In this document: positions 1-64,000 of the stretch, in pieces | Layout: each line of letters opens with the position of its first letter | Position numbering within the stretch: the first letter of the stretch is position 1 | DNA from: an uncultured delta proteobacterium | GTDB taxonomy: Bacteria; Desulfobacterota; Binatia; UBA9968 | Length of the DNA: 64,000 nucleotides | Assembly (NCBI GenBank): GCA_963755715.1 | Contig: CAVWLW010000050.1 | Location: 53,189-117,188, forward strand | Reading direction: 5' to 3' | The notes under the pieces: generated by a model | What the model was told of the DNA's origin: nothing | The model's database searches: none | The model's input: only the letters and a program-made list of their open reading frames with translations | Translations under genes and position numbers: made by a program

Positions 1-1170
1 ATAGGGCTCGATACGCTCAGAGATGCAGTCGATCTTCGCGTCATCATACGCAATGCTCTATTCGTTCTCGGTGATTTTCAGCAAGGAATCAGATATTTGG
101 AAGAAGCTAAGGAAGCGGCCATCGCACTTAATGATCAAGCGCGATTGGGGACAATATTTAATTTGATGACTGCCCATTGGAATCTTGCCGGGAATTCGGA
201 ACGGGCGATCGTGTCCGCCAAAGAAGCCCTGGACCATACACGGGCGCCGGAGAATATTGATCTTCATATCGTCGCCCACTATTTTCTTGGCGTAGCGCAC
301 CATAATTTGGGTCAATACGAGTGCGCCGTTGAGGTGCTTGGACTAGCACTCCCGCTGATCGGGAATCGGAAATTTGAGTTGTTTGGCACGACCGGAAGCG
401 TCTATGTGATCTGCAGAGTGTGGCTGGCCCGTGCGCTCGCTCAATTAGGGAGGTTTACTGAAGCCGCCCCTTATGCAGATGACGCAATTCGCGCTGCCGA
501 GGAGAGTAGTCACCCTTATAGCATTGCCTATGCGTATTATGGGGCGGGGATACTTTTCCTGATTAAGGGAGATTTTGACCGGTCGATCGCGATGCTCGAA
601 CGCGGCTTAGCAGTGTGTGACGCAGCAGAGATTCCGGCGCAGCGCCCCCTCGTTGCTTCGTGCCTAGGTGCTGCCTATGCCTTTGTGGGACGACTAGACG
701 AGGCCCACCGGCTGCTTGAGAGCGCCGTGGAGCACACTGCGTCCATGAGAAGACTTGCTGGTCAGGCTATACGCGTGGCCTGGTTAAGCGGTGCGTACAT
801 GCTCGCGGGTCGAACTGATGAAGCAGAGGCACTGACCAGGCGCGGTCTGGAACTGGCGGCTGAAAGTAAAGACAGAGGAAGTCAAGCATGGTTACTGGCA
901 ATCCTCGCAGACCTTTCATCGCGGCGCAGTCCTTTGAACGTGGAGCAAGTTAAAGCGGACTACGGTATAGCTTTGGCATTGGCGCGAGAAATAAAAATGC
1001 GTCCTTTGCAAGCACACTGTCACCTGGGCATCGGCAATCTTTACGCTCAGGTGGAGAAGGATGCGGAGGCCCGCGACGAACTACTTGGAGCTGTAGATCT
1101 CTACAAAGCGATGTCGATGCCATATTGGCTATCAAAGGCTGAGGCTGCGTTGGCCAAACTCGTTGAATAA
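1..1170 (+). CDS. TPR-repeat regulatory protein, C-terminal part (5' end lies outside window)
   Basis: Frame 1 is open from nt 1, with no stop before the ATG at 97. The Ala/Leu-rich product shows repeated TPR-like helix pairs (e.g. AHYFLGVAHHNLGQYECAVEVLG, AYAYYGAGILFLIKGDFDRS). It ends at 1170, 5 nt before the NRPS start. The position suggests a pathway regulator, but that is inference. Confidence 0.55.
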   Translation: MGLDTLRDAVDLRVIIRNALFVLGDFQQGIRYLEEAKEAAIALNDQARLGTIFNLMTAHWNLAGNSERAIVSAKEALDHTRAPENIDLHIVAHYFLGVAHHNLGQYECAVEVLGLALPLIGNRKFELFGTTGSVYVICRVWLARALAQLGRFTEAAPYADDAIRAAEESSHPYSIAYAYYGAGILFLIKGDFDRSIAMLERGLAVCDAAEIPAQRPLVASCLGAAYAFVGRLDEAHRLLESAVEHTASMRRLAGQAIRVAWLSGAYMLAGRTDEAEALTRRGLELAAESKDRGSQAWLLAILADLSSRRSPLNVEQVKADYGIALALAREIKMRPLQAHCHLGIGNLYAQVEKDAEARDELLGAVDLYKAMSMPYWLSKAEAALAKLVE

Positions 1171-1175
1171 TTCCT

Positions 1176-10105
<8,930 letters not shown>

Positions 10106-10129
10106 AGACCAGCGCGAGGAGTTCGATTT

Positions 10130-14947
<4,818 letters not shown>

Positions 14948-15036
14948 TACGAAAGGGAAAGCAAAGTTACCCATTTTCATCGCACTACAGGGCGGAAGCG
15001 GCGTTGGACGAAAGCTGATTATGGTCTTCAATTAGT

Positions 15037-15429
15037 GTGGAATGGGATAAACTTCTTGACATGAGTTATCCCATGGGACAAGGTTTAGCCTACCACACAC
15101 AAACATCCGAATGGGAGGTTCAAAATGGGAAAGTCCCCAAATTGCCAGATAATGAGATTAGGAAAGTCCGCGAAAGCAATCGAAGATTAATTGAAGAGGC
15201 AGAAGGACTTTCGCATGCGGCGGTGCTAGCCAAGAAAAAGTCATCGAAAAAGCCAAAAAATGAAGATGAAAAACGGAAAACGAACAAAGAGATCTACCGT
15301 ACGATAATCCAACGAAATCCCCTTTTAAAAAAAGCCGTCAAGGAAAATATCGCGAAAAAACGTCTGGCCGTAAAACAGTTGGGAAAGCTGGGGGCTTCTC
15401 TATGGTCGTCGAGTCAAAGGTTGTACTGA
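15037..15429 (+). CDS. hypothetical lysine-rich protein (GTG start)
   Basis: 130-codon ORF at the start of the low-GC segment. The product carries a strongly basic KKKSSKKPKNEDEKRKTNKE tract. I did not recognise a family. Confidence 0.3.
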   Translation: MEWDKLLDMSYPMGQGLAYHTQTSEWEVQNGKVPKLPDNEIRKVRESNRRLIEEAEGLSHAAVLAKKKSSKKPKNEDEKRKTNKEIYRTIIQRNPLLKKAVKENIAKKRLAVKQLGKLGASLWSSSQRLY

Positions 15430-16152
15430 ACAATCGTTATGAATTGACGGTAAGCGCCAGCTTTTCTCACCGGAGTTTTCGTGCGATCTCCTTGCGAACA
15501 CAATCAAATTTATGAGTGTTCATTATTTCCGGATTATCCCGAACGAGTTCATCTCTTTATCAGACTTTTCGGCGGAGGCTCAATGCGTGGGTCACTTAGC
15601 TGCCGTCGGGCGTCCGGACCGGCTCGGTTGAGAGCTTACGTTTGGGGGAGAAGCTGGTAAGTGGCGAATTTCGACATGAACAGAAAAAATTACATTGCCT
15701 CCTGATGTTTGTCTCGACCTTACTTTTGCTCGTTGCACTTTCAACGAAGAACTTTGCTAAGAGATTGTGTTAAGGGGCGGATAAGCTGATCTTTGATCCA
15801 AGTCATATGTCAATAAATTAACCGGGAGTGTAGATTAAAGCACCGGACGCTTCGCCGTCGATTAACTTGTAAATCCGATCAGTTTTTAATGACAGTCGAG
15901 GACGAGTGGTAAGATCAGAATCACGCAAGATTTGCTGAACAGTATTTGTGTTGAGTGTGGTGTTCAAGTTGTGAATCGCAGATATCTATAAGGAGACAGG
16001 TCATGCGGAACAGGATTCCCAGATGGAGTGCGGCCGAGATGGTCGCTGAAAATCTAGCAAACAACCCACAGACAGCGTAAAGATCGAAGATGTCGCGTCA
16101 GACAATCGCAACGGTAAGGGGCTGACGTGTAACTTTTCCTTGGATTATCTCT

Positions 16153-17795
16153 TTGATAAAACCGTCCAATCCTAAAAACCCAACCCCTAAAGAATATTAT
16201 TTATTTCCGGGTGGGCCTGGGACAATTTCCGAATTGGAAGATGTAGAGGTGAATGCGTTGGAATTATTGGAGGCCGATGGTCACAACGTTGCCTATCTCC
16301 ATGTCCGCGGTAGCGGGCTCAGTCAAATTCCGCAGCCCAACAAATTTGATAGATTACTCCGTGCCGACTACGTGGTTGAAGACATCGAAAAGCTCAGGGT
16401 TAAACTGCTCGGAAACGATATTCCTTGGGACGCGATTGGGGGGAGAGTCATGGTGCTGTGATCGCTCAACGCTATGCATACAAATACGGGACAGCGGGCG
16501 TAAAAAAACTGGTGTTGGTTGCGCCCCCGTCAAGATCGCTGGAATCTCACAGTCACCGTAGAAGTTTAATGATTTCGAACTTGGAAGCGATCATAAGAAA
16601 CCATACTGGCCGTGCGCCGCAAAACGGATTGACTAAGCCGCCGAATCACAATGAAACTGATTCAACTAACGACCTCATCTTTGTCACCGATCAACACATT
16701 GAAGACATCAAAAGCAAACTTAACCAAGTACTCAAAGAGTTGGATGGCAGGTACGCTTCAATGAGCTTTGCTATGGAGAATTTTGCGGAGCTTAAAAGCC
16801 GAGATCCAAGTTTTAAGTCTTTTCCATATCCAGAAGAGTTTTTCAAAGCGTTACGAATCCTACAACTCTATGGTCGGCCGGAGAAAAATCTGAAATTTCT
16901 GAGGGCGGAACAGCCGCGCTTCAATGCCGCTCTATTATTGGCTCACTACTTAACCTTGCCACAAAAACAGCTGGAACACGAGGGGTGACCCAGGGCGACG
17001 TTAGGAACAACCCCATCTATCGCAAGGGGCTTAAGTCCGGACCGTCGCGTCGCTTACCAAAAAAGGCTTCAACAAGCGCAGGCTGAACTTTCAAAAGATG
17101 GCCCATCAAAATCGCGAAGAGACTATTATGTTTTGGGTGTTTATGATGGCATCAGCCGCTGGATTCTTGACGTTATGGACCGTCAAATTGAGAATGACGG
17201 GTTTTTTAGGAGTGAAGACATTCAGCGCTTCGTAAAAGGACCGGTTGCTAAAGAGCTGGCAAAAAAAATAGGCGTGGTCCCCGGGGAACCTATCTATCCT
17301 TGGAATGCGGGATACTATAAGCATCATGTGCCAACACTCGTTATAAAGGGAGATGCGGATGCTGTTATTGCTGGCGGTCAAGCTGAGAATTTTTTTAACG
17401 ACGGATTAGCAAATAAACTTGATAGCATCTTGATGGAGTTTCCTGGCATGGGACACCTCTGGAGGGAGCATGCCGATGGCTTCGTTTGCGGAGAACAAAA
17501 GCCAGGATTCGAAGTTCTTCAGATCTTGGTAAGAGAATTTTTGGCAAAACCCTTGGCTTCGACTTTTCTCCACGATCCTGACGTCAAAGCCTTAATTAAT
17601 TCTATTGGTATATCGGTTCTGCAGGAATCTAGAGAAGGTAAACTCGCAGGCATTAAAAGTGAGCAACCAATCTTCTTGGAAAAAAACGAAAAAAGAGCTG
17701 TGGGATATGATCATGAGATTGCGACATCGGACCATTGCTCCGGGCTCCAGAGAAAAATAGAAAATTGTATGCGAAAGCGCACAGAAGTCAAATAA
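16153..17795 (+). pseudogene. alpha/beta-hydrolase (proline-iminopeptidase-like, S33) with large cap insertion, frameshifted and stop-interrupted
   Basis: Three successive ORF pieces. N-terminal: YYLFPGGPGTISELEDV...YLHVRGSGLS. Nucleophile elbow GESHG (GxSxG) followed by VLVAPP. C-terminal: PTLVIKGDADAV...FPGMGHL (acid and His regions). The frame changes near 16440 and there are stops near 16986 and 17090. Confidence 0.5.
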
Positions 17796-18789
17796 CTGGG
17801 GAACCAACCAAAACTCGGGGGGCGATAGCTAATTACTGATTTTCGCATCATTTCAACTTTCTTAATCGGCTAGCGACTTGGGCCTGACAAGCCTGAGCCG
17901 CTTTTGTTTGATGCCGCCGACTTTTCCATGTCTCTCCTCGATCACGATGTTGGTTTTTTGGCTCAGTCTAGACCCAGAACCGGCGCCTCGAATTTGGAAG
18001 TCGCTGTATGGATCTGACCCTGCTCCTTGTTTCTGCGTTCTCCGAACCAATCAGGCACTTGGCGCTCTTCTAGGGATTCACGCCGCCTTGCATCGTCAAG
18101 ATCACTGACAACCAAATTGACAAGACGACAACCAAGTTCCTGCGTTCGGTAACCTCTGGTACCAATAAACCTCGATCATCATCGCATTGCAGAACGATGG
18201 GCATACCAATTCATTTCGCCATCTCGTAGCGGCATCGCTAAAATCATGCTGAAGCACGGGCTTAGCAACGTAATGCTATCCGTTTCGCGTGGCGTGCGTA
18301 ACAGATTCATACTTGGCACAACACCTGCTCTCAGCAGTAGTCAGAGTGAAGAAAACTAAACGAGAAAGGAGGCGAGAAAAATGAAAAAGATCGTATCACT
18401 CGTATCCAACCTGCTGCTGTCGTCCACACTGTTCTGGGGTGTGCCGCTGGCGTATGGGGAGGAATTAAACTCCGGACGAAATCTCAACGGCCCCTGCTGA
18501 CACTCCGAGCTACTGCCACATGAAATCTCCGGCCATGCGTGAAGATAGTCTATCCTGGACGCATCCAGTTTTTGATGATGGCGCGGTCAATGCCGTTGAT
18601 TTCTATGGACCATGTGACCATGATCCACTCGGAATTGACGCAGTTAAGACGGAGCAGCGTATACTCCTTCGCGGATTCTACGGAGATGGCGAATAAACGA
18701 CAACTCGAATCACACAAGGCATTAGGGGAGGGAGCTTTCCTCCCCTAATGACAGTTGCGGCGACCGTTTCGTACTGAAGAACTTGCCAA

Positions 18790-19423
18790 CGTTCCTATCA
18801 GTAATTGCCAGCTTTTGATCTTTTTCAGCCACCCTTGCCGGCTAAGGCTTAGAGCCTGAGCCGCTTTTGCTTTATTGCCGCTGGTTCTGGCCAGTGCTTC
18901 TTCAATCATGCGATGCTCAATGGCTTCGATGACTTCGTTTTGATGGTCTTCCCTTTGTGAAGAACTGTGCTTTCTGGACTGATTGCTTTAGCTCCTTCAC
19001 AGCAAGATCCAGGTGCTCTTCGGCGATCGTTTTTCCCCTTACGGATGCCACCAGTCGTTTGATCTCGTTCTCCAACTGCCGAGCATTACCGGGCCACGAG
19101 TAACTGCTCAAGCGTTCCATCACTGCGGGCTTAAACTGTTTCAGTTCGGTCTTCAGTAGAGCGCAATGCCTGGTGAGGAAATGGGTGGTCATCAGAGGAA
19201 TATCTTCGGCGATTTCCCGTAGCGGCGCCGTCTGAATGCGAACGACTTTACAGCGGTGAATTCGACGGTCGCGCCGTCGATATCTTTGAGAGTTGCTTTG
19301 GGAATTGGTCTCCAACAGTTGGTTTTGCCATCGTCGTTTCTTCCAATATTTGGAACGGGTTTCAACCCGCGCCTGCGCGCGACGCCTCGCCGAGTTAATC
19401 TCTGATTTCGTATTCCCAATCAT
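18790..19423 (-). pseudogene. sigma-54-dependent transcriptional activator remnant (AAA+ C-terminal part plus Fis-type HTH), N-terminally truncated and frameshifted
   Basis: Minus-strand translations give FRRRRYGKS (the GAFTGA-following region, shifted frame), REIAEDIPLMTTHFL, SWPGNARQLENEIKRLV, and the HTH tail EAIEHRMIEEALARTSGNKAKAAQALSLSRQGWLKKIKSW. A second, frameshifted HTH tail (..QTKAAQACQAQVASRLRKLK*) lies at 17862-17930. Confidence 0.5.
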
Positions 19424-19943
19424 TGAGAATCAACTTTCCCGACACCGGCATACGTTTACGCATCGAGTTAACCGTATGGCAGCCTTTATCTGCCGCTTGG
19501 GCGACTTTGATCACGTTCTCAAGCGGCGACTGACTCTTGATCTTGAAGATGTAACTGATCCCCTGCGCCGCGTCGGAGAAATTTTTGATCGGAAACTTGC
19601 CGGTCAAGTCGTAGGTCATGCGCAGATCCATTTCCAGATCGTCGATCGGAACCTCGGCTTTCGCGGCAAAACGCCTCAGTTGGCTGAACATGCAAAAGCC
19701 GATGGAGGCGATGAAATATTGCAACGGCGAGGGACGCTTGCCGACTTGTTTCTGGAAGTTCTCGTCGTCGCAGTAAACCGCGTGATCGTCCGGTTGTTCG
19801 ATCTTGACCAGGGCTTCGTTCAAGCGAATGATGGCGCGCTGCTGCAGGAGATAACCATCCGATTCACCGGAACCATGCTCCTGCTCTTCTTCGTAGACGA
19901 CCCGAAACTTTCCGAGATCGATGGTTCCCGGAATCGTTGGCAT
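19395..19943 (-). CDS. OsmC/Ohr-family protein
   Basis: 182 aa. OsmC-like pattern with two Cys: ..IASIGFCMFSQL.. and ..ADKGCHTVNSM... The ATG at 19943 overlaps the upstream stop as TAAACATG. Confidence 0.5.
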   Translation of the reverse strand: MPTIPGTIDLGKFRVVYEEEQEHGSGESDGYLLQQRAIIRLNEALVKIEQPDDHAVYCDDENFQKQVGKRPSPLQYFIASIGFCMFSQLRRFAAKAEVPIDDLEMDLRMTYDLTGKFPIKNFSDAAQGISYIFKIKSQSPLENVIKVAQAADKGCHTVNSMRKRMPVSGKLILNDWEYEIRD

Positions 19944-19945
19944 GT

Positions 19946-22171
19946 TTACTTTGCGCCGTGCAGTGCCTGATAAATCTTTTCCGCCGTGATCGGTAAACTC
20001 TTAATTCTCACGCCGCACGCATCGTCCACTGCGTTGGCAATGGCCGCCGCTGTTGGGATATTGCCGGTTTCGCCGATCGGCATGCTGTCGTAAGGCCCGG
20101 CTCCGTGCGGCGCTTCGGTCACCGAGCCTTTGAATACCGGAACATCCTTGATCGTCGGGATCTTGTACTCGCCGAAGTGAGTCGTCGCCACTTTACCGTC
20201 GTTGATGATCACTTCTTCCATCAGCGTGTAGCCGATGCCCGTCATGCTGGCGCCTTCGATCTGTCCCTGATGCATCAGCGGATTGAGCACTGTCCCGGTG
20301 TTATGCGTCGAAGTGAATTTTTTGAGCTCGACCTGTCCGGTTTGCGGGTCGACTTGCACTTCCGCCACCTGGACGCACATGGACGCTGCGTGAATCTTGG
20401 AATTATCGTTAAAAGTCGCATCGACGGCGATCGGTGCTCCCTTGGCTTTGACTATTTCGCCATAGGTCAAGCGTCGTTCCATGCGCGGATGCAGCGCCGC
20501 TCCTTTTGCGAGGGTAATTTGATCCGGCGCCGTTCCCATTTGCTCCGCCGCCGCTTGCTTGATCGCCTCGACCGCCTTCAGCGCTGCCTTATAACCGGCG
20601 TTGCCATAGACCCGCGTTGCCCGGCTGCCGCCCACGCCGGTATCTTTGATACCTGTCTGCGTATCCAGTTGCTGAATCCTGATCTGACTGAGTGGGATCT
20701 TGAGCTCTTCCGCGACGATTTCGCTGAGGATCGTGTAAGTGCCCGCGCCTTGATCTGCCATCGCGGAGGAAATCGTCGCAACGCCGTTCTCGTCCAGCGA
20801 GATCGCCACCGTTCCTATGCCCCCGGCAGGCGTCCATTGCACCAAGGCGACGCCGCGTCCGACATTTTTCGGCTTGGGTTTTTGATAGCCCGAATCATCC
20901 AGCGCCTTTTTGAGCGTCTCGTCGGTTTTAATATAGCTGTACTCCTCGCCCGTCGGATCGATATCGCCGTCGTGCATGAAGTTTTTCTGACGCAGCTTGA
21001 TCGGGTCCATGCTCAATTTTTTCGCGATCAAATCCAACTGGCTCTCATTGGCAAAAAATCCCTGCGGATCGCCGGGCGAGCGCATATGGCCGCAGGGAAT
21101 TTTGTTGGTGTAAACCATATGTTCTTCGAGAAACACGTGCGGGATCTTGTAAGGTCCGGCCGACAGATGGGGGCCATTGAGGAAGGCGTTGGGCTTAAAA
21201 GCTCCGTAGGCGCCGCTGTCGAAGATGAAATTCATGTGATGCGCAACCAAGGTGCCGTCCTTCTTCACGCCGGTTTTTACTTGAATGATCGACGCATGGC
21301 GTGGATTGCCGGCGGTGAATTCTTCCTCGTAATCCATGACTAACTTTACCGGACGGCCGGCTTTCTTGGAGAGAAGATAAACCACGGCGAGATCCATAAA
21401 ATCGCCTTTGCCGCCGAAGTCGCCGCCGATGTAAACGGGATTGAAGTTGAGTTTTTCCTGCGGCAGCTTGAGCGCATTGGCGACTTGCTCGCGCACGCCA
21501 TAAGGGACCTTGCTGCACGACCAGAACTCCGCCGAGCCGTCCGCAGCGGTGCTGACGACGCAGGAATGCGGTTCGATGTAACTCTGATGAACCACCGGCG
21601 TGGTAAACGTGTTTTCGACGATGACGTCCGCCTGGCGAAAGCCGGTTTCGAGATCGCCCTTGCCCCAGGTGACGTAGACAAAATCATTGGTGGGCTCCTT
21701 CAAGGGTTTGGGCAGGCCCTTGTAGCTCGTGACATCTGGATGAAGCAATTTCGCGCCGGGTTTGAGGGCTTCGACCGGATCGAGCAACGGCTCGGTTTCT
21801 TCGTATTCGACTTCGATTAGAGTCAACGCCTCTTCGGCGATAAGCTCGTCGTCCGCCGCCACTGCGGCTACTTTTTCACCGATGAACCGCACTTCGCCGT
21901 CGGCGAGGATCGGCATGTCGTAAAGCCGCCGGCCTATTTTCAAACCGGCACAGTCTTGACCGGTGACGACCGCGTGCACGCCCGGCAGCGCTTCCGCCTG
22001 ACTGGTATTGATGCTTTTGATCTTCCCTGAGGCGATCGGGCTTCGCAGCAGTTTGCCCCACAACATTCCCGGCACGGTAATATCGACCGCGTATTTCGCC
22101 TCGCCGCTGACTTTTAGCTCGCCTTCGACTCTTGGCGTTGGATTGCCTACGACCTGTTTCGACGATGCCAT
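19946..22171 (-). CDS. molybdopterin-dependent hydroxylase large subunit (xanthine dehydrogenase / aldehyde oxidase / CoxL family)
   Basis: Intact 741-aa ORF. AGGAGG lies 6 nt upstream of the ATG (MASSKQ). The N-terminal a/b-hammerhead region (VGNPTPRVEGELKVSGEAKY...) and the regions GGDFGGKG and IPCGHMRSPGDPQG are typical of the Mo-binding subunit. Confidence 0.85.
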   Translation of the reverse strand: MASSKQVVGNPTPRVEGELKVSGEAKYAVDITVPGMLWGKLLRSPIASGKIKSINTSQAEALPGVHAVVTGQDCAGLKIGRRLYDMPILADGEVRFIGEKVAAVAADDELIAEEALTLIEVEYEETEPLLDPVEALKPGAKLLHPDVTSYKGLPKPLKEPTNDFVYVTWGKGDLETGFRQADVIVENTFTTPVVHQSYIEPHSCVVSTAADGSAEFWSCSKVPYGVREQVANALKLPQEKLNFNPVYIGGDFGGKGDFMDLAVVYLLSKKAGRPVKLVMDYEEEFTAGNPRHASIIQVKTGVKKDGTLVAHHMNFIFDSGAYGAFKPNAFLNGPHLSAGPYKIPHVFLEEHMVYTNKIPCGHMRSPGDPQGFFANESQLDLIAKKLSMDPIKLRQKNFMHDGDIDPTGEEYSYIKTDETLKKALDDSGYQKPKPKNVGRGVALVQWTPAGGIGTVAISLDENGVATISSAMADQGAGTYTILSEIVAEELKIPLSQIRIQQLDTQTGIKDTGVGGSRATRVYGNAGYKAALKAVEAIKQAAAEQMGTAPDQITLAKGAALHPRMERRLTYGEIVKAKGAPIAVDATFNDNSKIHAASMCVQVAEVQVDPQTGQVELKKFTSTHNTGTVLNPLMHQGQIEGASMTGIGYTLMEEVIINDGKVATTHFGEYKIPTIKDVPVFKGSVTEAPHGAGPYDSMPIGETGNIPTAAAIANAVDDACGVRIKSLPITAEKIYQALHGAK

Positions 22172-22783
22172 GGGAAGACCTCCTGGTGTTTGAATATGGG
22201 CTTGGTGAACTTCGCTTCGATAACCGATCGTCCAAAGATCGCTTGACGCGGAGCGAAAAGCTGGCTCTGCTTCCTGGAAGCGTATCGAACGCTACTACTA
22301 ACACCCTCGCCTGAAATGCGGATCATATTGGATACCGTGGGTAACTTCAAGTAACACGCGAGAAAACCTATTCGAAAATAGATTGGCAGTCGAGATGCTT
22401 TACCACCAACCGTTCCCGCTTGCCAAACACTGTTCCCGTCAATTCCCAGATTCCCGATCCAAGTTCATACTCGTACGAATCTTCGCTGGATTGGAGAAAG
22501 TTTTTTCGCTCAAAAGTTTTCTAAGGCGTCGAGGGGTTGGGATCGAATCGAAGCCGGTTCTCGCGAGCTAAAAACGCGGCGACCGGCTTCGTGACGACTG
22601 TGGCTCAGGTCTCGAAATTAATCGTGAACGATGGCTCTCCGGCAAGCGGAGACACGGTGCGTATCAGACCACGAATACAAAAGATCACTGGAACGTGTAG
22701 TTTAGCTTACAAAAAGGTTATCGACATTTTCTGCCATTAAAACTTGCTTTCTGTCTCGCGCACAATCCTCTGCAAATGGTCAG

Positions 22784-23893
22784 CTACGTCTTCGGCAAAA
22801 CTTTCACCAGCTTTCTTTTGAGGTCATCCGGCATGGCGAGATAATCAATGATAAGTTTTTGGAGTTCTCTAGCACTCGAAGGATTGATGTCCAGCTTCGC
22901 CTTTTCGGCTTCGGCTAGGAACTCCGAATCTGCCAATGTTTTCGTGAAAGCATCCCTCAAGGCCGCCACACGGTCGGCGTGCACCCCGGGTGGCAGAAAG
23001 TAGGGCCTCGTAAACTGGTTAGGGACGATGATCCCAGCACGAAGCAAGTCGCGCTGCTCCTGAGTCTTTGCGTAGTTCAAGATCAACGGGACGTTCTGTT
23101 GCGGTAGATTCAGGAGCGGTTTGTCGGTCAGTTGGCCAATGAGTAACCACTCTCCGCTCTCGATTTTCGCTAGCGTCCGTGTCTTGATCGAGGCCCAGTC
23201 GTTGTACTGGCCGCCTAGCTCCCCTTGATCCATCGCCACATCCACCCCGCCTGCGGCCGTGTACCCGGACACTACCTTGATGTTGGCGTTCAGGACATCC
23301 CGAGTCAGCAATGCTGCCGTATGATTCGTAGTGGCTGCGCCCGAATCTCCGATACTCAGCACTTTGCCGCTCGGCTCCAGCAACTGCTCGAATCTGGAGA
23401 TCCCCGAGGTCTTAGTCATTAACAGCAATGAATTTTCGTTGTTTGGAGCGCCGACGTATTGGAACTTGCTGGCATCGAACTCGACTCCCTGAAGGCCCAG
23501 CAGCTGAGATCTCACGATTCCGCCAATGACATTACCAATTACGGTGCCGTCCTTGGGTGCCCGGTTGTAAATGTGGCTCGCGGCAACCAGGCCGCCAGCG
23601 CCAAGCATGTTTACTACGATGATGCTCGGCTTGCCGGGTATGTGTTTACCTAGATGGCGCCCGATGGTTCGCGTATAAATGTCAAATCCACCCCCCGCAC
23701 CGTGACCGACAACAATTTGAATTGCCTTTCCTCTGTAGAAGTCGGCAACTGCGCTCTCATTGAAAGCCACCGGCTTCTCAATGGCAGACTTGGCAGGCTC
23801 AGGCGTCGAGGTGGCTGCGCCTGCCCAGGCCGCAAGGATAGATAGAAATACGATTATTCCACACAAGCGGGTAGTCATCAGATCCTTCTTCAT
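22784..23893 (-). CDS. tripartite tricarboxylate transporter substrate-binding protein (TctC/Bug family), secreted
   Basis: 369 aa. GGAGGAG RBS. N-terminal signal peptide (LCGIIVFLSILAAWAGAA), then Bug-family features (..FYRGKAIQIVVGHGAGGGFD.., ..VGAPNNENSLLL..). Confidence 0.65.
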   Translation of the reverse strand: MKKDLMTTRLCGIIVFLSILAAWAGAATSTPEPAKSAIEKPVAFNESAVADFYRGKAIQIVVGHGAGGGFDIYTRTIGRHLGKHIPGKPSIIVVNMLGAGGLVAASHIYNRAPKDGTVIGNVIGGIVRSQLLGLQGVEFDASKFQYVGAPNNENSLLLMTKTSGISRFEQLLEPSGKVLSIGDSGAATTNHTAALLTRDVLNANIKVVSGYTAAGGVDVAMDQGELGGQYNDWASIKTRTLAKIESGEWLLIGQLTDKPLLNLPQQNVPLILNYAKTQEQRDLLRAGIIVPNQFTRPYFLPPGVHADRVAALRDAFTKTLADSEFLAEAEKAKLDINPSSARELQKLIIDYLAMPDDLKRKLVKVLPKT

Positions 23894-24143
23894 ACCGCTT
23901 CTCCTCCAAGTTGATTGGACAATGATGAAAATCGCGTATTCAAATTAATATTGCGAGCCAAAGATCGCCCGCAGCCCCGCGGATATTTGTTGGGTTTGGC
24001 TCACGTCAAAATCGGCAGCGCCTTTGCAATTGCCACAATGGAAATCACTCCGCCAAAAGGCTCTGCAACTATCTCGTTTGTAATCACGAGCCGGACAGAG
24101 ATTCAGAATGCGTGCCTAGCTACCTGAGTAGCAACGGTGGCTA

Positions 24144-25088
24144 CTATCTTGGCCAAGCCAGCTGAACCTCCTCGCTCGAACTGATTCGTGCGAAATGGGT
24201 TGCCATATTTTTGAGGGAGTAACGTTGAAGTTCCAAATCGTAGGCACCGACGCAGTCCTCCAACACTACTGCGTAGTACCCGCGCGCGAAAGCGTCTCGC
24301 ACGCTGCCCTCCACGCAGCCATTGGTGGCGGCGCCAGTGAACAGTAATGTCTTTGCGCCCAGGCTTCGAAGCGTGGCGTCTAACTTAGGGTTAGTGAAGC
24401 CGCTATGGTGCCATTTCGGAATCGACACTTCCCCGGGACGTGGGGCGACAAAATCGCAGATCTCCCACCCCCAGGTTCCCGGGATAGTGTACTTAGCCCC
24501 GCCGAGCCCAACCCGCTGGCGGCGCGACAGGATCGGTCCATTGTCGTGTTCCGTATCGGTCTGAGTCTGGGTATAGACGACGGGCACTCCAATCGATCTC
24601 GCGGCCTCCACCATTCGTTGCGTCGGCTTTTTCATTGCCTCGATTGTAGTCAGGTCCCCCTTCATCCTGGCCCCATTCGGAGCGCAGAAGTCATTCTGCA
24701 CGTCGATGACTAGAAGCGCCGTGTGATTCGGCCGCACCACGTCCACTAGCTCGGTCCAGACTTCCTTAATTTGAGGCTCCCACGGCTCGACTTCTGGATC
24801 GAACTCGTAATCGGCTATAACCCGTTTCTCAAAAATCGGGCGGCCAAGCTCCGTTGACACTTGCTGGTGAAGGGGGTGATCCACGTAGCGTTTCAACGTT
24901 TCCATGTTCTCGACCACAGCGACCATGGCATGAGCGAACTCGCCGTCGGCACGCAGGTTTGGACCCATCGACCAGCTCATCAATTCCGGTATTACGCCTT
25001 TCATGGAGTTGTAGCCTGCGACCATGGCGTCAAACTGTTCCTGAGAGGTGCCGGTCTTGACATTGAAAAGGACCACATGCTTGATCAT
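24144..25088 (-). CDS. Dabb (stress-responsive dimeric a/b-barrel) domain fused to isochorismatase-family cysteine hydrolase
   Basis: AGGAGGAA RBS. N-terminal ~100 aa: MIKHVVLFNVK..LKRYVDHPLHQQV (Dabb-like). C-terminal: ALLVIDVQNDFC...LLFTGAATNGCVE (catalytic Asp/Cys signature of isochorismatase-like hydrolases). Confidence 0.75.
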   Translation of the reverse strand: MIKHVVLFNVKTGTSQEQFDAMVAGYNSMKGVIPELMSWSMGPNLRADGEFAHAMVAVVENMETLKRYVDHPLHQQVSTELGRPIFEKRVIADYEFDPEVEPWEPQIKEVWTELVDVVRPNHTALLVIDVQNDFCAPNGARMKGDLTTIEAMKKPTQRMVEAARSIGVPVVYTQTQTDTEHDNGPILSRRQRVGLGGAKYTIPGTWGWEICDFVAPRPGEVSIPKWHHSGFTNPKLDATLRSLGAKTLLFTGAATNGCVEGSVRDAFARGYYAVVLEDCVGAYDLELQRYSLKNMATHFARISSSEEVQLAWPR

Positions 25089-25280
25089 CGTTTCCTCCTA
25101 TTGATGTTTTACCGTTAAGGTCGAAGCTGGAGCACACGTTACGTGCTCTCGTAATTTTCGGCTTTCGTTAAGCAGCCTATTACTCAGCGATTCGGGCTCA
25201 TCGCAATGATATGACTCGGGAACTCAAGTGTCTAATGTAGTGGGGTAAAAGATTTCGTCACGTTACTTAAATGAATAATG

Positions 25281-25523
25281 TCAGTCGGTAATAATGCTTC
25301 TGCCACCGTCAGAAAACAGTCGCCGAATTCTCGCGTTACCAATAATCGGAGTGCCTCCGTAGCGGTCGATATTCTTGAAATTTTCCGTTCCTCGGTCATA
25401 GTGTGGAGCAAAGCCCCATGCCCCGTCTATTTGACCTTCATTCAACATCACGTCGAGTGTTTGGCTCTCGTCCAGCCAGTGCAGGGAAATACCCGGAGGA
25501 GGATCTTTATCCAAACCCAGCAA
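25281..25523 (-). pseudogene. remnant of an NMT1/SsuA-type ABC substrate-binding protein (C-terminal fragment)
   Basis: 80-aa fragment. ..DVMLNEGQIDGAWGFAPHY.. resembles the ..NGQVDAA..WEP.. region of SsuA/TauA-like binding proteins. No N-terminal part found upstream. Confidence 0.3.
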
Positions 25524-25700
25524 AACACCATGGCTAACTTCTTTGCAATTGAATCGCTTTGGTCACGGAGTTGTTCATTTCAATAATCGAAACAGTATTT
25601 CGATAATTAAAAATGGCGATATAACAGCGGAGGTAGGCTGTCAAGGTTTTTTGTTGACAAATCTCGTGGTCGGGAGTTATGGCAGCTGAGGAAATAAAAC

Positions 25701-26207
25701 ATGAAGCAAGTCTATGCCGAGATCGTTCACGACGCCCTCAAAGAATCGGGCATCAACTTCGTCGCCTACCTGCCGGATGACCAGATTCACGACGCGCAAA
25801 AATTGCTTACCGAGGATCCGAGCTTCATCACCGTCGGCGCGACCAACGAGGCGGAAGCCGTTTCGGCATGCGCCGGCGCCTGGCTCGGGGGCGCCAAGCC
25901 GGCCTTGCTGATTGCCGATTCGGGATTTCTCGTGGCGACTTGGCCGTTAGCTTCGTTGGGAGTTTCTTACGGCATCCCTATGTTGATTCTGATTGCCCAT
26001 CGCGGCGAAGTTGGTGATCGGGCCAATTGGCGCTTTATCACGTACAAGTTCACCACCGAACCGATCCTTCAGGCGCTGCAGATTCCCTACGTGCGCGCCA
26101 GCCGTCCCGAAGAAACTAAAGAAGTCATCATGGGTGCAAAGCTCTCGACTTTTCTCTGGCAGCATCCGGTGGCGGTTTTGCTTTCAGGCGAAGTGCTGCG
26201 CGACTGA
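25701..26207 (+). CDS. TPP-dependent decarboxylase alpha subunit (sulfopyruvate/phosphonopyruvate decarboxylase ComD-like)
   Basis: 168 aa. GAGGAA RBS. Pyrimidine-binding domain pattern typical of split ComD/Ppd alpha subunits: ..VAYLPDDQI..ITVGATNEAEAVSACAGAWLGGAKPALLIADSGF.. Confidence 0.65.
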   Translation: MKQVYAEIVHDALKESGINFVAYLPDDQIHDAQKLLTEDPSFITVGATNEAEAVSACAGAWLGGAKPALLIADSGFLVATWPLASLGVSYGIPMLILIAHRGEVGDRANWRFITYKFTTEPILQALQIPYVRASRPEETKEVIMGAKLSTFLWQHPVAVLLSGEVLRD

Positions 26208-26216
26208 GGAGAAACG

Positions 26217-26811
26217 ATGAAACGACTAGAGTGCCTAAGCCTGTTGGGGCCGCTTATCAAAGACGATGATCTAGTCGTCACGACTCTGGGGTGGGTGGCG
26301 GGAGAATGGTTCGCTGTGCGCCACAAAGAGTCGAACCTTTACCAGGTCAATATGGGCATGTGCACCCCCCTTTGCTTGGGTCTCGCGTTGGTGTTGCCAC
26401 ATCGTCGTGTCGTCGCGATCGAATCCGACGGCAGCGTGCTTCTGAATTTAGGCGCCATGACCACTCTGGCAAACAAACGGCCGCCCAATCTCACGGTGAT
26501 CGTCTTTGACAATCAGTGCTACATGGCGACTGGGTGGACTGCCCACGGCAACCGCTGGCGTCACCGATTTGGCCGCCATGGCCAACGGAGCCGGCATCGA
26601 GAACTCTTATTCGGTCAGCTCGCTCAATGAGTTTGAGCGGGAAGCCCGCGCCGCAGTGCAGCGGAAAGGGCTATCCTATATCGTCGCCAAAGTGGAAGCG
26701 GCGGGACAAAGAATGAGCACCGACATGGACGGCAAAGAAGGCAAGTACCGCTTCGTGCGTTACATTGAAAGAACGGAAGGGATTAAAATCATCGGCACCG
26801 CGGCAAAATAG
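26217..26811 (+). pseudogene. TPP-dependent decarboxylase beta subunit (ComE-like), +1 frameshift near 26525
   Basis: GAGGAG RBS. TPP-binding motif IESDGSVLLNLGAMTT..VIVFDNQCY in frame 0. The continuation ..TGGLPTATAGVTDLAAMANGAGIENSYSVSSLNEFE.. is only readable in frame +1 (ORF 26506..26811). Confidence 0.6.
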
Positions 26812-27136
26812 CCATGCTCACGGTCCGCCGAGCGATCATCGCTTGCTCATAACGGCCCACTATGGAGCGAACGAGCCGTCAAGCAAGGTACGGTAATCCG
26901 CGAGCTTCGCAGCATAAGTTTTTCGTACGGCAATCAGAACAAAGCAACAGTCCTTGGAGGAGCGCGCGGTAAAGTTTACCGCTCCACGATGCGCTGTAAT
27001 ATTTCGCCAGTTAAATTGCGGCTCAGCCGTTTTCTAGCTTGCTTGCAAGTGCCAATCCTACCGCGCTCAACGATATAGGCGATCTGAACAAATTAGCTAA
27101 ATTGGCTATAATATCCTGCAGGAGGGAGGCCATCCG

Positions 27137-27487
27137 ATGTCCATGCTTACTTTCAGGAATCGCCAGGGCGCTCTAGTCGACATTCCGACCGTCAAGGCAA
27201 CCCAGGTCAAAAACGAGTTCGGCTCGATCCTGGAAAAGGCCACGCGCAGCGGCGCGGTAGCGATTACTCGACACGCCGCGCCAAAGGCCGTGCTGCTTTC
27301 TTACGAAGAATTCGAGTCGCTGGTGCAAGTACAATCGCGCACTCTCGAAAACCTCGGCGCCGAATTCGACGATCTGTTGGATCGTATGCAGACCGCTAAG
27401 GCCAAAAAGGGGATGGAATCCGCGTTCCACGCCTCCCCTGCCAAGCTCGGACGCGCGGCCATCAGGGCCGCCCGTAAAAACCGATAA
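27137..27487 (+). CDS. Phd/YefM-family antitoxin
   Basis: GGAGGGAGG RBS. The N-terminus (..VKATQVKNEFGSILEKATRSGAVAITRHAAPKAVLLSYEEFESL) matches the YefM/Phd fold pattern. It sits 24 nt upstream of a zeta-toxin gene. Confidence 0.7.
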   Translation: MSMLTFRNRQGALVDIPTVKATQVKNEFGSILEKATRSGAVAITRHAAPKAVLLSYEEFESLVQVQSRTLENLGAEFDDLLDRMQTAKAKKGMESAFHASPAKLGRAAIRAARKNR

Positions 27488-27511
27488 GTCTACCGCCGAG
27501 TTATCCTTGGA

Positions 27512-28156
27512 ATGAGCCCGCCTCACTCGCCGCGCATCTATGTTCTCGCCGGCGTCAACGGCGCGGGCAAGAGCAGCATTGGCGGGGCGGCGTTTCGCGC
27601 TGCCGGCGCCGACTACTACAACCCCGACGAAGCCGCGCGCACATGGATGGCCGCTAATCCGGCGCTAACTCAAGCGGACGCCAATAGCGCCGCATGGCGC
27701 AAGGGCGTGGAACTGTTGACGCGGGCTATTGGGGAGCGCAAAAACTTCGCTTTCGAAACCACGCTTGGCGCCAACACGATCCCGCGTCTGCTCATGGAGG
27801 CCGCCTTACAAGGTATCGAACTTTACGTGTGGTACGTGGGCCTTTTCAGCCCCGAGCTTCATATCGAGCGCGTACGAGCGCGAGTCCGACGGGGCGGCCA
27901 CGACATCGCCGCCGAGCATATCCGCCGGCGCTATGAACATAGCCGCCTAAACCTCGTCGATCTCTTGCCACGGATCACAGCCTTGCGCGTTTACGACAAC
28001 AGCGCAGACGCAGATCCCGCCGCCGGCAAGATCCCCAAACCCAAGCTGGTGTTGCACATGGAAAATGGAAAGATTCTCAATCGCCGCAATCTCAGGAGCA
28101 CGCCAAACTGGGCGAAACCCATCGTCGCCGCCGCGCTAAAGCTCACGGCGAGCTGA
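27512..28156 (+). CDS. zeta-toxin family P-loop kinase (toxin of a type II TA pair)
   Basis: Walker A YVLAGVNGAGKSS, a DEAAR segment that may contain the catalytic Asp, and the ..GGHDI..YDNS.. C-terminal region characteristic of zeta/PezT toxins. Confidence 0.75.
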   Translation: MSPPHSPRIYVLAGVNGAGKSSIGGAAFRAAGADYYNPDEAARTWMAANPALTQADANSAAWRKGVELLTRAIGERKNFAFETTLGANTIPRLLMEAALQGIELYVWYVGLFSPELHIERVRARVRRGGHDIAAEHIRRRYEHSRLNLVDLLPRITALRVYDNSADADPAAGKIPKPKLVLHMENGKILNRRNLRSTPNWAKPIVAAALKLTAS

Positions 28157-28308
28157 GAAAACTAACGCGCCTATTGAAGATGACTGAGGAAAAACGACCG
28201 GCCGCCATGGGGTGATCAACAATGTCATTGATGCGGTGGCAGCGCTAACGCGCTCAACCCCCAAACTTGTGCGCAAGTTCAACAAGATGAAAGGGAGAAA
28301 AAAATTAA

Positions 28309-28339
28309 GGGGTCAGCCTGTCCCCTTTTCTCGTCTCCC
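28309..28339. repeat. REP-like element ggggtcagcctgtcccc-ttttctcgtctccc (imperfect palindrome + conserved tail), copy 1 of 3
   Basis: The core cctg(a/t)cccc + ttttctcgt(c/t)cc recurs at 39485-39507 and 54730-54752. This copy overlaps the stop codon of the receiver gene. ggggtcag / ctgtcccc can pair as a hairpin. Confidence 0.5.
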
Positions 28340-28692
28340 TACGAAAGCGCTCTCTGAAGATTCGACCGCAACTCATCAAGCGAAAGCGGTTTGCTCAGGC
28401 AGGGAATACCGTATCCCCAAATTGGCCTAAGATCCTCGGAAGGATAAGCCGTCATCGTGATGATAGGAATGGTGGGCAACCTGGAAAGTATATGTAACGT
28501 AAGAGTCACACCGTCGAGCCGGGGCATGCGAATGTCGGTAAGCACAAGGTCAAATTGTTGATTGTCTAACAGCTCGATGGCCTCTGCCCCGTCGCTTGCC
28601 TCGCTGACCCGATAACCCTCTTTGCGCAAAAAATGACTGAGAAGCTCTAGGCTGGCGGGCTCATCCTCGACGACTAAAATATTCTTTAACAT
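28339..28692 (-). CDS. single-domain response regulator (CheY-like receiver)
   Basis: GGAGG RBS before the ATG at 28692. MLKNILVVEDEP...DLVLTDIRMP..D.. gives the phospho-acceptor Asp pattern, and ..TAYPSEDL.. gives the conserved Thr/Lys region. There is no output domain. Confidence 0.8.
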   Translation of the reverse strand: MLKNILVVEDEPASLELLSHFLRKEGYRVSEASDGAEAIELLDNQQFDLVLTDIRMPRLDGVTLTLHILSRLPTIPIITMTAYPSEDLRPIWGYGIPCLSKPLSLDELRSNLQRALS

Positions 28693-28771
28693 TTTGCATC
28701 CTCCATCGGCGCACAGTCCGTAAATAGTGCCAACGCCCATACACAAGAGGGACGTCTGCCATTGAGAAGAA

Positions 28772-29617
28772 CTATGCCGCGCCCACCTTTGGACGCCACT
28801 TATCAAATCGATGCTCGTAGCGGTCTATAACACTGGTCAGGGTCATTCCCGAGATGGCGAAGATAAGAACTCCGACGAAAACCTTGTCGGTCTGGAAGGT
28901 GGCTCCGGCGACCGTGATCATGAAGCCGATCCCCGCTGTCGCCGCGTAGAGCTCGCCGACCATGACGCCGATAAGAGCGCGACCCACCGCCAAGCGCAAA
29001 CCGGTCAAAATGAATGGCACGGTAGATGGAAGCACGACAGACCTAAAGATCTGCCAATCCGAAGCCCCAAAGCTTCTTGCAGCGGTAAGGAGATTGTGCG
29101 GTGTCGTCTTCACTCCGTCACGAGTGTTGATCAACAAGGGAAAAAGGGCGCCAAGGAAAATGATACCGACCTTGGAGATAATGCCGATCCCCAGCCAAAT
29201 AATGACGAGCGGCAAGAGAGCAATCCGTGGGGTCGCGTTCATGGCGTTAACAAATGGGTCGCAAACGTAGGCGAATCGCTTGTACCAACCGATTGCGATC
29301 CCAACAGGGACGGCGACAACAACGGAAAGCAGGTATCCCCAGAAAAATTCGATGCCACTGACGTACAAGTCGTTATAGATCTCCCCCGAAGCAAACATCT
29401 GATAAGCGGCCTTGAACACGAAAGACGGCGCGCTCATGAACATGGGGTTGATGAGTTGCAGCGTGTTGCCGCACAGCTCCCAAGTGGTCAGAAACAGGAT
29501 TACGGCAGCTGTACCCAGGATCTTCTTTTCCTGGATAAGATAAAACTTATATAGCCTTGAGGCCTCAGCCACTCTAATGTCTAATAATAACTCTTCTTGA
29601 GCCATTTGGTTGGCCAT
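28772..29617 (-). CDS. ABC transporter permease, NitT/TauT family (SsuC/TauC-like)
   Basis: GGAGGG RBS. Starts at the internal ATG 29617 (MANQMAQEE). Six predicted TM segments. The EAA-like loop (..LTAARSFGASDWQIFRSVVLPSTVPFILTGLRLAVG..) is typical of TauC/SsuC permeases. Confidence 0.8.
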   Translation of the reverse strand: MANQMAQEELLLDIRVAEASRLYKFYLIQEKKILGTAAVILFLTTWELCGNTLQLINPMFMSAPSFVFKAAYQMFASGEIYNDLYVSGIEFFWGYLLSVVVAVPVGIAIGWYKRFAYVCDPFVNAMNATPRIALLPLVIIWLGIGIISKVGIIFLGALFPLLINTRDGVKTTPHNLLTAARSFGASDWQIFRSVVLPSTVPFILTGLRLAVGRALIGVMVGELYAATAGIGFMITVAGATFQTDKVFVGVLIFAISGMTLTSVIDRYEHRFDKWRPKVGAA

Positions 29618-30076
29618 AGATCTACCCTCCTGGTTTTCGGGTCGGCAAAATTGCTTGTCGCCCAGCCTCGCGAACACATAGCTCGAATTTCAAAAATAAC
29701 CTCGCAATTTGGCGCACCACCGATTAAACCATCCACCCTGCCGTATGCGCAGCCTCTCTCATGAGGACTCGGTAAAACGCCCGCAAGCGTTATTTCATGC
29801 GAGCCTAACCTGCGTGGTAGGAGATTGCTGTCCAATATTGGACAGGCTTGAGAATAATTATTCGTGTAGGTTTGACCGACCGCCGGGACGAGAATATCGC
29901 TGCAACGCTTGTGATACGATGATACGAGTTAGCACCGCTCTTCTCGAATCCTGTGCAGGAGAGAGTGAAGCAGAAATCAGAAGCTTAACGTTAGGAGGGA
30001 GAAATTATGGGGTCCGACTTCTACGACTCAACTATCTCGTTCAGCCGCTCGATCTCCCGTCTGGCCGTATCATTTG

Positions 30077-30205
30077 CTTGCACCCGATCGCTCAGCCGTG
30101 CGCAGCAAGGTCGCGAGTGTCGCCATGTCTCTGCCAAAATAGGCCGCCACATCGCTTAACCGGTAGCCAAGTCTCCGAACCAATACGTACGCCGCTATCG
30201 TGCGC
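30077..30205 (-). pseudogene. RAYT-family transposase C-terminal (HTH-like) remnant
   Basis: The minus-strand frame gives IAAYVLVRRLGYRLSDVAAYFGRDMATLATLLRTAERSGASK*. This is closely similar to the fragment at 49803-50078 (ALVGYVLIRRLGYKLKDVAKCLGRDVATVSSLVSRF) and to the C-terminus of the intact RAYT (..HGYRLNEIASHLDVHYATVSRRLKRIE). Confidence 0.4.
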
Positions 30206-30329
30206 GCCTAAACGCGAGACCGAGTTTCCGCGACGGAGCGAATCGCAACATTAGTGGGCGATTGAAACGGTTGTCCGGCGGGATTGAGATCGCTTTCAAT
30301 CCGCGCGGCATTCTTGCTTCCATTTTAAA

Positions 30330-30497
30330 TTATTTTTTCGCGGCTTGCTGTTTCTCTAGCAGTTGTAAAACATTTTTCTTGGCTTCGTCGGGTTTTTTAC
30401 CCGATGCGCTTGCCGCTTCTTCGAATGTCTTGTTGGTGATGTTTTTGGAATTGCCCATGTCATCATCCGGCTTTTGGCATCCACAGTTATAACACAT
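30330..30497 (-). CDS. small Cys-containing hypothetical protein (55 aa)
   Basis: AAGGAGGAAG lies 9 nt upstream of the ATG. Product: MCYNCGCQKPDDDMGNSKNITNKTFEEAASASGKKPDEAKKNVLQLLEKQQAAKK. N-terminal CxxCxC cluster with a Lys-rich tail. No family recognised. Confidence 0.4.
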   Translation of the reverse strand: MCYNCGCQKPDDDMGNSKNITNKTFEEAASASGKKPDEAKKNVLQLLEKQQAAKK

Positions 30498-31306
30498 AGA
30501 TTGCTTCCTCCTTGTCGTGGAAGGGGCAAGCATTGTGCCACCACTAAGGAACCTCTGTGGGAGGACAAAACTGAGGAAAATCATATACTGGCGCGGTGAT
30601 GGAAGATGAATTTGTCGGCTTTCACATAAAGTTTGTAAGTATATTGCCGCCGATTCTGGCGGGACAGCAATGCACCCAACCGCGCGCGACCAGGCGCAGC
30701 TCTGCTGACGGCAATCCGAATCCCAAGAAGCTGCTTGCTCCGACCCAGGAAGATTTCTCAGTTCAGATTTGAAGATGCGGTTTTTTAGTACGCCACCGAC
30801 AAATGAAGTCGGCGTTGTAGCGAACGGGACGAAAGTCGCCCGCCGCTGATAGTCACCGCCACGAGGTGGGGATTCAGAACGAGCGGATGATCGACCCGAC
30901 GATGGTGAGGCTGCCGAACCATTCAACGGTTTAACGAATCGATTCTTACTGTTGCCTGGCGCCTCACGCCCCTTCGAGGATGCAGGTGACGAGGGCGGCA
31001 TTTCAGACTGGGTGAGCCTGAATAAACAGGTCACTGACACAAAAAGCCACACCCTCGTCACCAACTCTTATATTCGTTTCTCTCCGCTCCCGCTAGCTGC
31101 TAAATTCCAATGGTAGACCCCATAGCTTTCCCCCAATCGTTTTTTAATCAACGCGGAGCCGCTAGTTCGTTCGGGTTGGCGTCGAACGCCTTTTACGAAC
31201 CGCACAGACCTTACAATCTGCACAATCTGTGTGCGTCTGCTTGACAGCTTTCGCTGTGATCGATTATTCCCGAAGCTCAGGAGATTGTACTGGAGGGAGG
31301 GCAGGC

Positions 31307-32290
31307 ATGCTGGCTCGAATTGAGTATTTTTTCTTTGTGCTGTTCGTTCTTCTCGCCTTCACGGCCGACGCGCGGAGCCAAAGCATCGTCGCTTCGGACA
31401 GGGTCGTCGTCAGTTATCCGAGCAAGTCCATCACCAGTTTTCCGATCCTCGAAACGGCGCAGCGCCGCGGTTTCTTTCGCAGAGAGAATCTTGACGTGAG
31501 CGCTGTCTATATGCGCGGCGGCATCGATATCAAAGCCGTCCTTACCGGCGACGCCGATTTCGGCACCGGGTCGACCACTGCCGTCACCGCATTCGTCGCC
31601 GGCGCGCCGCTGCGTGTCGTTATGAGCCTCAACTCCTACGTCGATCAGGCGCTCTATGCTCAACCGAAGTACCGCACTCTGGCCGAGCTCAAAGGCCAAT
31701 CCATCGGCTCGCTCAATCCCGGCGGGCTGGTCGATACGTTGCTGCGAAAAGTCATCGTTCAAAACGGGCTATCGCCCGAACGCGATTTTATTCTGCTCAA
31801 TATGGGCGGCACGCCGGAACGATACGCCGCGTTGAAGGCGGGCACCCTGGCCGCCTCGATGCTGAGCGCGCCGCACAGTTTGCACGCGGAGAAAGAAGGA
31901 TTCACCAAGATCGCCGCGACCCGCGACTATGTGGACGTCCCTGGCACCGCGCTGGTCGCGCATGTTGACAAAATCAAAAAACAACCGGAGATGATCAAGC
32001 GATTTTTGCGCGCCACGTTGCGCTCGATGAGTTACATCCGCGAAAATCGCGCCGATACGATGCAGATGATTGCCCGCGAATTCGCCATGGCCCCTGACAT
32101 CGCCGCCCTGGCTTACGATAAGCTCGTCGAGTTACTGAGCGTGAACGGCAAGATTCGCGTCGACGGATATCAACTGCTGCTCGACTTCGCCCGCGCGGCG
32201 CAAAAAATCGAGCGGCCGATCAACGCCGCCCAGCTCGTCGACGACAGGCTGCTCGATGAAGTGGTCCGTGAAACCGGCATCAAGCGTTAG
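31307..32290 (+). CDS. ABC transporter substrate-binding protein, NMT1/THI5-SsuA-like (nitrate/sulfonate/bicarbonate type)
   Basis: GGAGGGAGGG RBS. Signal peptide MLARIEYFFFVLFVLLAFTADARSQ. The mature part resembles SsuA/TauA-type binding proteins (..GSLNPGGLVDTLL.., ..LKAGTLAASMLSAPH..). Confidence 0.7.
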   Translation: MLARIEYFFFVLFVLLAFTADARSQSIVASDRVVVSYPSKSITSFPILETAQRRGFFRRENLDVSAVYMRGGIDIKAVLTGDADFGTGSTTAVTAFVAGAPLRVVMSLNSYVDQALYAQPKYRTLAELKGQSIGSLNPGGLVDTLLRKVIVQNGLSPERDFILLNMGGTPERYAALKAGTLAASMLSAPHSLHAEKEGFTKIAATRDYVDVPGTALVAHVDKIKKQPEMIKRFLRATLRSMSYIRENRADTMQMIAREFAMAPDIAALAYDKLVELLSVNGKIRVDGYQLLLDFARAAQKIERPINAAQLVDDRLLDEVVRETGIKR

Positions 32291-32350
32291 GCAGGTCCAT
32301 ACTCTCTCTAACCGCCGCCTATGGCGGCGAAGATCGCGTACATCATTCTT

Positions 32351-32647
32351 TCACAGTATGTAATCGAGCACGCACAGACCAAAGCGTTTCTTCGCCTCGA
32401 AAATCCAATGCCGGGAATAGCGGCGGTCATGCACCAACGTTAAGAATTTCTGAACCTTGAATCTTCGAGAGAAGTCCGAACTGAACGTTTTGAACGCTCC
32501 GGCGTCTTTTACCTTGAACTTATGAACGCCCGCACTCTGGGGCTTGTATCGAAGATGCCTTGGTCCGAACTGGACAAGTTCGCCGAGAACTGCTGAATCG
32601 AAGTGAGAAGCTGCTTTGGTCCGACCGGAGTTCTTGAAGTGACGCAA
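32351..32647 (-). pseudogene. RAYT/IS200-like transposase 5' fragment (copy 2), terminated after ..FEAKKRFGLCVLDYIL*
   Basis: The minus-strand ORF ends HDRRYSRHWIFEAKKRFGLCVLDYIL. It contains the 35-bp sequence gaccaaagcgtttcttcgcctcgaaaatccaatgc at 32377-32411, which is 31/35 identical to 34047-34081 at the other side of the TIR gene. Confidence 0.4.
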
Positions 32648-32782
32648 GCGTTGTCGTTCAGGTCGAACTCACCAGAAGGCTTAAGCCTCGAGAGTTCCTT
32701 GAGCTAGTCGTAGCTTCTGGATCCAGATGCGGGTAACTGTACGTACTAGTCGACTCTTAAGACAGTTGCTATTGCCCCGCAC

Positions 32783-33937
32783 CTATTCGAGCGCACCGAG
32801 CAATTGGAATTCATAGACACCCACAGAACTAAAGCCGTGAGAAGATATGACCTTAACTTTCAGATACCGTGCTTTCACGGGCGGGAACTTGAACTCCTGA
32901 TAGGGTTCTTTGAAAAACCGGATGTTCTGCGTCTGAAACTTGCCGATTGACTCGAATTTTCCCGTAGCAGAATCATTTCCTGCCAGCAGCTCGAACTCTT
33001 TCAAATTCCAGCTCTCCGTACCAAGGATCAGTACCTTGAATGTATCGAAGGTTGCTGGCTTATCATTTTTGAATCCGTAAACGGCCCAACTGCCGACAAC
33101 ACCGATGTCGATGTACTGCCAATTTTTCTCATCACCGTCGATGGCGTAGGGCCATTGATCGTTGGTGGCAACAACAACGTGGCCGCCGTTTTCTGCAGAA
33201 AGCACATTCATGACAGATGATCGAGGTTGTGTCGAAGGCGCCGGCTTGGCTACTGAGGCAGCCTGCTCTTCTGTCCCTCCGGGGCCAGGTTTTGTCGGAG
33301 CGGGGGCAATATTCGTCATCGATGGAGTCGACTGCACCTGGTTTTGCGATTGAGGATGTTGCTTTTCGAAAAAACCGGTTTGGTGAAGCACCGCAAGCGA
33401 ACCAATTACGCCAGCTACGACTCCCGCCAAAACACCCCACATTGTCTTCGACCAATGCCGCGACCGCACTTCGGTATCGGTTGGGATCTGTCTTGGTTGA
33501 ACCGGGGCACTGCCATCCACCATGCCGGCGACGATCCGCATTAATTGATCGAACTCACGATGAGAAGACTCACCCTGCCAATCGGAGAGATCTGCTGCTT
33601 CGATTCTCTTGAACTCGAGGGGAATTTTGACGTTATCGATCAACGCCGGCACGAGAATTCCTCGCTCCGCACCCTCAGCTGCTTCCGTTTTCACCCAACG
33701 GGACGACACAGAGGCTTTAGACCAGAGAACAACCACACAGCGGGCCGAGCTCAACGCATTCTCGATCGTCTCGTCAAACGACTTGCCGGGCGGAATCTCT
33801 CGGTCCCACCAAACAGACCAACCCTTCTGCGAAAATGCATTCGCAAGCAGCTCAGCTTTCTCCTTATCTGCTCTCGCATAGCTGATAAAAATATCACTCA
33901 TGGGGGCCATGATGATTCCATGCCGAACGGAATGCAA
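32783..33937 (-). CDS. TIR-domain protein with central TM segment and C-terminal discoidin/F5-8 type C-like domain
   Basis: N-terminal DIFISYARADKEKAELLANAFSQKGWSVWWDREIPPGKSF..CVVVLWSKASVSSRWVKTEA matches the bacterial TIR (TIR_2) pattern. TM helix MWGVLAGVVAGVIGSLAVL. The C-terminal ~130 aa (..NWQYIDIG..ARYLKVKV..VGVYEFQLLG) looks like a galactose-binding/discoidin domain. The exact start is uncertain: TTG 33937 directly follows the upstream ORF's TGA, and ATGs at 33910 and 33901 are alternatives. Confidence 0.75.
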   Translation of the reverse strand: MHSVRHGIIMAPMSDIFISYARADKEKAELLANAFSQKGWSVWWDREIPPGKSFDETIENALSSARCVVVLWSKASVSSRWVKTEAAEGAERGILVPALIDNVKIPLEFKRIEAADLSDWQGESSHREFDQLMRIVAGMVDGSAPVQPRQIPTDTEVRSRHWSKTMWGVLAGVVAGVIGSLAVLHQTGFFEKQHPQSQNQVQSTPSMTNIAPAPTKPGPGGTEEQAASVAKPAPSTQPRSSVMNVLSAENGGHVVVATNDQWPYAIDGDEKNWQYIDIGVVGSWAVYGFKNDKPATFDTFKVLILGTESWNLKEFELLAGNDSATGKFESIGKFQTQNIRFFKEPYQEFKFPPVKARYLKVKVISSHGFSSVGVYEFQLLGALE

Positions 33938-34200
33938 TCACTCCTGCGCGGTGCGCCCCGCGTTGAGCTGCATGCTCTCGGCGATAACGTTTGGACCTGT
34001 GTCTTTGACCAGTAGGTGAACGTGGTTGGACGTGACCATGTAGTTCAGCACGGAAAGACCGAAGCGCTTCTTCGCCTCGAAAACCTAATGCAGATACGCT
34101 GTCGATCGTGTGCAACGTCTTGAAAAATTCGGTCTTCTGATGATTGTTGACCGGTGAAGTTGTTTCCTGAACTATTGCCTGTTGCCTCGTGCTTAATGCC
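33938..34200 (-). pseudogene. RAYT/IS200-like Y1 transposase 5' fragment (copy 1) retaining the HuH motif, ending at a TGA abutting the TIR gene
   Basis: The minus-strand frame gives ..FEAKKRFGLSVLNYMVTSNHVHLLVKDTGPNVIAESMQLNAGRTAQE*. NHVHLLV is the HuH signature, comparable to ..AYCLMANHYHLLVE.. in the intact RAYT at 45255-46079. Upstream degenerate codons (GIKHEATGNSSGN) match the IYHxTxRGN N-terminal motif. Confidence 0.5.
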
Positions 34201-34512
34201 TATTTTCGTGCCAGATATGGCCTGGCAGAGAGTGACGGTTCGCGCGCGGCATCGTTTCCCTTAGAGCCTGCCTTTCGGCTTCAAAAAGCCGCCTCTAAGC
34301 CTTTATTTAAAGGATGCCTTTTATGCTACCGTGGAGTTGTGAAATCAACAGCTTCCCTTGGTCCGACCCGCGACCCTGACTCAGATAGTACGCACCGGGA
34401 ATGAGAATGCGTAATGGTCGCGCCATTGCCACCTTCTTTATTATAGACATTAGCTCATCGTCGAGAAATAAAAGTCTGATCATCCTTGCATGCCAGATAG
34501 TCCTGCAAATTG

Positions 34513-34541
34513 ACATCCGTTCAGGTAATCAGATAATTCTG
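34513..34541 (+). promoter_or_regulatory. putative sigma-70 promoter for the HpaB-family gene
   Basis: TTGACA (34513-34518), a 17-nt spacer, then ATAATT (34536-34541), about 75 nt upstream of the ATG at 34615. Pattern match only. Confidence 0.3.
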
Positions 34542-34614
34542 AGCGATCGGAAGGCCTTGCTGCGCAGCCGGGTCGCGGTCATTTTTGATAAAGGTTGGGG
34601 GAGAGTTTAGGAAA

Positions 34615-36054
34615 ATGCCTATACGTCGAGGAGAAGAATTTCTCGAAAGCCTCAGGGATGGGCGCCGCGTCTGGCTACGAGGTGAATTGGTCGAAGATGT
34701 CACCGCACATCCCAGTTTGAAAGGCTGCGCCCGAAGCGTTGCCGCGGTTTATGACCTTCAACACGTCCCAGCCCATCGGGACCTGCTGACCATGCCTTCC
34801 CCGGTTACGGCGCAGCCGGTAAGCCTGGCCTATCTTTTGCCCCATTCGGTCGAAGATCTGACCCGCCAGCGAAAGATGTATGAGTTCCTCGTGCGCCGTG
34901 CTGGAGGCGTGGCGGCTCGCCTACCCCAGCACCTGGCTACCGTCGTTTTGGGGCTGCACGACGTTCGTGACATCCTGGGCAAAGAAAATTCCGCCTTCGC
35001 GGGGAACGTTACCCGCTACTTCGAGTACTGCCGCGAAAACGATCTGGCCATCGCCACGATTTTCAACGACCCATTTCATCACCGAAGCCATCCGCAGTCC
35101 AAGCAAGAATACTTGAGGGTGGTCGAGAGGCGGGCCGATGGCATCGTGGTGAGAGGTGCCAAAGGAGTGGGAACGCAGGCACCCTACGCCAACGACATCC
35201 TATGCCTGACCCAGCCACGGCCTGACCTCCAGCCCGAGGAGGTGTTGTATTTCGCCGTGCCTGTGAACTCTCCAGGCCTCCAGCTCATCTGCCGGCAGCC
35301 CCTGGCACCACCCAACCCTGAGGATCATCCCTTAAGTCCGCACTGGGACGAGATGGACGCCATGGTGCTGTTCGACAACGTGTTCATACCCTGGGATCGG
35401 GTATTCTATTTGCGTCAATCCGATCCCGAAGACCCGAGTCTATACGCGCGGCTTTTCCAAGGAGCCATGGGTATTGGGCCCTGGTATGTTTTAGTGCGGA
35501 TGGCGGTCAAGGCGGAGGTGTTGCTGGGCATCTGCGCGGCGATGGCCGAATATCTCGGCACCACTAAACAACCTCATGTACAGATGGCCCTGGCCGACGC
35601 CATAGTCTACCTGGAGACGATGAGGGCTTTCATCCATAGCGCTGAAACGAACCCTGTCCGCTCTCAATCGGGGCTCACCCTGCCCAACTGGATCCCGGCG
35701 CAAGCAGCCCGCATCTTCTCGATAGAGGGCTATCCCCGGATGTTACAGATGATACGCGAACTGTGTGGCTCCGGTATCCTGATGTCGCCGAATGAAACTG
35801 ATATGAATAATTCCGAGGTCGGCCACCAAATCCGGCGCTTTTTTGTGGGGGAGAACGAGCGCACGCAAGAATGCTTTCGCATGCTGAAGCTGGCGTGGGA
35901 ATATGCCTGCGACTCTTTCGGCTCCCGCCAGCTACTCTTCGAAATGTACAACGTCGCCAGCCTGGCCACCAACAAACAGAGGCTCGTGAATAGCTACGAT
36001 CTGAGCCCCTTCGTCCACCTGGCTAAAGAATTGGCAGGCATTAACGAACGCTAG
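34615..36054 (+). CDS. 4-hydroxyphenylacetate 3-monooxygenase oxygenase-component family (HpaB-like two-component flavin monooxygenase)
   Basis: 479 aa from the internal ATG. MPIRRGEEFLESLRDGRRVWLRGELVEDVTAHP matches the HpaB N-terminal consensus. The long C-terminal acyl-CoA-dehydrogenase-like fold continues to ..LAKELAGINER. Confidence 0.8.
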   Translation: MPIRRGEEFLESLRDGRRVWLRGELVEDVTAHPSLKGCARSVAAVYDLQHVPAHRDLLTMPSPVTAQPVSLAYLLPHSVEDLTRQRKMYEFLVRRAGGVAARLPQHLATVVLGLHDVRDILGKENSAFAGNVTRYFEYCRENDLAIATIFNDPFHHRSHPQSKQEYLRVVERRADGIVVRGAKGVGTQAPYANDILCLTQPRPDLQPEEVLYFAVPVNSPGLQLICRQPLAPPNPEDHPLSPHWDEMDAMVLFDNVFIPWDRVFYLRQSDPEDPSLYARLFQGAMGIGPWYVLVRMAVKAEVLLGICAAMAEYLGTTKQPHVQMALADAIVYLETMRAFIHSAETNPVRSQSGLTLPNWIPAQAARIFSIEGYPRMLQMIRELCGSGILMSPNETDMNNSEVGHQIRRFFVGENERTQECFRMLKLAWEYACDSFGSRQLLFEMYNVASLATNKQRLVNSYDLSPFVHLAKELAGINER

Positions 36055-36242
36055 ATTAAAAAGATTTTAGAAAACCTCTTGCCGCCTTGTCTTGACGTCA
36101 TTCCGGGGTCGGACCTCAACGCAAATTTACGGTCGGCAGGGTAAACTTATAGGAAAGTTGATTGCCCGTCTGTTCTTCAGTTGATGTCACTTCTACGCGT
36201 AAGGTTTTCCAGTCTTTTGATCCCATCTGGCAGCTTGAAATA

Positions 36243-36275
36243 AAAAAAGCCCGTCGCAATCTGATTGGGCTTTAG
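36243..36275 (-). terminator. candidate intrinsic terminator (minus strand)
   Basis: On the minus strand: aaagccc-[14 nt loop]-gggcttt followed by TTTTATTTC. Confidence 0.3.
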
Positions 36276-36399
36276 TAAGCTTTCCCGTAAAACTCAGGCT
36301 TTCAAAATGCGCTTCGATCCTTCTGTTCACTGCCGACGTATGAGCAACAGAGCCAACAATGATTGGCACTAGTGTCAAAGGTCCTGAAGCCAGTGACCA

Positions 36400-36620
36400 A
36401 AGCAGCGCCTTCCCCGGATACCTGCTGTCAGCGCCCTGCTTGGCTGCGCTTTGCCCGGTCATCGAGGGGCGGACCCAAGTGGTTGAACGATTGAAACAAT
36501 TGGAACGACTGGAACTCTTACCTTCGGACTGTTGCCTGTTTCCTAATGGCTGTTGCCAATTCGTGGGAACTTTGAACGGTCGCTGTCTTGCAGCACAGGG
36601 TTGTGATGAACGAGGGCGAT
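36400..36620 (-). pseudogene. heavily degraded RAYT remnant (..GNRQQ.. and EFQSFQLFQSFN segments)
   Basis: Minus-strand translations give ..PLGNRQQ.. (matching the RGNxRQ N-terminal motif) and EFQSFQLFQSFN (a triplicated version of the TQSFN motif). It shares gttgcctgtt / ggaac word content with the remnants at 37.9k, 40.9k and 58.5k. Confidence 0.3.
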
Positions 36621-37466
36621 CTACCGTCCAGTGTTTGCCGAGGCGTCGGGCTGCATTTGCAGGAGCACGGTCGGCTGCACGGCGTTCGGCCCGACAAACG
36701 GGCGATCGTGCGCGGTGATCAACATGATGCAAACAGCAATGGCCGTCGAGAAGACTCCCATGGCGATGGCCGCCGTCGTCCGATTGTCGACGTGGACCAT
36801 CGCAATCGTCGTCAGCATGCAGATCGCCTGCACGATGAGACTCACCCACTTGACTGGATTCACCTCCGACTGACTGATCAGGATCCGTTGGCGGCGGGCT
36901 TCGAGCGCGTTCTCGAGCGAGGCGACGATCGCCCGTTGCGCGGCCGCTTGTCCCTCACCTTGCACCGGCAAGGCGAGAGTGATTTGCATCGCTTGCGCCA
37001 ATGAGGCTGGGATTATCGTGATCGTCGCGCGGCCGCTGGCCATCGCAGGCCACTCAGCGGTCTGTGCCTCGTGAATATGCTGACGGACCAATCCACGCAG
37101 ATGAGCCGCCTTTCCCGGAAAGCTCTCGGACAGAATTACGACGTCTCTGAGCGCGCTGGCTTCCCGGTTGACCTCGATATGCGCCCGATCCTGGTCGCGC
37201 CACGCCTGCGACGCAAGAAACGCAACGAGCAACCCGAACATGATGCCGAGCGGAGACAGCAACGCTGGTGAGACCGCTTTGAACACGTTCGCGCGCTGGC
37301 CGACGGCGAGCGAATGGACAACGAGAAGAATAACGGCCGCGCTCAAAAACGTGCCCCCGAAGATTAGGATCGCCATCCAGCCTAACGGCAGGCCATGAAT
37401 CCAATCGCTTATGTCGGTCCTCCTTTCCGGGGACGACGAGGTGGCGGAGTTACATTCGGCCGACAC
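36621..37466 (-). CDS. hypothetical inner-membrane protein (DUF4239-like, four TM segments)
   Basis: 281-aa ORF. TM helices WMAILIFGGTFLSAAVILLVV, LGIMFGLLVAFLASQAW, WVSLIVQAICMLTTIAMV and IAMGVFSTAIAVCIMLI. The first Met may lie inside the listed ORF. Confidence 0.45.
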   Translation of the reverse strand: MSAECNSATSSSPERRTDISDWIHGLPLGWMAILIFGGTFLSAAVILLVVHSLAVGQRANVFKAVSPALLSPLGIMFGLLVAFLASQAWRDQDRAHIEVNREASALRDVVILSESFPGKAAHLRGLVRQHIHEAQTAEWPAMASGRATITIIPASLAQAMQITLALPVQGEGQAAAQRAIVASLENALEARRQRILISQSEVNPVKWVSLIVQAICMLTTIAMVHVDNRTTAAIAMGVFSTAIAVCIMLITAHDRPFVGPNAVQPTVLLQMQPDASANTGR

Positions 37467-37899
37467 CTGACGTCGTCGAAAAGGCAGAACGCAAAGAGCA
37501 TAGCGCCTGCAAGAGAGAATATGTTTTTCTTCATTGCGTCCCTGTCACCATCGCTGTGCCTATTTTGTACCTGAATTTGGGCAGAACATACACCTTCCAT
37601 TGCCGAAAAAAAAAGCCAAGCGACCCTCGGAATGGTTGGATTTTCTTTTTGATGTTTGGTTCTGGTCCGCGCTGATCTGAGAGGCTGATCTAAGAGCTTG
37701 TAAACTCTGCCATCGGAGGTACCCTGCGCGCCATGGATCTCAAAGACACCGTCACGCAATTCACCGCGCAGGTCGAGCGATTCGTCACGCATCCCGCACG
37801 CCGCTGGCTTTGACGGCAATCTGATTTTGACGTTCTCAATAAACCCCACGTTTCCGAGCGTTCTGCCAGTCCGTTCTCCAAACCTCGCACTACCCGTCG

Positions 37900-38357
37900 G
37901 ATTTTCAAGCCACTGGAACCACTGAAACGATTGGAACACATGGAACCGCTCTTCGGGTGTAGAACGTTTTGAACGGACCCCGGACTAGATCCGGGGAATT
38001 GACGGCTTGAACGATTTGGACAAATCCTATTTACGTTGAACTTTTGAACCGTTGAACGCGTCTTTTCTTACCACGCCTCACCCTTCACCCCTCACTCCTC
38101 ACGCTGACTTTGATCTACTGTTGCCTGTTGCCTCGTGCCTTATGCCTATTTACGATGTGATTGACACCTTCTCCCGTCGGCGATATTTCTTTCGCAAGAG
38201 ATTGAGAGTGTTTCAAATTTCTGATACCGAACTCGGTGGATACTCGGAGAATCGAACATAGCGCTGATTCGTACCGTCCTTCGAGCCAGTGGCCTAACCG
38301 GTTGTTGAAAAACCTGATTTCAGGCTGTTCAAAAAGGTCCAGATGCGAGGCGCGCAT
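37900..38357 (-). pseudogene. RAYT 5' remnant (N-terminal motif ..GVNHIVNRHKARGNRQQ* followed by degenerate FQSFQWFQ segment)
   Basis: ORF 38115-38357(-) ends ..TGEGVNHIVNRHKARGNRQQ* (compare PGAIYHLTGRGNARQ in the intact RAYT). Downstream, 37905-37945 encodes RFHVFQSFQWFQ, which is TQSFN-like. 38112-38150 (ctactgttgcctgttgcctcgtgccttatgcctattt) recurs at 34170 and 58748. Confidence 0.4.
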
Positions 38358-38511
38358 AGACCGTGATCGTGTCCGTGAAACGTGACCGAGAAGACCGCAC
38401 GAGCACGACCACGCTACACGAACACGAATTCAAGCGAGGCGATCGAGCGCAACGAAGCAGGTGGGCCTTTTTCAACAGCCTGCTAGCGCTCGCGCTTTAC
38501 GGAGGAGACCC

Positions 38512-39084
38512 ATGTCATTGCTGACACTGCAAATGCCGGCCCTTCCCGACCCGGTCAAAGTCGTCCTCCAACCCGCGACGACGGCGTTGTTGGTGTTCGA
38601 CATGATCGATCGTATCTGCAAAAGCCAGCCGAATTGCACCGGGGTCATGGTGCCGGCCCTCGCCTCGCTGCTGGCGCGGGCACGAAAAGCCGGCGTGTTC
38701 GTCCTGTACTCTACTCGGGAGCCGGAGAGCTCGAAGTGGATGCCGGAGGTCGCTCCCGCTCCCGGCGACCCGATCGTCAAGTCGTATGCTCAGGACCGAT
38801 TCTACAGCACGGATCTCGACAAAACGCTGAAGGCCAAGGGGATCACGACGCTGATTCTCACCGGCTGGAAGGTCAGCGGCTCAGTGGTCTATACATCGGT
38901 CGGAGCGACACTGCGGGGGTACACCGTGGTCGTGCCCACGGACGCCAGCTTAGCCGCAACGGACTACGAAGTGGCGATCGGCCAATTCCAAATATTGAAT
39001 CAGAATAGCGCGAACGCCACGAACGAACCGCTGAAGGCAAACGCCTCAACCCTGAGCCGTGCGGATATGATCGTCTTTCAGTAG
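38512..39084 (+). CDS. isochorismatase-family hydrolase
   Basis: GGAGGAG RBS. MSLLTLQMP..TALLVFDMIDRIC (Asp of the catalytic triad) ..ILTGWKVSGSVVYT (Cys region). 190 aa. Confidence 0.7.
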   Translation: MSLLTLQMPALPDPVKVVLQPATTALLVFDMIDRICKSQPNCTGVMVPALASLLARARKAGVFVLYSTREPESSKWMPEVAPAPGDPIVKSYAQDRFYSTDLDKTLKAKGITTLILTGWKVSGSVVYTSVGATLRGYTVVVPTDASLAATDYEVAIGQFQILNQNSANATNEPLKANASTLSRADMIVFQ

Positions 39085-39145
39085 AAAAGGCGGCTTCGTG
39101 ATATATTGTCGTAAATATTTTCGTAAATATTTCGGTCGGACCAAG

Positions 39146-39463
39146 CTATATCGTTGCTTCATCAACGATTTCATTCCAAAAGAACGTGTTTTGAGACCTT
39201 AGAGCCTCACTTTCGCCGGTGAAATTGCTGGAGTAAGCTTCGGCGGGCTCGCGCAGTGCGTAAGTTCCATCGGTTTCGATCACGTCGCGATGGGCAGCTT
39301 TGAAGCCAAGCTCGCTTTTCACCTCGTCAATAAACGCCAAGCTTCCAACCGCGATCGATTCGGACCAGCGATCATCACGAACCGCCAAGCCGTTCCCCAG
39401 CCCTTGCTCGATCCATTGGTGGTGAGCACTTTGAAAATCTCCAAAATCCGGAAATCCGCTCAA
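39146..39463 (-). pseudogene. RAYT middle/C-terminal fragment
   Basis: ..QWIEQGLGNGLAVRDDRWSESIAVGSLAFIDEVKSELGF.. aligns with ..EFVRDGMASRPWDDLKGQIYLGSEAFIEKHASG.. of the intact RAYT. The REP-like motif agcctgtccccttttctcgttcc lies at 39485-39507. Confidence 0.45.
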
Positions 39464-39605
39464 CTTACAATGAAAAGAAAAAGTAGCCTGTCCCCTTTTC
39501 TCGTTCCAGTGCGACAGCGGCGAACCGCATCCTTGAGGCCGGGCGCCGGCTGGCTTATAGTCTGCGGAGAAACCGAATTCTCGTCATGCCGGCAGAGAGG
39601 ACACC

Positions 39606-39990
39606 GTGAGCTACGGCGAAGCGGAGATGTACTTAGTCGTGGGCCTCGCTGTAATCCTTGGCCTGATTGCGCTCCGCGTCGCGCCGGCGAGTCCCGAGGT
39701 TGTCGGCCTATCTCATGCAAATCGAAAAGCGGATTATGGCGGGCTGGCGTCTGCCGCCGCAGTCGGAGGGGCGCAAGATTACGCTGCGCATGAAGCTCAG
39801 TCCGGGCGGATATACTTCGGAGGTGCGCGTCGAAAATTCCTCCGGCGATGAAAAATTCGACGCATCGGCGTCGAGGCGGTGCGACGCGCGTCGCCATTTC
39901 CGCCGGTGCCGCTATCGATGGAAAATCTGATCGGCGATCTGCGCATGGTGCTTGACCCGACGCGGCCGAAGCGATGGCGAGTATTCTTAA
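39606..39990 (+). pseudogene. TonB/TolA-like C-terminal-domain protein, two frameshifts
   Basis: TM segment (MYLVVGLAVILGLIALRV) in one frame. A TonB-C-like segment ..GRKITLRMKLSPGGYTSEVRVENSSGDEKFDASA.. in a second frame. ..RRASPFPPVPLSMENLIGDLRMVLDP.. in a third frame. Confidence 0.3.
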
Positions 39991-40073
39991 AGAGCCTTCG
40001 CCCCTATTGCCCGCGCCGCGAGCGCCCGCGAAACCCGCCAAGCCGCCGCCGAAAAGGATTCCAGGTGAACAAA

Positions 40074-40667
40074 TCTAAAATGCTCCGGCTTTTGAGTTCT
40101 CCAGTACTCCTGCTGGTGGTCGGTTGCTCTACCCATGTCGCCTCACTCAGATATAAACCAACTGAGAAGCTTGTGGTCCGCGCCAAACGCATTCAGCCCG
40201 TCACGATAGGGAACTTCGCAGATAATCGGGGCACCGATCCATATTTGCTTGGCGCAATCCGTAGCGGGGTTGGTATCGACCTTAAAAAAATATTGGCCGA
40301 CAGACCTGTAAGCGAGCTGGTCCGGGCTGCGTTCGTCGAGGCACTCGCAGCGAGAAAAATCACCGAAGCTACGGCCACATCGCGAGTAGCGATCGAAGGG
40401 ACCATCGTCAAGTTAGACTGCAGCTACCTTTTCAATCGTGAAGCACACGTCCAGCTGCAGGTTAACGTTCTGTCCCTGCCCGCGCGGACCGTTATTTTTT
40501 CTAAATTTTACGGAACCGACAACGAAGAAGGTGGCAGGGGGGCAGGCATTCTCGGCGACACAGATCACCTTACACAGTTGCAGCAAAAAACGCTCAATCA
40601 GACCCTAGACAAGGTGATGATCGACCCTGCGTTTCTCGCGGTGCTCACGAAACCGCCGATCGACTGA
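40074..40667 (+). CDS. hypothetical lipoprotein
   Basis: MLRLLSSPVLLLVVGCSTH carries a lipobox (L-V-V-G-C). ~197 aa. An alternative GTG start lies at 40059. Confidence 0.5.
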   Translation, partial: SKMLRLLSSPVLLLVVGCSTHVASLRYKPTEKLVVRAKRIQPVTIGNFADNRGTDPYLLGAIRSGVGIDLKKILADRPVSELVRAAFVEALAARKITEATATSRVAIEGTIVKLDCSYLFNREAHVQLQVNVLSLPARTVIFSKFYGTDNEEGGRGAGILGDTDHLTQLQQKTLNQTLDKVMIDPAFLAVLTKPPID

Positions 40668-40714
40668 GCAGCACAGAGGAAATAGAGGGTCCTTGGTAGC
40701 TGGGTCGGACCCGC

Positions 40715-41250
40715 CTATGTCCTCGCATCTTCGAAGCTTTCATTCCAGAAGACAGCGGATTTGAAGCCATAGACCTCGCTCTCTTCGCGTAACACATGCG
40801 TTTCCTCAAACTGCTCGACTTCACGATGCATCGCTTTGCTGTCGAGCTCGCCTTTGATCGTCTCAGCAAAGCCAAGCTGCCAACCGCGATCGCTTCGGAG
40901 CAACGCTTCACGTTGAACATTGAACCTTGAACTTTGAACGACCGTTTATCTGAAACGTCTTGAACGGAGCGTATCCTTCGACCAGCTCAGAGCCCGTCCT
41001 GAGTTTTATCGAAGGAAAGAGCGGAAGATCGAGCCGGTCATGGTGAGCCTACCGAACCATTAAACGACTGGAACGTTTGGAACCGTTGGAACGTCTGGAA
41101 CTCCCGTAAACGATTTGAACGGTTTGAACGATTGGAACGGGCTACGGTATTCGTTGGCACGGACCATGTTGAGATCCATGTAGATCAGACAGCGATGCAG
41201 GTGCTCGTCGGTCTCAATGGCAGTGGCATGATATTAAGTCAATAACTTAA
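40715..41250 (-). pseudogene. RAYT remnant (LNPVRA-like region, triplicated TFQ/SFN segment, middle region)
   Basis: 41160-41250(-) encodes ..YMDLNMVRANEYR.. (compare YIVLNPARV). 41040-41150(-) encodes NRLREFQTFQRFQTFQSFNGS. 40715-40903(-) encodes ..LGFAETIKGELDSKAMHREVEQFEETHVLRE.., homologous to the fragment at 39146-39463. Confidence 0.45.
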
Positions 41251-41367
41251 CTCATGCCTGACCCCAATTCTGCGATCTTCCTCTAACTCGTCCCGCCTCG
41301 AGGGATTCCGAGTTGCCAAAGTCCGGGCACCGAACGTAATGTCAGTCCTTCACGATTTGCCAATCGT

Positions 41368-43980
41368 TCACGGCGTCCCGATCAAGCCGTTGGATTGGAT
41401 GTTAAAGCCGTTCATCAACCATATCGCAACCGCCCCGGAAATCTGTCGCCACAGGATATCGCTCTTGCCGTCACCGTTGAAGTCACCGGTGCCGGCGATT
41501 TGCCAATCGTTTCCCGGCGTCCCGACCAAGCCGTTGGCTTGGATGTTAAAGCCGTTCATCAACCATATCGCAACCGCCCCGGAAATCTGTCGCCACAGGA
41601 TATCGCTCTTGCCGTCACCGTTGAAGTCACCGGTGCCGGCGATTTGCCATTCGTTTCCCGGCGTCCCGACCAAGCCGTTGGCTTGGATGTTAAAGCCGTT
41701 CATCAACCATATCGCAACCGCCCCGGAAATGTGTCGCCACAGGATATCGCTCTTGCCGTCACCGTTGAAGTCACCGGTGCCGGCGATTTGCCATTCGTTT
41801 CCCGGCGTCCCGACCAAGCCGTTGGCTTGGATGTTAAAGCCGTTCATCAACCATATCGCAACCGCCCCGGAAATCTGTCGCCACAGGATATCGCTCTTGC
41901 CGTCACCGTTGAAGTCACCGGTGCCGGCGATTTGCCAACCGTTTCCCGGCGTCCCGACCAAGGCGTTGGATTGGATGTTAAAGCCGTTCATCAACCATAT
42001 CGCAACCGCCCCGGAAATGTGTCGCCACAGGATATCGCTCTTGCCGTCACCGTTGAAGTCACCGGTGCCGGCGATTTGCCAACCGTTTCCCGGCGTCCCG
42101 ACCAAGGCGTTGGATTGGATGTTAAAGCCGTTCATCAACCATATCGCAACCGCCCCGGAAATGTGTCGCCACAGGATATCGCTCTTGCCGTCACCGTTGA
42201 AGTCACCGGTGCCGGCGATTTGCCAATCGCTCTCCGCTGTCCCCAAGTCAAGCGCCGCGCCGGTGGCCCAGTTACCTGAGGTTGCGCCGGTGATAAGCTG
42301 ATTGAAGCCCCAGGCGGCCGCCGTGCTTGACGGGTCGATTTGGGTCGCCGAATAATCTCCCCAGCGACATGAAGCACTGGTCTTTTCGTTGGATACTGTG
42401 TTGCACGGGACAAAGCGAACGCCATCAAACTCCACGGTGAACTGAGTTGCCGACGTTGCGACAACGTCAAAAGTATACCCCGCGCTCGATGAGTTCGGAC
42501 CGCGGAACATGAGCATGGCTGCATTGCCGGTCGGAGCTCCCTGCGATGGCCACGTGCGCGTCGCTGTGACGAACGCATCTGCGGCGTTGGTCGCAACCGA
42601 CGGATTGAACACGTTATCGTCAGACGCAGTAAACAGATCTATTGTGAACAGCGGAGCCGTGCCCGTCGTCGAGAACTGGTAGAGCCGAGCCACAGCACGG
42701 CCATTGTTCACGGCGTGGACGTTCCATAGGGACGTTCCGTTCTGAATGCTGGCGGATTGGAAGCGACCATCCAGAGTGTCGAGCCTCTGACCGTTGGGTT
42801 GTGCAGCATCCGGCGCAGCCGTCCATGCCGTGACCGTGATCGGCGATGTGGTGCTCAACGTATCGGAACCGACACTGGCGCCCTCAGTGAGCTGATACCG
42901 CGTGATCGAGTTGCCGGAGCCCGAGCCCGGCGAGAGGAAGTACGGCGTCGTGCTGGAATCCTGGACGAGCGGAGGCGCGATATTAAACACCAAGTCGTTG
43001 AAGCATATGGCGCTAGGTGCTGTGCCGACGAGTGATGGCGCCTTATCGATCGAAATGATCGCCCCCCTCACCGTGGTGATGCCGAAATCGTTCGCCGTGA
43101 TGAACCAGCGCGCGCTGCTATATCCGGCGCTTGGATAGTCCCAGGAGCGGTTGGCTGCTTGTTTGCAAAAAAATGAGCCTCCTTGGCTGAGAAAGAAACG
43201 ATACTGGAACCACGTGGTACCAGTGTTGTCGGTGGAAACGGCGAAGTATTGGAACTGATCAGCGTTGGTGCTGTCGTCCGAGTCCGCCGATACAAAGAAG
43301 CGGTCCACCGCGGGATCGTAGAGCACACGCGGATCGAACAATGTCTGGGTTGCCGGAATCGAAAAAGCATTGAAAAAGGTCTTCAGCGATACTTTGCTGA
43401 CCAGCGCGCAGTTTGTCTTGTTGTAAACGCCGACCTCGACGTTCGTCACCGTAACGATGTTGGCTGGGCCGGCCGCACCGTGAATGTCGGACGGCAAAAA
43501 CCCCACCGCCGAGTTCGTCTGACAACTGGGCGGGACAGTTGGCGATTCCGACGGCGGCGGCTGCGGCGCACTTGTGAACGGGCCTTGCCGTTGTGCGGGC
43601 GCAACAGGCTGGTTCGTCTTGATCTGCCCCAGCGCGTCATCACCGATCGGGATTCGCCTGTGAATCGCTCTCGGGGACACATCCTGTTCGGACATGAGCA
43701 TGTCTTCGGACATGATCATGCCCAGGGGCATCTGGTAGGTCCCGCCGCCGATTGCTGTCTGGATCTGGACTTGAGCTTGCGCAGCACCCGATGGGCCGAT
43801 GAGTACGAAGCCTGAGGCTAGTCCAACGAGACGGACCAGCCAGAGGGCGATCCACCTTACGCTTCGGCTTGATGCTCTTTGAAAACTATAGTTGGCCACG
43901 TCACAACTCTGGAGTTCACAAGCACATAATCCAAGCTCGTGGCCCAGGTCAAACAGTCCTGACTCAGCCTGACCGTGCAC
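41368..43980 (-). CDS. secreted protein with N-terminal uncharacterised domain and six C-terminal FG-GAP/VCBS-like repeats
   Basis: 870-aa ORF. A signal-peptide-like segment (RWIALWLVRLVGLASGFVLIGPSGAAQAQ) follows a possible alternative GTG start. The C-terminal third is six copies of QIAGTGDFNGDGKSDILWR(H/Q)ISGAVAIWLMNGFNIQ(S/A)N(A/G)LVGTPGN(G/E/D)W. Confidence 0.7.
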   Translation of the reverse strand: MHGQAESGLFDLGHELGLCACELQSCDVANYSFQRASSRSVRWIALWLVRLVGLASGFVLIGPSGAAQAQVQIQTAIGGGTYQMPLGMIMSEDMLMSEQDVSPRAIHRRIPIGDDALGQIKTNQPVAPAQRQGPFTSAPQPPPSESPTVPPSCQTNSAVGFLPSDIHGAAGPANIVTVTNVEVGVYNKTNCALVSKVSLKTFFNAFSIPATQTLFDPRVLYDPAVDRFFVSADSDDSTNADQFQYFAVSTDNTGTTWFQYRFFLSQGGSFFCKQAANRSWDYPSAGYSSARWFITANDFGITTVRGAIISIDKAPSLVGTAPSAICFNDLVFNIAPPLVQDSSTTPYFLSPGSGSGNSITRYQLTEGASVGSDTLSTTSPITVTAWTAAPDAAQPNGQRLDTLDGRFQSASIQNGTSLWNVHAVNNGRAVARLYQFSTTGTAPLFTIDLFTASDDNVFNPSVATNAADAFVTATRTWPSQGAPTGNAAMLMFRGPNSSSAGYTFDVVATSATQFTVEFDGVRFVPCNTVSNEKTSASCRWGDYSATQIDPSSTAAAWGFNQLITGATSGNWATGAALDLGTAESDWQIAGTGDFNGDGKSDILWRHISGAVAIWLMNGFNIQSNALVGTPGNGWQIAGTGDFNGDGKSDILWRHISGAVAIWLMNGFNIQSNALVGTPGNGWQIAGTGDFNGDGKSDILWRQISGAVAIWLMNGFNIQANGLVGTPGNEWQIAGTGDFNGDGKSDILWRHISGAVAIWLMNGFNIQANGLVGTPGNEWQIAGTGDFNGDGKSDILWRQISGAVAIWLMNGFNIQANGLVGTPGNDWQIAGTGDFNGDGKSDILWRQISGAVAIWLMNGFNIQSNGLIGTP
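41383..42300 (-). repeat. six and a half tandem 141-bp coding repeats (near-identical at DNA level)
   Basis: The unit gccgttggattggatgttaaagccgttcatcaaccatatcgcaaccgccccggaaatctgtcgccacaggatatcgctcttgccgtcaccgttgaagtcaccggtgccggcgatttgccaatcgtttcccggcgtcccgaccaa recurs at 141-bp spacing, with only a handful of substitutions per copy. Confidence 0.85.
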
Positions 43981-44095
43981 TGCGGAGGCGGTGAAGCTAG
44001 CCGGGCTAACGGTTGCTTTTTCTTCCAGACTCTAAAACACCGAGTCCGATTTACGTGAACTTTAAACCTTGAACCTTGAATGGGCGCAAGCCATT

Positions 44096-45058
44096 TTACT
44101 CCGGCATCACCTGTTGGACTCGCTCGGGCTCATCGCCGAGCCACGTCGGATTGGATGCGGTGCCGTCGAAAATCGACGTCGTCTTAAACAGCTCGAATTC
44201 GCCGCGCGCAGCCGCTTTCGCCGTTTTCGTCAGCAACGATTTCACTTGGGTTTTGCCCATCGGTCGAAAAGTGCGCGCCGCGTCGAATGCCTGATCGAGA
44301 ATCTCCATGCTATCGACACCGGTGATGACCACCGACGTCGGTAAGTTTAGGGCATAGTGGAGACACTCTATCGCAGTTACGGTCTTCGACTTCAGAATAA
44401 GTCCGTTAGCCATGCTTTTCATGCCGAGCACGCCGATTTTTTGCTTCACGAGCTCGGGCAGAACCAGTTTTTCAAAGCTCCGGTAGTGCGCGTCCATGAC
44501 GTTGAGCGGCATCTGCACCGTATCGAACTTGAACCGCTGCTGCTTTGCCACCTCGAGCATATAGAGGTGAATGCGCGGGTCCTTGTGGCCGGTGAAGCCG
44601 ATGTAGCGGAGCTTTCCCGCTTTACGCGCCTCGATGAGCGCAGCGTGGGCGCCGTCGTCGTCGAAGATGCGGTGCGGATCCTCGTAGCGCAGGATCTCGT
44701 GGTGCTGGACCAGGTCAATGCAGTCGGTCTGCAGGCGACGCAACGACTCTTCGATTTGCCTCGCTGCTTCTTTTTTCGAGCGCCCGTCGATCTTGGTCAT
44801 CAAGAATACTTTGCTCCGATAGCCGTCGCGGAGCGCTTTGCCCATGCGGATCTCGCTGGCGCCGTCATTGTAGTCCCAGCAGTTGTCCATGAAGTTGATG
44901 CCGCGATGAATCGCATCGCGAACGATACGGATACTCAGCGGTTCATCCACCTTTTTGAGGCCGAGGTGCCAGCCTCCAAGACCGATGGCGGATACCCGTT
45001 CTTTGGTGCTGCCGAGGACTCGGTACGGCATTTCAGCGTGCCCTGTGTTTGTCGCCAT
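44096..45058 (-). CDS. aldo/keto reductase
   Basis: AAGGAGGAG RBS before the ATG at 45058 (MATNTGHAEMPYRVLGSTKERVSAIGLGGWHLG..). Full-length AKR fold features (..DNCWDYNDGASE.., ..IGFTGHKDP..). Confidence 0.85.
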   Translation of the reverse strand: MATNTGHAEMPYRVLGSTKERVSAIGLGGWHLGLKKVDEPLSIRIVRDAIHRGINFMDNCWDYNDGASEIRMGKALRDGYRSKVFLMTKIDGRSKKEAARQIEESLRRLQTDCIDLVQHHEILRYEDPHRIFDDDGAHAALIEARKAGKLRYIGFTGHKDPRIHLYMLEVAKQQRFKFDTVQMPLNVMDAHYRSFEKLVLPELVKQKIGVLGMKSMANGLILKSKTVTAIECLHYALNLPTSVVITGVDSMEILDQAFDAARTFRPMGKTQVKSLLTKTAKAAARGEFELFKTTSIFDGTASNPTWLGDEPERVQQVMPE

Positions 45059-45254
45059 GGTCTCCTCCTTTTGAATTGCCTGCCGTGGTTTTTTGGTTTG
45101 CTGCATGCTGGATAGATACGCGATGCGTATCATCTAAGTATTTCACCTCTTTTGTTGCCTGCAAGATGGGTTGCGGCCGGAGGGCGTGAAGAAGTCGGGG
45201 TATCCCGACTGTAAAAATTTTAGTGAAAGGGCCGGAGCTTGCGATACGACAGAG

Positions 45255-46079
45255 TCAATTCGCTTCCTCGATTCGTTTGAGTCTGCGGCTCACCGTCGCG
45301 TAGTGGACATCCAAGTGCGAGGCGATCTCGTTGAGCCGATATCCATGCGCGTACGCCTCGGCGATCGCCTTTTCGCCACTCTTTGCAAATATCCGCTGCA
45401 GCGAGGGCGTAGCCGCTCTCAATTGCGCGCGCGGTATCTCCTTAACGTCCTTTTTACCAGAAGCGTGTTTCTCGATGAACGCTTCACTTCCCAAGTAGAT
45501 CTGACCCTTGAGATCGTCCCACGGCCGACTCGCCATTCCGTCCCTGACGAACTCCCGATATCGCTGCTGTGCTCTTGATCGGCTCTTGCCAAATTGCTCC
45601 AGAATCCAGTCGGTGTGCAGAAACTCCGGCACGGATGCGAGTCCCGCGGTGGCCCGGTAACTGCTCCATTTCCAAGTGGATGCTTTGGCGCTGCTCTTGA
45701 CCCGCGCGGGATTGAGCACGATGTACCGACATAGTTCCAACAGATGCGAATCCCTTTCTACCAGGATCGCCTTGAATCGCCCCTGAAACAGATGTCCAAC
45801 CCGGTTGTGCCGGCGGTTAAAACTTTGCGTGTAAATGCCGTTGAGCTGGCGCATGCCGATCGAAAGGTTCGCCTTGGGCGTCTCCACCAGCAAGTGATAA
45901 TGATTGGCCATCAAGCAGTAGGCGCGGCAGATCCAGTGGTAGCGAGTCACCACCCCGGTCAGTGTGCTCAGAAACAACTCGCGGTCGGCGTCAGTAAAAA
46001 ACACTTTCTGCCGCGCGTTGCCGCGGCCCGTCAGATGATAGATCGCACCGGGAAACTCTAATCGCAGAGGGCGCGCCAT
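45255..46079 (-). CDS. REP-associated tyrosine transposase (RAYT; IS200-like Y1 HuH transposase, COG1943-type) with C-terminal HTH extension, apparently intact
   Basis: 274 aa with no internal stops. MARPLRLEFPGAIYHLTGRGNARQKVFFTDADRELF..YCLMANHYHLLVETP (HuH) ..GIYTQSFNRRHNRVGHLFQGRF (catalytic Tyr region) ..YIVLNPARV..WKWSSY.., then the C-terminal ..HGYRLNEIASHLDVHYATVSRRLKRIEE. Confidence 0.85.
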   Translation of the reverse strand: MARPLRLEFPGAIYHLTGRGNARQKVFFTDADRELFLSTLTGVVTRYHWICRAYCLMANHYHLLVETPKANLSIGMRQLNGIYTQSFNRRHNRVGHLFQGRFKAILVERDSHLLELCRYIVLNPARVKSSAKASTWKWSSYRATAGLASVPEFLHTDWILEQFGKSRSRAQQRYREFVRDGMASRPWDDLKGQIYLGSEAFIEKHASGKKDVKEIPRAQLRAATPSLQRIFAKSGEKAIAEAYAHGYRLNEIASHLDVHYATVSRRLKRIEEAN

Positions 46080-46328
46080 AGCACCGACCTTCTTATCGAA
46101 CGAAATGTGTTATTGCAAGACCTGACCCCAAAACCATGCACTCCGCGCTGGTCGCGCCTGCTTATCGGCTTCAGCGCGCTTTACGCCGGCGCCATGATCG
46201 CGCTATGTTCTAACGATGATTTTTAAGCCCGAGATGCGCTGGTTCGGCGGCACGATTCCGATTTTCTTTCACTTCGTGCTGGCCGGTTTTATCTTGGTGC
46301 TTGGACGCTACCACTCTCAAGCCAGCAA

Positions 46329-48125
46329 ATGAAAGCTATCATCTTAATCATCGGCTTAATCATCGGCGCTTGCTTGACCTGGCTTGTGTGTGCGCCATCC
46401 CGGCTAGGCTCATGGTGGCTCGCGAAACAAATCGGCGCGCGGCCCGCCGAATATTCGGTTCGCATCGAACGCGGGGTTACCATGACTTCGTACGACGGAA
46501 CCCTGTTAGTCGCGGATGTTTATCAACCGTCTGACGCGAGTCCGCACCCGACTATTCTGGTCCGCATTCCGTATACAAAGAATTTCTATAATACGATGAT
46601 CGCGACCGTTGTCGGAAGATATTGGGCCGAGCGGGGATACCACGTCGTCATCCAGGGCACGCGCGGACGCTACGAATCCGACGGAACATACGATCCCTTC
46701 AAACACGAGCGACGAGACGGCATCGAAACCCTGCGCTGGATCGCCAAGCAGCCTTGGTTCAACGGGCGATTGGGCATGTGGGGAGGTTCCTACTTCGGCT
46801 ATACTCAGTGGGTGTTGGCGGATCAGTCTGCGCCTGGGGCCTCGGCGTTTAATATTCAGATTGCGAGCAGCGAATTTTACCGTATGTTTTATCCAGGCGG
46901 CGCACTCTCACTCGAAAGCGCTTTGAATTGGGCTGTCAGCAGCCACGGCAAAGAAGACATCGAGCCCGACCAAGAAACCCTGGATCGCGGATTTAACGGC
47001 CTGCCACTGATCCAAGCGGACGACCGCGCCATAACCGATATCCCGTTCTTCAACGACTGGGTGAATCACCCAACGAGAGACGAATATTGGCACGCCGTCG
47101 ACGGCGATGAGCGGGTGAAAAATCTCACTGCGCCGGCGCTTTTGATGGCCGGATGGTACGATCCTTTCTTACCGGCGCAACTCGATGATTTCGTGCGTAT
47201 ACGGCGCGATACCCGTCCGGAGGTAGCGGCGGCATCACGCTTGGTCGTCGGACCTTGGGCGCACGCGCGCACCGTCATCCTGCCGGACGGCGCGGTTCAA
47301 CCCAACTATCGCGTCGAGAGTTTCACGCCAAGTGTGCCGTGGTTCGACCAACACTTGCGCGGCACTGGAGAGGCGTTGGCGGCGCCGGTCCGAATCTTTG
47401 TCATGGGCGCGAATGTTTGGCGCGACGAACAAGAATGGCCGCTTGAGCGGACGCAGTTCGCGGATTTTTTTCTCGACAGCAGCGGCCGTGCAAATAGCGC
47501 CGGCGGCGACGGAAGACTATCGTTGAAAGCGCCAGCCGAAAACACACCGTCGGACACTTTTATTTACGATCCATTGCGCCCCGTGCCGTCTGCCGGCGGC
47601 GCCATGATCGGCCCGCGTGCCGGCATCGCTTTACAAAACAAGCTCGAAGCGAGGCCGGATGTGCTGGTTTACTCAACGCCGCCACTGGATAAAGACATCG
47701 AAGCAACCGGGCCGGTGAAGCTCATTCTGTTCGTTGCGACGACGGCGCCCAATACCGATTTTACTGCCAAATTAGTCGACATATTTCCGGACGGCTCGGC
47801 ATATAACGTGTCCGATGGTATTCTTCGACGCGGGTATGAAGGCAATTCTCCTACGAAAATCACCGTAGACCTTTGGCCCACAAGTTTCGTTTTTCGCAAA
47901 GGACACCGTATCCGGCTCGAGGTGTCAAGCAGCAATTTTCCCCGATTCGATCGCAACCCGAATACCGGAAGAACCATCGCTACCGAAACGGAAACGATCG
48001 TCGCGCGCCAAATGATTCATCATAGTTCGTCTATGCCATCGCGACTGGTTCTACCGGTGATTCCACATCGGGAGACCGCCACGGAAACACGAACAACATT
48101 GATTGAATCAGCCAATTTGCCGTGA
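46329..48125 (+). CDS. CocE/NonD-family hydrolase (S15 X-Pro dipeptidyl-peptidase-like alpha/beta hydrolase)
   Basis: 598 aa. ..RIPYTKN.., nucleophile elbow GGSYFGYTQW (GxSxG), and the C-terminal beta-sandwich region typical of the CocE/NonD family. Confidence 0.75.
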   Translation: MKAIILIIGLIIGACLTWLVCAPSRLGSWWLAKQIGARPAEYSVRIERGVTMTSYDGTLLVADVYQPSDASPHPTILVRIPYTKNFYNTMIATVVGRYWAERGYHVVIQGTRGRYESDGTYDPFKHERRDGIETLRWIAKQPWFNGRLGMWGGSYFGYTQWVLADQSAPGASAFNIQIASSEFYRMFYPGGALSLESALNWAVSSHGKEDIEPDQETLDRGFNGLPLIQADDRAITDIPFFNDWVNHPTRDEYWHAVDGDERVKNLTAPALLMAGWYDPFLPAQLDDFVRIRRDTRPEVAAASRLVVGPWAHARTVILPDGAVQPNYRVESFTPSVPWFDQHLRGTGEALAAPVRIFVMGANVWRDEQEWPLERTQFADFFLDSSGRANSAGGDGRLSLKAPAENTPSDTFIYDPLRPVPSAGGAMIGPRAGIALQNKLEARPDVLVYSTPPLDKDIEATGPVKLILFVATTAPNTDFTAKLVDIFPDGSAYNVSDGILRRGYEGNSPTKITVDLWPTSFVFRKGHRIRLEVSSSNFPRFDRNPNTGRTIATETETIVARQMIHHSSSMPSRLVLPVIPHRETATETRTTLIESANLP

Positions 48126-48438
48126 TAAGAAAACGCTCACCGCGGAGGCCTTCAAATCACGATGAATTTCCAAGGGGAGAAATTACGGTGTCTACCATCG
48201 GAATTTAGCAGGTAGCAGGATCTAAGAGAATCCTGTAAAGAGATTCTTGACGAGGGTGTGGCTCTTGGGGTCAGTGGCCTGTTTATTCAGGCTCACCCAG
48301 TCTGAAATGCCGCCCTCGTCACCTGCATCATCCGAGGGTCGACCGGGATGGTGCCATATTCTCTCACCAGAATACGTGGCTCTGTAAGTAGACGAGACCG
48401 AAGGATGATGAAATCTCGATCTACGAAGGAGGAGCTAC

Positions 48439-49890
48439 GTGTCAGAAGAAAAATCATTAGAACTCAGAGTCAGTGTGGACGTGGGGTATCGTCGTCACAG
48501 TGTGGCGATGGGGTTATCGAGCGGCGAGGTGCTCGAAGAGTTCGAAATCGAGCACCGGCCCGAGGGATTTCAAGAGTTCTTTTCTCGCATCGAGAAGCAC
48601 CGCAAGAAAGAGTACTGTGCAGTAGCGGTAGCCATGGAAGGTTACAACGGCTACGCGCGGCCACTGGACAGCATGGTCCGTCAACGGGGTTATCGGCTTT
48701 ATAATCTCAACAATCTAAAGTTTGCTCGCTTCAAAGAGATTTTCCCCGGAGCTGCCAAGAGCGACCGGATCGATGCGCGCAAGGGATTGGAGCTGTTTCA
48801 GCTAAGCGATCATCTGCCGTTGGCCAAAGAAGTGCTGCAGGAAGTCAGTGGGACACCGCCCGAGAACGAAGTCCTCAAACGATTAACCCGGCGCCGGCGC
48901 AGATTAGTCAACGAGCGGGTGCGGGTGGTGAACAATCTACAGGCCGATCTGCAAGCGGTGTGTCCAGGGTTATTAGAAATCACCGGTGAAGCAAGCAACC
49001 AGTGGTTTTTAAATTTTCTTCTCAGTGTGGACACTCTGCCCCAGCTTGCCCGGCTCAGACGCAGCACGCTTTTGAAGATCCCCTCGGTGGGAGTGAAGAG
49101 CGCCGCTATCATTGAGCGACTGGCAGAAGCGTGCTCACTTTAGCCAAGAGGTCGAGTGGGTCAGCGAGATGATCCAGGAAGATGCCAGGCGGTGTGTGGA
49201 GCTCGATGAGAAGATTAAGCGGTTAGAAACCAAGGTTGCCGAGGTTGCTAAGGACTCCAAGATCGCCAAGACTTTACGATCGATTCCGGGGTTTGGTGCC
49301 GTGTGCACTTCAGAATTGGCCGGCGAGATCGGCACCATCGAACGGTTTGCCTCTGAGGGAAGCCTTTCTTTGTATCTTGGCATGTCCACGTTGGACAACA
49401 GGTCGGGGAAATACCAGGGGACCAAGGCACCCAAGCACGTGAACACTCGGGCCAAAGCAGCGATGATGATCGCTTTGGATCGACATCGAAAATATGTCCC
49501 CGAGTCGCAGAGGTACTACGAAAAGAAACGAAGCGAGGGAAAGAAACACAACCAGGCGATTCGAGCTCTAGGTCGACACCTCGTCTCGGATCATTTACAA
49601 GATGCTCAAACAAGAACGGGAGTATGAGATTCGTCCTGAAAAGGGGAATACCAAGAGCCAAGGTCAGTCCGAGATCGTTCGATTAAAACGAAAATACGGA
49701 GGCCGAAAATCTCGAGCCAAGAAACAAAATAACAAAATCTACGAGCAGAGCGCGTACAGGCGTCATCACCGCTTGAAATTTCCAGCGGGATGTTCAGACT
49801 TTCTATTCTTGACAATCTGCCGCGAGTTGCACCGCCTGCTTCCTCAAAGGTTCGTTCTCGCTCATACGAACGGCAAACCGCGAGACTAAG
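48439..49890 (+). mobile_element. IS110-family transposase gene, disrupted by two frameshifts
   Basis: GAAGGAGGAG RBS, GTG start. The N-terminal DEDD domain (LRVSVDVGYRRHSVAM..AVAMEGYNGYARPLD) ends at 49143. The Transposase_20-type C-terminal domain (LRSIPGFGAVCTSELAGEIGTIERF.., ..YLGMSTLDNRSGKY..) is in a second frame (49112-49627). The typical ..RIIYKMLKQEREYE.. tail is in a third frame (49602-49889). I did not identify the element ends. Confidence 0.65.
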
Positions 49891-50078
49891 GAACTAACCG
49901 TTGCAACGTCTCGACCCAGACACTTCGCAACATCTTTAAGCTTATAGCCCAGCCGCCGGATCAGTACATATCCGACCAGCGCCCGCGATTGCGAGACCTC
50001 CCAGCCTCGGCCTGCTCCTTCAAGCACCTGGGGCTCCACCTCAACCGCTCGCGCGGCACTGCGAAACACGACGCTCAA
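49803..50078 (-). pseudogene. RAYT C-terminal (HTH-like) remnant
   Basis: ..RALVGYVLIRRLGYKLKDVAKCLGRDVATVSSLVSRFAV.. matches the C-terminal module of the intact RAYT and the fragment at 30077-30205. It lies next to the IS110 copy. Confidence 0.45.
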
Positions 50079-50330
50079 CTGCTTCTTACGCCGGAAAATC
50101 TCTTCCTCGTTAACTTTGCGCTTGAGCTTTTGGGCAAACTCCTCAGCTCCCGAAAACCGGTGGTCCTCAACCTGGTAATAATCCTCCCGATGCCCCCTCC
50201 GAGCGCTGCGCCGCCCAAGCCAGCAGAAGCAACATTGGGATTTTCATCAACCAGAAAGACGATTGACATCCCACCAGTCCGGCGGTATTGCTCGGGCCAG
50301 AAAAAAAGGTGGTTTAAAATTCCTATACAG

Positions 50331-50966
50331 ATGGAAACCCAAACGGCAACTCAGTTGCAGACGCAAAGTGAAAATGCCATGGAGCGCTTCGTGCGTAAAA
50401 CCCGTGTGCTCTTCGCTCAAGAACCGGACCTCGACAAGCGTTGGAATTCCCTGAGGCCGATACTCGCCGAGCTTCTGGCCGATCCTGACGTAATCGCGGC
50501 ATCGACGCAATGGCCGGATTGCGTGCCGGCGAACGGGCGAGCAGAGAATCTGCTTTTTTACGAGGATCTGGATTACGGCTTTGCCATCAACGGATTGACC
50601 AAAGGCGACGCAAGGCAAGGCGGGCGCGCTCGCATCCACGACCACGCCCATATTTACACACTCTACGGCGTGCTCGACGGACATGAGAAAGTGGTCCGTT
50701 ACGACCGGCTCGACGATCGCTCGAAGCCTGACCACGCCGAAATCCGGGAGAGCTGCAACGTGCTCGTCGGCCCCGGAGAGATCGACCTCGTCAAGCCCTA
50801 TGAGATTCACACCGAGATCACCGTTGGTGAACGCACCGTTGCCGTGATTATTCGCAGCCAGAAAGGCGGCGAGTTCAATCAGGGACGCTATGTTTCGGAA
50901 GAGAATCGTTACTATGAAAGCCTGGGACCGCGACAGACCCCTTGCGAGATGCTGCCAAAATATTAA
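50331..50966 (+). CDS. cupin-fold protein, cysteine-dioxygenase type I-like
   Basis: 211 aa from the internal ATG (METQTATQ). ..GRARIHDHAHIYTLYGVLDGHEKVVRYD.. resembles the metal-binding His cluster of bacterial CDO-like cupins. The family call is tentative. Confidence 0.45.
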   Translation: METQTATQLQTQSENAMERFVRKTRVLFAQEPDLDKRWNSLRPILAELLADPDVIAASTQWPDCVPANGRAENLLFYEDLDYGFAINGLTKGDARQGGRARIHDHAHIYTLYGVLDGHEKVVRYDRLDDRSKPDHAEIRESCNVLVGPGEIDLVKPYEIHTEITVGERTVAVIIRSQKGGEFNQGRYVSEENRYYESLGPRQTPCEMLPKY

Positions 50967-51016
50967 CCACGATTAAAATTGGGTAGCATGACAAGCATGC
51001 TCCTGCCCAAGAGGAG

Positions 51017-51640
51017 ATGACCATGGCACGACCCGAAAGAATTGGCCAATCGTTAGAATCGATCGAAGCATTGATCCACTACCTTGAGGAGGGCGAAAAA
51101 CCGGCCAGCTATGGTGGCGTGAGAAAATCAGTGGCGGCCCAGAAGAAAAAGGGCAAATATCAAGAGCACAAAATGACGATTTACAACGCCCGCGCCATCG
51201 CCGATCAATTGTCCCTGGAGCGCGAAGGTTTCATTCTCGTCAATCATGAAACCAAGATGACAAACTTCTACGACGAGAATGAAATTCGCAACCTGTACTA
51301 CAAGGAAACCGAGGAACTGGTAAAACGGACCTCCGGCGCCAAACGCGTCGTGGTTTTCGATCACACCTTGCGCTCCGCCGACGAGGCGATGCGTGAAGAG
51401 AAACAGATCAGCGGGCCGGTGCGCCACGCTCATAACGACTACACCGATTGGTCCGGGCCGCAGCGCGTGCGCGACCTACTCCCCGACGAAGCAGAAGAGC
51501 TTCTCAAACGCCGCTTTGCCATCGTCCAAACCTGGCGGCCGATCAACAAGCCCGTGCAGCGGGAGCCGCTGGCGATTGCCGATGCGCGCAGCATCGGAAC
51601 GAAGGAACTGGTCGCGCTCATGGCTTTCGACGGCAATTAA
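51017..51640 (+). CDS. hypothetical protein (possibly CmcJ/NvfI-like hydroxylase family)
   Basis: GAGGAG RBS. 207 aa. Has His/Asp-rich segments (..VVVFDHTLR.., ..VRHAHNDYTDW..), but I cannot assign a family. Confidence 0.35.
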   Translation: MTMARPERIGQSLESIEALIHYLEEGEKPASYGGVRKSVAAQKKKGKYQEHKMTIYNARAIADQLSLEREGFILVNHETKMTNFYDENEIRNLYYKETEELVKRTSGAKRVVVFDHTLRSADEAMREEKQISGPVRHAHNDYTDWSGPQRVRDLLPDEAEELLKRRFAIVQTWRPINKPVQREPLAIADARSIGTKELVALMAFDGN

Positions 51641-51658
51641 CCCCGGCGGAGGGTCGAA

Positions 51659-52669
51659 ATGGAAACGAAGAAAACAGTTCATATCACTTGGGAGGAAGCC
51701 CATCGGGCAGAGACGGAGCGAGACAAGGCGAGACAGACATGCTGCCGATCCATACCGCCAAATCGGATGAAACTTACCACCGTTTACGTTTCTAGAGACC
51801 TCCGTAAACTAAAAGCTTCGGCGTTGCGTCTCTGGGACGTGACATTTAACCACAGGGTTGGGGCATCGGGCTATAAGGGAAAAACCCTTTTTAGTCCTGC
51901 AGCGGTCGAGAGAATCACAGAGTGGTCAAAAGGGTTTCCCCGGCTCGTCAACACAATTTGCGACAACGCGTTGCTCATTGCGCATTCAGCTTATAAACAA
52001 GCCGCTACTGCGAAAATGCTGAAACAAAAAGAGCTGGCTCAGGGTTTCCAACGCCGCGTGGAGACGTCGACGAAAACAAACGTGGCAGGGACAAATTCTC
52101 AAACGTTGGGGAACCGACATAAAGCCGAGGCGGAGGAAGCCCAACGAACGCAATTCGGCGAGGATGAGCTTCGAGAGATTTATTTTAAGCGTGGCCCGAC
52201 GAAATCGGCAGTCGCGATATTCCTGGGGATCATTTTACTGGCCGGTGTCGGGACGGTGTCCTATTCGCAACAGAGCAAAAACTATTTGTCCCATCTAGCT
52301 GTGAAGTGGGGAGCTATCGCTCAGCGAGCCGTACGCTATACTTCTGACGTAGAGGTGATGGTTGAAAACTCGAAGGCGCAACCCGTCGCGCCTCAACTCT
52401 CTTCAACAAATCAGGAACCTGTTCAACCTGACGGTCGAGAAAGCACAGCGAAAAAAGCGCGGGACTATTTGGGTAACTTTGAAGTCGTCGACGATTCCTT
52501 CGTTCGCGATAACCCCCAACCGAATGCCGCCGTAATCGCGACTCTCCGGCCCGGCACGCAGGTCAGGGTAGAAAGCAAAACAGGAGAGTATTTCCGTATC
52601 CGCTCATTGCACGACCCGGAGGTTATCGGTTATGTGCATGAACAAGACGCCTTCTTTCAAGCGCATTAA
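51659..52669 (+). CDS. ExeA/GspA-like protein lacking the N-terminal AAA ATPase domain (C-terminal helical region, TM segment, SH3b-like domain)
   Basis: ..FSPAAVERITEWSKGFPRLVNTICDNALLIAHSAY.. matches the ..G.PR.IN.LCD.AL.. region downstream of the ExeA ATPase. TM helix AVAIFLGIILLAGVGTV. C-terminal ..VIATLRPGTQVRVESKTGEYFRIR.. (SH3-like). The ATPase part is absent, so it is probably truncated. Confidence 0.4.
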   Translation: METKKTVHITWEEAHRAETERDKARQTCCRSIPPNRMKLTTVYVSRDLRKLKASALRLWDVTFNHRVGASGYKGKTLFSPAAVERITEWSKGFPRLVNTICDNALLIAHSAYKQAATAKMLKQKELAQGFQRRVETSTKTNVAGTNSQTLGNRHKAEAEEAQRTQFGEDELREIYFKRGPTKSAVAIFLGIILLAGVGTVSYSQQSKNYLSHLAVKWGAIAQRAVRYTSDVEVMVENSKAQPVAPQLSSTNQEPVQPDGRESTAKKARDYLGNFEVVDDSFVRDNPQPNAAVIATLRPGTQVRVESKTGEYFRIRSLHDPEVIGYVHEQDAFFQAH

Positions 52670-52830
52670 ATGAGGATACATTTCCGTCGAGTTGACGGTT
52701 AAAAGGGAGAAATGTTTTTGTCGGTTAATTTTGCGCTTATTGAGATTGAATTGAATTCTCCGTCAATTCATTTCAGTGATACGAAATTGTCAAGATTGGC
52801 TAGATTAGCAAGTCTGATCAGGCTTACCTT

Positions 52831-53442
52831 TCAAAAAATGTCGTATTGCAAGACCTGATCCCGTGGGTTTGCTTGAAAGTGATTGACCATCCGAGCAATG
52901 GTCGCGTCGTCGAACATATCGCCGTTATAACTCAGCCAACCGCGCAGGCGGCTATTCTCCTCCACCATGTAGAGGTGCAGGTCGAAAATCGCTATTCCCG
53001 ATCCAAAATCCAGTTCCTCCGTTCTTAGCCCGGCAAGCTCAAGGGGAACGAGCGGAGTGTTCTGCAGCGCGAATGTCACCTGAAAGAATGGATTGCGACT
53101 CAGATCCCGATCGGGCCGTAACTCCTCGACGATTTTCTCGAATGGCAAGTCTTGATGAGCATACGCTTCTAGACACACGTCGCGCACGCGTACCAGGAGT
53201 TGCCGAAACGTAGGATTTGCCGAGAGGTCCGTACGCAAGACCAACATATTCAGAAAAAACCCGACCAGCTCCTCGGTCTCCTTGTGATTCCGACCTGCCA
53301 TCGGACTACCGACGACAATGTCATTCTGACCGGTATATCGCCGCAGCAGTGTTTGATACGCCGCCAGCAATATCATGAAAAGCGTGCTCCCAGATTCCTG
53401 CCCGAGGCTCTTGAGTCCGGCTAGGAGTTTCCCCGACAACAC
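52831..53442 (-). pseudogene. orphan NRPS condensation-domain C-terminal half (fragment)
   Basis: ..LAAYQTLLRRYTGQNDIVVGSPMAGRNHKETEELVGFFLNMLVLRTDLSANPTFRQLL..HQDLPFEKIVEELRPDRDLSRNPFFQVTF.. is near-identical in pattern to the C-domain halves in the main NRPS locus. No upstream HHxxxDG half or downstream A domain follows. It ends ..MVNHFQANPRDQVLQYDIF*, where the last codons are the REP-like motif tattgcaagacctgatccc. Confidence 0.7.
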
Positions 53443-53481
53443 AAAGGATTTCTGGGCGCCTATTCAACGAAAAAAGTAGAC

Positions 53482-54730
53482 TGAGCTAGCCCGGGTTTGA
53501 CGGACACCGAAAAAGGGGACAAGAAACCCCTGGAGGAGGTGTTCGATGACGAAGCGCAAGAGATTTAGCCCAGAGTTCAAGCGAGAAGCGGTCCGATTGA
53601 TAGAGACATCGCAGAAGTCTATCGGCAGATCTAGGCCGCGAACTCGGCGTCAGGCGCAATCAACTTTATAAGTGGAAAGAACAGCTGAGTCAGCGTGGGG
53701 CAGGAGCTTTTCCTGGATCTGGACGAGGATCGGGCAGCAACGATGAGGTGGCTCGACTACGCAAGGAGTTGGAGCAGGTCAAAGAGGAGCGCGACATCTT
53801 AAAAAAGGCAGCCGCGTACTTTGCCAAGGAGCTCAAGTGAAGTACGCCTTTGTCCGAGCTCATTCTCCAGAGTTTCGAGTCAGCCGGATGTGCCAAGTGC
53901 TGAAGGTCAGTCGCAGCGGCTATTATGACTGGCAGGGCCGTAGTGAGTCCCCGCGCAGCCAACGGGATCAGGTTCTGCTCAAAGAGATTCGTCAGATCCA
54001 CGAACAGACCAAAGAAGCTTACGGAGCGATTAAGACCTGGCAGGCGTTACGACAGGCAGGAGTTGACTGTGGCAAGCACCGAGTGGCTCGACTACGGAGG
54101 TTGGCTGCCATAGAAGCGCGGCGGAAAAGAAAGTTTCGACTGGCTTATCGGTCTCGTCATAGTGCTCCGCCGGCTCCCAATTTATTAAAGTGGCCGTTCC
54201 AGGCCGCTCACGCCGATCAGATCTGGGTGACCGATGTAACGTTCATCCCAACTCGTGAGGGTTGGCTCTATCTTGCTGTACTCATCGACTTATACACTCG
54301 TTTGATCGTTGGTTGGTCAATGAAAGACCGGCCCAATCAGGAACTGGTCAATGAAGCTTTGATGATGGCTGTGGAGCAGCGACGGCCCAAACCGGGACTT
54401 ATTCACCACAGCGACCAGGGGATTTTGTATTCCAGCGGGAGCTACCTTGAACTGCTCAACCGTTACGCGATGGTGCGTAGCATGAGCGGCAAGGGCAACT
54501 GCTATGATAATGCGGTGGCTGAAAGCTTTTTCAGTTCGTTGAAAAACGAGATCGTTCATCATCGGGACTACCACACCCGGGATCAAGCGAGGAGCGAGAT
54601 CTTTGAATACATCGAGCTGTTTTATAATCGCAGGCGACTACACCAATCGCTGGCGTACCAAACACCGATGAGCTACGACTCGACCAACGTGGGTGCTTAA
54701 TTAACTGTCCGTGAAACCCGGGGCAGCTCA
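53482..54730 (+). mobile_element. IS3-family insertion sequence (orfA/orfB with A6G slippery site), 25-bp terminal inverted repeats, orfA additionally frameshifted
   Basis: IRL tgagctagcccgggtttgacggaca (53482-53506) pairs with IRR tgtccgtgaaacccggggcagctca (54706-54730), a 23/25 match that ends TG..CA. orfA from ATG 53547 (MTKRKRFSPEFKREAVRLIETSQKSIG) shifts frame near 53625 before continuing ..LGVRRNQLYKWKEQL..LKKAAAYFAKELK*. The slippery ttaaaaaagg lies at ~53796. orfB 53837-54700 is DDE-type (..WVTDVTFIPTREGWLYLAVLIDLYTR..HHSDQGILYSS..). Confidence 0.8.
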
Positions 54731-54864
54731 GCCTGACCCCTTTTCTCGTCCCTGACATATTGGCGTTGCTACGACAGCGCGAACTTCATCTGCAGCCAAG
54801 ACAGTAACTTATTTAGTCAGTCGTCGTTAGGTTGCCTATCGGCATCGTGTATTTTATCGATTCA

Positions 54865-55299
54865 CTAGCCCCGCCCTCGCACCGTTAAGACGGGAATCCG
54901 TGAATGTCTAACGACCGACTCAGCGGTGCTCCCGAGAAAGGCCAGCGCGATGCCGGTTCGGCCATGAGAGCCCATAACGATCAAATCGGCCTTCCACTCA
55001 TCGGAAGATGTGACGATCTTTCGGCTTACGTTTCCTTCCACTAGATATTCCCAAGGTGGAGGATCGCCGCCGATTCGCCGTGCCGCGCATCGCAGAAGTC
55101 GCCGTGCTTGCTCACGGAATTCGTCGAGTACGTTTGAAGCGGGAAAGCCGCCTTCTGGTGCGTAGGCGATTCTCGGATCGAGCGCATGAAGCAACGCGAT
55201 CTCCGCTCCGACCGCTTTCGCGAGATCCCTCCCCACTTCCATTGCGTGAATCGAGATTGGGCTGTCGTCGAGGGCGATAAGAATACGCTGAAAACTCAT
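54865..55299 (-). CDS. universal stress protein (UspA family)
   Basis: AAGGAGGGAG RBS. 144 aa. ..ILIALDDSPIS..LLHALDP.. and the C-terminal ATP-binding motif GSHGRTG..LGSTAESVVRHSRIPVLTV. Confidence 0.8.
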   Translation of the reverse strand: MSFQRILIALDDSPISIHAMEVGRDLAKAVGAEIALLHALDPRIAYAPEGGFPASNVLDEFREQARRLLRCAARRIGGDPPPWEYLVEGNVSRKIVTSSDEWKADLIVMGSHGRTGIALAFLGSTAESVVRHSRIPVLTVRGRG

Positions 55300-55441
55300 G
55301 GCTCCCTCCTTTTTACTTTGCGTTTATCGCAATCCTCGCTGTAGCCGTCTGAATTTAAATTGAGCAACGGCTATGCCAGATCTTTCACTGCCCATTTGTC
55401 ATCGTAAACCCGCTGCTTAGCGACAAGTATCGGAACCGAAA

Positions 55442-56300
55442 TTGCTAGTGGTAATAGGCAAAATGAACACTCTCGAATTTACGCTATTGATTGGCATCGG
55501 ATCATTTCTCGCCGGATTTTTAGGATCTCTAACCGGCTTGGGCGGCGGAGTCGTCATTGTGCCGCTGTTGACATTGGTTTTTGGCGTTGACATCCGTTAC
55601 GCCATCGGCGCGTCGCTAGTTTAAGTAATCGCAACCTCCTCAGGCGCCGCCGCTGCGTACGTCGGCGAAGGTTATAGCAACATGCGAATCGGCCATGTTC
55701 CTCGAGATTGCAACGACGATCGGCGCGTTGGTTGGTGCGTTGCTCGCGGGAATGTTGGCCACGTCTCTGATCGCAGTGATTTTTGGCTTGGTATTATTGT
55801 ATTCGGCCTACCTGGCGGCGGTGCCGAAACAGGAATGGATCGGTGACGGCAAGCCCGATCGGCTCGCTACTTTCCTCCGATTGGATGGCGATTATCCGAC
55901 TGCGACGGGACGGCAAAACTATCATGCGCACGGTATACCGGGCGGCTTCAGTTTGATGTTTGTCGCTGGAGTGCTGTCGGGATTACTTGGCATTGGCTCG
56001 GGCGCGGTTAAGGTACTCGCCATGGATCAGATGATGCGTCTCCCTTTCAAAGTGTCCACCACGACGAGCAATTTCATGATCGGCGTCACCGCGGCCGCCA
56101 GCGCTGGGGTTTATTTAAGCCGGGGCTACATAGAACCTGGATTAGTAATGCCGGTCTTGCTGGGGGTTCTCGCCGGATCACTGCTCGGCGCGCGGGTTCT
56201 GATCACCGCTCCAACAAAGAACTTACGGATTGTCTTTAGCTCCGTGATTGTGATCTTGGGCGTAGAGATGATTTTAAACGGAATAACCGGAAACTTGTAA
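55442..56300 (+). pseudogene. TauE/SafE (DUF81) family membrane exporter, in-frame TAA at 55622 plus +1 frameshift near 55690
   Basis: N-terminal piece ..LTGLGGGVVIVPLLTLVFGVDIRYAIGASLV*. Continuation ..VIATSSGAAAAYVGEGYSNMRIG then, in the next frame, MFLEIATTIGALVGALLAGML..GIGSGAVKVLAMDQMMRLPFKVSTTTSNFMIGVTAAASAGVY.. (two TauE half-repeats). Confidence 0.55.
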
Positions 56301-56301
56301 G

Positions 56302-56706
56302 ATGAAACTGCAGAGTGAACGAGCCATGCGCTGGCCTGATGAAAAAGTCGAGGCGGTGATGGGTAAACTCCTAATTGCCGGCGTGCTCCTCGCCGCGTCC
56401 GTAGTCTTATGCGGCGGCGCTCGTTTTCTTTATTTATATGGGGCGGCAACGCCTCACTATCGAGTGTTTCACGGTGCGCCGTTGGAACTGCGCACACTGA
56501 ACGGAATACTCAGAGATGCAACCGCCCGGCGGGGGCAAGGCTTGATTCAACTGGGCGTTCTCATGCTTGTGGCAACTCCCATTGCGCGCGTGGCCTTTTC
56601 GATATTCGCCTTCGCCCGGCAGCGCGACTATTTGTATGTGAGCTTAACGTTGATCGTGTTCACGCTGCTCATGTATAGCTTCGTCGGCGGTCTCTACGAT
56701 TTTTAG
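56302..56706 (+). CDS. DUF1634-family membrane protein (usual partner of TauE/SafE)
   Basis: ATG 1 nt after the TauE stop. 134 aa with three or four TM segments (LLIAGVLLAASVVLCGG, LIQLGVLMLVATPIARVAFSIFAF, LYVSLTLIVFTLLMYSFV). Confidence 0.6.
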   Translation: MKLQSERAMRWPDEKVEAVMGKLLIAGVLLAASVVLCGGARFLYLYGAATPHYRVFHGAPLELRTLNGILRDATARRGQGLIQLGVLMLVATPIARVAFSIFAFARQRDYLYVSLTLIVFTLLMYSFVGGLYDF

Positions 56707-56939
56707 ACAAAAACACTGCAGCCTCAGCGAGTTTTAGGCCGAAGCCATAGTCAACCGTGGCACTTGACCTCATGGCAGCACCATTTTGCCACACAGCGAG
56801 ATCAATTAGCCGCACTTTGTTCCTCGCGAATTCGCGACGGAATCGCAATATCCAATCGACCCTCCGTTTACGACGGCGATCCGCGTCCATCATCGAGCAT
56901 AGCTCCGGCATTTTTCTTGCGAAAGTCCTCGTCTGGGAC

Positions 56940-57764
56940 AAACACGATGAGTCGCAGAGAACAGCATGCTTGGTGCGTCGATGATATCCCGTATGTCGAA
57001 TCGAAGCGAAACGGGTTCAAGCCAATTGCCAATTGTTCTATTTGCTGGCATCCGCCTCGTTCGTAGAAGTTTCGTCGGAACTTTACACCGAGAATTTGCT
57101 CGCTTAGTTCGCGGGCGACAACGAAATGACTGACTGGCTCCGCAATCATTGGCTCGTGGAGGAACTCCGACACGGCACCGCGCTGAAACGATACATCAAT
57201 GCGGTTTGGCCGGAGTTTGATTGGGGCCAAGTTTAGCGCAAATTTTACGCCGAATACTCGCTGTGGAGCTGTGCGAAGCAATTGGGCCCCACGCACGCGC
57301 TCGAAATGGTCTCGCGATGCCTGGTTGAGACGGGTACGTCGTGCCTCTACACCATGCTCTACCGGCTCACCGAGGAACCGGTATTACGCGTACTGATGGC
57401 ACGCATGAAAAAAGACGAGATTTATCACTATAAAAACTTTTTCGATTGTTATTTGCGTTACCGGCATGACGAGCAGCCGCCGGCTCGCGTTGTGCTTAAA
57501 ACGCTATGCAAACGGATTTCCGAAATTGACGGCGAAGATGCCTTTATTACTTTTAAGCATGTCTTTGAACAATGCGTTCCTGACCGACCGTTTACTGCTA
57601 ACGACTACCGATTATTCTGTCACCACTTCATGGGTCTCGCGAAGCGCTATTTTCCGTACAACATGGCTGCACAGATGTTTCTGCGACCGCTGAACCTAGG
57701 GCCCTGGTACAAAGGCATTACCGTTCCGCTAGTCTCCACTGGTGCCAAATATTTCATTCACTGA
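56940..57764 (+). pseudogene. ferritin-like diiron-carboxylate protein (AurF/desaturase-like ExxH motifs), interrupted by TAG at 57234 and an upstream frameshift
   Basis: Frame 0 from ATG 57126: MTDWLRNHWLVEELRHGTALKRYINAVWPEFDWGQV*, then ..LVETGTSCLYTMLYRLTEEPVLRVLMARMKKDEIYHYKNFF.. (second D/ExxH motif), running to 57764. The likely N-terminal part (..RREQHAWCVDDIPY..) is in another frame (56764-57066). Confidence 0.35.
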
Positions 57765-57839
57765 TCGAGCGAAAATTGATGGGCTTATTGAAAAGAATCG
57801 TCGTCGGTCACGACTTGCGATGCAGCGGTGACATCGCTC

Positions 57840-58140
57840 TGCAATCGGCGATCGAGTTGGCCATGAGGTGCACCGGCGGCCACGACATCGCGCCGAACAT
57901 AGTCATAGGCGCTTCGAGCACAGCCGGCGCAACCTGATCGAGCTGATGCGCCATCTCACCGCGCTGCCCGTCTACGACAACAGCGCGCACGCCGATCCGG
58001 CGACCGGCAAAACTCCCAACTTGAACTGGTGCTCCACATGGAGCGCAGAAAGATACGCAACCCAACGATCTGAAACACACGCCCGATTAGGCAAGGCCAA
58101 TCGTTGCCACGGCGCTAAAGCTGCACCAGCGTTGATCCTC
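57840..58140 (+). pseudogene. second zeta-toxin C-terminal remnant (frameshifted)
   Basis: ..GGHDIAPN.., ..RRFEHSRRNLIELMRHLTALPVYDNSAHADPATGKTP.. and, in another frame, ..LELVLHMERRKIRNPTI..RPIVATALKL.. parallel ..GGHDIAAEHIRRRYEHSRLNLVDLLPRITALRVYDNSADADPAAGKIPKPKLVLHMENGKILNRRNL..KPIVAAALKLTAS of the intact toxin at 27512-28156. Confidence 0.45.
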
Positions 58141-58780
58141 ACGCTGCAACACAAACCGACGATGCGTGGCGTGCCCGCTCGACATCGGGACTTCGGTACA
58201 GGCGTTCGGGAATTTGTCTTAGAGACAGGCTACTTTTCTTCTCGCTGCGCGGTCGGCCGCGTGATCGCAATGTGCTTCCAAGTCCGAAAGTCTCAGCTAT
58301 TTCCCTTTGCCATTCTGAGTGACCGTACGATCTTTGCCGATTCAGGCATTCCCGTACTGCCACCACTTGCAACTCGTCCAACGGATTTTTCAACTGCACC
58401 GACCACGAATTCTCTTCATCCGTAGGCAGGCGATCTATAAGCTGCCTTCGCAGAACGCCGCCCGCTGCCCTTTGCGCAGGGTTGTATTCCTGGGTAACGG
58501 GGCCAGAAACTACACTTTGCACATTGAACCTTGAACCGGCGATCGTTCTATGGCCTATTGCCTTCATCCTTGCCTCAAGTCTATCTTGAGTGAAGCGCTG
58601 GAAGGTTGAAAGGGTTCCGTTTGGGAACATTGAAACTTTGAACGATCTCCGGCGTTAAACGTCTTGAACGGACTAGATTCGGGGGATCGCACGGCTTGAA
58701 CGATTTGAATTCTCCCGAGTATTACGTTGAGCTTTGAACCTTGAACCATCTCTTTACTGTTGCCTCATCCCTATTCGCTT
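58139..58780 (-). pseudogene. RAYT remnant (catalytic-Tyr region through C-terminal ..FGLGSTLRSRGRPRSEKK; degenerate N-terminal motif at 58748-58775)
   Basis: MFPNGTLSTFQRFTQ..IGHRTIAGSRFNVQSVV..YNPAQRA..ENSWSV.. aligns with LNGIYTQSFNRRH..GHLFQGRFKAILV..LNPARV..WKWSSY of the intact RAYT. 58620-58750 shares the gttcaa-rich ~170-bp architecture with 37940-38110. Confidence 0.45.
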
Positions 58781-58794
58781 GAAGGAGGAAATAA

Positions 58795-59475
58795 GTGAAA
58801 ACACAAAGACTGTCATATCCGCTGGCATTGGCGCTCTGTTTCAATGGCTATTACGCCACCGCGCCGACGATCGGTCAGGCACAGCAACCGTCAGCGCAAC
58901 AGAGTAAGCCGGCCGCAGGCGCAAACGCGGCGAGTAACGAAAGCTCAAGCGATGGCAAGCCACTTCGCTCGCCCGATGTCGTTTATGTACCGACGCCCTA
59001 TGAAGCCGTCGAGGCGATGCTCAAAGTCGCCAAGGTCGGCAAGGACGACGTAGTGTACGATCTGGGGTCGGGCGACGGGCGCATCCCGATCATGGCGGTG
59101 CAGAAGTACAATGCTGCGCGCGCTATCGGCATCGACATCAATCCCGACCGCATCAGTGAAGCACAAGCGAACCTCAAGACCGCGGGCGTCGGCGACCGCG
59201 TGCGCTTTCTCAACGAAGATTTGTTCGAAGCGAAGATTAGCGATGCGACCGTGGTGACGCTCTACCTGTTGCCCAGCCTCAATCTTAAATTGCTCCCGAA
59301 ACTATTGGCCGAATTGAAGCCGGGAACCCGTATCGTCTCGCACGCCTTCGACATGGGCAGTTGGAAACCTCAACAGACGCTTAATGCCAATGGAAGCACT
59401 GTGTATTTCTGGACGATTCCGGCCAAGGGAACGCCCGAATACAATGCTGCCAATGCCGCGGCAAATAAAATCTGA
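58795..59475 (+). CDS. secreted class I SAM-dependent methyltransferase
   Basis: GAAGGAGGAA RBS, GTG start. Signal peptide MKTQRLSYPLALALCFNGYYATAPTIGQAQ. Motif I VVYDLGSGDGRIPIMAV..IGIDINPD. Motif post-II ..DATVVTLYLLP... Confidence 0.6.
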   Translation: MKTQRLSYPLALALCFNGYYATAPTIGQAQQPSAQQSKPAAGANAASNESSSDGKPLRSPDVVYVPTPYEAVEAMLKVAKVGKDDVVYDLGSGDGRIPIMAVQKYNAARAIGIDINPDRISEAQANLKTAGVGDRVRFLNEDLFEAKISDATVVTLYLLPSLNLKLLPKLLAELKPGTRIVSHAFDMGSWKPQQTLNANGSTVYFWTIPAKGTPEYNAANAAANKI

Positions 59476-59588
59476 CGGGTTGCGCGGAGTGGTTTTTGGA
59501 GCCCGTTGTCCGTTGCCACGGTTGACCTTCTTTTCTCCTCACGAGAGGATTCTCTTTCCCGGCACGTTCGGCACCTCGGGACTGCGCG

Positions 59589-62051
59589 TTATGCGACCGC
59601 AGGCTTGATCGCGCGGCCGGTTGAATGAGTCTCCAACGGTCCAAACTGTCGAGCGATAAACTGCTTGATCGATTCATCGTTGGCAAAGATCTTCTGGGCG
59701 CGAGCCGTATCGACTTCAATAGCGATAACATTCGGATCGTCGGTCCGGGCCTCCCGGAACACGCCGTTATGAATCATGCGCCGGACGGAAAGCCGATTGT
59801 CGTCCGTCGGGGTTAAGTAGTGCACGAGATCCGTCTTGTATCGATGCAGGAGAAAAAAGTGCATCAGGCTCATCAGACGCCGGGAACGGTATTTTTTGAG
59901 CGTGTTCTGGTCTTTGACCGCGAGAAATTTCCGGCCGGCCCGGTCCTTATCGACTCTAAACATGATCTCGGCTATTTTGTCACGGGCTTCGTCGAAAACA
60001 TTGAGCATCATCTCTTCGGACCCGGCCCATCTCTCCTTCAGCTCGACGCTGAGATCACCGCCGGTGTAAAGGCCTTGGCGGGTCCAGTGCTGCCCCCACA
60101 TGCGCAGCCAACGTTCAAGCACACTCGTCGGCACTTCAACCGCCTTGCGATGCTGCGTCTCGGTTGATTTTCCGCCCATCGAAGTGGTCGTCAGCGACGG
60201 CCCCCTAGCGGCGCGCCGAAACCGGTCCGCCCAACCCCCACCGACAAACGTCTGAGGATACTGCGCTGGATCATTGGCCAAGCGCAGCGCGCGCTGAATC
60301 AATCTGACAAATCCCAGCACGCCTTCTTCCCGTAGCGCCCGCGCTAAGCGGCCGTTCATCAGGGCCTCGGTTTGGTGGCCGCCGTAAGTGATAAAGTTAT
60401 AAACATAGCCCATCTTGCCCAACTCATGGGCATAGCTTCGGATCTGGCCATCGGTGAATCCCCAGGCATCCCAGTTCCAAGACGGCGAGAGATTGTAGGC
60501 CAGCATCTTGTGCGGGAACACCGCATGAATGGCTTCGGCCCAGTCTTTGTCGTCTTCCAAGTCCGGTTTGGCGGTCTCACGCCACACCAGGTCGGCGAAA
60601 GGCGCCATTGCCAACCCGCGACCAATCGCCATTTCCCGCCCGCCGGTAATCGGATAGAAACCTTCCGAGGTTCTCGGCAAATCCCAATCCCAAAAAATAT
60701 CGATGTCCATGGACTTTGCCCGCGCTCGCGCTTCCTCATGCGATACGCCCTTGGCAAATTGCCTCCACCGGTCGATCGGCATCGGTAGTTTCGTCTTGTT
60801 TTGCTGCCGCGTTTCCATAACTTCGGCGACGGCATCGGCATACGTTTTGAGGCCGGCTTTTTCGGCCCAAACCTGGCGGACCGCCGCGAGCACGCTATCC
60901 AGCGTCTCTTCGGTAACTTTTTTGATCATGATCTCAAGGGTCGCCAGTTCTTCGCGAAATTTGCGTTGACCGGTTCGTGGGTGACGAGCCTGCTGGCGGA
61001 GCCGTTTCAAAGCCGCCGCTTCCTTGTTGATCTTCTCGATCCCTTCGGTGATCCGCTGGGTCAAGCGTTCTTGTTTCAGCCATTCGCCCGCGGTCTTATA
61101 CGCCTCTTCCGAGATCCTGTGCAGCAGGTGTCCATTGATCTCCCTGAATCCCGCCTCATAGAATTTTCTAATCACTGCGAGATTGACGTTCTTGAACGGC
61201 ACGATGTGACGATCGGTGGCCCCATAAACGAACGGATGGTCCCGCTCGTCATCCACGGTATCGATGGCCGTCGCATCGTGAGCATCGGTCCGGGCAACAA
61301 TCACCCCCGGCACTTTCATGGCGTCAAACTGTAGACGCGCGGTATTCAGACGCGAGATTATTTCGGCGGTAGAAACAAGAACCTTTTGTCCTTGATGTCC
61401 ACAGACCTTGCATCCTGCGCGTTGGTCTTCGATATGGATTGCGCCGATCTTGTTCTCGACAAATTTCTTGACCAGATTACGAATGTGATGCTCGCCCCCG
61501 TGTCCCGTATCCCCATCGGGAATGATCATGGGCGGGTTAAACTCGATGGCCGGCGTTTTCTTCCGTTGTAATGATGTCATCCTGATCCGGTTGGACCGTT
61601 GCACCTCATCTTGATGCAACAAGGCCCGCACCCACGCAGCCCCTTCCTTGGGGACGCGGTCCAACGCATAGTTGGCGAGGTCTGCGCCCGGGTCCTCGGA
61701 TTCCGATCCCTTGGCGGAAGTGGCCCAGCCCCCCAGATAAAGAACTTTGATGCCTTCCATCACCGCTCGCACCGCTCCCGTCGACGAGAAGGGGCCATAG
61801 GTGATCTCCTGTTTTTTTTCGACGAAAAGCCGCTGCAGATAGTCGTGCATCTTGCGCGCCGATTCTCTGGCGATCGTGTAATCCTCCTGCAGGCTGCCGC
61901 GGAGCGACACGACTTCGAAGGGGGTGTGCAGACGGGTAATGTGGCCGAACCTCTCGCTGTGAAACCAGGTCTCCGTCTCGCGTAACTCTTTCGCCCACTC
62001 CACGGCTTCAGGATCGCGCCGTGCGTCTAGTCGGGTGATTTTTGCAGGCAT
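59589..62051 (-). CDS. aceA: isocitrate lyase, long ICL2-type (ICL core plus C-terminal extra domain)
   Basis: Intact 820-aa ORF. AGGAGG RBS. ICL signature K-[KR]-C-G-H present as GCKVCGHQGQKVLV. Also ..KVLYLGGWATSAKG.. and ..GGEHHIRNLV... The ~280-aa C-terminal extension is typical of mycobacterial-type ICL2. Confidence 0.88.
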   Translation of the reverse strand: MPAKITRLDARRDPEAVEWAKELRETETWFHSERFGHITRLHTPFEVVSLRGSLQEDYTIARESARKMHDYLQRLFVEKKQEITYGPFSSTGAVRAVMEGIKVLYLGGWATSAKGSESEDPGADLANYALDRVPKEGAAWVRALLHQDEVQRSNRIRMTSLQRKKTPAIEFNPPMIIPDGDTGHGGEHHIRNLVKKFVENKIGAIHIEDQRAGCKVCGHQGQKVLVSTAEIISRLNTARLQFDAMKVPGVIVARTDAHDATAIDTVDDERDHPFVYGATDRHIVPFKNVNLAVIRKFYEAGFREINGHLLHRISEEAYKTAGEWLKQERLTQRITEGIEKINKEAAALKRLRQQARHPRTGQRKFREELATLEIMIKKVTEETLDSVLAAVRQVWAEKAGLKTYADAVAEVMETRQQNKTKLPMPIDRWRQFAKGVSHEEARARAKSMDIDIFWDWDLPRTSEGFYPITGGREMAIGRGLAMAPFADLVWRETAKPDLEDDKDWAEAIHAVFPHKMLAYNLSPSWNWDAWGFTDGQIRSYAHELGKMGYVYNFITYGGHQTEALMNGRLARALREEGVLGFVRLIQRALRLANDPAQYPQTFVGGGWADRFRRAARGPSLTTTSMGGKSTETQHRKAVEVPTSVLERWLRMWGQHWTRQGLYTGGDLSVELKERWAGSEEMMLNVFDEARDKIAEIMFRVDKDRAGRKFLAVKDQNTLKKYRSRRLMSLMHFFLLHRYKTDLVHYLTPTDDNRLSVRRMIHNGVFREARTDDPNVIAIEVDTARAQKIFANDESIKQFIARQFGPLETHSTGRAIKPAVA

Positions 62052-62768
62052 GGGGAGTGCCTCCTGAAGTGAGGATGCGTTAAGATCCCAGGGACCTTTA
62101 GACGATCACTTTCAATGGCGAATTACAAGAAGCCGTAGAGTCCTTTCGGTTCGCCGTCGACGACCCAGACGCAGTATGCTGTCGACCCCGAACATCGGCG
62201 CCATTGCAGCTTGCCAGACCGCTTTTCCGAACGATCTCTCCCGGTTCAGTCGGTCACGAACCACGCGCACGAACATGGGCTTTGTGATTCTTCCTCGCGG
62301 AATTCTCGCCACGAAGCGCTTCTCTAACAGGAGTGATAAAAAATTATCAAGATTGTCAAGATTAGAAAGTCTGGCCCTGCGCTCTCCCCTTTCTTTGAGT
62401 CCTCGCGTCAGGAAAGCCGAGCTGGGTCAAGCTAAAAGAATTGTCTTGAATAAAAAGCGTGAGCCACCTCACGCCTGCCTTTACATTTCGACGTTTCGAG
62501 AATTCCCGAAACGTGGAAGTTCGTTCAAGGATTGAAAAGGCTCACAATGAAAAAGTAAGTGATGTGCCAGCCGTACCCAGGAAGAAAATGGCGGTTGGCG
62601 CGCGGCATCGCTGGCTCTTAGAGTAAATGATTCAACCTCAAAAAGTGGACGCTAAGCCTCTAATCGACGCCTATATCACAAACTTATGTCGGGGAATCAA
62701 GATCTTGCGCTGTCCGACCGGCGAGATGTTTCCCTAGAAATTCTGACCCTGTCGTTTCCCCTCTCGGA

Positions 62769-63278
62769 TCATCTTCCCGCCGCGCGCGCTCCAGTTTGTC
62801 CGTCCTGATACCCGAGCGCGCGCGCAATCCAGGCATCAACGCTGACTCTTCCCGGTCCGGAGCAGATTAACCAGACCAAGATGATGATATACATGGTTTC
62901 AGGCAGATAGAGGAAATCGTCGAGCCAGTCGAGAAACGAGAGCCCTTTCGAAATCGTCGCAAGCTGCACCGTCGTGATCGCGACGATCATCTGGATGATA
63001 AGAGCAGCGCAGCACAGGCTCGAAAGCAACCCGATGACGAGCAGGCAGCCGCTGATGAACTCGACCGAGGAGACGAAATAAGTCATGAAATGCGGAAAAG
63101 GAATTCCGGCGCCGGCGAGGGTTTCATACATCCGGCGGGTGTGGCTGGCGACGAAGAGCTTGTTTCCTCCCGAAATGGCGAAAAACATTCCGAGCAAAAC
63201 GCGGGCGAGTAGGATCGAAAATTGCTCCCACGAACGGTTTCCGAGCAGCACTGACCGGATCAATGCATCAGGCTTCAT
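62769..63278 (-). CDS. DoxX-family membrane protein
   Basis: Starts at the internal ATG 63278 (MKPDALIRSVLLGNRSWEQFSILLARVLLGMFFAISGGNKLF.. = DoxX N-terminal pattern). Four TM segments. Confidence 0.65.
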   Translation of the reverse strand: MKPDALIRSVLLGNRSWEQFSILLARVLLGMFFAISGGNKLFVASHTRRMYETLAGAGIPFPHFMTYFVSSVEFISGCLLVIGLLSSLCCAALIIQMIVAITTVQLATISKGLSFLDWLDDFLYLPETMYIIILVWLICSGPGRVSVDAWIARALGYQDGQTGARAAGR

Positions 63279-63416
63279 GGCGTTAGTTCCTCTGCAAGTT
63301 ATCCTATGAAAAGCGTTCCCTCGAACGTCCGCTCGCCTCACGGGCACGTATTCACGTCACTTGTAATATAGTTTATTTTATTGCCTTGGAATCCCCTCGG
63401 GAACAGAGACTAACCG

Positions 63417-63707
63417 ATGACACCAGAGTTGGAACGCGCCGTCGAGCGCTATAGACAGTGGTTCGGTTCCTACAAAAAATCGGGTGAGTTGATAAAAGTG
63501 CAGGTTTGGCTCATCGTCAATAAGGGATGCATCGAGTTTCTGAGCCTCGATGATTCGTACAAAGTTAAGCGCCTACGCAGGAACCCGCGCGTAATTTGCT
63601 ATATCGGCGATAAAGAAGGCCCTCAGATCGCTGGTACTGCCGAAATCGTGATGGGCCGAGACGCCCTCTGGCGGGTCTATCGAGCTATTGGAAAACCCAC
63701 CCGCTAG
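63417..63707 (+). CDS. hypothetical small protein
   Basis: 96-aa ORF with ATG start. No family recognised. Confidence 0.3.
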   Translation: MTPELERAVERYRQWFGSYKKSGELIKVQVWLIVNKGCIEFLSLDDSYKVKRLRRNPRVICYIGDKEGPQIAGTAEIVMGRDALWRVYRAIGKPTR

Positions 63708-64000
63708 TGATGGCAGTCATCGCCCTCCCAATTAGACGGCGCATAAAAACTCGCAAACAGGTTCTCATTCGCGTCCGCCCAGATGAGCCGAATCCCTTGG
63801 CCGGCGTGACGGATCCTGTATTTTGATCCCAAGCCTCTTCTACTCAGCCGGCCAGATTCTCGGTCTTTCAAAAACTCATTACGCCGCGCTTAACCTGACC
63901 ACGAGAATGCTGCCTTATCGGCCTATTGTGGCTTAGGTATCGAATTGATCGGTCCGTGTGATTTGGCCGTGCTCTTGACGAGAAGAGGCTGAATTATCCG

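Follow-up and report, generated by a model that had tools for sequence, protein, structure and literature searches.

A probable pile-up of TIR-flanked tyrosine transposase elements in a variable island of an uncultured soil bacterium

Related Y1 transposase systems

The TIRYT/TIRtron class of genes was described with the consensus motif GGGGWSAS, and some genomes contain "a plethora" of genes of this class (Di Nocera, De Gregorio & Rocco 2013, PMC3733652). The TnpA-Y1 proteins of subclass 2.1 carry Bac_DnaA_C or HTH_23 tails and have no REPs (Quentin et al. 2018, PMC6006769); this subclass is the equivalent of TIRYT/TIRtron. As judged from their sequences, the elements analysed here appear to be TIRYT/TIRtron elements resembling subclass 2.1. 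They share with this class a Y1 HuH protein that is RAYT-like and ends in an HTH_23 or Bac_DnaA_C-like domain, the lack of REP palindromes, GGGGWSAS terminal inverted repeats (TIRs) that bracket the gene at a fixed upstream distance, solo and dimeric TIRs nearby, and, in some taxa, several distinct genes per genome. They differ in their extreme density here (four subfamilies, with no fewer than 12 copies or remnants between them, within ~34 kb), and in their uniform facing, some nesting and precise-end polymorphism between near-identical strains. Furthermore, neither G nor W, a family of 267 aa in which no HTH is recognised and which has GGTCSGACC ends and a hairpin at the ATG, is assigned here to a published subclass.

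The RAYT/REPtron genes (Nunvar 2010; Bertels & Rainey 2011, PMC3116915; Bertels 2017, PMC5581495) encode the same Y1 HuH fold, the NCBIfam model REP_Tyr_transpos is the best-matching one, and short inverted repeats flank the gene in both cases. However, our elements lack GTAG-tagged palindromic REPs or REPINs, are not single-copy, and carry a flanking repeat that is kept across phyla rather than co-evolving with the host, while their neighbours vary by species. Like IS200/IS605, they are small, multi-copy Y1 elements with a strand-biased orientation that break assemblies, and the subterminal hairpin of W over the ribosome-binding region recalls IS200. In contrast to that family, the proteins are twice as long and have extra C-terminal domains, terminal inverted repeats are present, and scores with the NCBIfam transpos_IS200 model reach no more than 17-29 bits, the cut-off being 55. 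The island elements showed no tnpB partner.

The window (the whole 64-kb stretch of DNA that was analysed) contains an island at ~28.3-62.7 kb, whose content is strain-variable accessory and defence genes. The host is an uncultured bacterium, and the nearest RAYT orthologues come from "delta proteobacterium" and Candidatus Binatia MAGs. We propose, with a probability of roughly 70%, that this island of a soil bacterium is a pile-up of IS-like mobile elements, namely TIR-flanked tyrosine transposase elements of four subfamilies. The field is an extreme example of an already known kind of element (TIRYT/TIRtron).

Subfamilies, element ends and remnants

Profiles W, H, D and G were built from full-length relatives, H being the type of the intact gene, W the 267-aa family and D the combination of Y1 with DnaA_C; the G profile was defined by the C-terminus ...GLGSTLRPRGRPRSEKK. 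Searches with these profiles over the 64 kb of genome that our copy counts cover revealed one intact Y1 gene and at least 11 broken copies (11 remnants at E<1e-3, plus two weaker ones), every one of which lies on the minus strand between 30.0 and 62.7 kb (Table 1). No profile match at E<1e-3 was found within 1-30 kb or on the plus strand, and the remnant field exceeds chance. The dense field of minus-strand fragments proposed in the initial annotation is largely real, with three confirmed pieces at unlisted places. Two of the claimed fragments (36400-36620 and 44040-44075) consist only of GTTCAA/GTTCCA repeats, low-complexity similarity of the sort against which the initial annotation had itself warned, and much of 32351-32647, 33938-34200, 37900-38357 and 58139-58780 is the same repeat and not coding remnant. 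The fragments had been taken for copies of the intact gene; instead they derive from three other subfamilies, of which W and D have their own ends. Consistently, the tblastn search that had been proposed as a check, with the intact protein as query, matched only 34340-34426 (E 4e-4) and 33959-34252 (E 0.13), because the pieces belong to other subfamilies, whereas the family profiles recovered 11.

Table 1. Features of the island, with positions in the window
Feature	Position	Strand	Description
Head-to-head TIR dimer AAGGGGTCAGCCTGTCCCCTT	28317..28340		At island edge
D-type 3' remnant	30001..30207	minus	Y1 + DnaA_C-like HTH; frameshifted; D profile match 30024-30207 (aa 249-309, E 8e-19); right TIR GTAGAAGTCGGACCCC 30005-30020
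IS110-family left-end remnant	30960..31135	minus	Inverted copy of 48175-48345, mean column identity 89%
W remnant #6	32357..32626	minus	Left end GGTCGGACC 32618-32626; FK 32465-32560; W aa 19-55 at 32357-32464 (E 6e-10)
Nested pair, H/D-like N-terminal stub and W#5	33941..34426	minus	Stub 34352-34426, aa 1-25 (profile E 0.04, tblastn E 4e-4); W#5 left end 34360-34368, then CTTAGAG...CTCTAAG hairpin; aa 1-15 at 34208-34252 (E 2e-4), FK 34085-34207, aa 40-87 at 33941-34084 (E 6e-27)
Solo W-type right end GGTCCGACC	36107..36115	minus	Strain variants L001 and L004 break here (36094, 36109)
Largest FK repeat	37890..38200	minus	
Probable D/H-like remnant FFNNRLGHWLEGRYESALCS	38253..38351	minus	aa ~73-108, D profile E 0.4
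W remnant #3	39134..39495	minus	aa 161-266 at 39152-39469 (E 2e-47); right end GGTCCGACC 39134-39142; solo TIR GGGGACAGG joined upstream, 39487-39495
W pseudogene #2	40703..41267	minus	aa 103-136 (41132-41233, E 4e-14); internal FK 40921-41131; aa 189-266 (40718-40920; match 40754-40879, aa 203-244, E 7e-9); right end 40703-40711; solo TIR GGGGTCAGG upstream, 41257-41267
H right TIR, degenerate	45229..45242	minus	GCAAGCTCCGGCCC against orthologue TIR consensus GCAAGACCTGACCC, 10/14
Intact H-type TIRYT gene	45255..46079	minus	274 aa; HuH motif NHYHLL, Tyr region RYIVLNP, C-terminal HTH
H left TIR TTGGGGTCAGGTCTTGCAA	46113..46131	minus	50 nt upstream of start codon
IS110-family element	48175..49700	plus	Non-coding 5' left end 48175-48438; frameshifted transposase (DEDD_Tnp_IS110 48439-49143, Transposase_20 49112-49627)
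Second D-type remnant	49827..50207	minus	aa 175-302, E 1e-29; 42% identical to L001 D protein; degenerate right TIR faces IS110 element
Solo TIR	54732-54740	minus	
G-type remnant	58223..58468	minus	C-terminal module ...SYGHSEWQREIAETFGLGSTLRSRGRPRSEKK; G profile E 1e-38
Second G-type remnant	62139..62270	minus	G profile E 3e-11; outside initially annotated range
W remnant #1	62555..62719	minus	Left end GGTCGGACA 62711-62719; hairpin; aa 1-18 at 62555-62608 (E 1e-6); outside initially annotated range
Other FK copies	30850-30960, 32465-32560, 34085-34207, 36440-36620, 40921-41131, 44040-44075, 58480-58800		

The intact gene had been correctly delimited, but it lies on the minus and not on the plus strand. 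Its product matches Pfam Y1_Tnp (1e-12) and HTH_23 at the C-terminus, the H profile at 1.6e-128, and REP_Tyr_transpos at 71.6 bits, under the 80-bit cut-off; it was found unchanged in 54 metagenome blocks. The gene is bracketed by the H-type terminal inverted repeat GGGGTCAGGTCTTGCAA and not by REP palindromes. This TIR accompanies orthologues across phyla: it was found upstream in 43/67 loci, where GGGGTCAG sits 45-55 nt from the gene, and inverted downstream in 34/67, with one match in each of the two wrong-orientation controls. Exact TTGGGGTCAGG pairs are present in Aliiglaciecola and Pseudoalteromonas, and two of the compared contigs (L007 and L009) carry full 16-nt H-type TIRs. The conserved TIR flanks do not fit the single-copy, domesticated, REP-dispersing RAYT under which the field had first been interpreted. 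The island copy may itself be immobile, since its right TIR is only degenerate.

Identifiable ends, of the GGGG(T/A)CAG type or GGTCSGACC, were found for H, D and W. The D subfamily (Y1 plus a DnaA_C-like HTH) has the TIR GGGGTC(A/C)GACTTCTAC, and in strain contig L001 an intact D gene (309 aa) occupies the position where the window keeps the tail only. W elements end in GGTCGGACC and GGTCCGACC, with the hairpin directly upstream of the ATG; elsewhere W genes lie mostly on 1-3 kb contigs, typical of assembly-breaking repeats. G is known here solely from C-terminal pieces; P0124, a homologue of the first G-type remnant, has Pfam Y1_Tnp with the same tail. G is only a putative mobile element, since no full-length G-type relative was found. 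GGGGWCAGG occurs five times against 0.64 expected, always on the minus strand. The proteins of different subfamilies are 26-34% identical (H and D, 34%), and W remnants are 77-83% identical to each other at the nucleotide level where they overlap, in agreement with the earlier view of mutually diverged, independently decayed copies.

The copies were broken by insertion of one element into another, by IS110 insertion, by FK repeats inside or against genes, and by deletions. A W element (W#5) is inserted into an H/D-type gene at 34368, and cross-species homology begins exactly at its left end (L007 position 16647 aligns to 34368). The D element has its upstream TIR region split by the IS110 left-end remnant. 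No transposition event was directly observed, no complete element was recovered as a pair of empty and filled sites, and the six W left flanks compared gave no target-site consensus.

Strain polymorphism and the FK repeat

The most interesting residue of the analysis is the FK repeat together with the precise-end strain polymorphisms. Among near-identical metagenome strains (97-99.9% nucleotide identity), deletions and whole-gene indels differ, and the same W pseudogene bears different deletions strain by strain. The break points (44017/44021, 41346-40971, 39507-39437, 39093, 38145, 36094/36109, 32743/32634, 31116 and 30001) all coincide with, or lie no more than ~50 nt from, a TIR, an element end or an FK repeat. 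The H left TIR is a shared homology break point in six strain contigs, and five different left flanks meet at junction 46131 among seven near-identical contigs. The suggestion that fragments lie at accessory-gene boundaries is thus supported, as the inter-strain break points map there. That deletion and indel end points fall nearly always on element ends or FK repeats suggests that the remnants serve as recombination and deletion substrates, shuffling the accessory genes between them.

At 21/83 loci of other organisms an extra copy or fragment lies within 10 kb (23/26 with the same facing), and clustering is therefore a trait of the family; multi-copy occurrence and clustering are usual for the class, so that the field, contrary to what had been supposed, is not atypical in kind. 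In the reading that we favour, small Y1 (HuH) elements of TIRYT/TIRtron type, each of them a gene between short GGGGWSAS-type TIRs, would have entered the island time and again, probably independently of one another. Fresh copies would prefer to land close to older ones, and the same facing of all copies is what single-strand, replication-coupled HuH transposition would be expected to produce.

FK is a co-oriented 7/9-nt repeat; its heptamers are GAGGCAn, GTGAGGG and GTTCAAn, its nonamers are GTTCCAnnn, and it has a conserved core (...CCGTTCAARACGTT). The core motif has nine matches where 0.84 are expected, every one of them on the minus strand. The rearrangements could in fact be driven by FK, which would then be a small single-strand element of the non-autonomous kind or else an array of iteron-like 9-mers to which the DnaA_C-like HTH binds; FK would insert in Y1 transposase genes and make adjacent deletions, and the field would be a by-product rather than the outcome of a TIRtron insertion bias. 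FK is found inside W genes at differing codons (aa 15-42, aa 136-189), in G-type ORFs (P0135) and against an IS110 left end; its 3' side is constant while the adjoining gene is cut at varying points, and the ~50-nt core recurs in independent metagenomes, both within W N-termini (L210, L212) and at intergenic hot spots (L213, L215, L216). Yet neither a hairpin nor a terminal structure was found in the core, the boundaries of the copies are ragged, and no clean presence/absence polymorphism of a whole unit was seen. Since this proposal also leaves unexplained the break points at element ends and the clusters of complete copies that occur in taxa lacking FK, we regard it as unlikely.

Alternative origins of the island

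We consider it quite unlikely that the island is a HuH-driven cassette platform, in which TIRs and FK would be recombination sites, the sole intact TIRYT would supply the enzyme in trans, and accessory and defence genes would be captured and exchanged beside the upstream TIR, like cassettes at attI next to intI. What this proposal captures is that the five left flanks all abut identical TIR nucleotide(s), at a distance of 50 nt upstream from the intact gene, and bring type I restriction-modification genes, HEPN/NTase and PIN toxin-antitoxin pairs and an AAA_21 ATPase gene, among others; that co-oriented TIR and FK units separate blocks of one or two genes; and that gains and losses of blocks end in these units. 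The short gene blocks between repeats, the strain-variable content beside a recombinase-type gene, and cargo with TIR-domain, restriction-modification and toxin-antitoxin genes do resemble integron cassette arrays and defence islands. Unlike in cassette arrays, however, the cargo lies on both strands, attC-like structured sites are absent, no repeat unit of constant structure bounds each block, and several junctions are truncated genes, not sites. No IntI-type tyrosine recombinase was detected among the ORFs scanned. Many break points are plain deletions within pseudogenes, and ordinary IS- and repeat-mediated rearrangement in a permissive island accounts for the same data. To our knowledge, there is no biochemical precedent for Y1 enzymes integrating double-stranded cassettes.

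The uniform facing and the low identity between subfamilies would also be expected if one ancestral RAYT had been duplicated in tandem, its copies diverging and decaying in place, as the initial annotation implied with old, decayed copies of a resident gene. Already disfavoured, this history is very improbable: domain architectures differ by subfamily, as do the terminal repeats of H, D and W, and each remnant has much closer relatives in other metagenomes than among its neighbours (amino acid identity between W#5 and L003_246 is 93%). Moreover, W relatives number in the thousands, and complete D and W copies with both ends occur in other contexts in other strains or organisms.

Chance or low-complexity similarity, or chimeric assembly of repeats, does describe the two repeat-only fragments and large parts of four other intervals, and generic (GTTCAAN)3 is common in unrelated metagenomes without linkage to Y1 genes (Y1 matches at 1/80 loci), but as an account of the field it is scarcely credible and for the 11 profile-supported pieces it is refuted, as their E-values range between 2e-4 and 2e-47, their profile coordinates run collinearly and their element ends are proper, and independent assemblies of at least five other samples contain the same mosaic (98-99.9% identity).

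Y1 transposase copies in the island

Four Y1 (HuH) transposase subfamilies, termed H, D, W and G, were distinguished, H being the type of the intact gene. This gene (45255-46079) codes for 274 aa, and both the HuH motif NHYHLL and the Tyr motif RYIVLNP could be read in its translation. Pfam detected Y1_Tnp (1e-12) and a C-terminal HTH_23 (4e-6). The initial annotation had described an intact RAYT/IS200-like gene: a real Y1 gene is present, it lies on the minus strand, and its top model, NCBIfam NF047646 (REP-associated tyrosine transposase), gave 71.6 bits, under the 80-bit cut-off. With this model the D protein of the near-identical strain contig L001 scored 89.1 bits, and the W database homologue P0019 66.7 bits. 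The D protein matched DnaA C-terminal models (3.5e-8), Pfam Bac_DnaA_C being listed too, and thus a C-terminal HTH is found in both H and D.

A tblastn search of the window, with the protein of the intact gene as query, matched nothing besides the gene itself except 34340-34426 (E 4e-4) and 33959-34252 (E 0.13). It follows that the fragments are not copies of the intact gene; since tblastn was nearly blind to them, subfamily profiles were used instead. The W profile represents a 267-aa family with >7,800 database relatives, and the H profile was derived from 84 orthologues. For D we used a 309-aa Y1 + DnaA_C protein, whole in L001, and for G the relatives of the 58-kb piece, including P0124, in which a Y1_Tnp domain is joined to the same ...GLGSTLRPRGRPRSEKK tail. 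The profiles were run on the window in all six frames with a threshold of E<1e-3. Eleven remnants were obtained, every one on the minus strand, with no match in 1-30 kb and none on the plus strand. Two further remnants, 34352-34426 and 38253-38351, are weak but plausible. At least 12 Y1 copies or remnants lie within 34 kb, and the field of remnants previously noticed around the intact copy is real and somewhat larger than described. Two of the pieces then assigned to the transposase, 36400-36620 and 44040-44075, proved to be a short repeat instead, which also makes up much of four other claimed intervals. For the G-type C-terminal module 18 database relatives were retrieved, all of them short proteins of 59-173 aa with no full-length member. 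It may be that G persists solely in truncated form, or that intact copies escaped the word-based search.

Y1 remnants detected by the subfamily profiles, and sites of the 24-nt palindrome
Feature	Location	Positions	Strand	Support
D remnant	window	30024-30207	-	profile E<1e-3
W remnant	window	32357-32464	-	profile E<1e-3
W remnant	window	33941-34084 and 34208-34252	-	profile E<1e-3
W remnant	window	39152-39469	-	profile E<1e-3
W pseudogene, single, two matches	window	40754-40879 + 41132-41233	-	profile E<1e-3
D remnant	window	49827-50207	-	profile E<1e-3
G remnant	window	58223-58468	-	profile E<1e-3
G remnant	window	62139-62270	-	profile E<1e-3
W remnant	window	62555-62608	-	profile E<1e-3
24-nt palindrome	window	62492-62515		
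24-nt palindrome	L003	3188-3205, 4063-4080		
24-nt palindrome	L213	67-84, 2704-2721		
24-nt palindrome	L214	274-291		
24-nt palindrome	L094	1169-1186		

Element ends and class assignment

All six of the six strain contigs with an identical H protein match the window up to 46131 and then diverge. This position is the first nucleotide of TTGGGGTCAGGTCTTGCAA, 50 nt upstream of the H start codon, and the 11-mer occurs as an inverted repeat around H orthologues in distant taxa, e.g., Aliiglaciecola and Pseudoalteromonas. The motif GGGGTCAG was found upstream of H orthologues at 43 of 67 usable loci, mostly at 45-55 nt (50 nt in the window), and its inverted form directly downstream at 34 of 67, the wrong-orientation controls giving 1 and 1. 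Full 16-nt terminal inverted repeats (TIRs) are present at L007 and L009, two H-orthologue loci; in the window the left TIR of H is perfect and the right one degenerate (10/14). The flanks of H are non-palindromic TIRs (GGGGTCAGGTCTTGCAA) rather than GTAG-tagged REP hairpins, and no fold was predicted for the upstream flank (z +0.87). The TIR of the D element is GGGGTC(A/C)GACTTCTAC. The W element starts with GGTCGGACC, carries a CTTAGAG...CTCTAAG hairpin directly before the ATG, and ends with GGTCCGACC just past the stop codon. We counted four W left ends, three W right ends and one D right end in the window, and five matches to GGGGWCAGG against 0.64 expected; these ends and motifs are all consistent with minus-strand elements. 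At the island edge, adjoining an ABC-transporter permease gene, a head-to-head TIR pair forms the palindrome AAGGGGTCAGCCTGTCCCCTT (28317-28340), possibly the footprint of a TIRtron that is minimal or has been emptied.

TIRYTs/TIRtrons are RAYT-like genes flanked by TIRs of consensus GGGGWSAS, without REPs (PMC3733652). Quentin et al. equated them with subclass 2.1 of their own scheme, with Bac_DnaA_C, HTH_23 or HTH_28 tails; such Y1 proteins, found in 14.9% of strains, rank as one of the largest groups of RAYT relatives, and according to that survey there is no evidence that they are mobile (PMC6006769). The window elements match this published class: they share with it a Y1 protein with a C-terminal HTH (H and D), GGGGWSAS-type TIRs at a fixed distance from the gene (the downstream one being degenerate in the window), and solo and dimeric TIR copies. 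With RAYTs/REPtrons they have in common the Y1 HuH nuclease domain with both motifs; however, inverted GTAG-tagged REP palindromes are absent from the H flanks, and the elements are not single copy. The earlier argument that the region is atypical because RAYTs are single-copy genes hence does not apply, the elements being TIRYT-type and insertion-sequence-like. They differ from IS200/IS605 in carrying TIRs and in scoring 17-29 bits with NF033573 (transpos_IS200; cut-off 55), and no tnpB was found among the scanned island ORFs; as to the subterminal hairpins of that family, W has its hairpin at the ATG. An integron was rejected: Pfam revealed no IntI-type integrase in 28 island ORFs, the repeats showed no attC-like folding, and cargo lies on both strands. 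Rfam, in both a gathering scan and an E<=0.1 scan, gave no family in the island.

Breakage of the copies and the FK repeat

Several copies were broken by other elements. At 34426-33941 an H/D-like gene is cut past codon ~25 by a W element that starts exactly at its left end. The D gene that is whole in L001 has, in the window, lost its first ~250 codons and upstream TIR to a sequence opening with an IS110-family left end. This left end is present twice, at 48175-48438 (+) and 30960-31135 (-), as an inverted pair 17 kb apart and 89% identical; the first copy is the 5′ end of a frameshifted element (48.2-49.7 kb) adjoining the right TIR of the second D remnant. Each IS110 copy is inserted next to a D-type TIR region; in L001, where the target is uninterrupted, it reads ...GGGGGAAAGCTAT^CGGGTCAGG... 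The 5′ non-coding left end of IS110 contains TTGGGGTCAG, identical to the TIRYT terminal repeat; this stretch may act as a bridge-RNA guide that targets TIRYT ends. Five strains have the W pseudogene at 41.2-40.7 kb, with five distinct internal deletions. A near-perfect 34-nt palindrome, GGCATGAGTTAAGTTATTGACTTAATATCATGCC (41225-41262, minus strand; DNA fold z -5.0), one arm of which is the W coding sequence 'tatcatgcc', lies exactly on a strain-specific deletion junction. By single-strand folding, no REP-like hairpin was found in the FK segments or the H upstream flank, and only 41225-41262 folds.

FK is a co-oriented composite repeat found beside most remnants. Its ~50-nt core has a 9-nt periodicity (...CCGTTCCAATCGTTCAAACCGTTCAACCGCTTCGCTCCGTTCAAGACGTT), with GTTCAAn heptamers, AATAGGCATGAGGCA..GGCAACAG heptamers and, in some copies, GTGAGGG runs on its flanks. 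The core motif GTTCAARACGTT, with <=1 mismatch, occurs nine times in the window (0.84 expected), each time on the minus strand. FK sites are located within W genes at differing codons, within the G-type ORF P0135 (from another sample) and against an IS110 left-end remnant; the 3′ side of FK is constant, while the truncation point of the adjoining gene varies. In two unrelated metagenomes (L210 and L212) the W N-terminus is interrupted by the same core, which is present in other intergenic hot spots too (L213, L215 and L216). Fuller copies include a perfect 24-nt palindrome, CACGTTTCGrGAATTCTCGAAACG, which in several samples lies next to FK heptamers and to stubs of W left ends; it may form the structured terminus of the FK unit. 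FK matched nothing in Rfam or among plasmids, and folding of its core gave no hairpin. A metagenome scan with (GTTCAAN)3 yielded Y1 matches at only 1 of 80 loci, the pattern being too generic for the scan to inform on FK. The N-terminus is missing from 32 of 121 aligned W proteins; we discarded this as a sign of recurrent FK insertion because many are cut by contig ends (nearest-neighbour analysis, L211). Our ideas on FK are that it could be a small element giving adjacent deletions, a binding array for a DnaA_C-like HTH, or this lineage's equivalent of the REP.

Clustering, strain variation and readings of the locus

At H-orthologue loci of other organisms an extra copy or fragment was found within 10 kb in 21 of 83 cases, and 23 of 26 of these were co-oriented, so that clustering and co-orientation are traits of the family; the window, with four subfamilies mixed, is an extreme case. 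For IS608 and ISDra2 it is established that Y1 single-strand transposition is coupled to one replication strand (PMC6006769), and the co-orientation fits such coupling. The GC skew is negative across most of the window, and we infer that one replichore arm contains the whole island. Where they overlap, same-subfamily remnants share 77-83% nucleotide identity, and for each of them sequences from elsewhere are closer; from these comparisons they look like separate arrivals rather than local duplicates. W genes are mostly on 1-3 kb contigs, as expected because repeats break assemblies.

The varied cargo of the island includes a TIR-domain protein, HpaB, a bestrophin-like protein, isochorismatase, an FG-GAP protein, an S15 peptidase, Usp and TauE; an IS3 integrase and a stray NRPS condensation-domain fragment are present as well. 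In other strains restriction-modification, toxin-antitoxin and ATPase genes lie left of the H TIR. L001 lacks 44017-39093 and 38145-36094, and L003 lacks 44021-40807; in nearly every case the strain differences end at TIRs, W ends or FK repeats, and homology between strains or species stops exactly at the element ends 46131, 30001 and 34368. Among the strain and species contigs compared, no whole element had a clean empty-site counterpart, and the flanking ABC permease, looked up for this purpose, was not on record. A conserved mobile unit of H + AKR was rejected, since AKR, FG-GAP and other cargo are absent beside the H orthologues of L007-L009.

We conclude that the locus is an unusually rich pile-up of decaying TIRYT-type, insertion-sequence-like elements in a permissive, strain-variable island. 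A bolder proposal is that TIRYT ends and FK are working sites of single-strand HuH gene-shuffling, in which an intact TIRYT would act in trans on solo ends and accessory or defence genes would be captured, exchanged and deleted beside its upstream TIR, FK being a new small element or a 9-mer DnaA_C-like HTH array that preferentially disrupts Y1 genes; we give it roughly one chance in eight. An HuH-based cassette-shuffling system as such is unlikely. The locus and its near-identical strain variants provide a natural experiment: elements both whole and broken whose ends are exact, together with nesting, co-orientation and a large number of alternative junctions at one TIR, make mobility and trans-action testable. 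For mobility, the useful feature is that near-identical strains differ in their many junctions at exact element ends. The locus also illustrates how such elements and their debris can structure a defence/accessory island, and it brings to light a conserved repeat of 50 nt, FK, found recurrently within Y1 genes in unrelated samples.

Some minor observations concern W and the neighbouring genes. In L087 (2400-3000) a complete W element, its left-end region tandemly duplicated, lies directly past the last CRISPR repeat (...CCCGTCAGTCGCCAACGATTCGAAGAGCGTGAGGCGG), downstream of cas4-cas1 and cas2. Three co-oriented W stubs (left end and first 11-18 codons) occupy one 5-kb toxin-antitoxin island of another metagenome, L213 (242-274, 1231-1284 and 2877-2912), and W genes break recurrently past ~codon 11-20 in the window, L210 and L213. 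The region 1172-3322 of L212 corresponds to window 37913-39465: the W right end, the isochorismatase gene (98% aa) and the FK block recur there, directly adjoining alanyl-tRNA synthetase, so that this relative has an island that is far shorter or located differently. Window 1-14300 is taken up by a multi-module NRPS in which modules are internally repeated, and the lone 203-aa condensation-domain fragment lies 40 kb from it, within the island (52831-53442). The 870-aa FG-GAP gene contains a 144-nt tandem repeat (41353-42229; 6.1 copies, 98% identity; 48-aa repeats), and its length varies by strain, being 870 aa, 787 aa or, in L006, broken.

Follow-up and report, generated by a model that had tools for sequence, protein, structure and literature searches.

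The window, a 64,000-nucleotide stretch of DNA from an uncultured delta proteobacterium, carries on its minus strand a gene (32783..33901, stop codon TAG 32783-32785) for a 372-aa protein made up of a TIR domain, a transmembrane (TM) helix, a linker, and a beta-sandwich. The mechanical open reading frame is longer (32783-33937, 384 aa) and reaches back to a TTG at 33937, which had been taken as the start codon in the original prediction. We consider this TTG an artefact of ORF calling, as it is merely the first possible start past the preceding stop. Homologues begin MSDIFISY, matching the ATG at 33901, which is the true start, and three related loci (L008-L010) have ATA in place of the upstream ATG. 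The TIR domain itself (33512..33901, aa 1-130) was delimited from Pfam, the invariant columns of the family alignment, and alignment to PDB structures, and its match to TIR_2 (PF13676), which spans aa 16-132 of the 384-aa ORF, is strong (92.1 bits, E=4.8e-26; the cutoff is 28), as had been expected of this ORF. The conserved catalytic glutamate, Glu73 in the 372-aa numbering, falls within the motif RWVKTE (W-x-x-x-E), is invariant across 24 homologues, and aligns with the W..E catalytic motif of solved TIR NADases (PDB 7uxr and PdTIR 3h16; 8g83 also aligned). The TIR domain is probably an NAD+-cleaving enzyme.

The single TM helix (MWGVLAGVVAGVIGSLAVL, 33386..33442, aa 154-172) coincides with the Kyte-Doolittle maximum of 2.15. 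It is preceded by three K/R residues and followed by one, and because of this excess N-terminal of the helix, the TIR domain is predicted to be cytoplasmic and the C-terminus to lie outside, a topology of N-in, C-out. The helix gives way to a linker of ~60 aa rich in P, Q, S, T, and A (33206..33385) that varies among homologues and is disordered in the AlphaFold model. The full-length model is poor (pLDDT 63, with the TM helix and linker below 30), and we therefore modelled the C-terminal domain by itself. This domain (32786..33205) was then predicted with high confidence (pLDDT 93.8) as a galactose-binding-like beta-sandwich of the discoidin/CBM32/SUN type. Foldseek against the PDB returned matches at a probability of 1.00 (TMq 0.66-0.77, E about 1e-7 to 3e-8) to the CBMs of GH92 and chitobiase enzymes and to SUN1/2 (7nsn, 3f2z, 4lks, SUN2 4dxr, and others). 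Only the fold search succeeded: a profile sequence search of the domain against the PDB gave no matches, and the domain fell below the Pfam thresholds for F5_F8_type_C (16.8 against 28.2) and Sad1_UNC (17.6 against 22). Multi-copy relatives do score above threshold, as in P0347, which reaches 100 bits with Sad1_UNC. The predicted three-part architecture of TIR, TM helix, and discoidin-like domain was borne out in this way, with Pfam detecting the first part and structural comparison the last. Sequence identity to solved CBMs is 11-19%, so binding residues are not transferable from them. Elsewhere the outer domain is found with a TM anchor of its own and in fusions with vWA modules. Its putative ligand is a glycan or protein of the envelope.

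Conservation in the family extends over the whole length of the protein: full-length members at 64-99% identity form more than 120 clusters, and clustering at 50% identity leaves at least 28. Its architecture had been called uncommon; that description fits its absence from curated defence models but not its abundance, and the architecture is uncharacterised yet not rare. The TIR gene is under purifying selection, with a dN/dS of 0.13-0.20 against seven homologues. Taken together, the conserved family, the purifying selection, and the confidently modelled outer domain make the protein directly testable. In agreement with the original prediction, no partner gene was conserved across the gene contexts of homologous loci. 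PADLOC models found no matches in 10 neighbouring genes, and Pfam assigned these neighbours to metabolism and transport, plus one Zeta_toxin-like gene 4.6 kb away. The TIR gene is outside any defence island. PADLOC and NCBIfam searches with the TIR protein gave domain-level matches only and no system assignment. Rfam and tRNA scans of the region returned nothing, which indicates that there is no tRNA-linked island and no known riboregulator here.

Most of the bacterial TIR systems that have been studied sense intracellular events. The protein shares the TIR fold and catalytic motif with ThsB of Thoeris and with the TIR effectors of CBASS and Pycsar, and its first ~80 residues give partial HMM matches to ThsB, SAVED_TIR, and ThcB4. 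Unlike Thoeris, there is no adjacent ThsA-like effector, and the ThcB4 match reaches 41.8 bits against a cutoff of 220. Unlike CBASS and Pycsar, the SAVED_TIR model is matched by the TIR part only (aa 3-76), and neither a sensor (SAVED, STING, or cNMP-binding) nor a cyclase gene was found within ~10 kb. The protein differs from all three in being membrane-anchored with a predicted outside domain. Closer in organization are the single-gene bacterial TIR antiphage proteins, which include a TIR and TM type tested in E. coli (PMC11350192). The likeness covers the stand-alone gene, the N-terminal TIR domain with a conserved Glu, and the membrane-spanning segment, and it ends at the large predicted extracytoplasmic discoidin/SUN-like domain and at the setting of the gene, which is outside a defence island and apparently inherited vertically in a soil lineage. 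Purely by analogy, a single-pass protein with a cytoplasmic TIR domain and an extracytoplasmic ligand-binding domain would resemble Toll-like and IL-1 receptors, although the domain order is reversed relative to Toll-like receptors and the outer domain is neither LRR nor Ig. The N-in, C-out topology with a C-terminal SUN-like beta-sandwich is likewise analogous to SUN1/2. Neither likeness implies homology past the domain folds.

Immediately ahead of the gene is a conserved 38-nt element (33902..33939, minus strand) with the pattern GATTG[C/A]ATTC..GGCATGGAATCATCAT[G/A]..ATG, recognized by comparison of loci. It is kept in loci at 70-100% amino acid identity, independent of the DNA further upstream. 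A scan for sigma-70 promoters and terminators did not call this element, so a promoter role rests on inference; it is a candidate for the gene's own core promoter, giving a leaderless or short-leader mRNA. On the other side of the gene, a 41-nt 3' flank (32742..32782, minus strand) is kept in all locus-1 haplotypes.

The 5' edge of the 38-nt element coincides with a junction at 33938/33939, beyond which transposase-derived sequence begins. Here, directly upstream of the TIR ORF and in the same frame, lies a Y1_Tnp-like fragment with a HuH motif (VFEAKKRFGLSVLNYMVTSNHVHLLVKDTGPNVIAESMQLNAGRTAQE, closed by TGA 33938-33940), which we refer to as RAYT-A. The middle part of this pseudogene (33938..34129, minus strand) corresponds to family residues ~25-87 and retains the HuH sequence NHVHLLV. 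It is interrupted by an internal TAG at 34085-34087 and ends in GRTAQE and the TGA, upstream of the position of the catalytic Tyr. By sequence comparison, we located its N-terminus (MPRANRHSLPGHIWH, 34208-34252) and 5' region on the same strand (34208..34368); the 5' region, about 115-170 nt, is common to all copies of the element. The hairpin just ahead of the RAYT-A ATG is weak (z = -1.9), with z of about -2 in two of three copies. A short dispersed 38-nt repeat of family D9 (34171..34208, minus strand), with other copies at 38117-38154 and 36528-36565, splits RAYT-A directly after codon 15. The upstream remnant is larger than the ~50 codons first reported, since its N-terminus and 5' region are present too, broken up by stops and the 38-nt repeat. 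A short ORF at 34310..34426 (minus strand) begins with ~20 codons (MARPLRILIPGAYYLSQGRG) like the N-terminus of a second type of Y1 transposase, which is intact at 45255-46079 (tblastn E=3e-5 to 45993-46079). The ORF is probably the remnant that received the RAYT-A insertion.

Downstream of the TIR gene lies a second pseudogene fragment, RAYT-B (SRRFKVQKFLTLVHDRRYSRHWIFEAKKRFGLCVLDYIL, closed by a stop; 32345..32470, minus strand), which spans family residues ~17-59 and is cut off before the HuH motif. Its reading frame at 32354-32470 closes with RHWIFEAKKRFGLCVLDYIL and a stop, and the convergent SBP gene has its stop codon ~60 nt away. The 5' part of RAYT-B has decayed into an indel-polymorphic filler (32412..32741, minus strand), in which TCGGACCAARGCANCTTC is present twice along with GTTCAA-type repeats. 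The two fragments account for the direct repeat that had been noticed around the gene. A 35-bp match with 31/35 identity had been reported, and the identity was right, but its register is 32377-32411 against 34057-34091, not 34047-34081. DNA alignment extends the match to 54 nt (32358-32411 against 34038-34091; 45/54 identical, 83%) in direct orientation, 1680 bp apart. A 28-mer with at most three mismatches was seen twice where 0 were expected, placing the repeat far beyond chance. The downstream copy is separated from the TIR stop codon by 372 nt, so it does not lie immediately 3' of the gene, as had been claimed. On alignment, the 54-nt repeat corresponds to a homologous coding stretch of two paralogous pseudogenes.

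The Y1/RAYT-like identity of these flanks is supported by way of relatives. With Y1_Tnp, the fragment in the window scored 20.3 bits against a cutoff of 23, with the HuH sequence NHVHLL present, and relatives 77-79% identical to it scored 45-48 bits. The best NCBIfam model was REP_Tyr_transpos, at 55-57 bits for the best relatives, short of the RAYT equivalog cutoff of 80 bits. The signature of this Y1 family reads MPRANRHFLPGH...RYHATAIE.... In fuller relatives, the catalytic Tyr of the RYH motif is found at residue ~103; RAYT-A ends at 87 and RAYT-B at ~59, so neither encodes a functional enzyme. With IS200/IS605 TnpA and RAYT proteins the fragments share an HuH motif, a hairpin before the start codon, and probable membership in the Y1 HuH superfamily, and they differ from them in that both copies in the window are cut before the catalytic Tyr and that the RAYT equivalog cutoff was missed. 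Among ~170 fetched loci we found no intact copy of this element, and the best 120 database matches to it are all 76-136 aa and mostly frameshifted. Searches for REP arrays and right-end structures of the RAYT-like element found none. One candidate for a REP-like genome-wide repeat, GGTCGGACCAA, was rejected, as it gave 5 matches against 1.2 expected.

How the gene came to lie between these remnants is best judged from related loci. In part of them (L005/L007, L008-L010, L100, L101, L106, and L117), the gene and the same 38-nt upstream element stand in contexts free of RAYT fragments. The original prediction had named such contigs as counting against it, and in part they do. Homologous sequence between the window and these RAYT-free contigs runs from 33939, precisely at the junction, to the TIR stop codon. 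RAYT sequence is absent beside the gene in all relatives below ~88% identity, as in more distant Binatia-type genomes. The RAYT-free relatives share an APH...TIR...CBS or SBP context, which suggests vertical descent. Sister lineages keep remnants of the 3' end of fragment A at the same junction. L092 retains ~55 nt of it and L116 ~23 nt, and in L087-89 and L093 the traces are shorter (possibly ~21 and 11 nt) and open to more dispute. Such graded remnants at one junction point to a single origin followed by erosion. Closer still, the order SBP-TIR-HpaB is fixed in 14/14 contigs that are 98-99% identical, and yet the spacers within it vary freely among these contigs: that of RAYT-A has at least six lengths (~320-720 nt) and that of RAYT-B at least four (170, 400, 492, and 518 nt). 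The counterpart of 32412..32741 is 9 bp in L002-4 and ~205 bp with a recognisable RAYT N-terminus in L006, and the RAYT-B filler is 108 bp shorter in L153/154/156.

We favor, with a probability of roughly 0.7, the reading that this is an ordinary, vertically inherited gene of an uncharacterised family with a presumed envelope sensor-effector function, and that the RAYT fragments are dead debris joined to it by an old deletion. In the ancestor of one Binatia-type sub-lineage, a proliferating Y1 (IS200/RAYT-like) element would have had a copy upstream of the TIR gene, and the junction at 33938/33939 would be the scar of a deletion that took out all sequence between codon 88 of the transposase and the upstream element of the TIR gene. 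A second copy, RAYT-B, truncated at codon 59, would have come to lie downstream. Both copies would then have decayed through stop codons, small insertions, and many deletions, while the TIR gene, carrying its own 38-nt upstream element, would have needed nothing from its neighbours.

The original prediction had instead suggested cargo capture or replacement within an IS200/RAYT-type element, with mobilisation by the transposase remnant. In this reading, the TIR gene took the place of the 3' half of a Y1/RAYT element, and a transposase acting in trans moves it, or once did, as a non-autonomous unit, for instance by one-ended or read-through 'peel and paste' transposition from the left end. This we regard as improbable, although one sister MAG (L001/L006) speaks in its favor. 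There, a unit of RAYT 5' region, fragment A, and TIR gene is present twice with an identical junction, at the SBP/HpaB locus and at a second site after an AMP-binding gene, so remnant and gene moved or were duplicated together at least once. All element copies share a 5' boundary, and the left edge of the duplication comes to within ~10-20 nt of it, a hint that the element end was involved, and further truncated 5' ends of the element are scattered in the window (62555-62770) and in related loci. However, the two copies are homologous no further than the TIR stop codon, with no shared sequence, 3' end, or hairpin after it, and on the left side the duplication includes ~10 nt of apparent flank. 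A single lineage holds both of the known sites, the only two, and an intact transposase of the family that could act in trans was not found. The same lack of a right end bracketing the TIR gene, with only the 5' region shared, separates this unit from a passenger-carrying IS200/IS605 element. Together with the RAYT-free contigs, the missing catalytic Tyr, and flanking fragments that are indel-polymorphic as neutral DNA would be, these observations argue against mobilisation by the transposase remnant. The two copies are 95% identical in the TIR gene and 77-92% identical in the RAYT part; the latter, set beside a dS of 0.14 in the gene, fits one old duplication. A dS of 0.85 in fragment A had raised the question of gene conversion between the TIR loci, which the column-wise identity profile led us to reject. 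Nor did a WD40 gene take the place of the second TIR copy in L002: it lies on the upstream side of the same RAYT 5' remnant, which is also where this contig comes to its end.

Slightly less probable again is that the 3' end of fragment A was recruited as regulatory DNA of the TIR gene, as an upstream promoter element or operator. Such exaptation would account for the persistence of the last 20-55 nt while the remainder was replaced, and the remnants in sister lineages are indeed kept beside upstream DNA that is otherwise unrelated; fragment A and the TIR ORF also share one frame with a single TGA between them. In remnant-free relatives, however, the gene is just as intact and equally constrained, and remnant length varies freely. 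A shared frame has a one-in-three chance of arising, and in the window stop codons precede fragment A in its frame. It is very unlikely that the RAYT direct repeats form a cassette whose TIR segment loops out and in by homologous recombination between copies: their direct orientation at a distance of 1680 bp and the dispersed RAYT copies as possible landing sites would allow it, but 54 nt at 83% identity is a poor RecA-type substrate, downstream of the TIR copy at the second locus there is no RAYT fragment, and the TIR gene is present in 14/14 near-identical contigs, among which a search with the exact SBP and HpaB proteins found no empty-site allele and no hybrid-RAYT allele was seen.

Under our preferred reading of vertical inheritance beside decaying debris, the 'embedded' TIR gene is a product of ordinary genome decay and not a new route for the mobilisation of defence genes. 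The remaining interest then lies in the protein family, in which a signal from outside the cytoplasm would couple directly to NAD+ chemistry. A change in the ligand state of the outer domain may alter the clustering of the membrane-tethered TIR domains, and this in turn could switch on NAD+ hydrolysis or production of an ADPR-type signal, making the protein a one-component envelope sensor-effector. That the TIR-TM-discoidin/SUN-like family as a whole consists of one-component transmembrane receptors and that, as a separate matter, the left ends of dead RAYT copies may now and then take neighbouring genes with them to new loci is a tentative proposal, to which we give perhaps one chance in a few. 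If it were true, a lectin-like domain exposed at the envelope would pass news of events at the surface inward by switching on a cytoplasmic TIR NADase or signal synthase. Phage adsorption, glycan damage, and kin contact are conceivable events of this kind, and the family would be a functional bacterial counterpart of Toll-like receptors with its polarity reversed. As for the debris itself, the near-identical strains hold a natural series of decaying Y1-transposase remnants that could serve for estimates of deletion dynamics.

A minus-strand ORF running from 33937 to 32783 is present in the window, and its N-terminus matches Pfam TIR_2 (92 bits, E=4.8e-26). The original prediction placed its start at TTG 33937, a purely mechanical call that we rejected because homologues begin further in. 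Most start at MSDIFISY, which corresponds to ATG 33901, and seven near-identical database proteins start at ATG 33910; the upstream ATG is ATA in more distant loci. The 372-aa protein has four parts: a TIR domain (aa 1-130, TIR_2), a single hydrophobic helix (aa 154-172, with three K/R before and one after), a P/Q/S/T/A-rich linker of ~60 aa that varies among homologues, and a C-terminal domain of ~140 aa modelled as a beta-sandwich. An alignment of homologues revealed an invariant Glu in the TIR motif RWVKTE, a motif matched by W..E in TIR NADases of known structure (7uxr, PdTIR 3h16, AbTIR 8g83). The C-terminal domain has only sub-threshold matches to Sad1_UNC and F5_F8_type_C (Pfam). Modelled alone with 45 homologues (pLDDT 93.8), it superposes on CBM32/F5-8C modules and SUN1/2 domains (TMq 0.66-0.77, probability 1.0), so the TIR, TM and discoidin-like architecture first proposed is right. 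With a dN/dS of 0.13-0.20, the TIR gene is under purifying selection.

Directly before the gene, a frame terminating in TGA at 33938-33940 encodes VFEAKKRFGLSVLNYMVTSNHVHLLVKDTGPNVIAESMQLNAGRTAQE and carries an internal TAG upstream. This pseudogene of a Y1 (IS200/RAYT-like) transposase, fragment A, has VFEAKKRFGLSVLNYMVTSNHVHLLVKDTGPNVIAESMQLNAGRTAQE alone scoring 20.3 bits against Y1_Tnp, slightly below the cutoff; relatives with 77-79% identity score 45-48 bits, and their top match is NCBIfam REP_Tyr_transpos, yet under its cutoff. The same frame contains a 38-nt dispersed repeat (34171-34208) and the N-terminus MPRANRHSLPGHIWH (34208-34252), and its 5' region of ~115 nt is common to all copies of the RAYT-like element. 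Upstream of fragment A (34367-34426) lies the beginning of a gene for a second Y1-transposase type, MARPLRILIPGAYYLSQGRG, resembling the first ~20 codons of an apparently intact 274-aa ORF of that type at 45255-46079 (minus strand, MARPLRLEFPGAIYHLTGRGNARQ...). That ORF contains Y1_Tnp (48 bits) and a C-terminal HTH; among NCBIfam models REP_Tyr_transpos fits it best, at 72 bits where the cutoff is 80. A second fragment, RAYT-B (32345-32470, family residues ~17-59), lies downstream of the TIR gene and has 54 nt in common with fragment A (45/54 identical). The 35-nt flanking repeat originally described holds at 31/35 identity once its register is corrected to 32377-32411 versus 34057-34091, and its second copy starts 372 nt past the TIR stop codon rather than immediately 3' of the gene.

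The RYH tyrosine of fuller relatives lies beyond the end of both fragments, and therefore neither is able to encode an active enzyme. The ~170 fetched loci contain no intact copy of the Y1 element, and its best 120 database matches are 76-136 aa long, many of them visibly frameshifted. Truncated left ends are scattered in the genome: at 62555-62770 (minus strand) an isolated 5' end of the RAYT-like element found beside the TIR gene consists of the shared upstream region and MPRANRHFLPGYGWH, followed by unrelated sequence. A stem-loop lies just upstream of the RAYT start codon (34245-34305, minus strand; 7225-7290 in L006, a contig of the sister MAG), with CUUAGAG pairing with CUCUAAG across the likely ribosome-binding site (z ~ -1.9 to -2.1). 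In a second RAYT copy the arms differ and complementarity is kept; the fold is absent from the copy at 62.6 kb. This stem-loop resembles the known translational stem-loop of IS200.

The same gene occurs with no RAYT fragment in the homologous loci L005/L007 (87% nt identity), L008-L010 (~81% nt), L100, L101, L106 and L117, where homology to the window begins exactly at 33939 and stops at the stop codon. From 33939, a 38-nt element (GATTG[C/A]ATTC...GGCATGGAATCATCAT[G/A]..ATG) is kept across 70-100% aa identity, independent of the upstream DNA. Because a Shine-Dalgarno sequence is absent before the start, we read this element as a putative core promoter of the TIR gene itself, with a short or absent leader; a consensus promoter scan did not call it, so its promoter role is one that we infer. 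Common neighbours of the RAYT-free relatives, Nitroreductase/APH upstream and CBS or NMT1-type SBP downstream, suggest vertical descent.

Elsewhere, the 3' end of fragment A is kept at the same junction in graded lengths, ~55 nt in L092 and ~23 nt in L116, with possible traces of ~21 nt in L087-89 and ~11 nt in L093 and unrelated DNA beyond. Such grading at one junction implies that it probably arose once, in the ancestor of the clade with ~88-100% identity, and was then eroded from the 5' side. Gene order is invariant (SBP-TIR-HpaB in 14/14 contigs, 98-99% identical), and the remnants differ in length. The segment 34091-34498 is 408 bp in the window versus 38 bp in L006, and 32412-32741 is 330 bp versus 9 bp in L002-4, with ~205 bp and a recognisable RAYT-B N-terminus in L006 and an equivalent 108 bp shorter in L153/154/156; the spacer from TIR start to HpaB has at least six lengths, from ~320 to 720 nt. 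This variation has the pattern of unconstrained DNA, unlike the TIR gene. Given the RAYT-free loci, the freely varying remnants and the lack of an intact element among the fetched loci, the proposal that the gene is embedded in a transposase and mobilised as its cargo is mostly not borne out. The underlying observation is real, with its details corrected, and the arrangement is most readily explained by a deletion that joined a resident gene to Y1-transposase pseudogenes in decay.

Linkage of remnant and gene has one observation in its favour, in L001/L006 of the sister MAG (uncultured delta proteobacterium MFD04850.bin.2.104, the closest relative of the window at 98% nt identity). There, the unit of RAYT 5' region, fragment A and TIR gene is present twice with an identical junction, once at the SBP/HpaB locus and once after an AMP-binding gene. 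The copies have ~95% identity in the gene, 77-92% in the pseudogene part and random identity past the stop codon, which fits one segmental duplication of old date. A less likely origin of the second copy is aberrant transposition starting at the element's left end: the left edge of the duplication lies at most ~10-20 nt from the 5' boundary common to all element copies, but the two copies have no right end in common. The SBP/HpaB copy in L006 (6010-7125), otherwise 98% identical, is interrupted at codon 298 by an in-frame stop; the second copy on that contig is intact. This stop could mark a paralogue being lost as a pseudogene, or an assembly error.

The full-length TIR family comprises >120 clusters (64-99% identity); its fuller members are from Candidatus Binatia MAGs, and a 51% identical relative is in a Methylococcaceae MAG. 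A profile of the TM helix, linker and beta-sandwich matched 726 cluster representatives (50% identity). Among the best 150 of these, 28 carry a TIR domain like that of the window (typically 355-420 aa, one with three tandem outer domains), 60 have the TM anchor and domain only (~230 aa), and others have one to four domain copies fused to vWA or FecR-vWA. With this many clusters and TIR-bearing representatives, the architecture said to be uncommon is uncharacterised but not rare. As first noted, the gene has no partner: there is no conserved neighbour, 0/10 neighbouring genes match PADLOC, and no curated defence model covers the protein beyond its TIR domain. Single-gene TIR proteins, among them a TIR+TM type, showed antiphage activity in E. 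coli (PMC11350192), and a recent Thoeris survey left out standalone TIRs on purpose (bioRxiv 10.64898/2025.12.03.692087). We consider the family a modestly interesting, putative variant of stand-alone TIR proteins. The predicted N-in, C-out topology would put the TIR domain on the cytoplasmic side, with access to NAD+, and the outer domain may recognise a glycan or protein of the envelope; on ligand binding, the tethered TIR domains could cluster and so start NAD+ hydrolysis or ADPR-type signalling. The role may be antiphage defence, envelope surveillance or another one; vertical inheritance and a location outside defence islands make a classical mobile defence gene slightly less likely.

The region is rearrangement-prone among very close strains, since gene order past HpaB varies among contigs with identical HpaB proteins (L160-L169), the variants including an IS110-type transposase, an extra HpaB paralogue, isochorismatase, aldo-keto reductase and Y1_Tnp-HTH. 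Contig L154 (99.6% identical) lacks a ~1.1-kb segment, 30015-31119, whose 244-aa ORF has no Pfam match. Synteny of the window with L001/L002/L006 breaks exactly at 31134, and the 168-nt sequence 30967-31134 recurs inverted at 48174-48341 with 82% identity. Short arrays of 9-nt period on TTGAAC/TGGAAC (e.g. GAACGATTGAAACAATTGGAACGACTGGAAC) recur between genes, both in this genome and in related ones: at 36476-36515, 37907-37946, 38000-38060, 41062-41138, 44059-44086 and 58514-58541 in the window, and upstream of TIR genes in L087 and L115. They often coincide with sites of rearrangement or indels and may represent a REP-like or regulator-site family. Within an 870-aa FG-GAP-repeat ORF (41368-43980, minus strand), a 144-nt unit is repeated seven times in tandem (41223-42386, core 95-98% identical) and encodes 48-aa repeats; a RAYT-type 3' fragment, YHATAIETDEHLHRCLIYMDLNMVRAN (41153-41233), abuts this array.

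Follow-up and report, generated by a model that had tools for sequence, protein, structure and literature searches.

Putative C-terminal remnants of a Y1 transposase-like element on both sides of a lipoprotein gene in a hypervariable island

The locus and its genes

Two transposase-like pieces, fragment A and fragment B, bracket two genes within the window, by which we mean the whole 64-kb stretch of DNA that was analysed. The features of this block are listed below by coordinates and strand.

39134..39145, minus strand: 3' terminus of copy A, CTTGGTCCGACC on the minus strand, directly after the stop codon
39146..39469, minus strand: fragment A, coding remnant of aa 161-267 of a 267-aa Y1 transposase-like protein, plus stop
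39470..39507, no strand given: solo MITE end (GGGGACAGGCTACTTTTTC...) from a ~250-bp MITE, at the 5' breakpoint of fragment A
39606..39975, plus strand: TonB_2/TolA-C-like gene remnant with a TM segment and C-terminal domain, frameshifted at ~39700 and ~39870
40080..40667, plus strand: lipoprotein gene, 195 aa, lipobox LLLVVGC
40703..40714, minus strand: 3' terminus of copy B, GCGGGTCCGACC on the minus strand, after the stop codon; repeat family D2
40715..40923, minus strand: fragment B, coding remnant of aa ~188-267, plus stop
40905..41138, minus strand: repeat DNA inserted in copy B in place of aa 136-187, with TTGAAC/TGGAAC hexamer arrays; family D1
41135..41243, minus strand: core piece of copy B, YHATAIETDEHLHRCLIYMDLNMVRA, aa 103-135

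An earlier note on this DNA had described the two pieces (39146-39463 and 40715-40903) as homologous, co-oriented and flanking a frameshifted TonB-C-like gene and a lipoprotein gene, and all of this holds. BLASTP aligns A with B at 34% amino acid identity over 62 aa (E 2e-9), a tblastn search of the whole window recovers the similarity at E ~1e-6, and a profile built from full-length relatives of the transposase-like protein matches 39155-39469 (E 1.3e-41, profile positions 161-265) and 40766-40876 (E 5e-7). Collinear DNA blocks of 50, 38 and 15 nt are 76%, 87% and 87% identical, respectively, the longest exact identity is ~13 nt, and in their overlap (aa 188-267) the two fragments belong to different subfamilies. 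The description of the pieces as middle-region fragments has to be revised, as both are C-terminal ends that run to residue 267 and then into the element's terminal motif.

Neither fragment has an NCBIfam match, nor a Pfam match, the latter because both lie C-terminal to the Y1_Tnp domain, and an exact-sequence look-up of fragment A gave no match. Starting at aa 161 and ~188, they are without the HUH and Tyr motifs. Fragment A keeps an open frame in the window and is 58-83% identical to copies from Binatia-type MAGs; it is nonetheless a pseudogene, and its orthologue is frameshifted in sister strains L040 and L041. The many database matches of exactly 105 aa had prompted the idea that this ORF is a selected stand-alone protein, which was rejected given the frameshifts and truncations in genomic copies and in the two sister-strain orthologues. 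Fragment B, with one internal frameshift (~40880) and an 11-codon deletion, is part of a longer pseudogene that resumes in the core piece after 235 bp of repeat DNA; there the position of the catalytic Tyr is kept and the HUH motif is gone. Judged by their sequences, A, B and the core piece are remnants that would be non-functional as Y1 members.

The genes between the fragments are also damaged or shortened. The TonB_2 score of the TonB-like remnant rises from 33.6 bits (Pfam E 4.5e-8, longest frame) to 52.2 bits after frameshift repair, and sister strains carry the same 81-aa ORF call within it. The lipoprotein gene had been placed at 40074-40667; its end stands, while its start moves to the real ATG at 40080. 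The product has no C-terminal SHOCT tail, which is present in its closest non-strain homologues (P0124-P0126; 239-287 aa, 63-67% identical), and is distantly YajG/Lipoprotein_16-like through homologue P0140, which matches Lipoprotein_16. More distant homologues (L033, L044, and L046) occur in other contexts with no flanking fragments, the very situation in related genomes that the earlier note had said would speak against its reading. A 105-aa ORF near the L033 homologue was considered as a conserved partner and rejected as an unrelated Pro-rich ORF.

The parent element

Sequence comparison points to fragments A and B as the C-terminal, 3'-terminal remains of two paralogous copies of a Y1/HUH transposase element that is ~0.92 kb long. 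The parent element, which encodes a 267-aa Y1/HUH (IS200/RAYT-type) transposase, is found multi-copy and full-length in Binatia-type MAGs, with 2-4 copies in a single MAG (for example L006, L012, L014, and L031 in CAWDPO01). Its termini are 5' GGGTCGGACC and 3' GGTCCGACCC; the ten full-length loci have the 5' terminus and a leader of ~105 nt in common, as well as a 3' TGGTCCGACCC terminus, and the motif c(g/t)TGGTCCGACCC follows the stop codon in 10/10. Each end repeats the other in inverted form over 10 nt, with no convincing hairpin (z = -1.45). The leader fold was not significant against shuffles, and its alifold recovered only an invariant CUUAGA/UCUAAG stem, which is uninformative. In the window, the true 3'-terminal motif GGTCCGACC lies on the minus strand at 39134-39142 (A) and 40703-40711 (B), and GGTCSGACC occurs five times against 0.49 expected, each time at the end of a gene remnant or at an expected element-end position.

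The full-length relatives belong to the Y1/HUH superfamily, with invariant H60 and H62 (HUH) and Y103 (Tyr), and three of them (L004, L013, and L018) match Pfam PF01797 Y1_Tnp at 37.8-42.7 bits (gathering score 23). A ~125-aa C-terminal extension of the protein is covered by no Pfam or NCBIfam model. Searching the PDB with a full-length relative by phmmer gave no match, and a profile search returned ISDra2 TnpA (2xm3) alone, a weak match with HUH and Tyr aligned.

RAYT/TnpA-REP proteins (Nunvar 2010, PMC2817692; Bertels 2017, PMC5581495) have the same Y1/HUH single-domain fold and the same conserved HUH and Tyr. The full-length relatives score better on NCBIfam NF047646 REP_Tyr_transpos (63.6 and 71.8 bits) than on NF033573 transpos_IS200 (23.7-24.9 bits), yet stay below the respective cut-offs of 80 and 55. 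RAYTs are typically single-copy per genome (Bertels 2017, PMC5581495), whereas this family is multi-copy with many decayed copies, its protein carries the unmodelled extension, and its terminal motif, within the window, goes with gene remnants and is not scattered in the manner of independent REP/REPIN repeats.

The likeness to IS200/IS605 elements (IS200, IS608, ISDra2) lies in the size of ~0.9 kb, the single Y1 transposase gene with a leader upstream of the ATG, the multiple copies with conserved gene-attached ends, the weak match to ISDra2 TnpA, and the single orientation of all copies on a strand tending to be G-rich. On the transposase sense strand, 18/25 loci and the window have a positive GC skew, a weak trend (p = 0.04, loci not all independent). 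IS200/IS605 elements have subterminal hairpins at both ends and no terminal inverted repeats, and they transpose strand-specifically as single strands. The present element has 10-nt inverted ends rather than demonstrated subterminal hairpins, and its protein is ~110 aa longer than IS200 TnpA. It would be RAYT-like by sequence and IS-like in behaviour.

At least seven firm remnants of this family, and a weaker eighth (fragment C) read manually, lie in the window, all on the minus strand and none intact. They include the following.

37740..37915, minus strand: fragment C, a third C-terminal remnant, aa ~180-230, heavily decayed, with weak tblastn matches
32357..34368, minus strand: a pair of remnants from the 5' end of this element family, on either side of a TIR-domain gene

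The translation of fragment C reads RGLENGLAERSETWG ... VGFIENVK and adjoins an array element at 37914-38057. The similar arrangement that had been reported at the TIR gene is seen, with one remnant at 34368-34208 (terminus, leader, and aa 1-15) and 34084-33941 (aa 40-87) and the other at 32626-32357 (terminus, array, and aa ~30-55). A search past the RAYT274 stop codon for the RAYT274 5' terminus in inverted form found none.

Repeat DNA at the truncation points

Every truncation point examined adjoins array or MITE sequence. Elements related to the arrays within copy B lie at 36483-36515, 37914-38057, 44021-44080, and 58638-58746, and the copy B arrays include a short hairpin (40975-41015) whose fold z-score is non-significant against shuffles. 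A complete MITE with the inverted ends of the solo MITE end is found in L036, and the MITE-end 20-mer recurs in the window at 28315 and 54730. At the 5' junction of fragment A, L040 and L041 have a TTGAAC-array element instead, and L037 has an extra 143-bp MITE. The arrays number 51 in 274 kb. As a REP partner of the transposase they are unsupported, being inconsistent at intact genes, which they do not regularly flank, and only ~1.7-fold enriched beside remnants. Scanning the full window for Rfam families and tRNAs gave no match, so the window holds no tRNA-type integration site and no known RNA; a promoter/terminator scan found nothing above chance.

Variation among sister strains

Nine contigs from near-identical strains were compared with the window and fall into at least five architectures. 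Breakpoints lie at 46131, 44017/44021, 41346/41288/41233/41143, 40807, 40091, 39507/39477/39440, ~39150, and 39093; of these, 40807 falls within fragment B and 40091 within the lipoprotein gene, 44017-44021 belongs to a repeat array, and 39093 is past fragment A. Most structural breakpoints are in or beside repeats, and in none of the nine contigs do presence/absence breakpoints coincide with the fragment boundaries. One of the differences concerns the following segment.

40808..44020, no strand given: 3,213-bp segment present in the window and absent from L032, L038, and L042; covers the 5' portion of fragment B together with arrays, the core piece, and an FG-GAP gene

Its junction (40807|44021), the sole one resolved at base level, has 2-5 nt of microhomology, and since the RAYT frame runs unbroken through 40807/40808, the best reading of the 3.2-kb difference is that L032-type strains have lost the segment by deletion. 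A longer copy B is kept in sister strains L037, L040, and L041, with aa 42-134 retained and truncation by an array at aa 42, so that the state in the window would be a later deletion; copy B is already array-disrupted in every strain seen. L036 lacks the whole block and has a MITE and different filler there rather than a clean empty site, and an empty target site for copy A or B was not recovered among the contigs. The island neighbours are TIR and zeta-toxin genes and, in sister strains, RM/AAA_15 genes. The locus is thus hypervariable and recombinationally very active, with repeats marking most breakpoints. It resembles REP/BIME and MITE clusters in variable islands, where dense intergenic repeats coincide with strain indel breakpoints; the repeats here are TTGAAC arrays, two MITE families, and IS remnants, and the TTGAAC elements differ from REPs in being hexamer arrays with no palindromic structure and no Rfam match.

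These contigs bear directly on the proposal of the earlier note that the co-oriented copies are the arms of a composite-transposon-like unit with the TonB-like and lipoprotein genes as captured cargo. As in the compound transposons Tn5, Tn9, and Tn10, two related mobile-element sequences, here homologous and in direct orientation, surround unrelated genes; the TIR gene is similarly bracketed; and the cargo is 99.9-100% identical among strains, against a ~2% difference in the neighbouring isochorismatase gene. The proposal nevertheless fails every test run and is scarcely credible. In place of two similar, end-proficient copies with both outer ends, the arms are dead, divergent, one-ended Y1 tails (34% identical in protein, 76-87% in DNA over blocks of at most 50 nt) that are both without HUH and Tyr, and the B-side outer 5' end is absent from the window and array-truncated at aa 42 in sister strains. 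Across the nine contigs, arms and cargo do not come and go as a unit with constant junctions: no strain-level indel uses the arm boundaries, and in L038 and L042 the lipoprotein gene lies beside only the last 117 bp of fragment B, with no adjacent fragment A. Y1 transposases (IS200/IS605), moreover, are not known to form IS-flanked compound transposons.

Read-through single-strand transposition, in which copy B, while still intact, passed over its own 3' end for that of A and carried the genes between, would explain why both pieces have a genuine 3' terminus in the same orientation, and end skipping is conceivable by analogy with IS200/IS605 and IS91-type elements, as Y1/HUH elements recognise their ends individually. 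The strain data make it very improbable, since the lipoprotein gene goes with the RAYT274-AKR side rather than with fragment A in L032, L038, and L042, the 3' end of A is still beside the isochorismatase gene in L042 where the cargo has been replaced, and copy B is array-disrupted throughout.

Insertion of the cargo by homologous recombination (Campbell-type or unequal) between RAYT copies at dispersed positions, with a partial copy left on each side, is likewise an unlikely origin of the bracketing. The direct orientation of both tails fits such an exchange, most breakpoints are in or next to repeats, and L028, from another MAG, joins two RAYT families in one chimera. Between strains, the 5' half of fragment A diverges by 10-21% against 0-3% in its flanks, and small-scale patchy replacement has occurred there. 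The longest A-B identity, however, is well under what RecA-type exchange needs, the overlapping parts come from different subfamilies, the base-resolved junction shows just the short microhomology given above, and the truncation points hold array or MITE DNA rather than hybrid RAYT sequence. Of the earlier suggestion of RAYT recombination, then, the active locus and the patchy replacement at A stand, and no evidence was found for a RAYT-by-RAYT origin of the bracketing.

Origin of the two fragments

Very probably, A and B are the 3' remains of separate element copies, and the intervening genes are ordinary DNA between the insertion sites rather than captured cargo. The insertion sites would have been ~50 bp downstream of the isochorismatase stop codon for copy A and 35 bp downstream of the lipoprotein gene's present stop codon for copy B. 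Both copies are oriented like every other copy in the window, an arrangement that may reflect single-strand transposition of the strand-specific kind seen in IS200/IS605. A MITE and TTGAAC-array elements would later have inserted into both copies, and deletions would then have stripped their 5' parts and left the non-catalytic tails, with the TonB-like pseudogene and the lipoprotein gene being DNA that already lay between the two sites. The block would sit in a hypervariable island in which several kinds of repeat are preferred sites of deletion and replacement. The homology, the true 3' termini, the interruption by repeats, the pseudogene status, and the strain indels with breakpoints elsewhere are all directly observed; the order of insertions and deletions is the likely one given these remains. 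Two observations speak against this reading. In many independent copies the 5' truncation falls at aa 145-190, a clustering that simple random decay would not predict and that may arise from a target preference of the array elements or from the spread of already-disrupted copies. The near-identity of the cargo among strains, beside an isochorismatase gene that differs by ~2%, would also be compatible with a block that spread horizontally in recent times.

Implications

The bracketing is thus ordinary mobile-element debris in a variable island. It offers little to build on in itself, as the neighbours are also damaged, the TonB-like gene being frameshifted and the lipoprotein lacking its SHOCT tail. 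A more far-reaching possibility, conceivable if doubtful, is that the ~0.92-kb element represents a branch of RAYT-like Y1 elements that is undescribed, IS-like and still active, that its array-disrupted, non-autonomous derivatives are mobilised in trans, and that these, together with co-oriented TTGAAC arrays, drive the turnover of cassettes in the variable, defence-type islands that Binatia carry; if so, the truncation clusters at aa 15-42 and 135-190 would mark a target preference or the spread of one disrupted ancestor. What the analysis provides is an element family defined by its ends, leader, and 267-aa protein, which can be used for annotating Binatia-type MAGs and by which the common 105-aa "putative transposase" ORFs become recognisable as the tails of dead copies, along with a hypervariable locus, well sampled in nine strain contigs, at which several kinds of repeat lie at the breakpoints of deletion and replacement.

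Two transposase tails and the genes between them

Fragments A and B, the two remnants that flank the lipoprotein gene, share 34% identity across 62 residues (BLASTP, E 2e-9), each is the sole significant tblastn match of the other in the 64-kb window (E ~1e-6), and three collinear stretches of their DNA agree at 76% (50 nt), 87% (38 nt) and 87% (15 nt), the longest exact tract being ~13 nt. The earlier note was therefore right that both open reading frames are real and homologous, as it was that they lie in the same orientation and bracket a frameshifted TonB-like gene and a lipoprotein gene. Its description of them as middle-region fragments was mistaken, since the family profile places A at aa 161-267 and B at aa ~188-267 of a 267-aa transposase-like protein, making both C-terminal tails.

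39146-39463, minus strand: fragment A, open reading frame of 105 aa
40715-40903, minus strand: fragment B, open reading frame of 62 aa
Between A and B, plus strand: TonB_2/TolA-C-like frame (Pfam E 4.5e-8)
40080 (ATG) to 40667, plus strand: lipoprotein gene, lipobox LLLVVGC

The TonB_2-like frame is broken by frameshifts near 39700 and 39870, and its score rises from 33.6 to 52.2 bits once three frames are joined. The lipoprotein gene next to copy B, the element copy that ends in fragment B, is probably itself truncated, because it lacks a C-terminal SHOCT found in two of its three distant homologues (L033, L044 and L046; 51-67% identical) and in the three closest overall (P0124-P0126). The distant homologues occupy other gene contexts, without a TonB-like partner, RAYT remnant or terminal motif, an outcome that the earlier note had named as refuting its reading.

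The parent element family

Pfam and NCBIfam give no match for either fragment. Relatives of fragment A number in the hundreds (60-94% identical), most of them short open reading frames labelled "putative transposase" by JGI, and the longer ones extend upstream into ...AFWEDRYHATAIE...HLHRCLVYIDLNMVRAGVV... A one-genome-per-species scan for the family yielded 31 loci, mostly in "uncultured delta proteobacterium" or Candidatus Binatia MAGs, 10 of which hold an intact 265-267-aa gene (MPRANRHF...SNHVHLL...EDRYHATAIE...RDDRWSEAIAVGS...YALRE...FW.EN). The full-length proteins score 38-43 bits against Pfam Y1_Tnp (gathering score 23), 64-72 against NCBIfam REP_Tyr_transpos (cut-off 80) and 24-25 against NCBIfam transpos_IS200 (cut-off 55). 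Their HUH motif (H60, H62) and tyrosine (Y103) are invariant and align with those of ISDra2 TnpA in a weak profile match to the PDB; both are absent from the two window fragments. Most truncated MAG copies carry frameshifts, insertions or premature ends, and strain loci L037 and L039 have an intact orthologue of fragment A, L040 and L041 a frameshifted one. Fragments A and B are pseudogenes.

The motif c(g/t)TGGTCCGACCC directly follows the stop codon in all 10 full-length loci, and its inverted copy, CCGGGTCGGACCA, precedes the ATG by ~105 nt, with a conserved leader coming after it; strain locus L038 has a nearly complete copy of about 912 bp. In the window, GGTCSGACC occurs at five sites, against 0.49 expected, and by this motif fragments A and B both reach the true 3' end of the element.

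39134: right after the fragment A stop codon
40703: right after the fragment B stop codon
34360: 5' terminus of a 5' remnant
32618: 5' terminus of a second 5' remnant
36107: possible additional 3' end, without recognisable coding remnant

The leader (~105 nt; e.g., 260-346 in L013, 34252-34368 and 62608-62719 in the window) contains an invariant CUUAGA...UCUAAG stem. Single-sequence folds also predict an outer stem in which the start-codon region pairs with a segment further upstream, reminiscent of IS200 translational occlusion.

Further remnants in the window

Besides fragment A, the family profile matches seven pieces, all on the minus strand, of which six are assigned to the A/B family. 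The seventh is a separate RAYT-like gene that is intact, whereas the family itself has no intact copy in the 64-kb window.

45255-46079, minus strand: intact RAYT-like gene distinct from the element family, 274 aa, Y1_Tnp and C-terminal HTH (profile match)
41233-41135, minus strand: copy B core piece (profile match); 41243-41135 encodes YHATAIETDEHLHRCLIYMDLNMVRA, aa 103-135
40923-40765, minus strand: fragment B (profile match)
62608-62555, minus strand: 5' remnant (profile match)
34252-34208, minus strand: 5' remnant (profile match)
34084-33941, minus strand: 5' remnant (profile match)
32467-32357, minus strand: 5' remnant (profile match)
37915-37740, minus strand: third tail, heavily decayed (read by eye)

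Copy B extends further than had been noticed: upstream of fragment B in the minus sense, a 235-bp insert takes the place of aa 136-187 and consists of TTGAAC/TGGAAC hexamer arrays enclosing a short hairpin. Exactly where the family pieces are cut off lie array elements or an end of a ~250-bp MITE. Dead copies in the MAG loci (L001, L006, L012, L014, L020-L022, L026, L028-L031) are independent of one another, yet their 5' cut-offs group at aa ~145-190 of 267; the window and sister strains show another group at aa 15-42. Random decay would not predict this pattern.

Strain comparison

Nine contigs from near-identical strains, used for the comparison that the earlier note had called for, share 96-99.95% identical segments with the window; strain loci were found through window proteins, L032, L034 and L035 by lipoprotein homologues and L036-L043 by the exact 274-aa RAYT sequence. 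Their alignment reveals at least five architectures. L037, L039, L040 and L041 approximate the window layout, with copy B keeping aa 42-134 in L037, L040 and L041, and 41345-41144 missing from L039. The 5' junction of fragment A also differs: the window shows a lone MITE end there, L037 has a further MITE of 143 bp, and an array element occupies it in L040 and L041. In L032, L038 and L042, 44021 is fused directly to 40807, inside fragment B, with 2-5 nt of microhomology; RAYT homology is unbroken across 40807/40808 in the window, so the junction is most simply read as a deletion in those three loci. Similarity stops at 40091, in the lipoprotein signal peptide, in L038, L042 and also L034, with unrelated genes beyond, and L032, which starts at 39787, is collinear with the window across this point. 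L042 rejoins the window at 39120, where all that is left of a fragment-A-like tail is its final few codons. L036 passes from 44017 through a 250-bp MITE to 39093, lacking both fragments and the TonB-like, lipoprotein and FG-GAP genes, and additionally lacks 38144-36095.

No pair of variants among the nine contigs differs by a unit bounded by fragments A and B. The arrangement is not a composite transposon of the kind that the earlier note had offered as one of two options.

In the comparison with L037, L040 and L041, the block comprising the TonB-like gene, lipoprotein gene and copy B (window 39478-41233) is 99.9-100% identical between strains, the sole exception being one 9-13-bp indel near 399xx. 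In the stretch set against it (38433-39440), the adjoining isochorismatase gene diverges by about 2%, and similarity along the locus is therefore mosaic.

Surrounding repeats and variable loci

TTGAAC/TGGAAC array elements lie at 36483-36515, 37914-38057, 40905-41138, 44021-44080 and 58638-58746. They are abundant, often begin with GAGGCAACAGGCAA(C/T)AGT, enclose a short hairpin and have no Rfam match. The MAG loci L001-L031 contain 51 in 274 kb, strongly co-oriented with the local RAYT copy (44 vs 7), and window counts are 68 on one strand vs 30 on the other. Of two MITE families, the 143-bp one (GATTCCGCTGAAAAA inverted ends) is inserted in L037 only (16816-16958), and the ~250-bp one (GGGGACAGGCTACTTTTTC inverted ends) is complete in L036 (12064-12315), with solo ends or 20-mers in the window at 28315, 39485, 54730 and 62555, two of the four at RAYT truncation points.

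A 2.1-kb minus-strand module (44021-46131; loci L032 and L036-L043) combines the 274-aa RAYT-like gene, whose protein is identical in all eight loci L036-L043, with an adjacent aldo/keto reductase. Similarity to the window ends at 46131 (at GGGGTCAGGTC, ~50 bp upstream of the RAYT ATG) in seven of these loci and at 46125, about 6 bp away, in L043. Beyond lie at least six upstream contexts (type I RM, AAA_15/helicase, IS110, phage-like small ORFs and others), and 46131 may be an element terminus at which variable or defence DNA preferentially accumulates; downstream, a search for its inverted copy found none.

A TIR-domain gene (ATG ~33910, end 32783, minus strand; region 32357-34368) starts ~30 nt after a RAYT remnant ending at aa 87. 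The 5' terminus and leader of that copy are intact and lie upstream of the TIR gene, so a promoter of the dead element may drive the gene's transcription. Between its aa 15 and aa 40 the copy carries an array insert identical to the one upstream of copy B in L037, implying that an already disrupted element was duplicated. A zeta-toxin/AAA_33 family gene (27512-28156) a few kb away fits a variable region rich in toxin or defence genes. Within the 870-aa FG-GAP repeat gene (41368-43980, minus strand), a 144-bp tandem repeat (41353-42229) is present in 6.1 copies, 98% identical; sister strains have 787-aa and fragmented versions, so repeat number varies.

Recombination and origin of the arrangement

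The suggestion that RAYT copies recombined holds in part. The window and L040/L041 differ most in fragment A's 5' half, with 10-21 changes per 100 bp, against 0-1 in the cargo genes and 1-3 in the isochorismatase gene, a patchy replacement that accompanies the different repeat at the A junction. In another MAG (L028, 5557-6309), an open 251-aa chimera has the N-terminal Y1 domain of a different RAYT family (MARRPRLLAPGVLYHVIVRGN...) fused, at aa ~148, with the A/B family's C-terminal tail. Exchange involving family sequences therefore happens. It leaves the bracketing unexplained, and the exact tracts shared by A and B are ~13 nt at most.

The bracketing probably reflects a small Y1 element that inserted twice, independently, and both times in the orientation that every copy shares; array or MITE insertions then disrupted each of the two, and deletion removed its 5' part, with ongoing illegitimate and repeat-associated rearrangement within a variable island thereafter. 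The shared orientation would have a strand-linked cause, for which there is some support: the transposase sense strand shows a G-rich bias in the window and in 18 of 25 loci (p = 0.043), and IS200/IS605 elements are known to target the lagging-strand template (PMC6006769).

By definition, RAYTs usually occur as a single copy with dispersed REPINs on either side (PMC5581495). The parent protein is closer by sequence to RAYTs than to IS200 TnpA, but the element is IS-like in behaviour, being multi-copy, with ends bound to the gene and many dead copies. The family appears to be unnamed, and the arrangement around fragments A and B is mobile-element debris.

Follow-up and report, generated by a model that had tools for sequence, protein, structure and literature searches.

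A probable relic of a second NRPS gene beside TIRtron terminal repeats

Bacterial genomes contain degraded remnants of NRPS and PKS genes. Such remnants are internal fragments without a catalytic motif that evolve neutrally, are flanked by mobile elements and have an intact orthologue in a relative. Among the mobile elements that rely on Y1 transposases, TIRtrons encode TIR-associated tyrosine transposases (TIRYT), and the heads of their terminal inverted repeats (TIRs) fit GGGGWSAS (Di Nocera et al. 2013, PMC3733652). The TIRYT class corresponds to TnpA-Y1 subclass 2.1, whose proteins carry a C-terminal HTH of the Bac_DnaA_C, HTH_23 or HTH_28 type (Quentin et al. 2018, PMC6006769). TIRs are also found as solo and dimeric copies scattered in the genome, and the family is prominent in Acidobacteria. 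In the REP/RAYT systems (REPtron, REPIN) a single-copy Y1 transposase gene is likewise flanked by short repeats in inverted orientation, and non-autonomous singlets and doublets are dispersed in intergenic DNA; the REP unit is an imperfect palindrome of 20-40 nt with a GTAG/CGTC tag. Members of the IS3 family share orfA and orfB, an A7G site, inverted repeats of the TG..CA type and a 3-bp target duplication, and some of them, such as IS1397, target REP sequences. Here, we describe a locus in which these elements meet, within a stretch of DNA of 64,000 nt that we refer to as the window. It contains what is very probably the non-functional remainder of a second NRPS gene, cut by two deletions beside TIRtron ends and later hit by an IS3 element. 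The relic is a real but ordinary pseudogene with no essential difference from the remnants described in other bacteria, and the TIRtron class next to it was already known. The features are collected in Table 1.

Table 1. Coordinates of the relic, of the repeats and mobile elements around it, and of the condensation domains in the main NRPS locus
Feature	Position in the window	Strand	Description
NRPS relic	52872..53460	-	589 bp; C-terminal half of a condensation domain; from Pfam PF00668 and blastn against L133
203-aa ORF	52831..53442	-	GTG start within the relic; last 13 codons and stop from the filler and the TIR
9-bp filler	52863..52871	-	CAAACCCAC; separates the 3' breakpoint from the TIR head; absent from L133
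Solo TIR (A' variant)	52835..52862	-	GGGATCAGGTCTTGCAATACGACATTTT; head fits GGGGWSAS; contains the 19-mer
Possible collapsed TIR doublet	52816..52862	-	47 nt; left-end head GATCAGGTCTTGC pairs with GTAAGCCTGATC
TIR-B left end	52775..52816	-	CAGACTTGCTAATCTAGCCAATCTTGACAATTTCGTATCACT; GGGG head lost; 94% to L133 5733-5765
SH3-gene module	51616..52764	+	1.15 kb, multi-copy; adjoins TIR-B
TIRYT-B pseudogene, 3' 400 bp	49794..50195	-	90% to L133 6326-6727; right-end TIR (49795-49818) overlaps the stop
Solo TIR-B	62335..62373	-	about 290 bp upstream of an isocitrate-lyase-like gene; 81% to L133 5730-5782
Intact TIRtron A	45229..46129	-	TIRYT gene 45255-46079; left-end TIR 46103-46129; right-end TIR 45229-45251
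IS3-family IS	53482..54730	+	1249 bp; NCBIfam transpos_IS3 NF033516 E 1e-101; Pfam rve/HTH_21
Target-site duplication copy	54731..54733		GCC on the + strand (= GGC)
Second target-site duplication copy	53479..53481		GAC on the + strand; one substitution against the GCC of L003
Motif C, outer half	54731..54758	-	reads ACGAGAAAAGGGGACAGGCTACTTTTTC where the site is empty; interrupted by the IS3; inner half 53469-53481
Other motif C copies	28315-28334, 39485-39504		
Main-locus C1	3723-4313		54% aa to the fragment
Main-locus C2	7021-7582		about 43% aa to the fragment
Main-locus C3	11082-11599		about 57% aa to the fragment
Main-locus C4	14322-14678		41% aa to the fragment

The preliminary description had recognised the C-terminal half of a condensation domain in a minus-strand ORF, and this assignment holds. 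The ORF is present, and its product matches positions 227-427 of the 456 in the Pfam profile PF00668 (Condensation; E 5.3e-45, 154 bits). The core motifs C5-C7 can be read in the window copy (VGFFLNMLVLR, HQDLPFEKIV, RDLSRNPFFQ). The catalytic HHxxxDG motif (C3) and the N-terminal lobe are absent, since homology begins after C4, and comparisons within the window found no missing N-terminal half near the relic. A database search returned near-identical short ORFs from related metagenome assemblies. Their 90% cluster contains ORFs of 118-225 aa, a range that leaves out the 1726-aa protein P0276, also a member and the intact orthologue, as well as P0274, which is a different NRPS; some of the short ORFs have their N-terminus in another frame. 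The contig of P0276, L133 (ENA ERZ1758302), comes from a related metagenome and encodes an intact A-T-C-A-T NRPS with the sequence HHIVFDGW upstream of the point at which the relic breaks off. By blastn, L133 3120-3708 equals window 53460-52872 at 98.1% nucleotide identity, and homology is lost abruptly on both sides. The relic thus represents codons 882-1077 of a P0276-type gene, and no other piece of the L133 NRPS gene was found in the window. From these sharp ends we conclude that a second NRPS gene was reduced by two deletions; that such a gene had been destroyed was the central claim of the preliminary description, and the intact orthologue bears it out. P0274, encoded on L213, was rejected as an orthologue, as it is a different NRPS with about 70% nucleotide identity, and a metagenome scan for which P0276 was the query yielded no NRPS above 60% identity.

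The window also holds a main NRPS locus, and the fragment could be a displaced duplicate of one of its condensation domains (1-15 kb). The domain type and the core motifs are shared, and C1 and C3 are the best matches in the window. However, identity to the main-locus domains is only 64-67% at the nucleotide and 41-57% at the amino acid level, against the 98.1% to L133, and the probability of such an origin is close to nil. The exact displaced segment of a main-locus domain that the preliminary description had considered as the opposite case was therefore not seen in the alignments, and the resemblance reflects ordinary paralogy and no recent duplication. The main locus itself (about 4.6-14.7 kb) has about 15 reading-frame changes that split it into many ORFs, and the other long genes of the window are intact. 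This suggests a general decay of NRPS genes; the frame changes may, however, be errors in the assembly of a repetitive region.

The 203-aa ORF exists by chance, through the sequences that happen to lie at the junctions. Its C-terminal tail, ..ANPRDQVLQYDIF*, is encoded by the 9-bp filler and the TIR motif. The last codons had earlier been assigned to the motif, which is correct once the filler is added to it. The residues ANP after HFQ were considered as NRPS-derived, and the L133 alignment ruled this out. With L133 as the outgroup, 12 nonsynonymous and 2 synonymous changes can be placed after the divergence of the relic copies, small counts that are compatible with the 75% nonsynonymous changes of neutral evolution. 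The Usp and SH3 genes on either side have 18 changes of each kind in the same strains, and their contrast with the relic gives a Fisher p of 0.026. One of the changes in the relic is F to L in the C6 motif. These figures fit a relic that would be under relaxed constraint and drift neutrally. A 5-bp deletion in the tail of the ORF alters the C-terminus in L002, and L003 and other members of the cluster have frameshifts or an N-terminus in another frame; evidently the ORF is not maintained. One could still regard it as a functional stand-alone C-subdomain, for instance a docking or regulatory partner, given that the frame is uninterrupted in the window, L001 and L002 and that C5-C7 are intact in the window copy. 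Against this, the catalytic half with HHxxxDG is gone, the tail is transposon-end sequence, and both the substitution counts and the deletion and frameshifts in the relatives speak for decay, so that we consider a function highly improbable. In annotation, the 203-aa 'condensation domain protein' belongs among the pseudogenes and has to be left out when biosynthetic capacity is assessed.

The IS3 element next to the relic had by implication been given a part in the truncation, and on this point the preliminary description does not hold. The element has orfA and orfB, with an A7G slippery site for -1 frameshifting at about 53806-53813, and its inverted repeats are of the TG..CA type (TGAGCTAGCCCGGGTTTGACGGACA / TGTCCGTGAAACCCGGGGCAGCTCA). 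It differs from the family in an extra G in orfA near 53624, besides the programmed A7G site, and this additional frameshift may render the copy defective. Like the REP-targeting members of the family, it has inserted into a short repeated intergenic motif, and it is the single IS3 copy in the window. The relic and its junctions are common to three independent assemblies (L001, L002 and L003), and the junctions are therefore real. In L001 and L002 the order is Usp, then relic, then SH3 gene, with the same breakpoints as in the window and with an empty site, GGGGACAGGCTACTTTTT, where the IS would be. In L003 the IS is present, and a GGC target duplication of 3 bp flanks it cleanly (..CAGGC[IS]GGCTAC..). 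The empty sites and the clean duplication show that the IS3 evidently came later, by simple insertion at a point 21 bp upstream of the relic, and that its presence is polymorphic. The alternative, that the IS3 truncated the NRPS gene by insertion and adjacent deletion or by another IS-mediated rearrangement, draws on this short distance to the 5' breakpoint, but an identical breakpoint without the IS in L001 and L002, the mark of simple insertion in L003 and the single IS3 copy in the window make it exceedingly unlikely. The distance of 40 bp between fragment and IS3 reported earlier is right for the start of the ORF, but NRPS homology reaches 53460, 21 bp from the IS; an extension of the condensation-domain homology into the IS3 (to 53676) in tblastn proved spurious. 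The neighbouring IS3 is a strain-level polymorphism and has no causal role in the loss of the gene. As a side observation, IS3 relatives lie, in each of 3 cases out of 3, within a TIR-like head or close to one, and these three insertions (window, L133 and L124) are the whole sample from which a target specificity can be read.

What lies directly at the breakpoints are short repeats. Read on the minus strand, the 3' junction passes from the relic (...CACTTTCAAG) through the filler CAAACCCAC and TIR-A' (GGGATCAGGTCTTGCAATACGACATTTT) into TIR-B (CAGACTTGCTAATC), and the breakpoint is 9 bp away from the outer end of the A' TIR. At the 5' junction, motif C (...ACGAGAAAAGGGGACAGGCTACTTTTTC) is followed by an 8-bp filler, GTTGAATA, and by the relic, which starts with GGCGCCCAG. 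Both breakpoints are thus no more than 9 bp from short repeated elements. Motif C, with a GGGGACAG head within it, was counted three times in the window, where 0.01 matches are expected. Neither motif C nor the A' doublet gave more than a weak hairpin model (z about -2 or worse), and these models were discarded.

The A' TIR contains the 19-mer TATTGCAAGACCTGATCCC (52844-52862), and a variant with C occupies 46111-46129, upstream of the Y1 transposase gene and 32 bp from its ATG (46079); these are two matches against 0.02 expected from shuffles. Both copies had been pointed out before and were found again. The earlier wording of a 'REP-like' motif next to a RAYT is right in that the repeat is tied to a Y1 transposase; the repeat is, however, a TIRtron TIR and no palindromic REP with a GTAG/CGTC tag. 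The transposase, TIRYT-A, has 274 aa (Pfam Y1_Tnp E 1.1e-12), an HTH at residues 238-272 (HTH_23 E 4e-6, HTH_28 E 3e-4) and, with the HUH motif HYH (NHYHLLV) and the sequence RYIVLNP, a Y1 HUH core that includes the catalytic tyrosine. Its gene thus resembles the published TIRYT genes, with a Y1 HUH transposase, a C-terminal HTH_23/HTH_28 and inverted terminal repeats whose head, here GGGGTCAG, fits GGGGWSAS. Solo and dimeric copies are scattered as in other TIRtrons, whereas the intact copy in the window differs in its diverged right-end TIR (16/23 aligned, 34/500 shuffles as good). In contrast to REP units, the 27-nt TIR-A unit has the GGGGTCAG head instead of a GTAG/CGTC tag and is not self-complementary apart from TTGCAA, and the protein scores 71.6 bits against NCBIfam NF047646 (REP_Tyr_transpos), below the 80-bit cut-off. 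An Rfam scan of 45000-55500 (E<=1) gave no match, and a full-text literature search for the motif strings found no paper.

The head of the A' TIR at the relic is GGGATCAGG in the window and GGGGTGAGG in L001 and L003, and from this difference an ancestral head GGGGTCAGG can be deduced. It may belong to a doublet of 47 nt that has collapsed and that folds into a weak hairpin (DNA fold -7.6 kcal/mol, z -2.0, 5/200 shuffles as good). Hairpins arise only from doublets, namely the A' doublet and those in L110, L118 and L121. The A' variant is also present upstream of a TIRYT fragment in L125.

The second repeat at the 3' side is the AT-rich element that had been reported twice in the window. Both places were confirmed (52790-52816 and 62347-62373), where 0 matches are expected; the two copies are collinear over about 42 nt, and a third, partial copy is found at 49795-49818 (inverted repeat I3). 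In L133 this element lies between the NRPS gene, 75 bp downstream of its stop, and a Y1_Tnp gene of 308 aa that follows after 26 bp. There its head is intact (GGGGGTCAGAC) and reads GGGGTCAG, which fits GGGGWSAS, and a right-end copy overlaps the stop of the 308-aa gene. This context, together with the match of window 49794-50195 to L133, identifies the AT-rich element as the TIR of a second TIRtron (B). The TIRtron B of the window seems to be split by about 2.6 kb, which includes the SH3 module. NRPS sequence followed by the TIR-B left end is seen in the same order and orientation in L133 and in the window, which argues for a single ancestral arrangement of which both the relic and TIR-B remain.

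The neighbouring genes bear on whether the gene decayed in place beside Usp. The relic could instead be passenger DNA that arrived within an inserted mobile mosaic of motif C, TIR-A', TIR-B and the SH3 module. Copies of this multi-copy module are found at 93-96% nucleotide identity in three unrelated contexts (L124-L126), and homology with L001 and L003 stops at 51616, the left edge of the module, where a strain-level synteny break lies and to the left of which the strains differ. On the other side, conserved non-coding sequence ends near 54751. Distant relatives with DUF1634-TauE-Usp (72-75% Usp identity) have unrelated genes and no NRPS downstream. Against an arrival as a mosaic, NRPS and TIR-B keep the order and orientation of L133, so that the pair either moved or stayed together, and all close copies of the relic lie between Usp and the SH3 gene, with no second context seen. 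On this evidence we regard arrival within a mosaic as rather unlikely. Two routes to synteny were given up: the SH3 protein led to unrelated contexts because its gene is on the multi-copy module, and Usp reached only the relatives at 72-75%, without NRPS. No Usp gene is present upstream of the intact NRPS gene on the 6.8 kb of L133, and the Usp protein of the window has no exact match on record. Best hits that carry a name hint, weakly, at an uncultured Acidobacteriota-like bacterium from soil.

The preferred reading, a gene reduced by two deletions, can be put into a sequence of steps. The ancestor would have had a two-module A-T-C-A-T gene of about 1726 aa, followed by a TIRtron with a TIRYT gene and GGGGWSAS-headed TIRs. 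Two deletions would then have removed codons 1-881 and 1078-1726 and left 589 bp. The 3' junction would have formed 9 bp from the solo or collapsed A' TIR, which adjoins a retained TIR-B left end, of the element that in L133 comes after the intact gene, and the 5' junction 8 bp from motif C. The relic would have drifted neutrally from then on, and in some strains an IS3 would later have inserted into motif C by ordinary transposition, with a 3-bp duplication. As far as the sequences tell, the arrangement fits deletion at clustered transposon ends. From the position of the breakpoints we infer that the deletions go back to TIRtron activity or to recombination at TIRs. The transposition-associated destruction proposed in the preliminary description therefore stands in so far as the 3' breakpoint is 9 bp from the terminal repeat of a mobile element; the IS3 is uninvolved, and transposition as the cause is drawn from position only. 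Together, the relic and the frameshifted main NRPS locus show a loss of secondary-metabolite genes in this lineage. Because an intact orthologue at 98% identity exists, the relic is a dated example of gene erosion beside TIRtron ends.

TIRtrons are a poorly studied class of Y1-transposase elements, and the TIR at the relic has a wide distribution. In a scan that covered one genome per species, the exact 19-mer was present in at least 120 genomes of many phyla, against about 9 matches expected by chance, and these species representatives, 120 or more from at least 15 phyla, share one identical TIRYT terminal repeat, TATTGCAAGACCTGAYCCC. Among the matches listed, 24 of 120 loci have a TIRYT homologue, mostly with 48-57% amino acid identity to the window protein, and at most of these 24 the motif lies 27-32 bp before the ATG (inverted) or 10-25 bp after the stop. 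In L109 and L112 the TIRYT homologue has the exact motif at either end, in inverted orientation. Many further copies of the motif stand alone or are arranged in doublets, head-to-head or tail-to-tail. The fixed distances between motif and gene and the match of the head to GGGGWSAS identify the 19-mer as part of the terminal inverted repeat of a TIRtron/TIRYT element, a known class. Motif B and motif C had no copies outside the lineage among the 120 loci listed from other phyla. Two features go beyond the published description of TIRtrons, namely the identity of the 19-mer across many phyla and nested, partial 'stutter' duplications outside the head. These duplications comprise the head and adjacent host bases and were seen in 17 of the 141 copies listed (about 12%), against 0 in shuffles. 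Cross-phylum identity and stutter duplications are leads for the study of HUH transposases. It is conceivable, if on balance not probable, that they reflect a currently active family of Y1 transposons at the edges of the relic, spreading horizontally with an undescribed mode of end-processing or insertion, that IS3 relatives home to the heads, and that TIR clusters are deletion hotspots at which neighbours such as NRPS genes erode. If TIRYT-A cleaves at or next to the GGGG head of GGGGTCAGGTCTTGCAATAACACATTT, both the stutter duplications and the 9-bp filler would be explained.

The terminal repeat TATTGCAAGACCTGAYCCC of the TIRtron, an element that carries a gene for a tyrosine transposase (TIRYT) between terminal inverted repeats (TIR), occurs at two sites in the window, with other copies in loci L004-L123. 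With one representative genome per species, at least 120 genomes spread over at least 15 phyla hold an exact copy, where about 9 would be expected by chance. The transposases that accompany this repeat share only about 50% identity with that of the window. Immediately outside the element we observed a stutter, in which a partial TIR head (..GACCCC) together with the first 7-9 host bases is repeated one to four times. It was present in 17 of the 141 motif instances among the matches listed, versus 0 in shuffled flanks.

The second family, TIRtron B, appears to be split in the window: its pieces are colinear and have about 2.6 kb of other DNA between them. A module with an SH3-domain gene was found in three unrelated genomic contexts at 93-96% nucleotide identity, and its sharp left edge is also a strain-level synteny break versus L001 and L003, two related contigs carrying the same NRPS relic. 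The N-terminus of the SH3-domain gene product is similar to the C-terminal part of ExeA-like ATPases. Additional remnants of Y1-transposase genes lie elsewhere in the window, two of them with coding stubs for an N-terminal MPRANRH..PG..WH, and part of another matches sequence next to TIRYT in L124 and L125, which are other contexts of the SH3 module.

All three IS3-family insertions seen lie inside, or at most about 12 bp from, heads of the GGGGWSAS type, and this placement (n=3) may reflect a target preference. The IS3-family relatives are 78-79% identical to one another at the nucleotide level. The left end of the window IS3 itself contains a string, CGAAAAAGGGGACA, that resembles motif C (AGCCTGTCCCCTTTTCTCGT), the short repeat split by this IS3. 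Of the three window copies of motif C, the first stands directly 3' of a response-regulator gene and forms a head-to-head palindrome with a T-run behind it, an arrangement that resembles a terminator.

Coordinates of repeats, insertions and gene remnants (window positions unless a locus is named)
Feature	Position	Remark
TATTGCAAGACCTGAYCCC	46111-46129; 52844-52862	
Stutter, outer flank of motif	L004, L012, L015, L033, L049, L071, L075, L081, L118 and others	examples
Stutter	L133 5690-5735	
TIRtron B pieces	49794-52816	whole span
TIRtron B left-end TIR	52775-52816	
TIRtron B gene 3' 400 bp and right-end TIR	49794-50195	
SH3-domain gene module	51616-52764	1.15 kb; left edge at 51616
Y1-transposase remnants	34208-34254; 34340-34426; 62564-62610; 58139-58630	stubs at 34254, 62610
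Match to L124/L125	58226-58449	
IS3 insertion	53482	in motif C
IS3-family insertion	L133 6725	in right-end TIR-B
IS3-family insertion	L124 ~4176	
CGAAAAAGGGGACA	53506-53525	
Motif C	28315-28334; 39485-39504; 54730-54749	
TTGAAC/GTTCAA runs	36476-36515; 37907-37946; 40906-41138; 44055-44081; 58510-58746	
TTGAAC/GTTCAA run	L133 1-330	upstream of intact NRPS
144-bp tandem repeats	41223-42386	
870-aa ORF	41368-43980 (-)	
CTGTCGTAGCAACGNCAATATGTCAGG	54751-54778; L129 6522-6549	
TauE gene	55442-56300	
Main NRPS locus	4631-14700	
Tandem duplication	8776-9053 / 9323-9600	92%

Downstream of Usp lies a 28-bp non-coding stretch, CTGTCGTAGCAACGNCAATATGTCAGG, that is 96% conserved in the relative L129, whose flanking genes reach only 72-76% identity; two similar direct repeats come after it there. 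The neighboring TauE gene is divided into ORFs of 60 and 201 aa in the window and in L001 and is intact (278 aa) in L003; the split reflects either a true frameshift or an indel introduced in assembly.

The main NRPS locus contains about 15 reading-frame changes and a 547-bp tandem duplication. It is either a decaying cluster or a repetitive region that was poorly assembled. Between genes, this lineage repeatedly shows short tracts of TTGAAC/GTTCAA repeats with a 9-nt period, one of them upstream of the intact NRPS on the related metagenome contig L133. Seven 144-bp tandem repeats, 95-98% identical, lie inside an 870-aa ORF.
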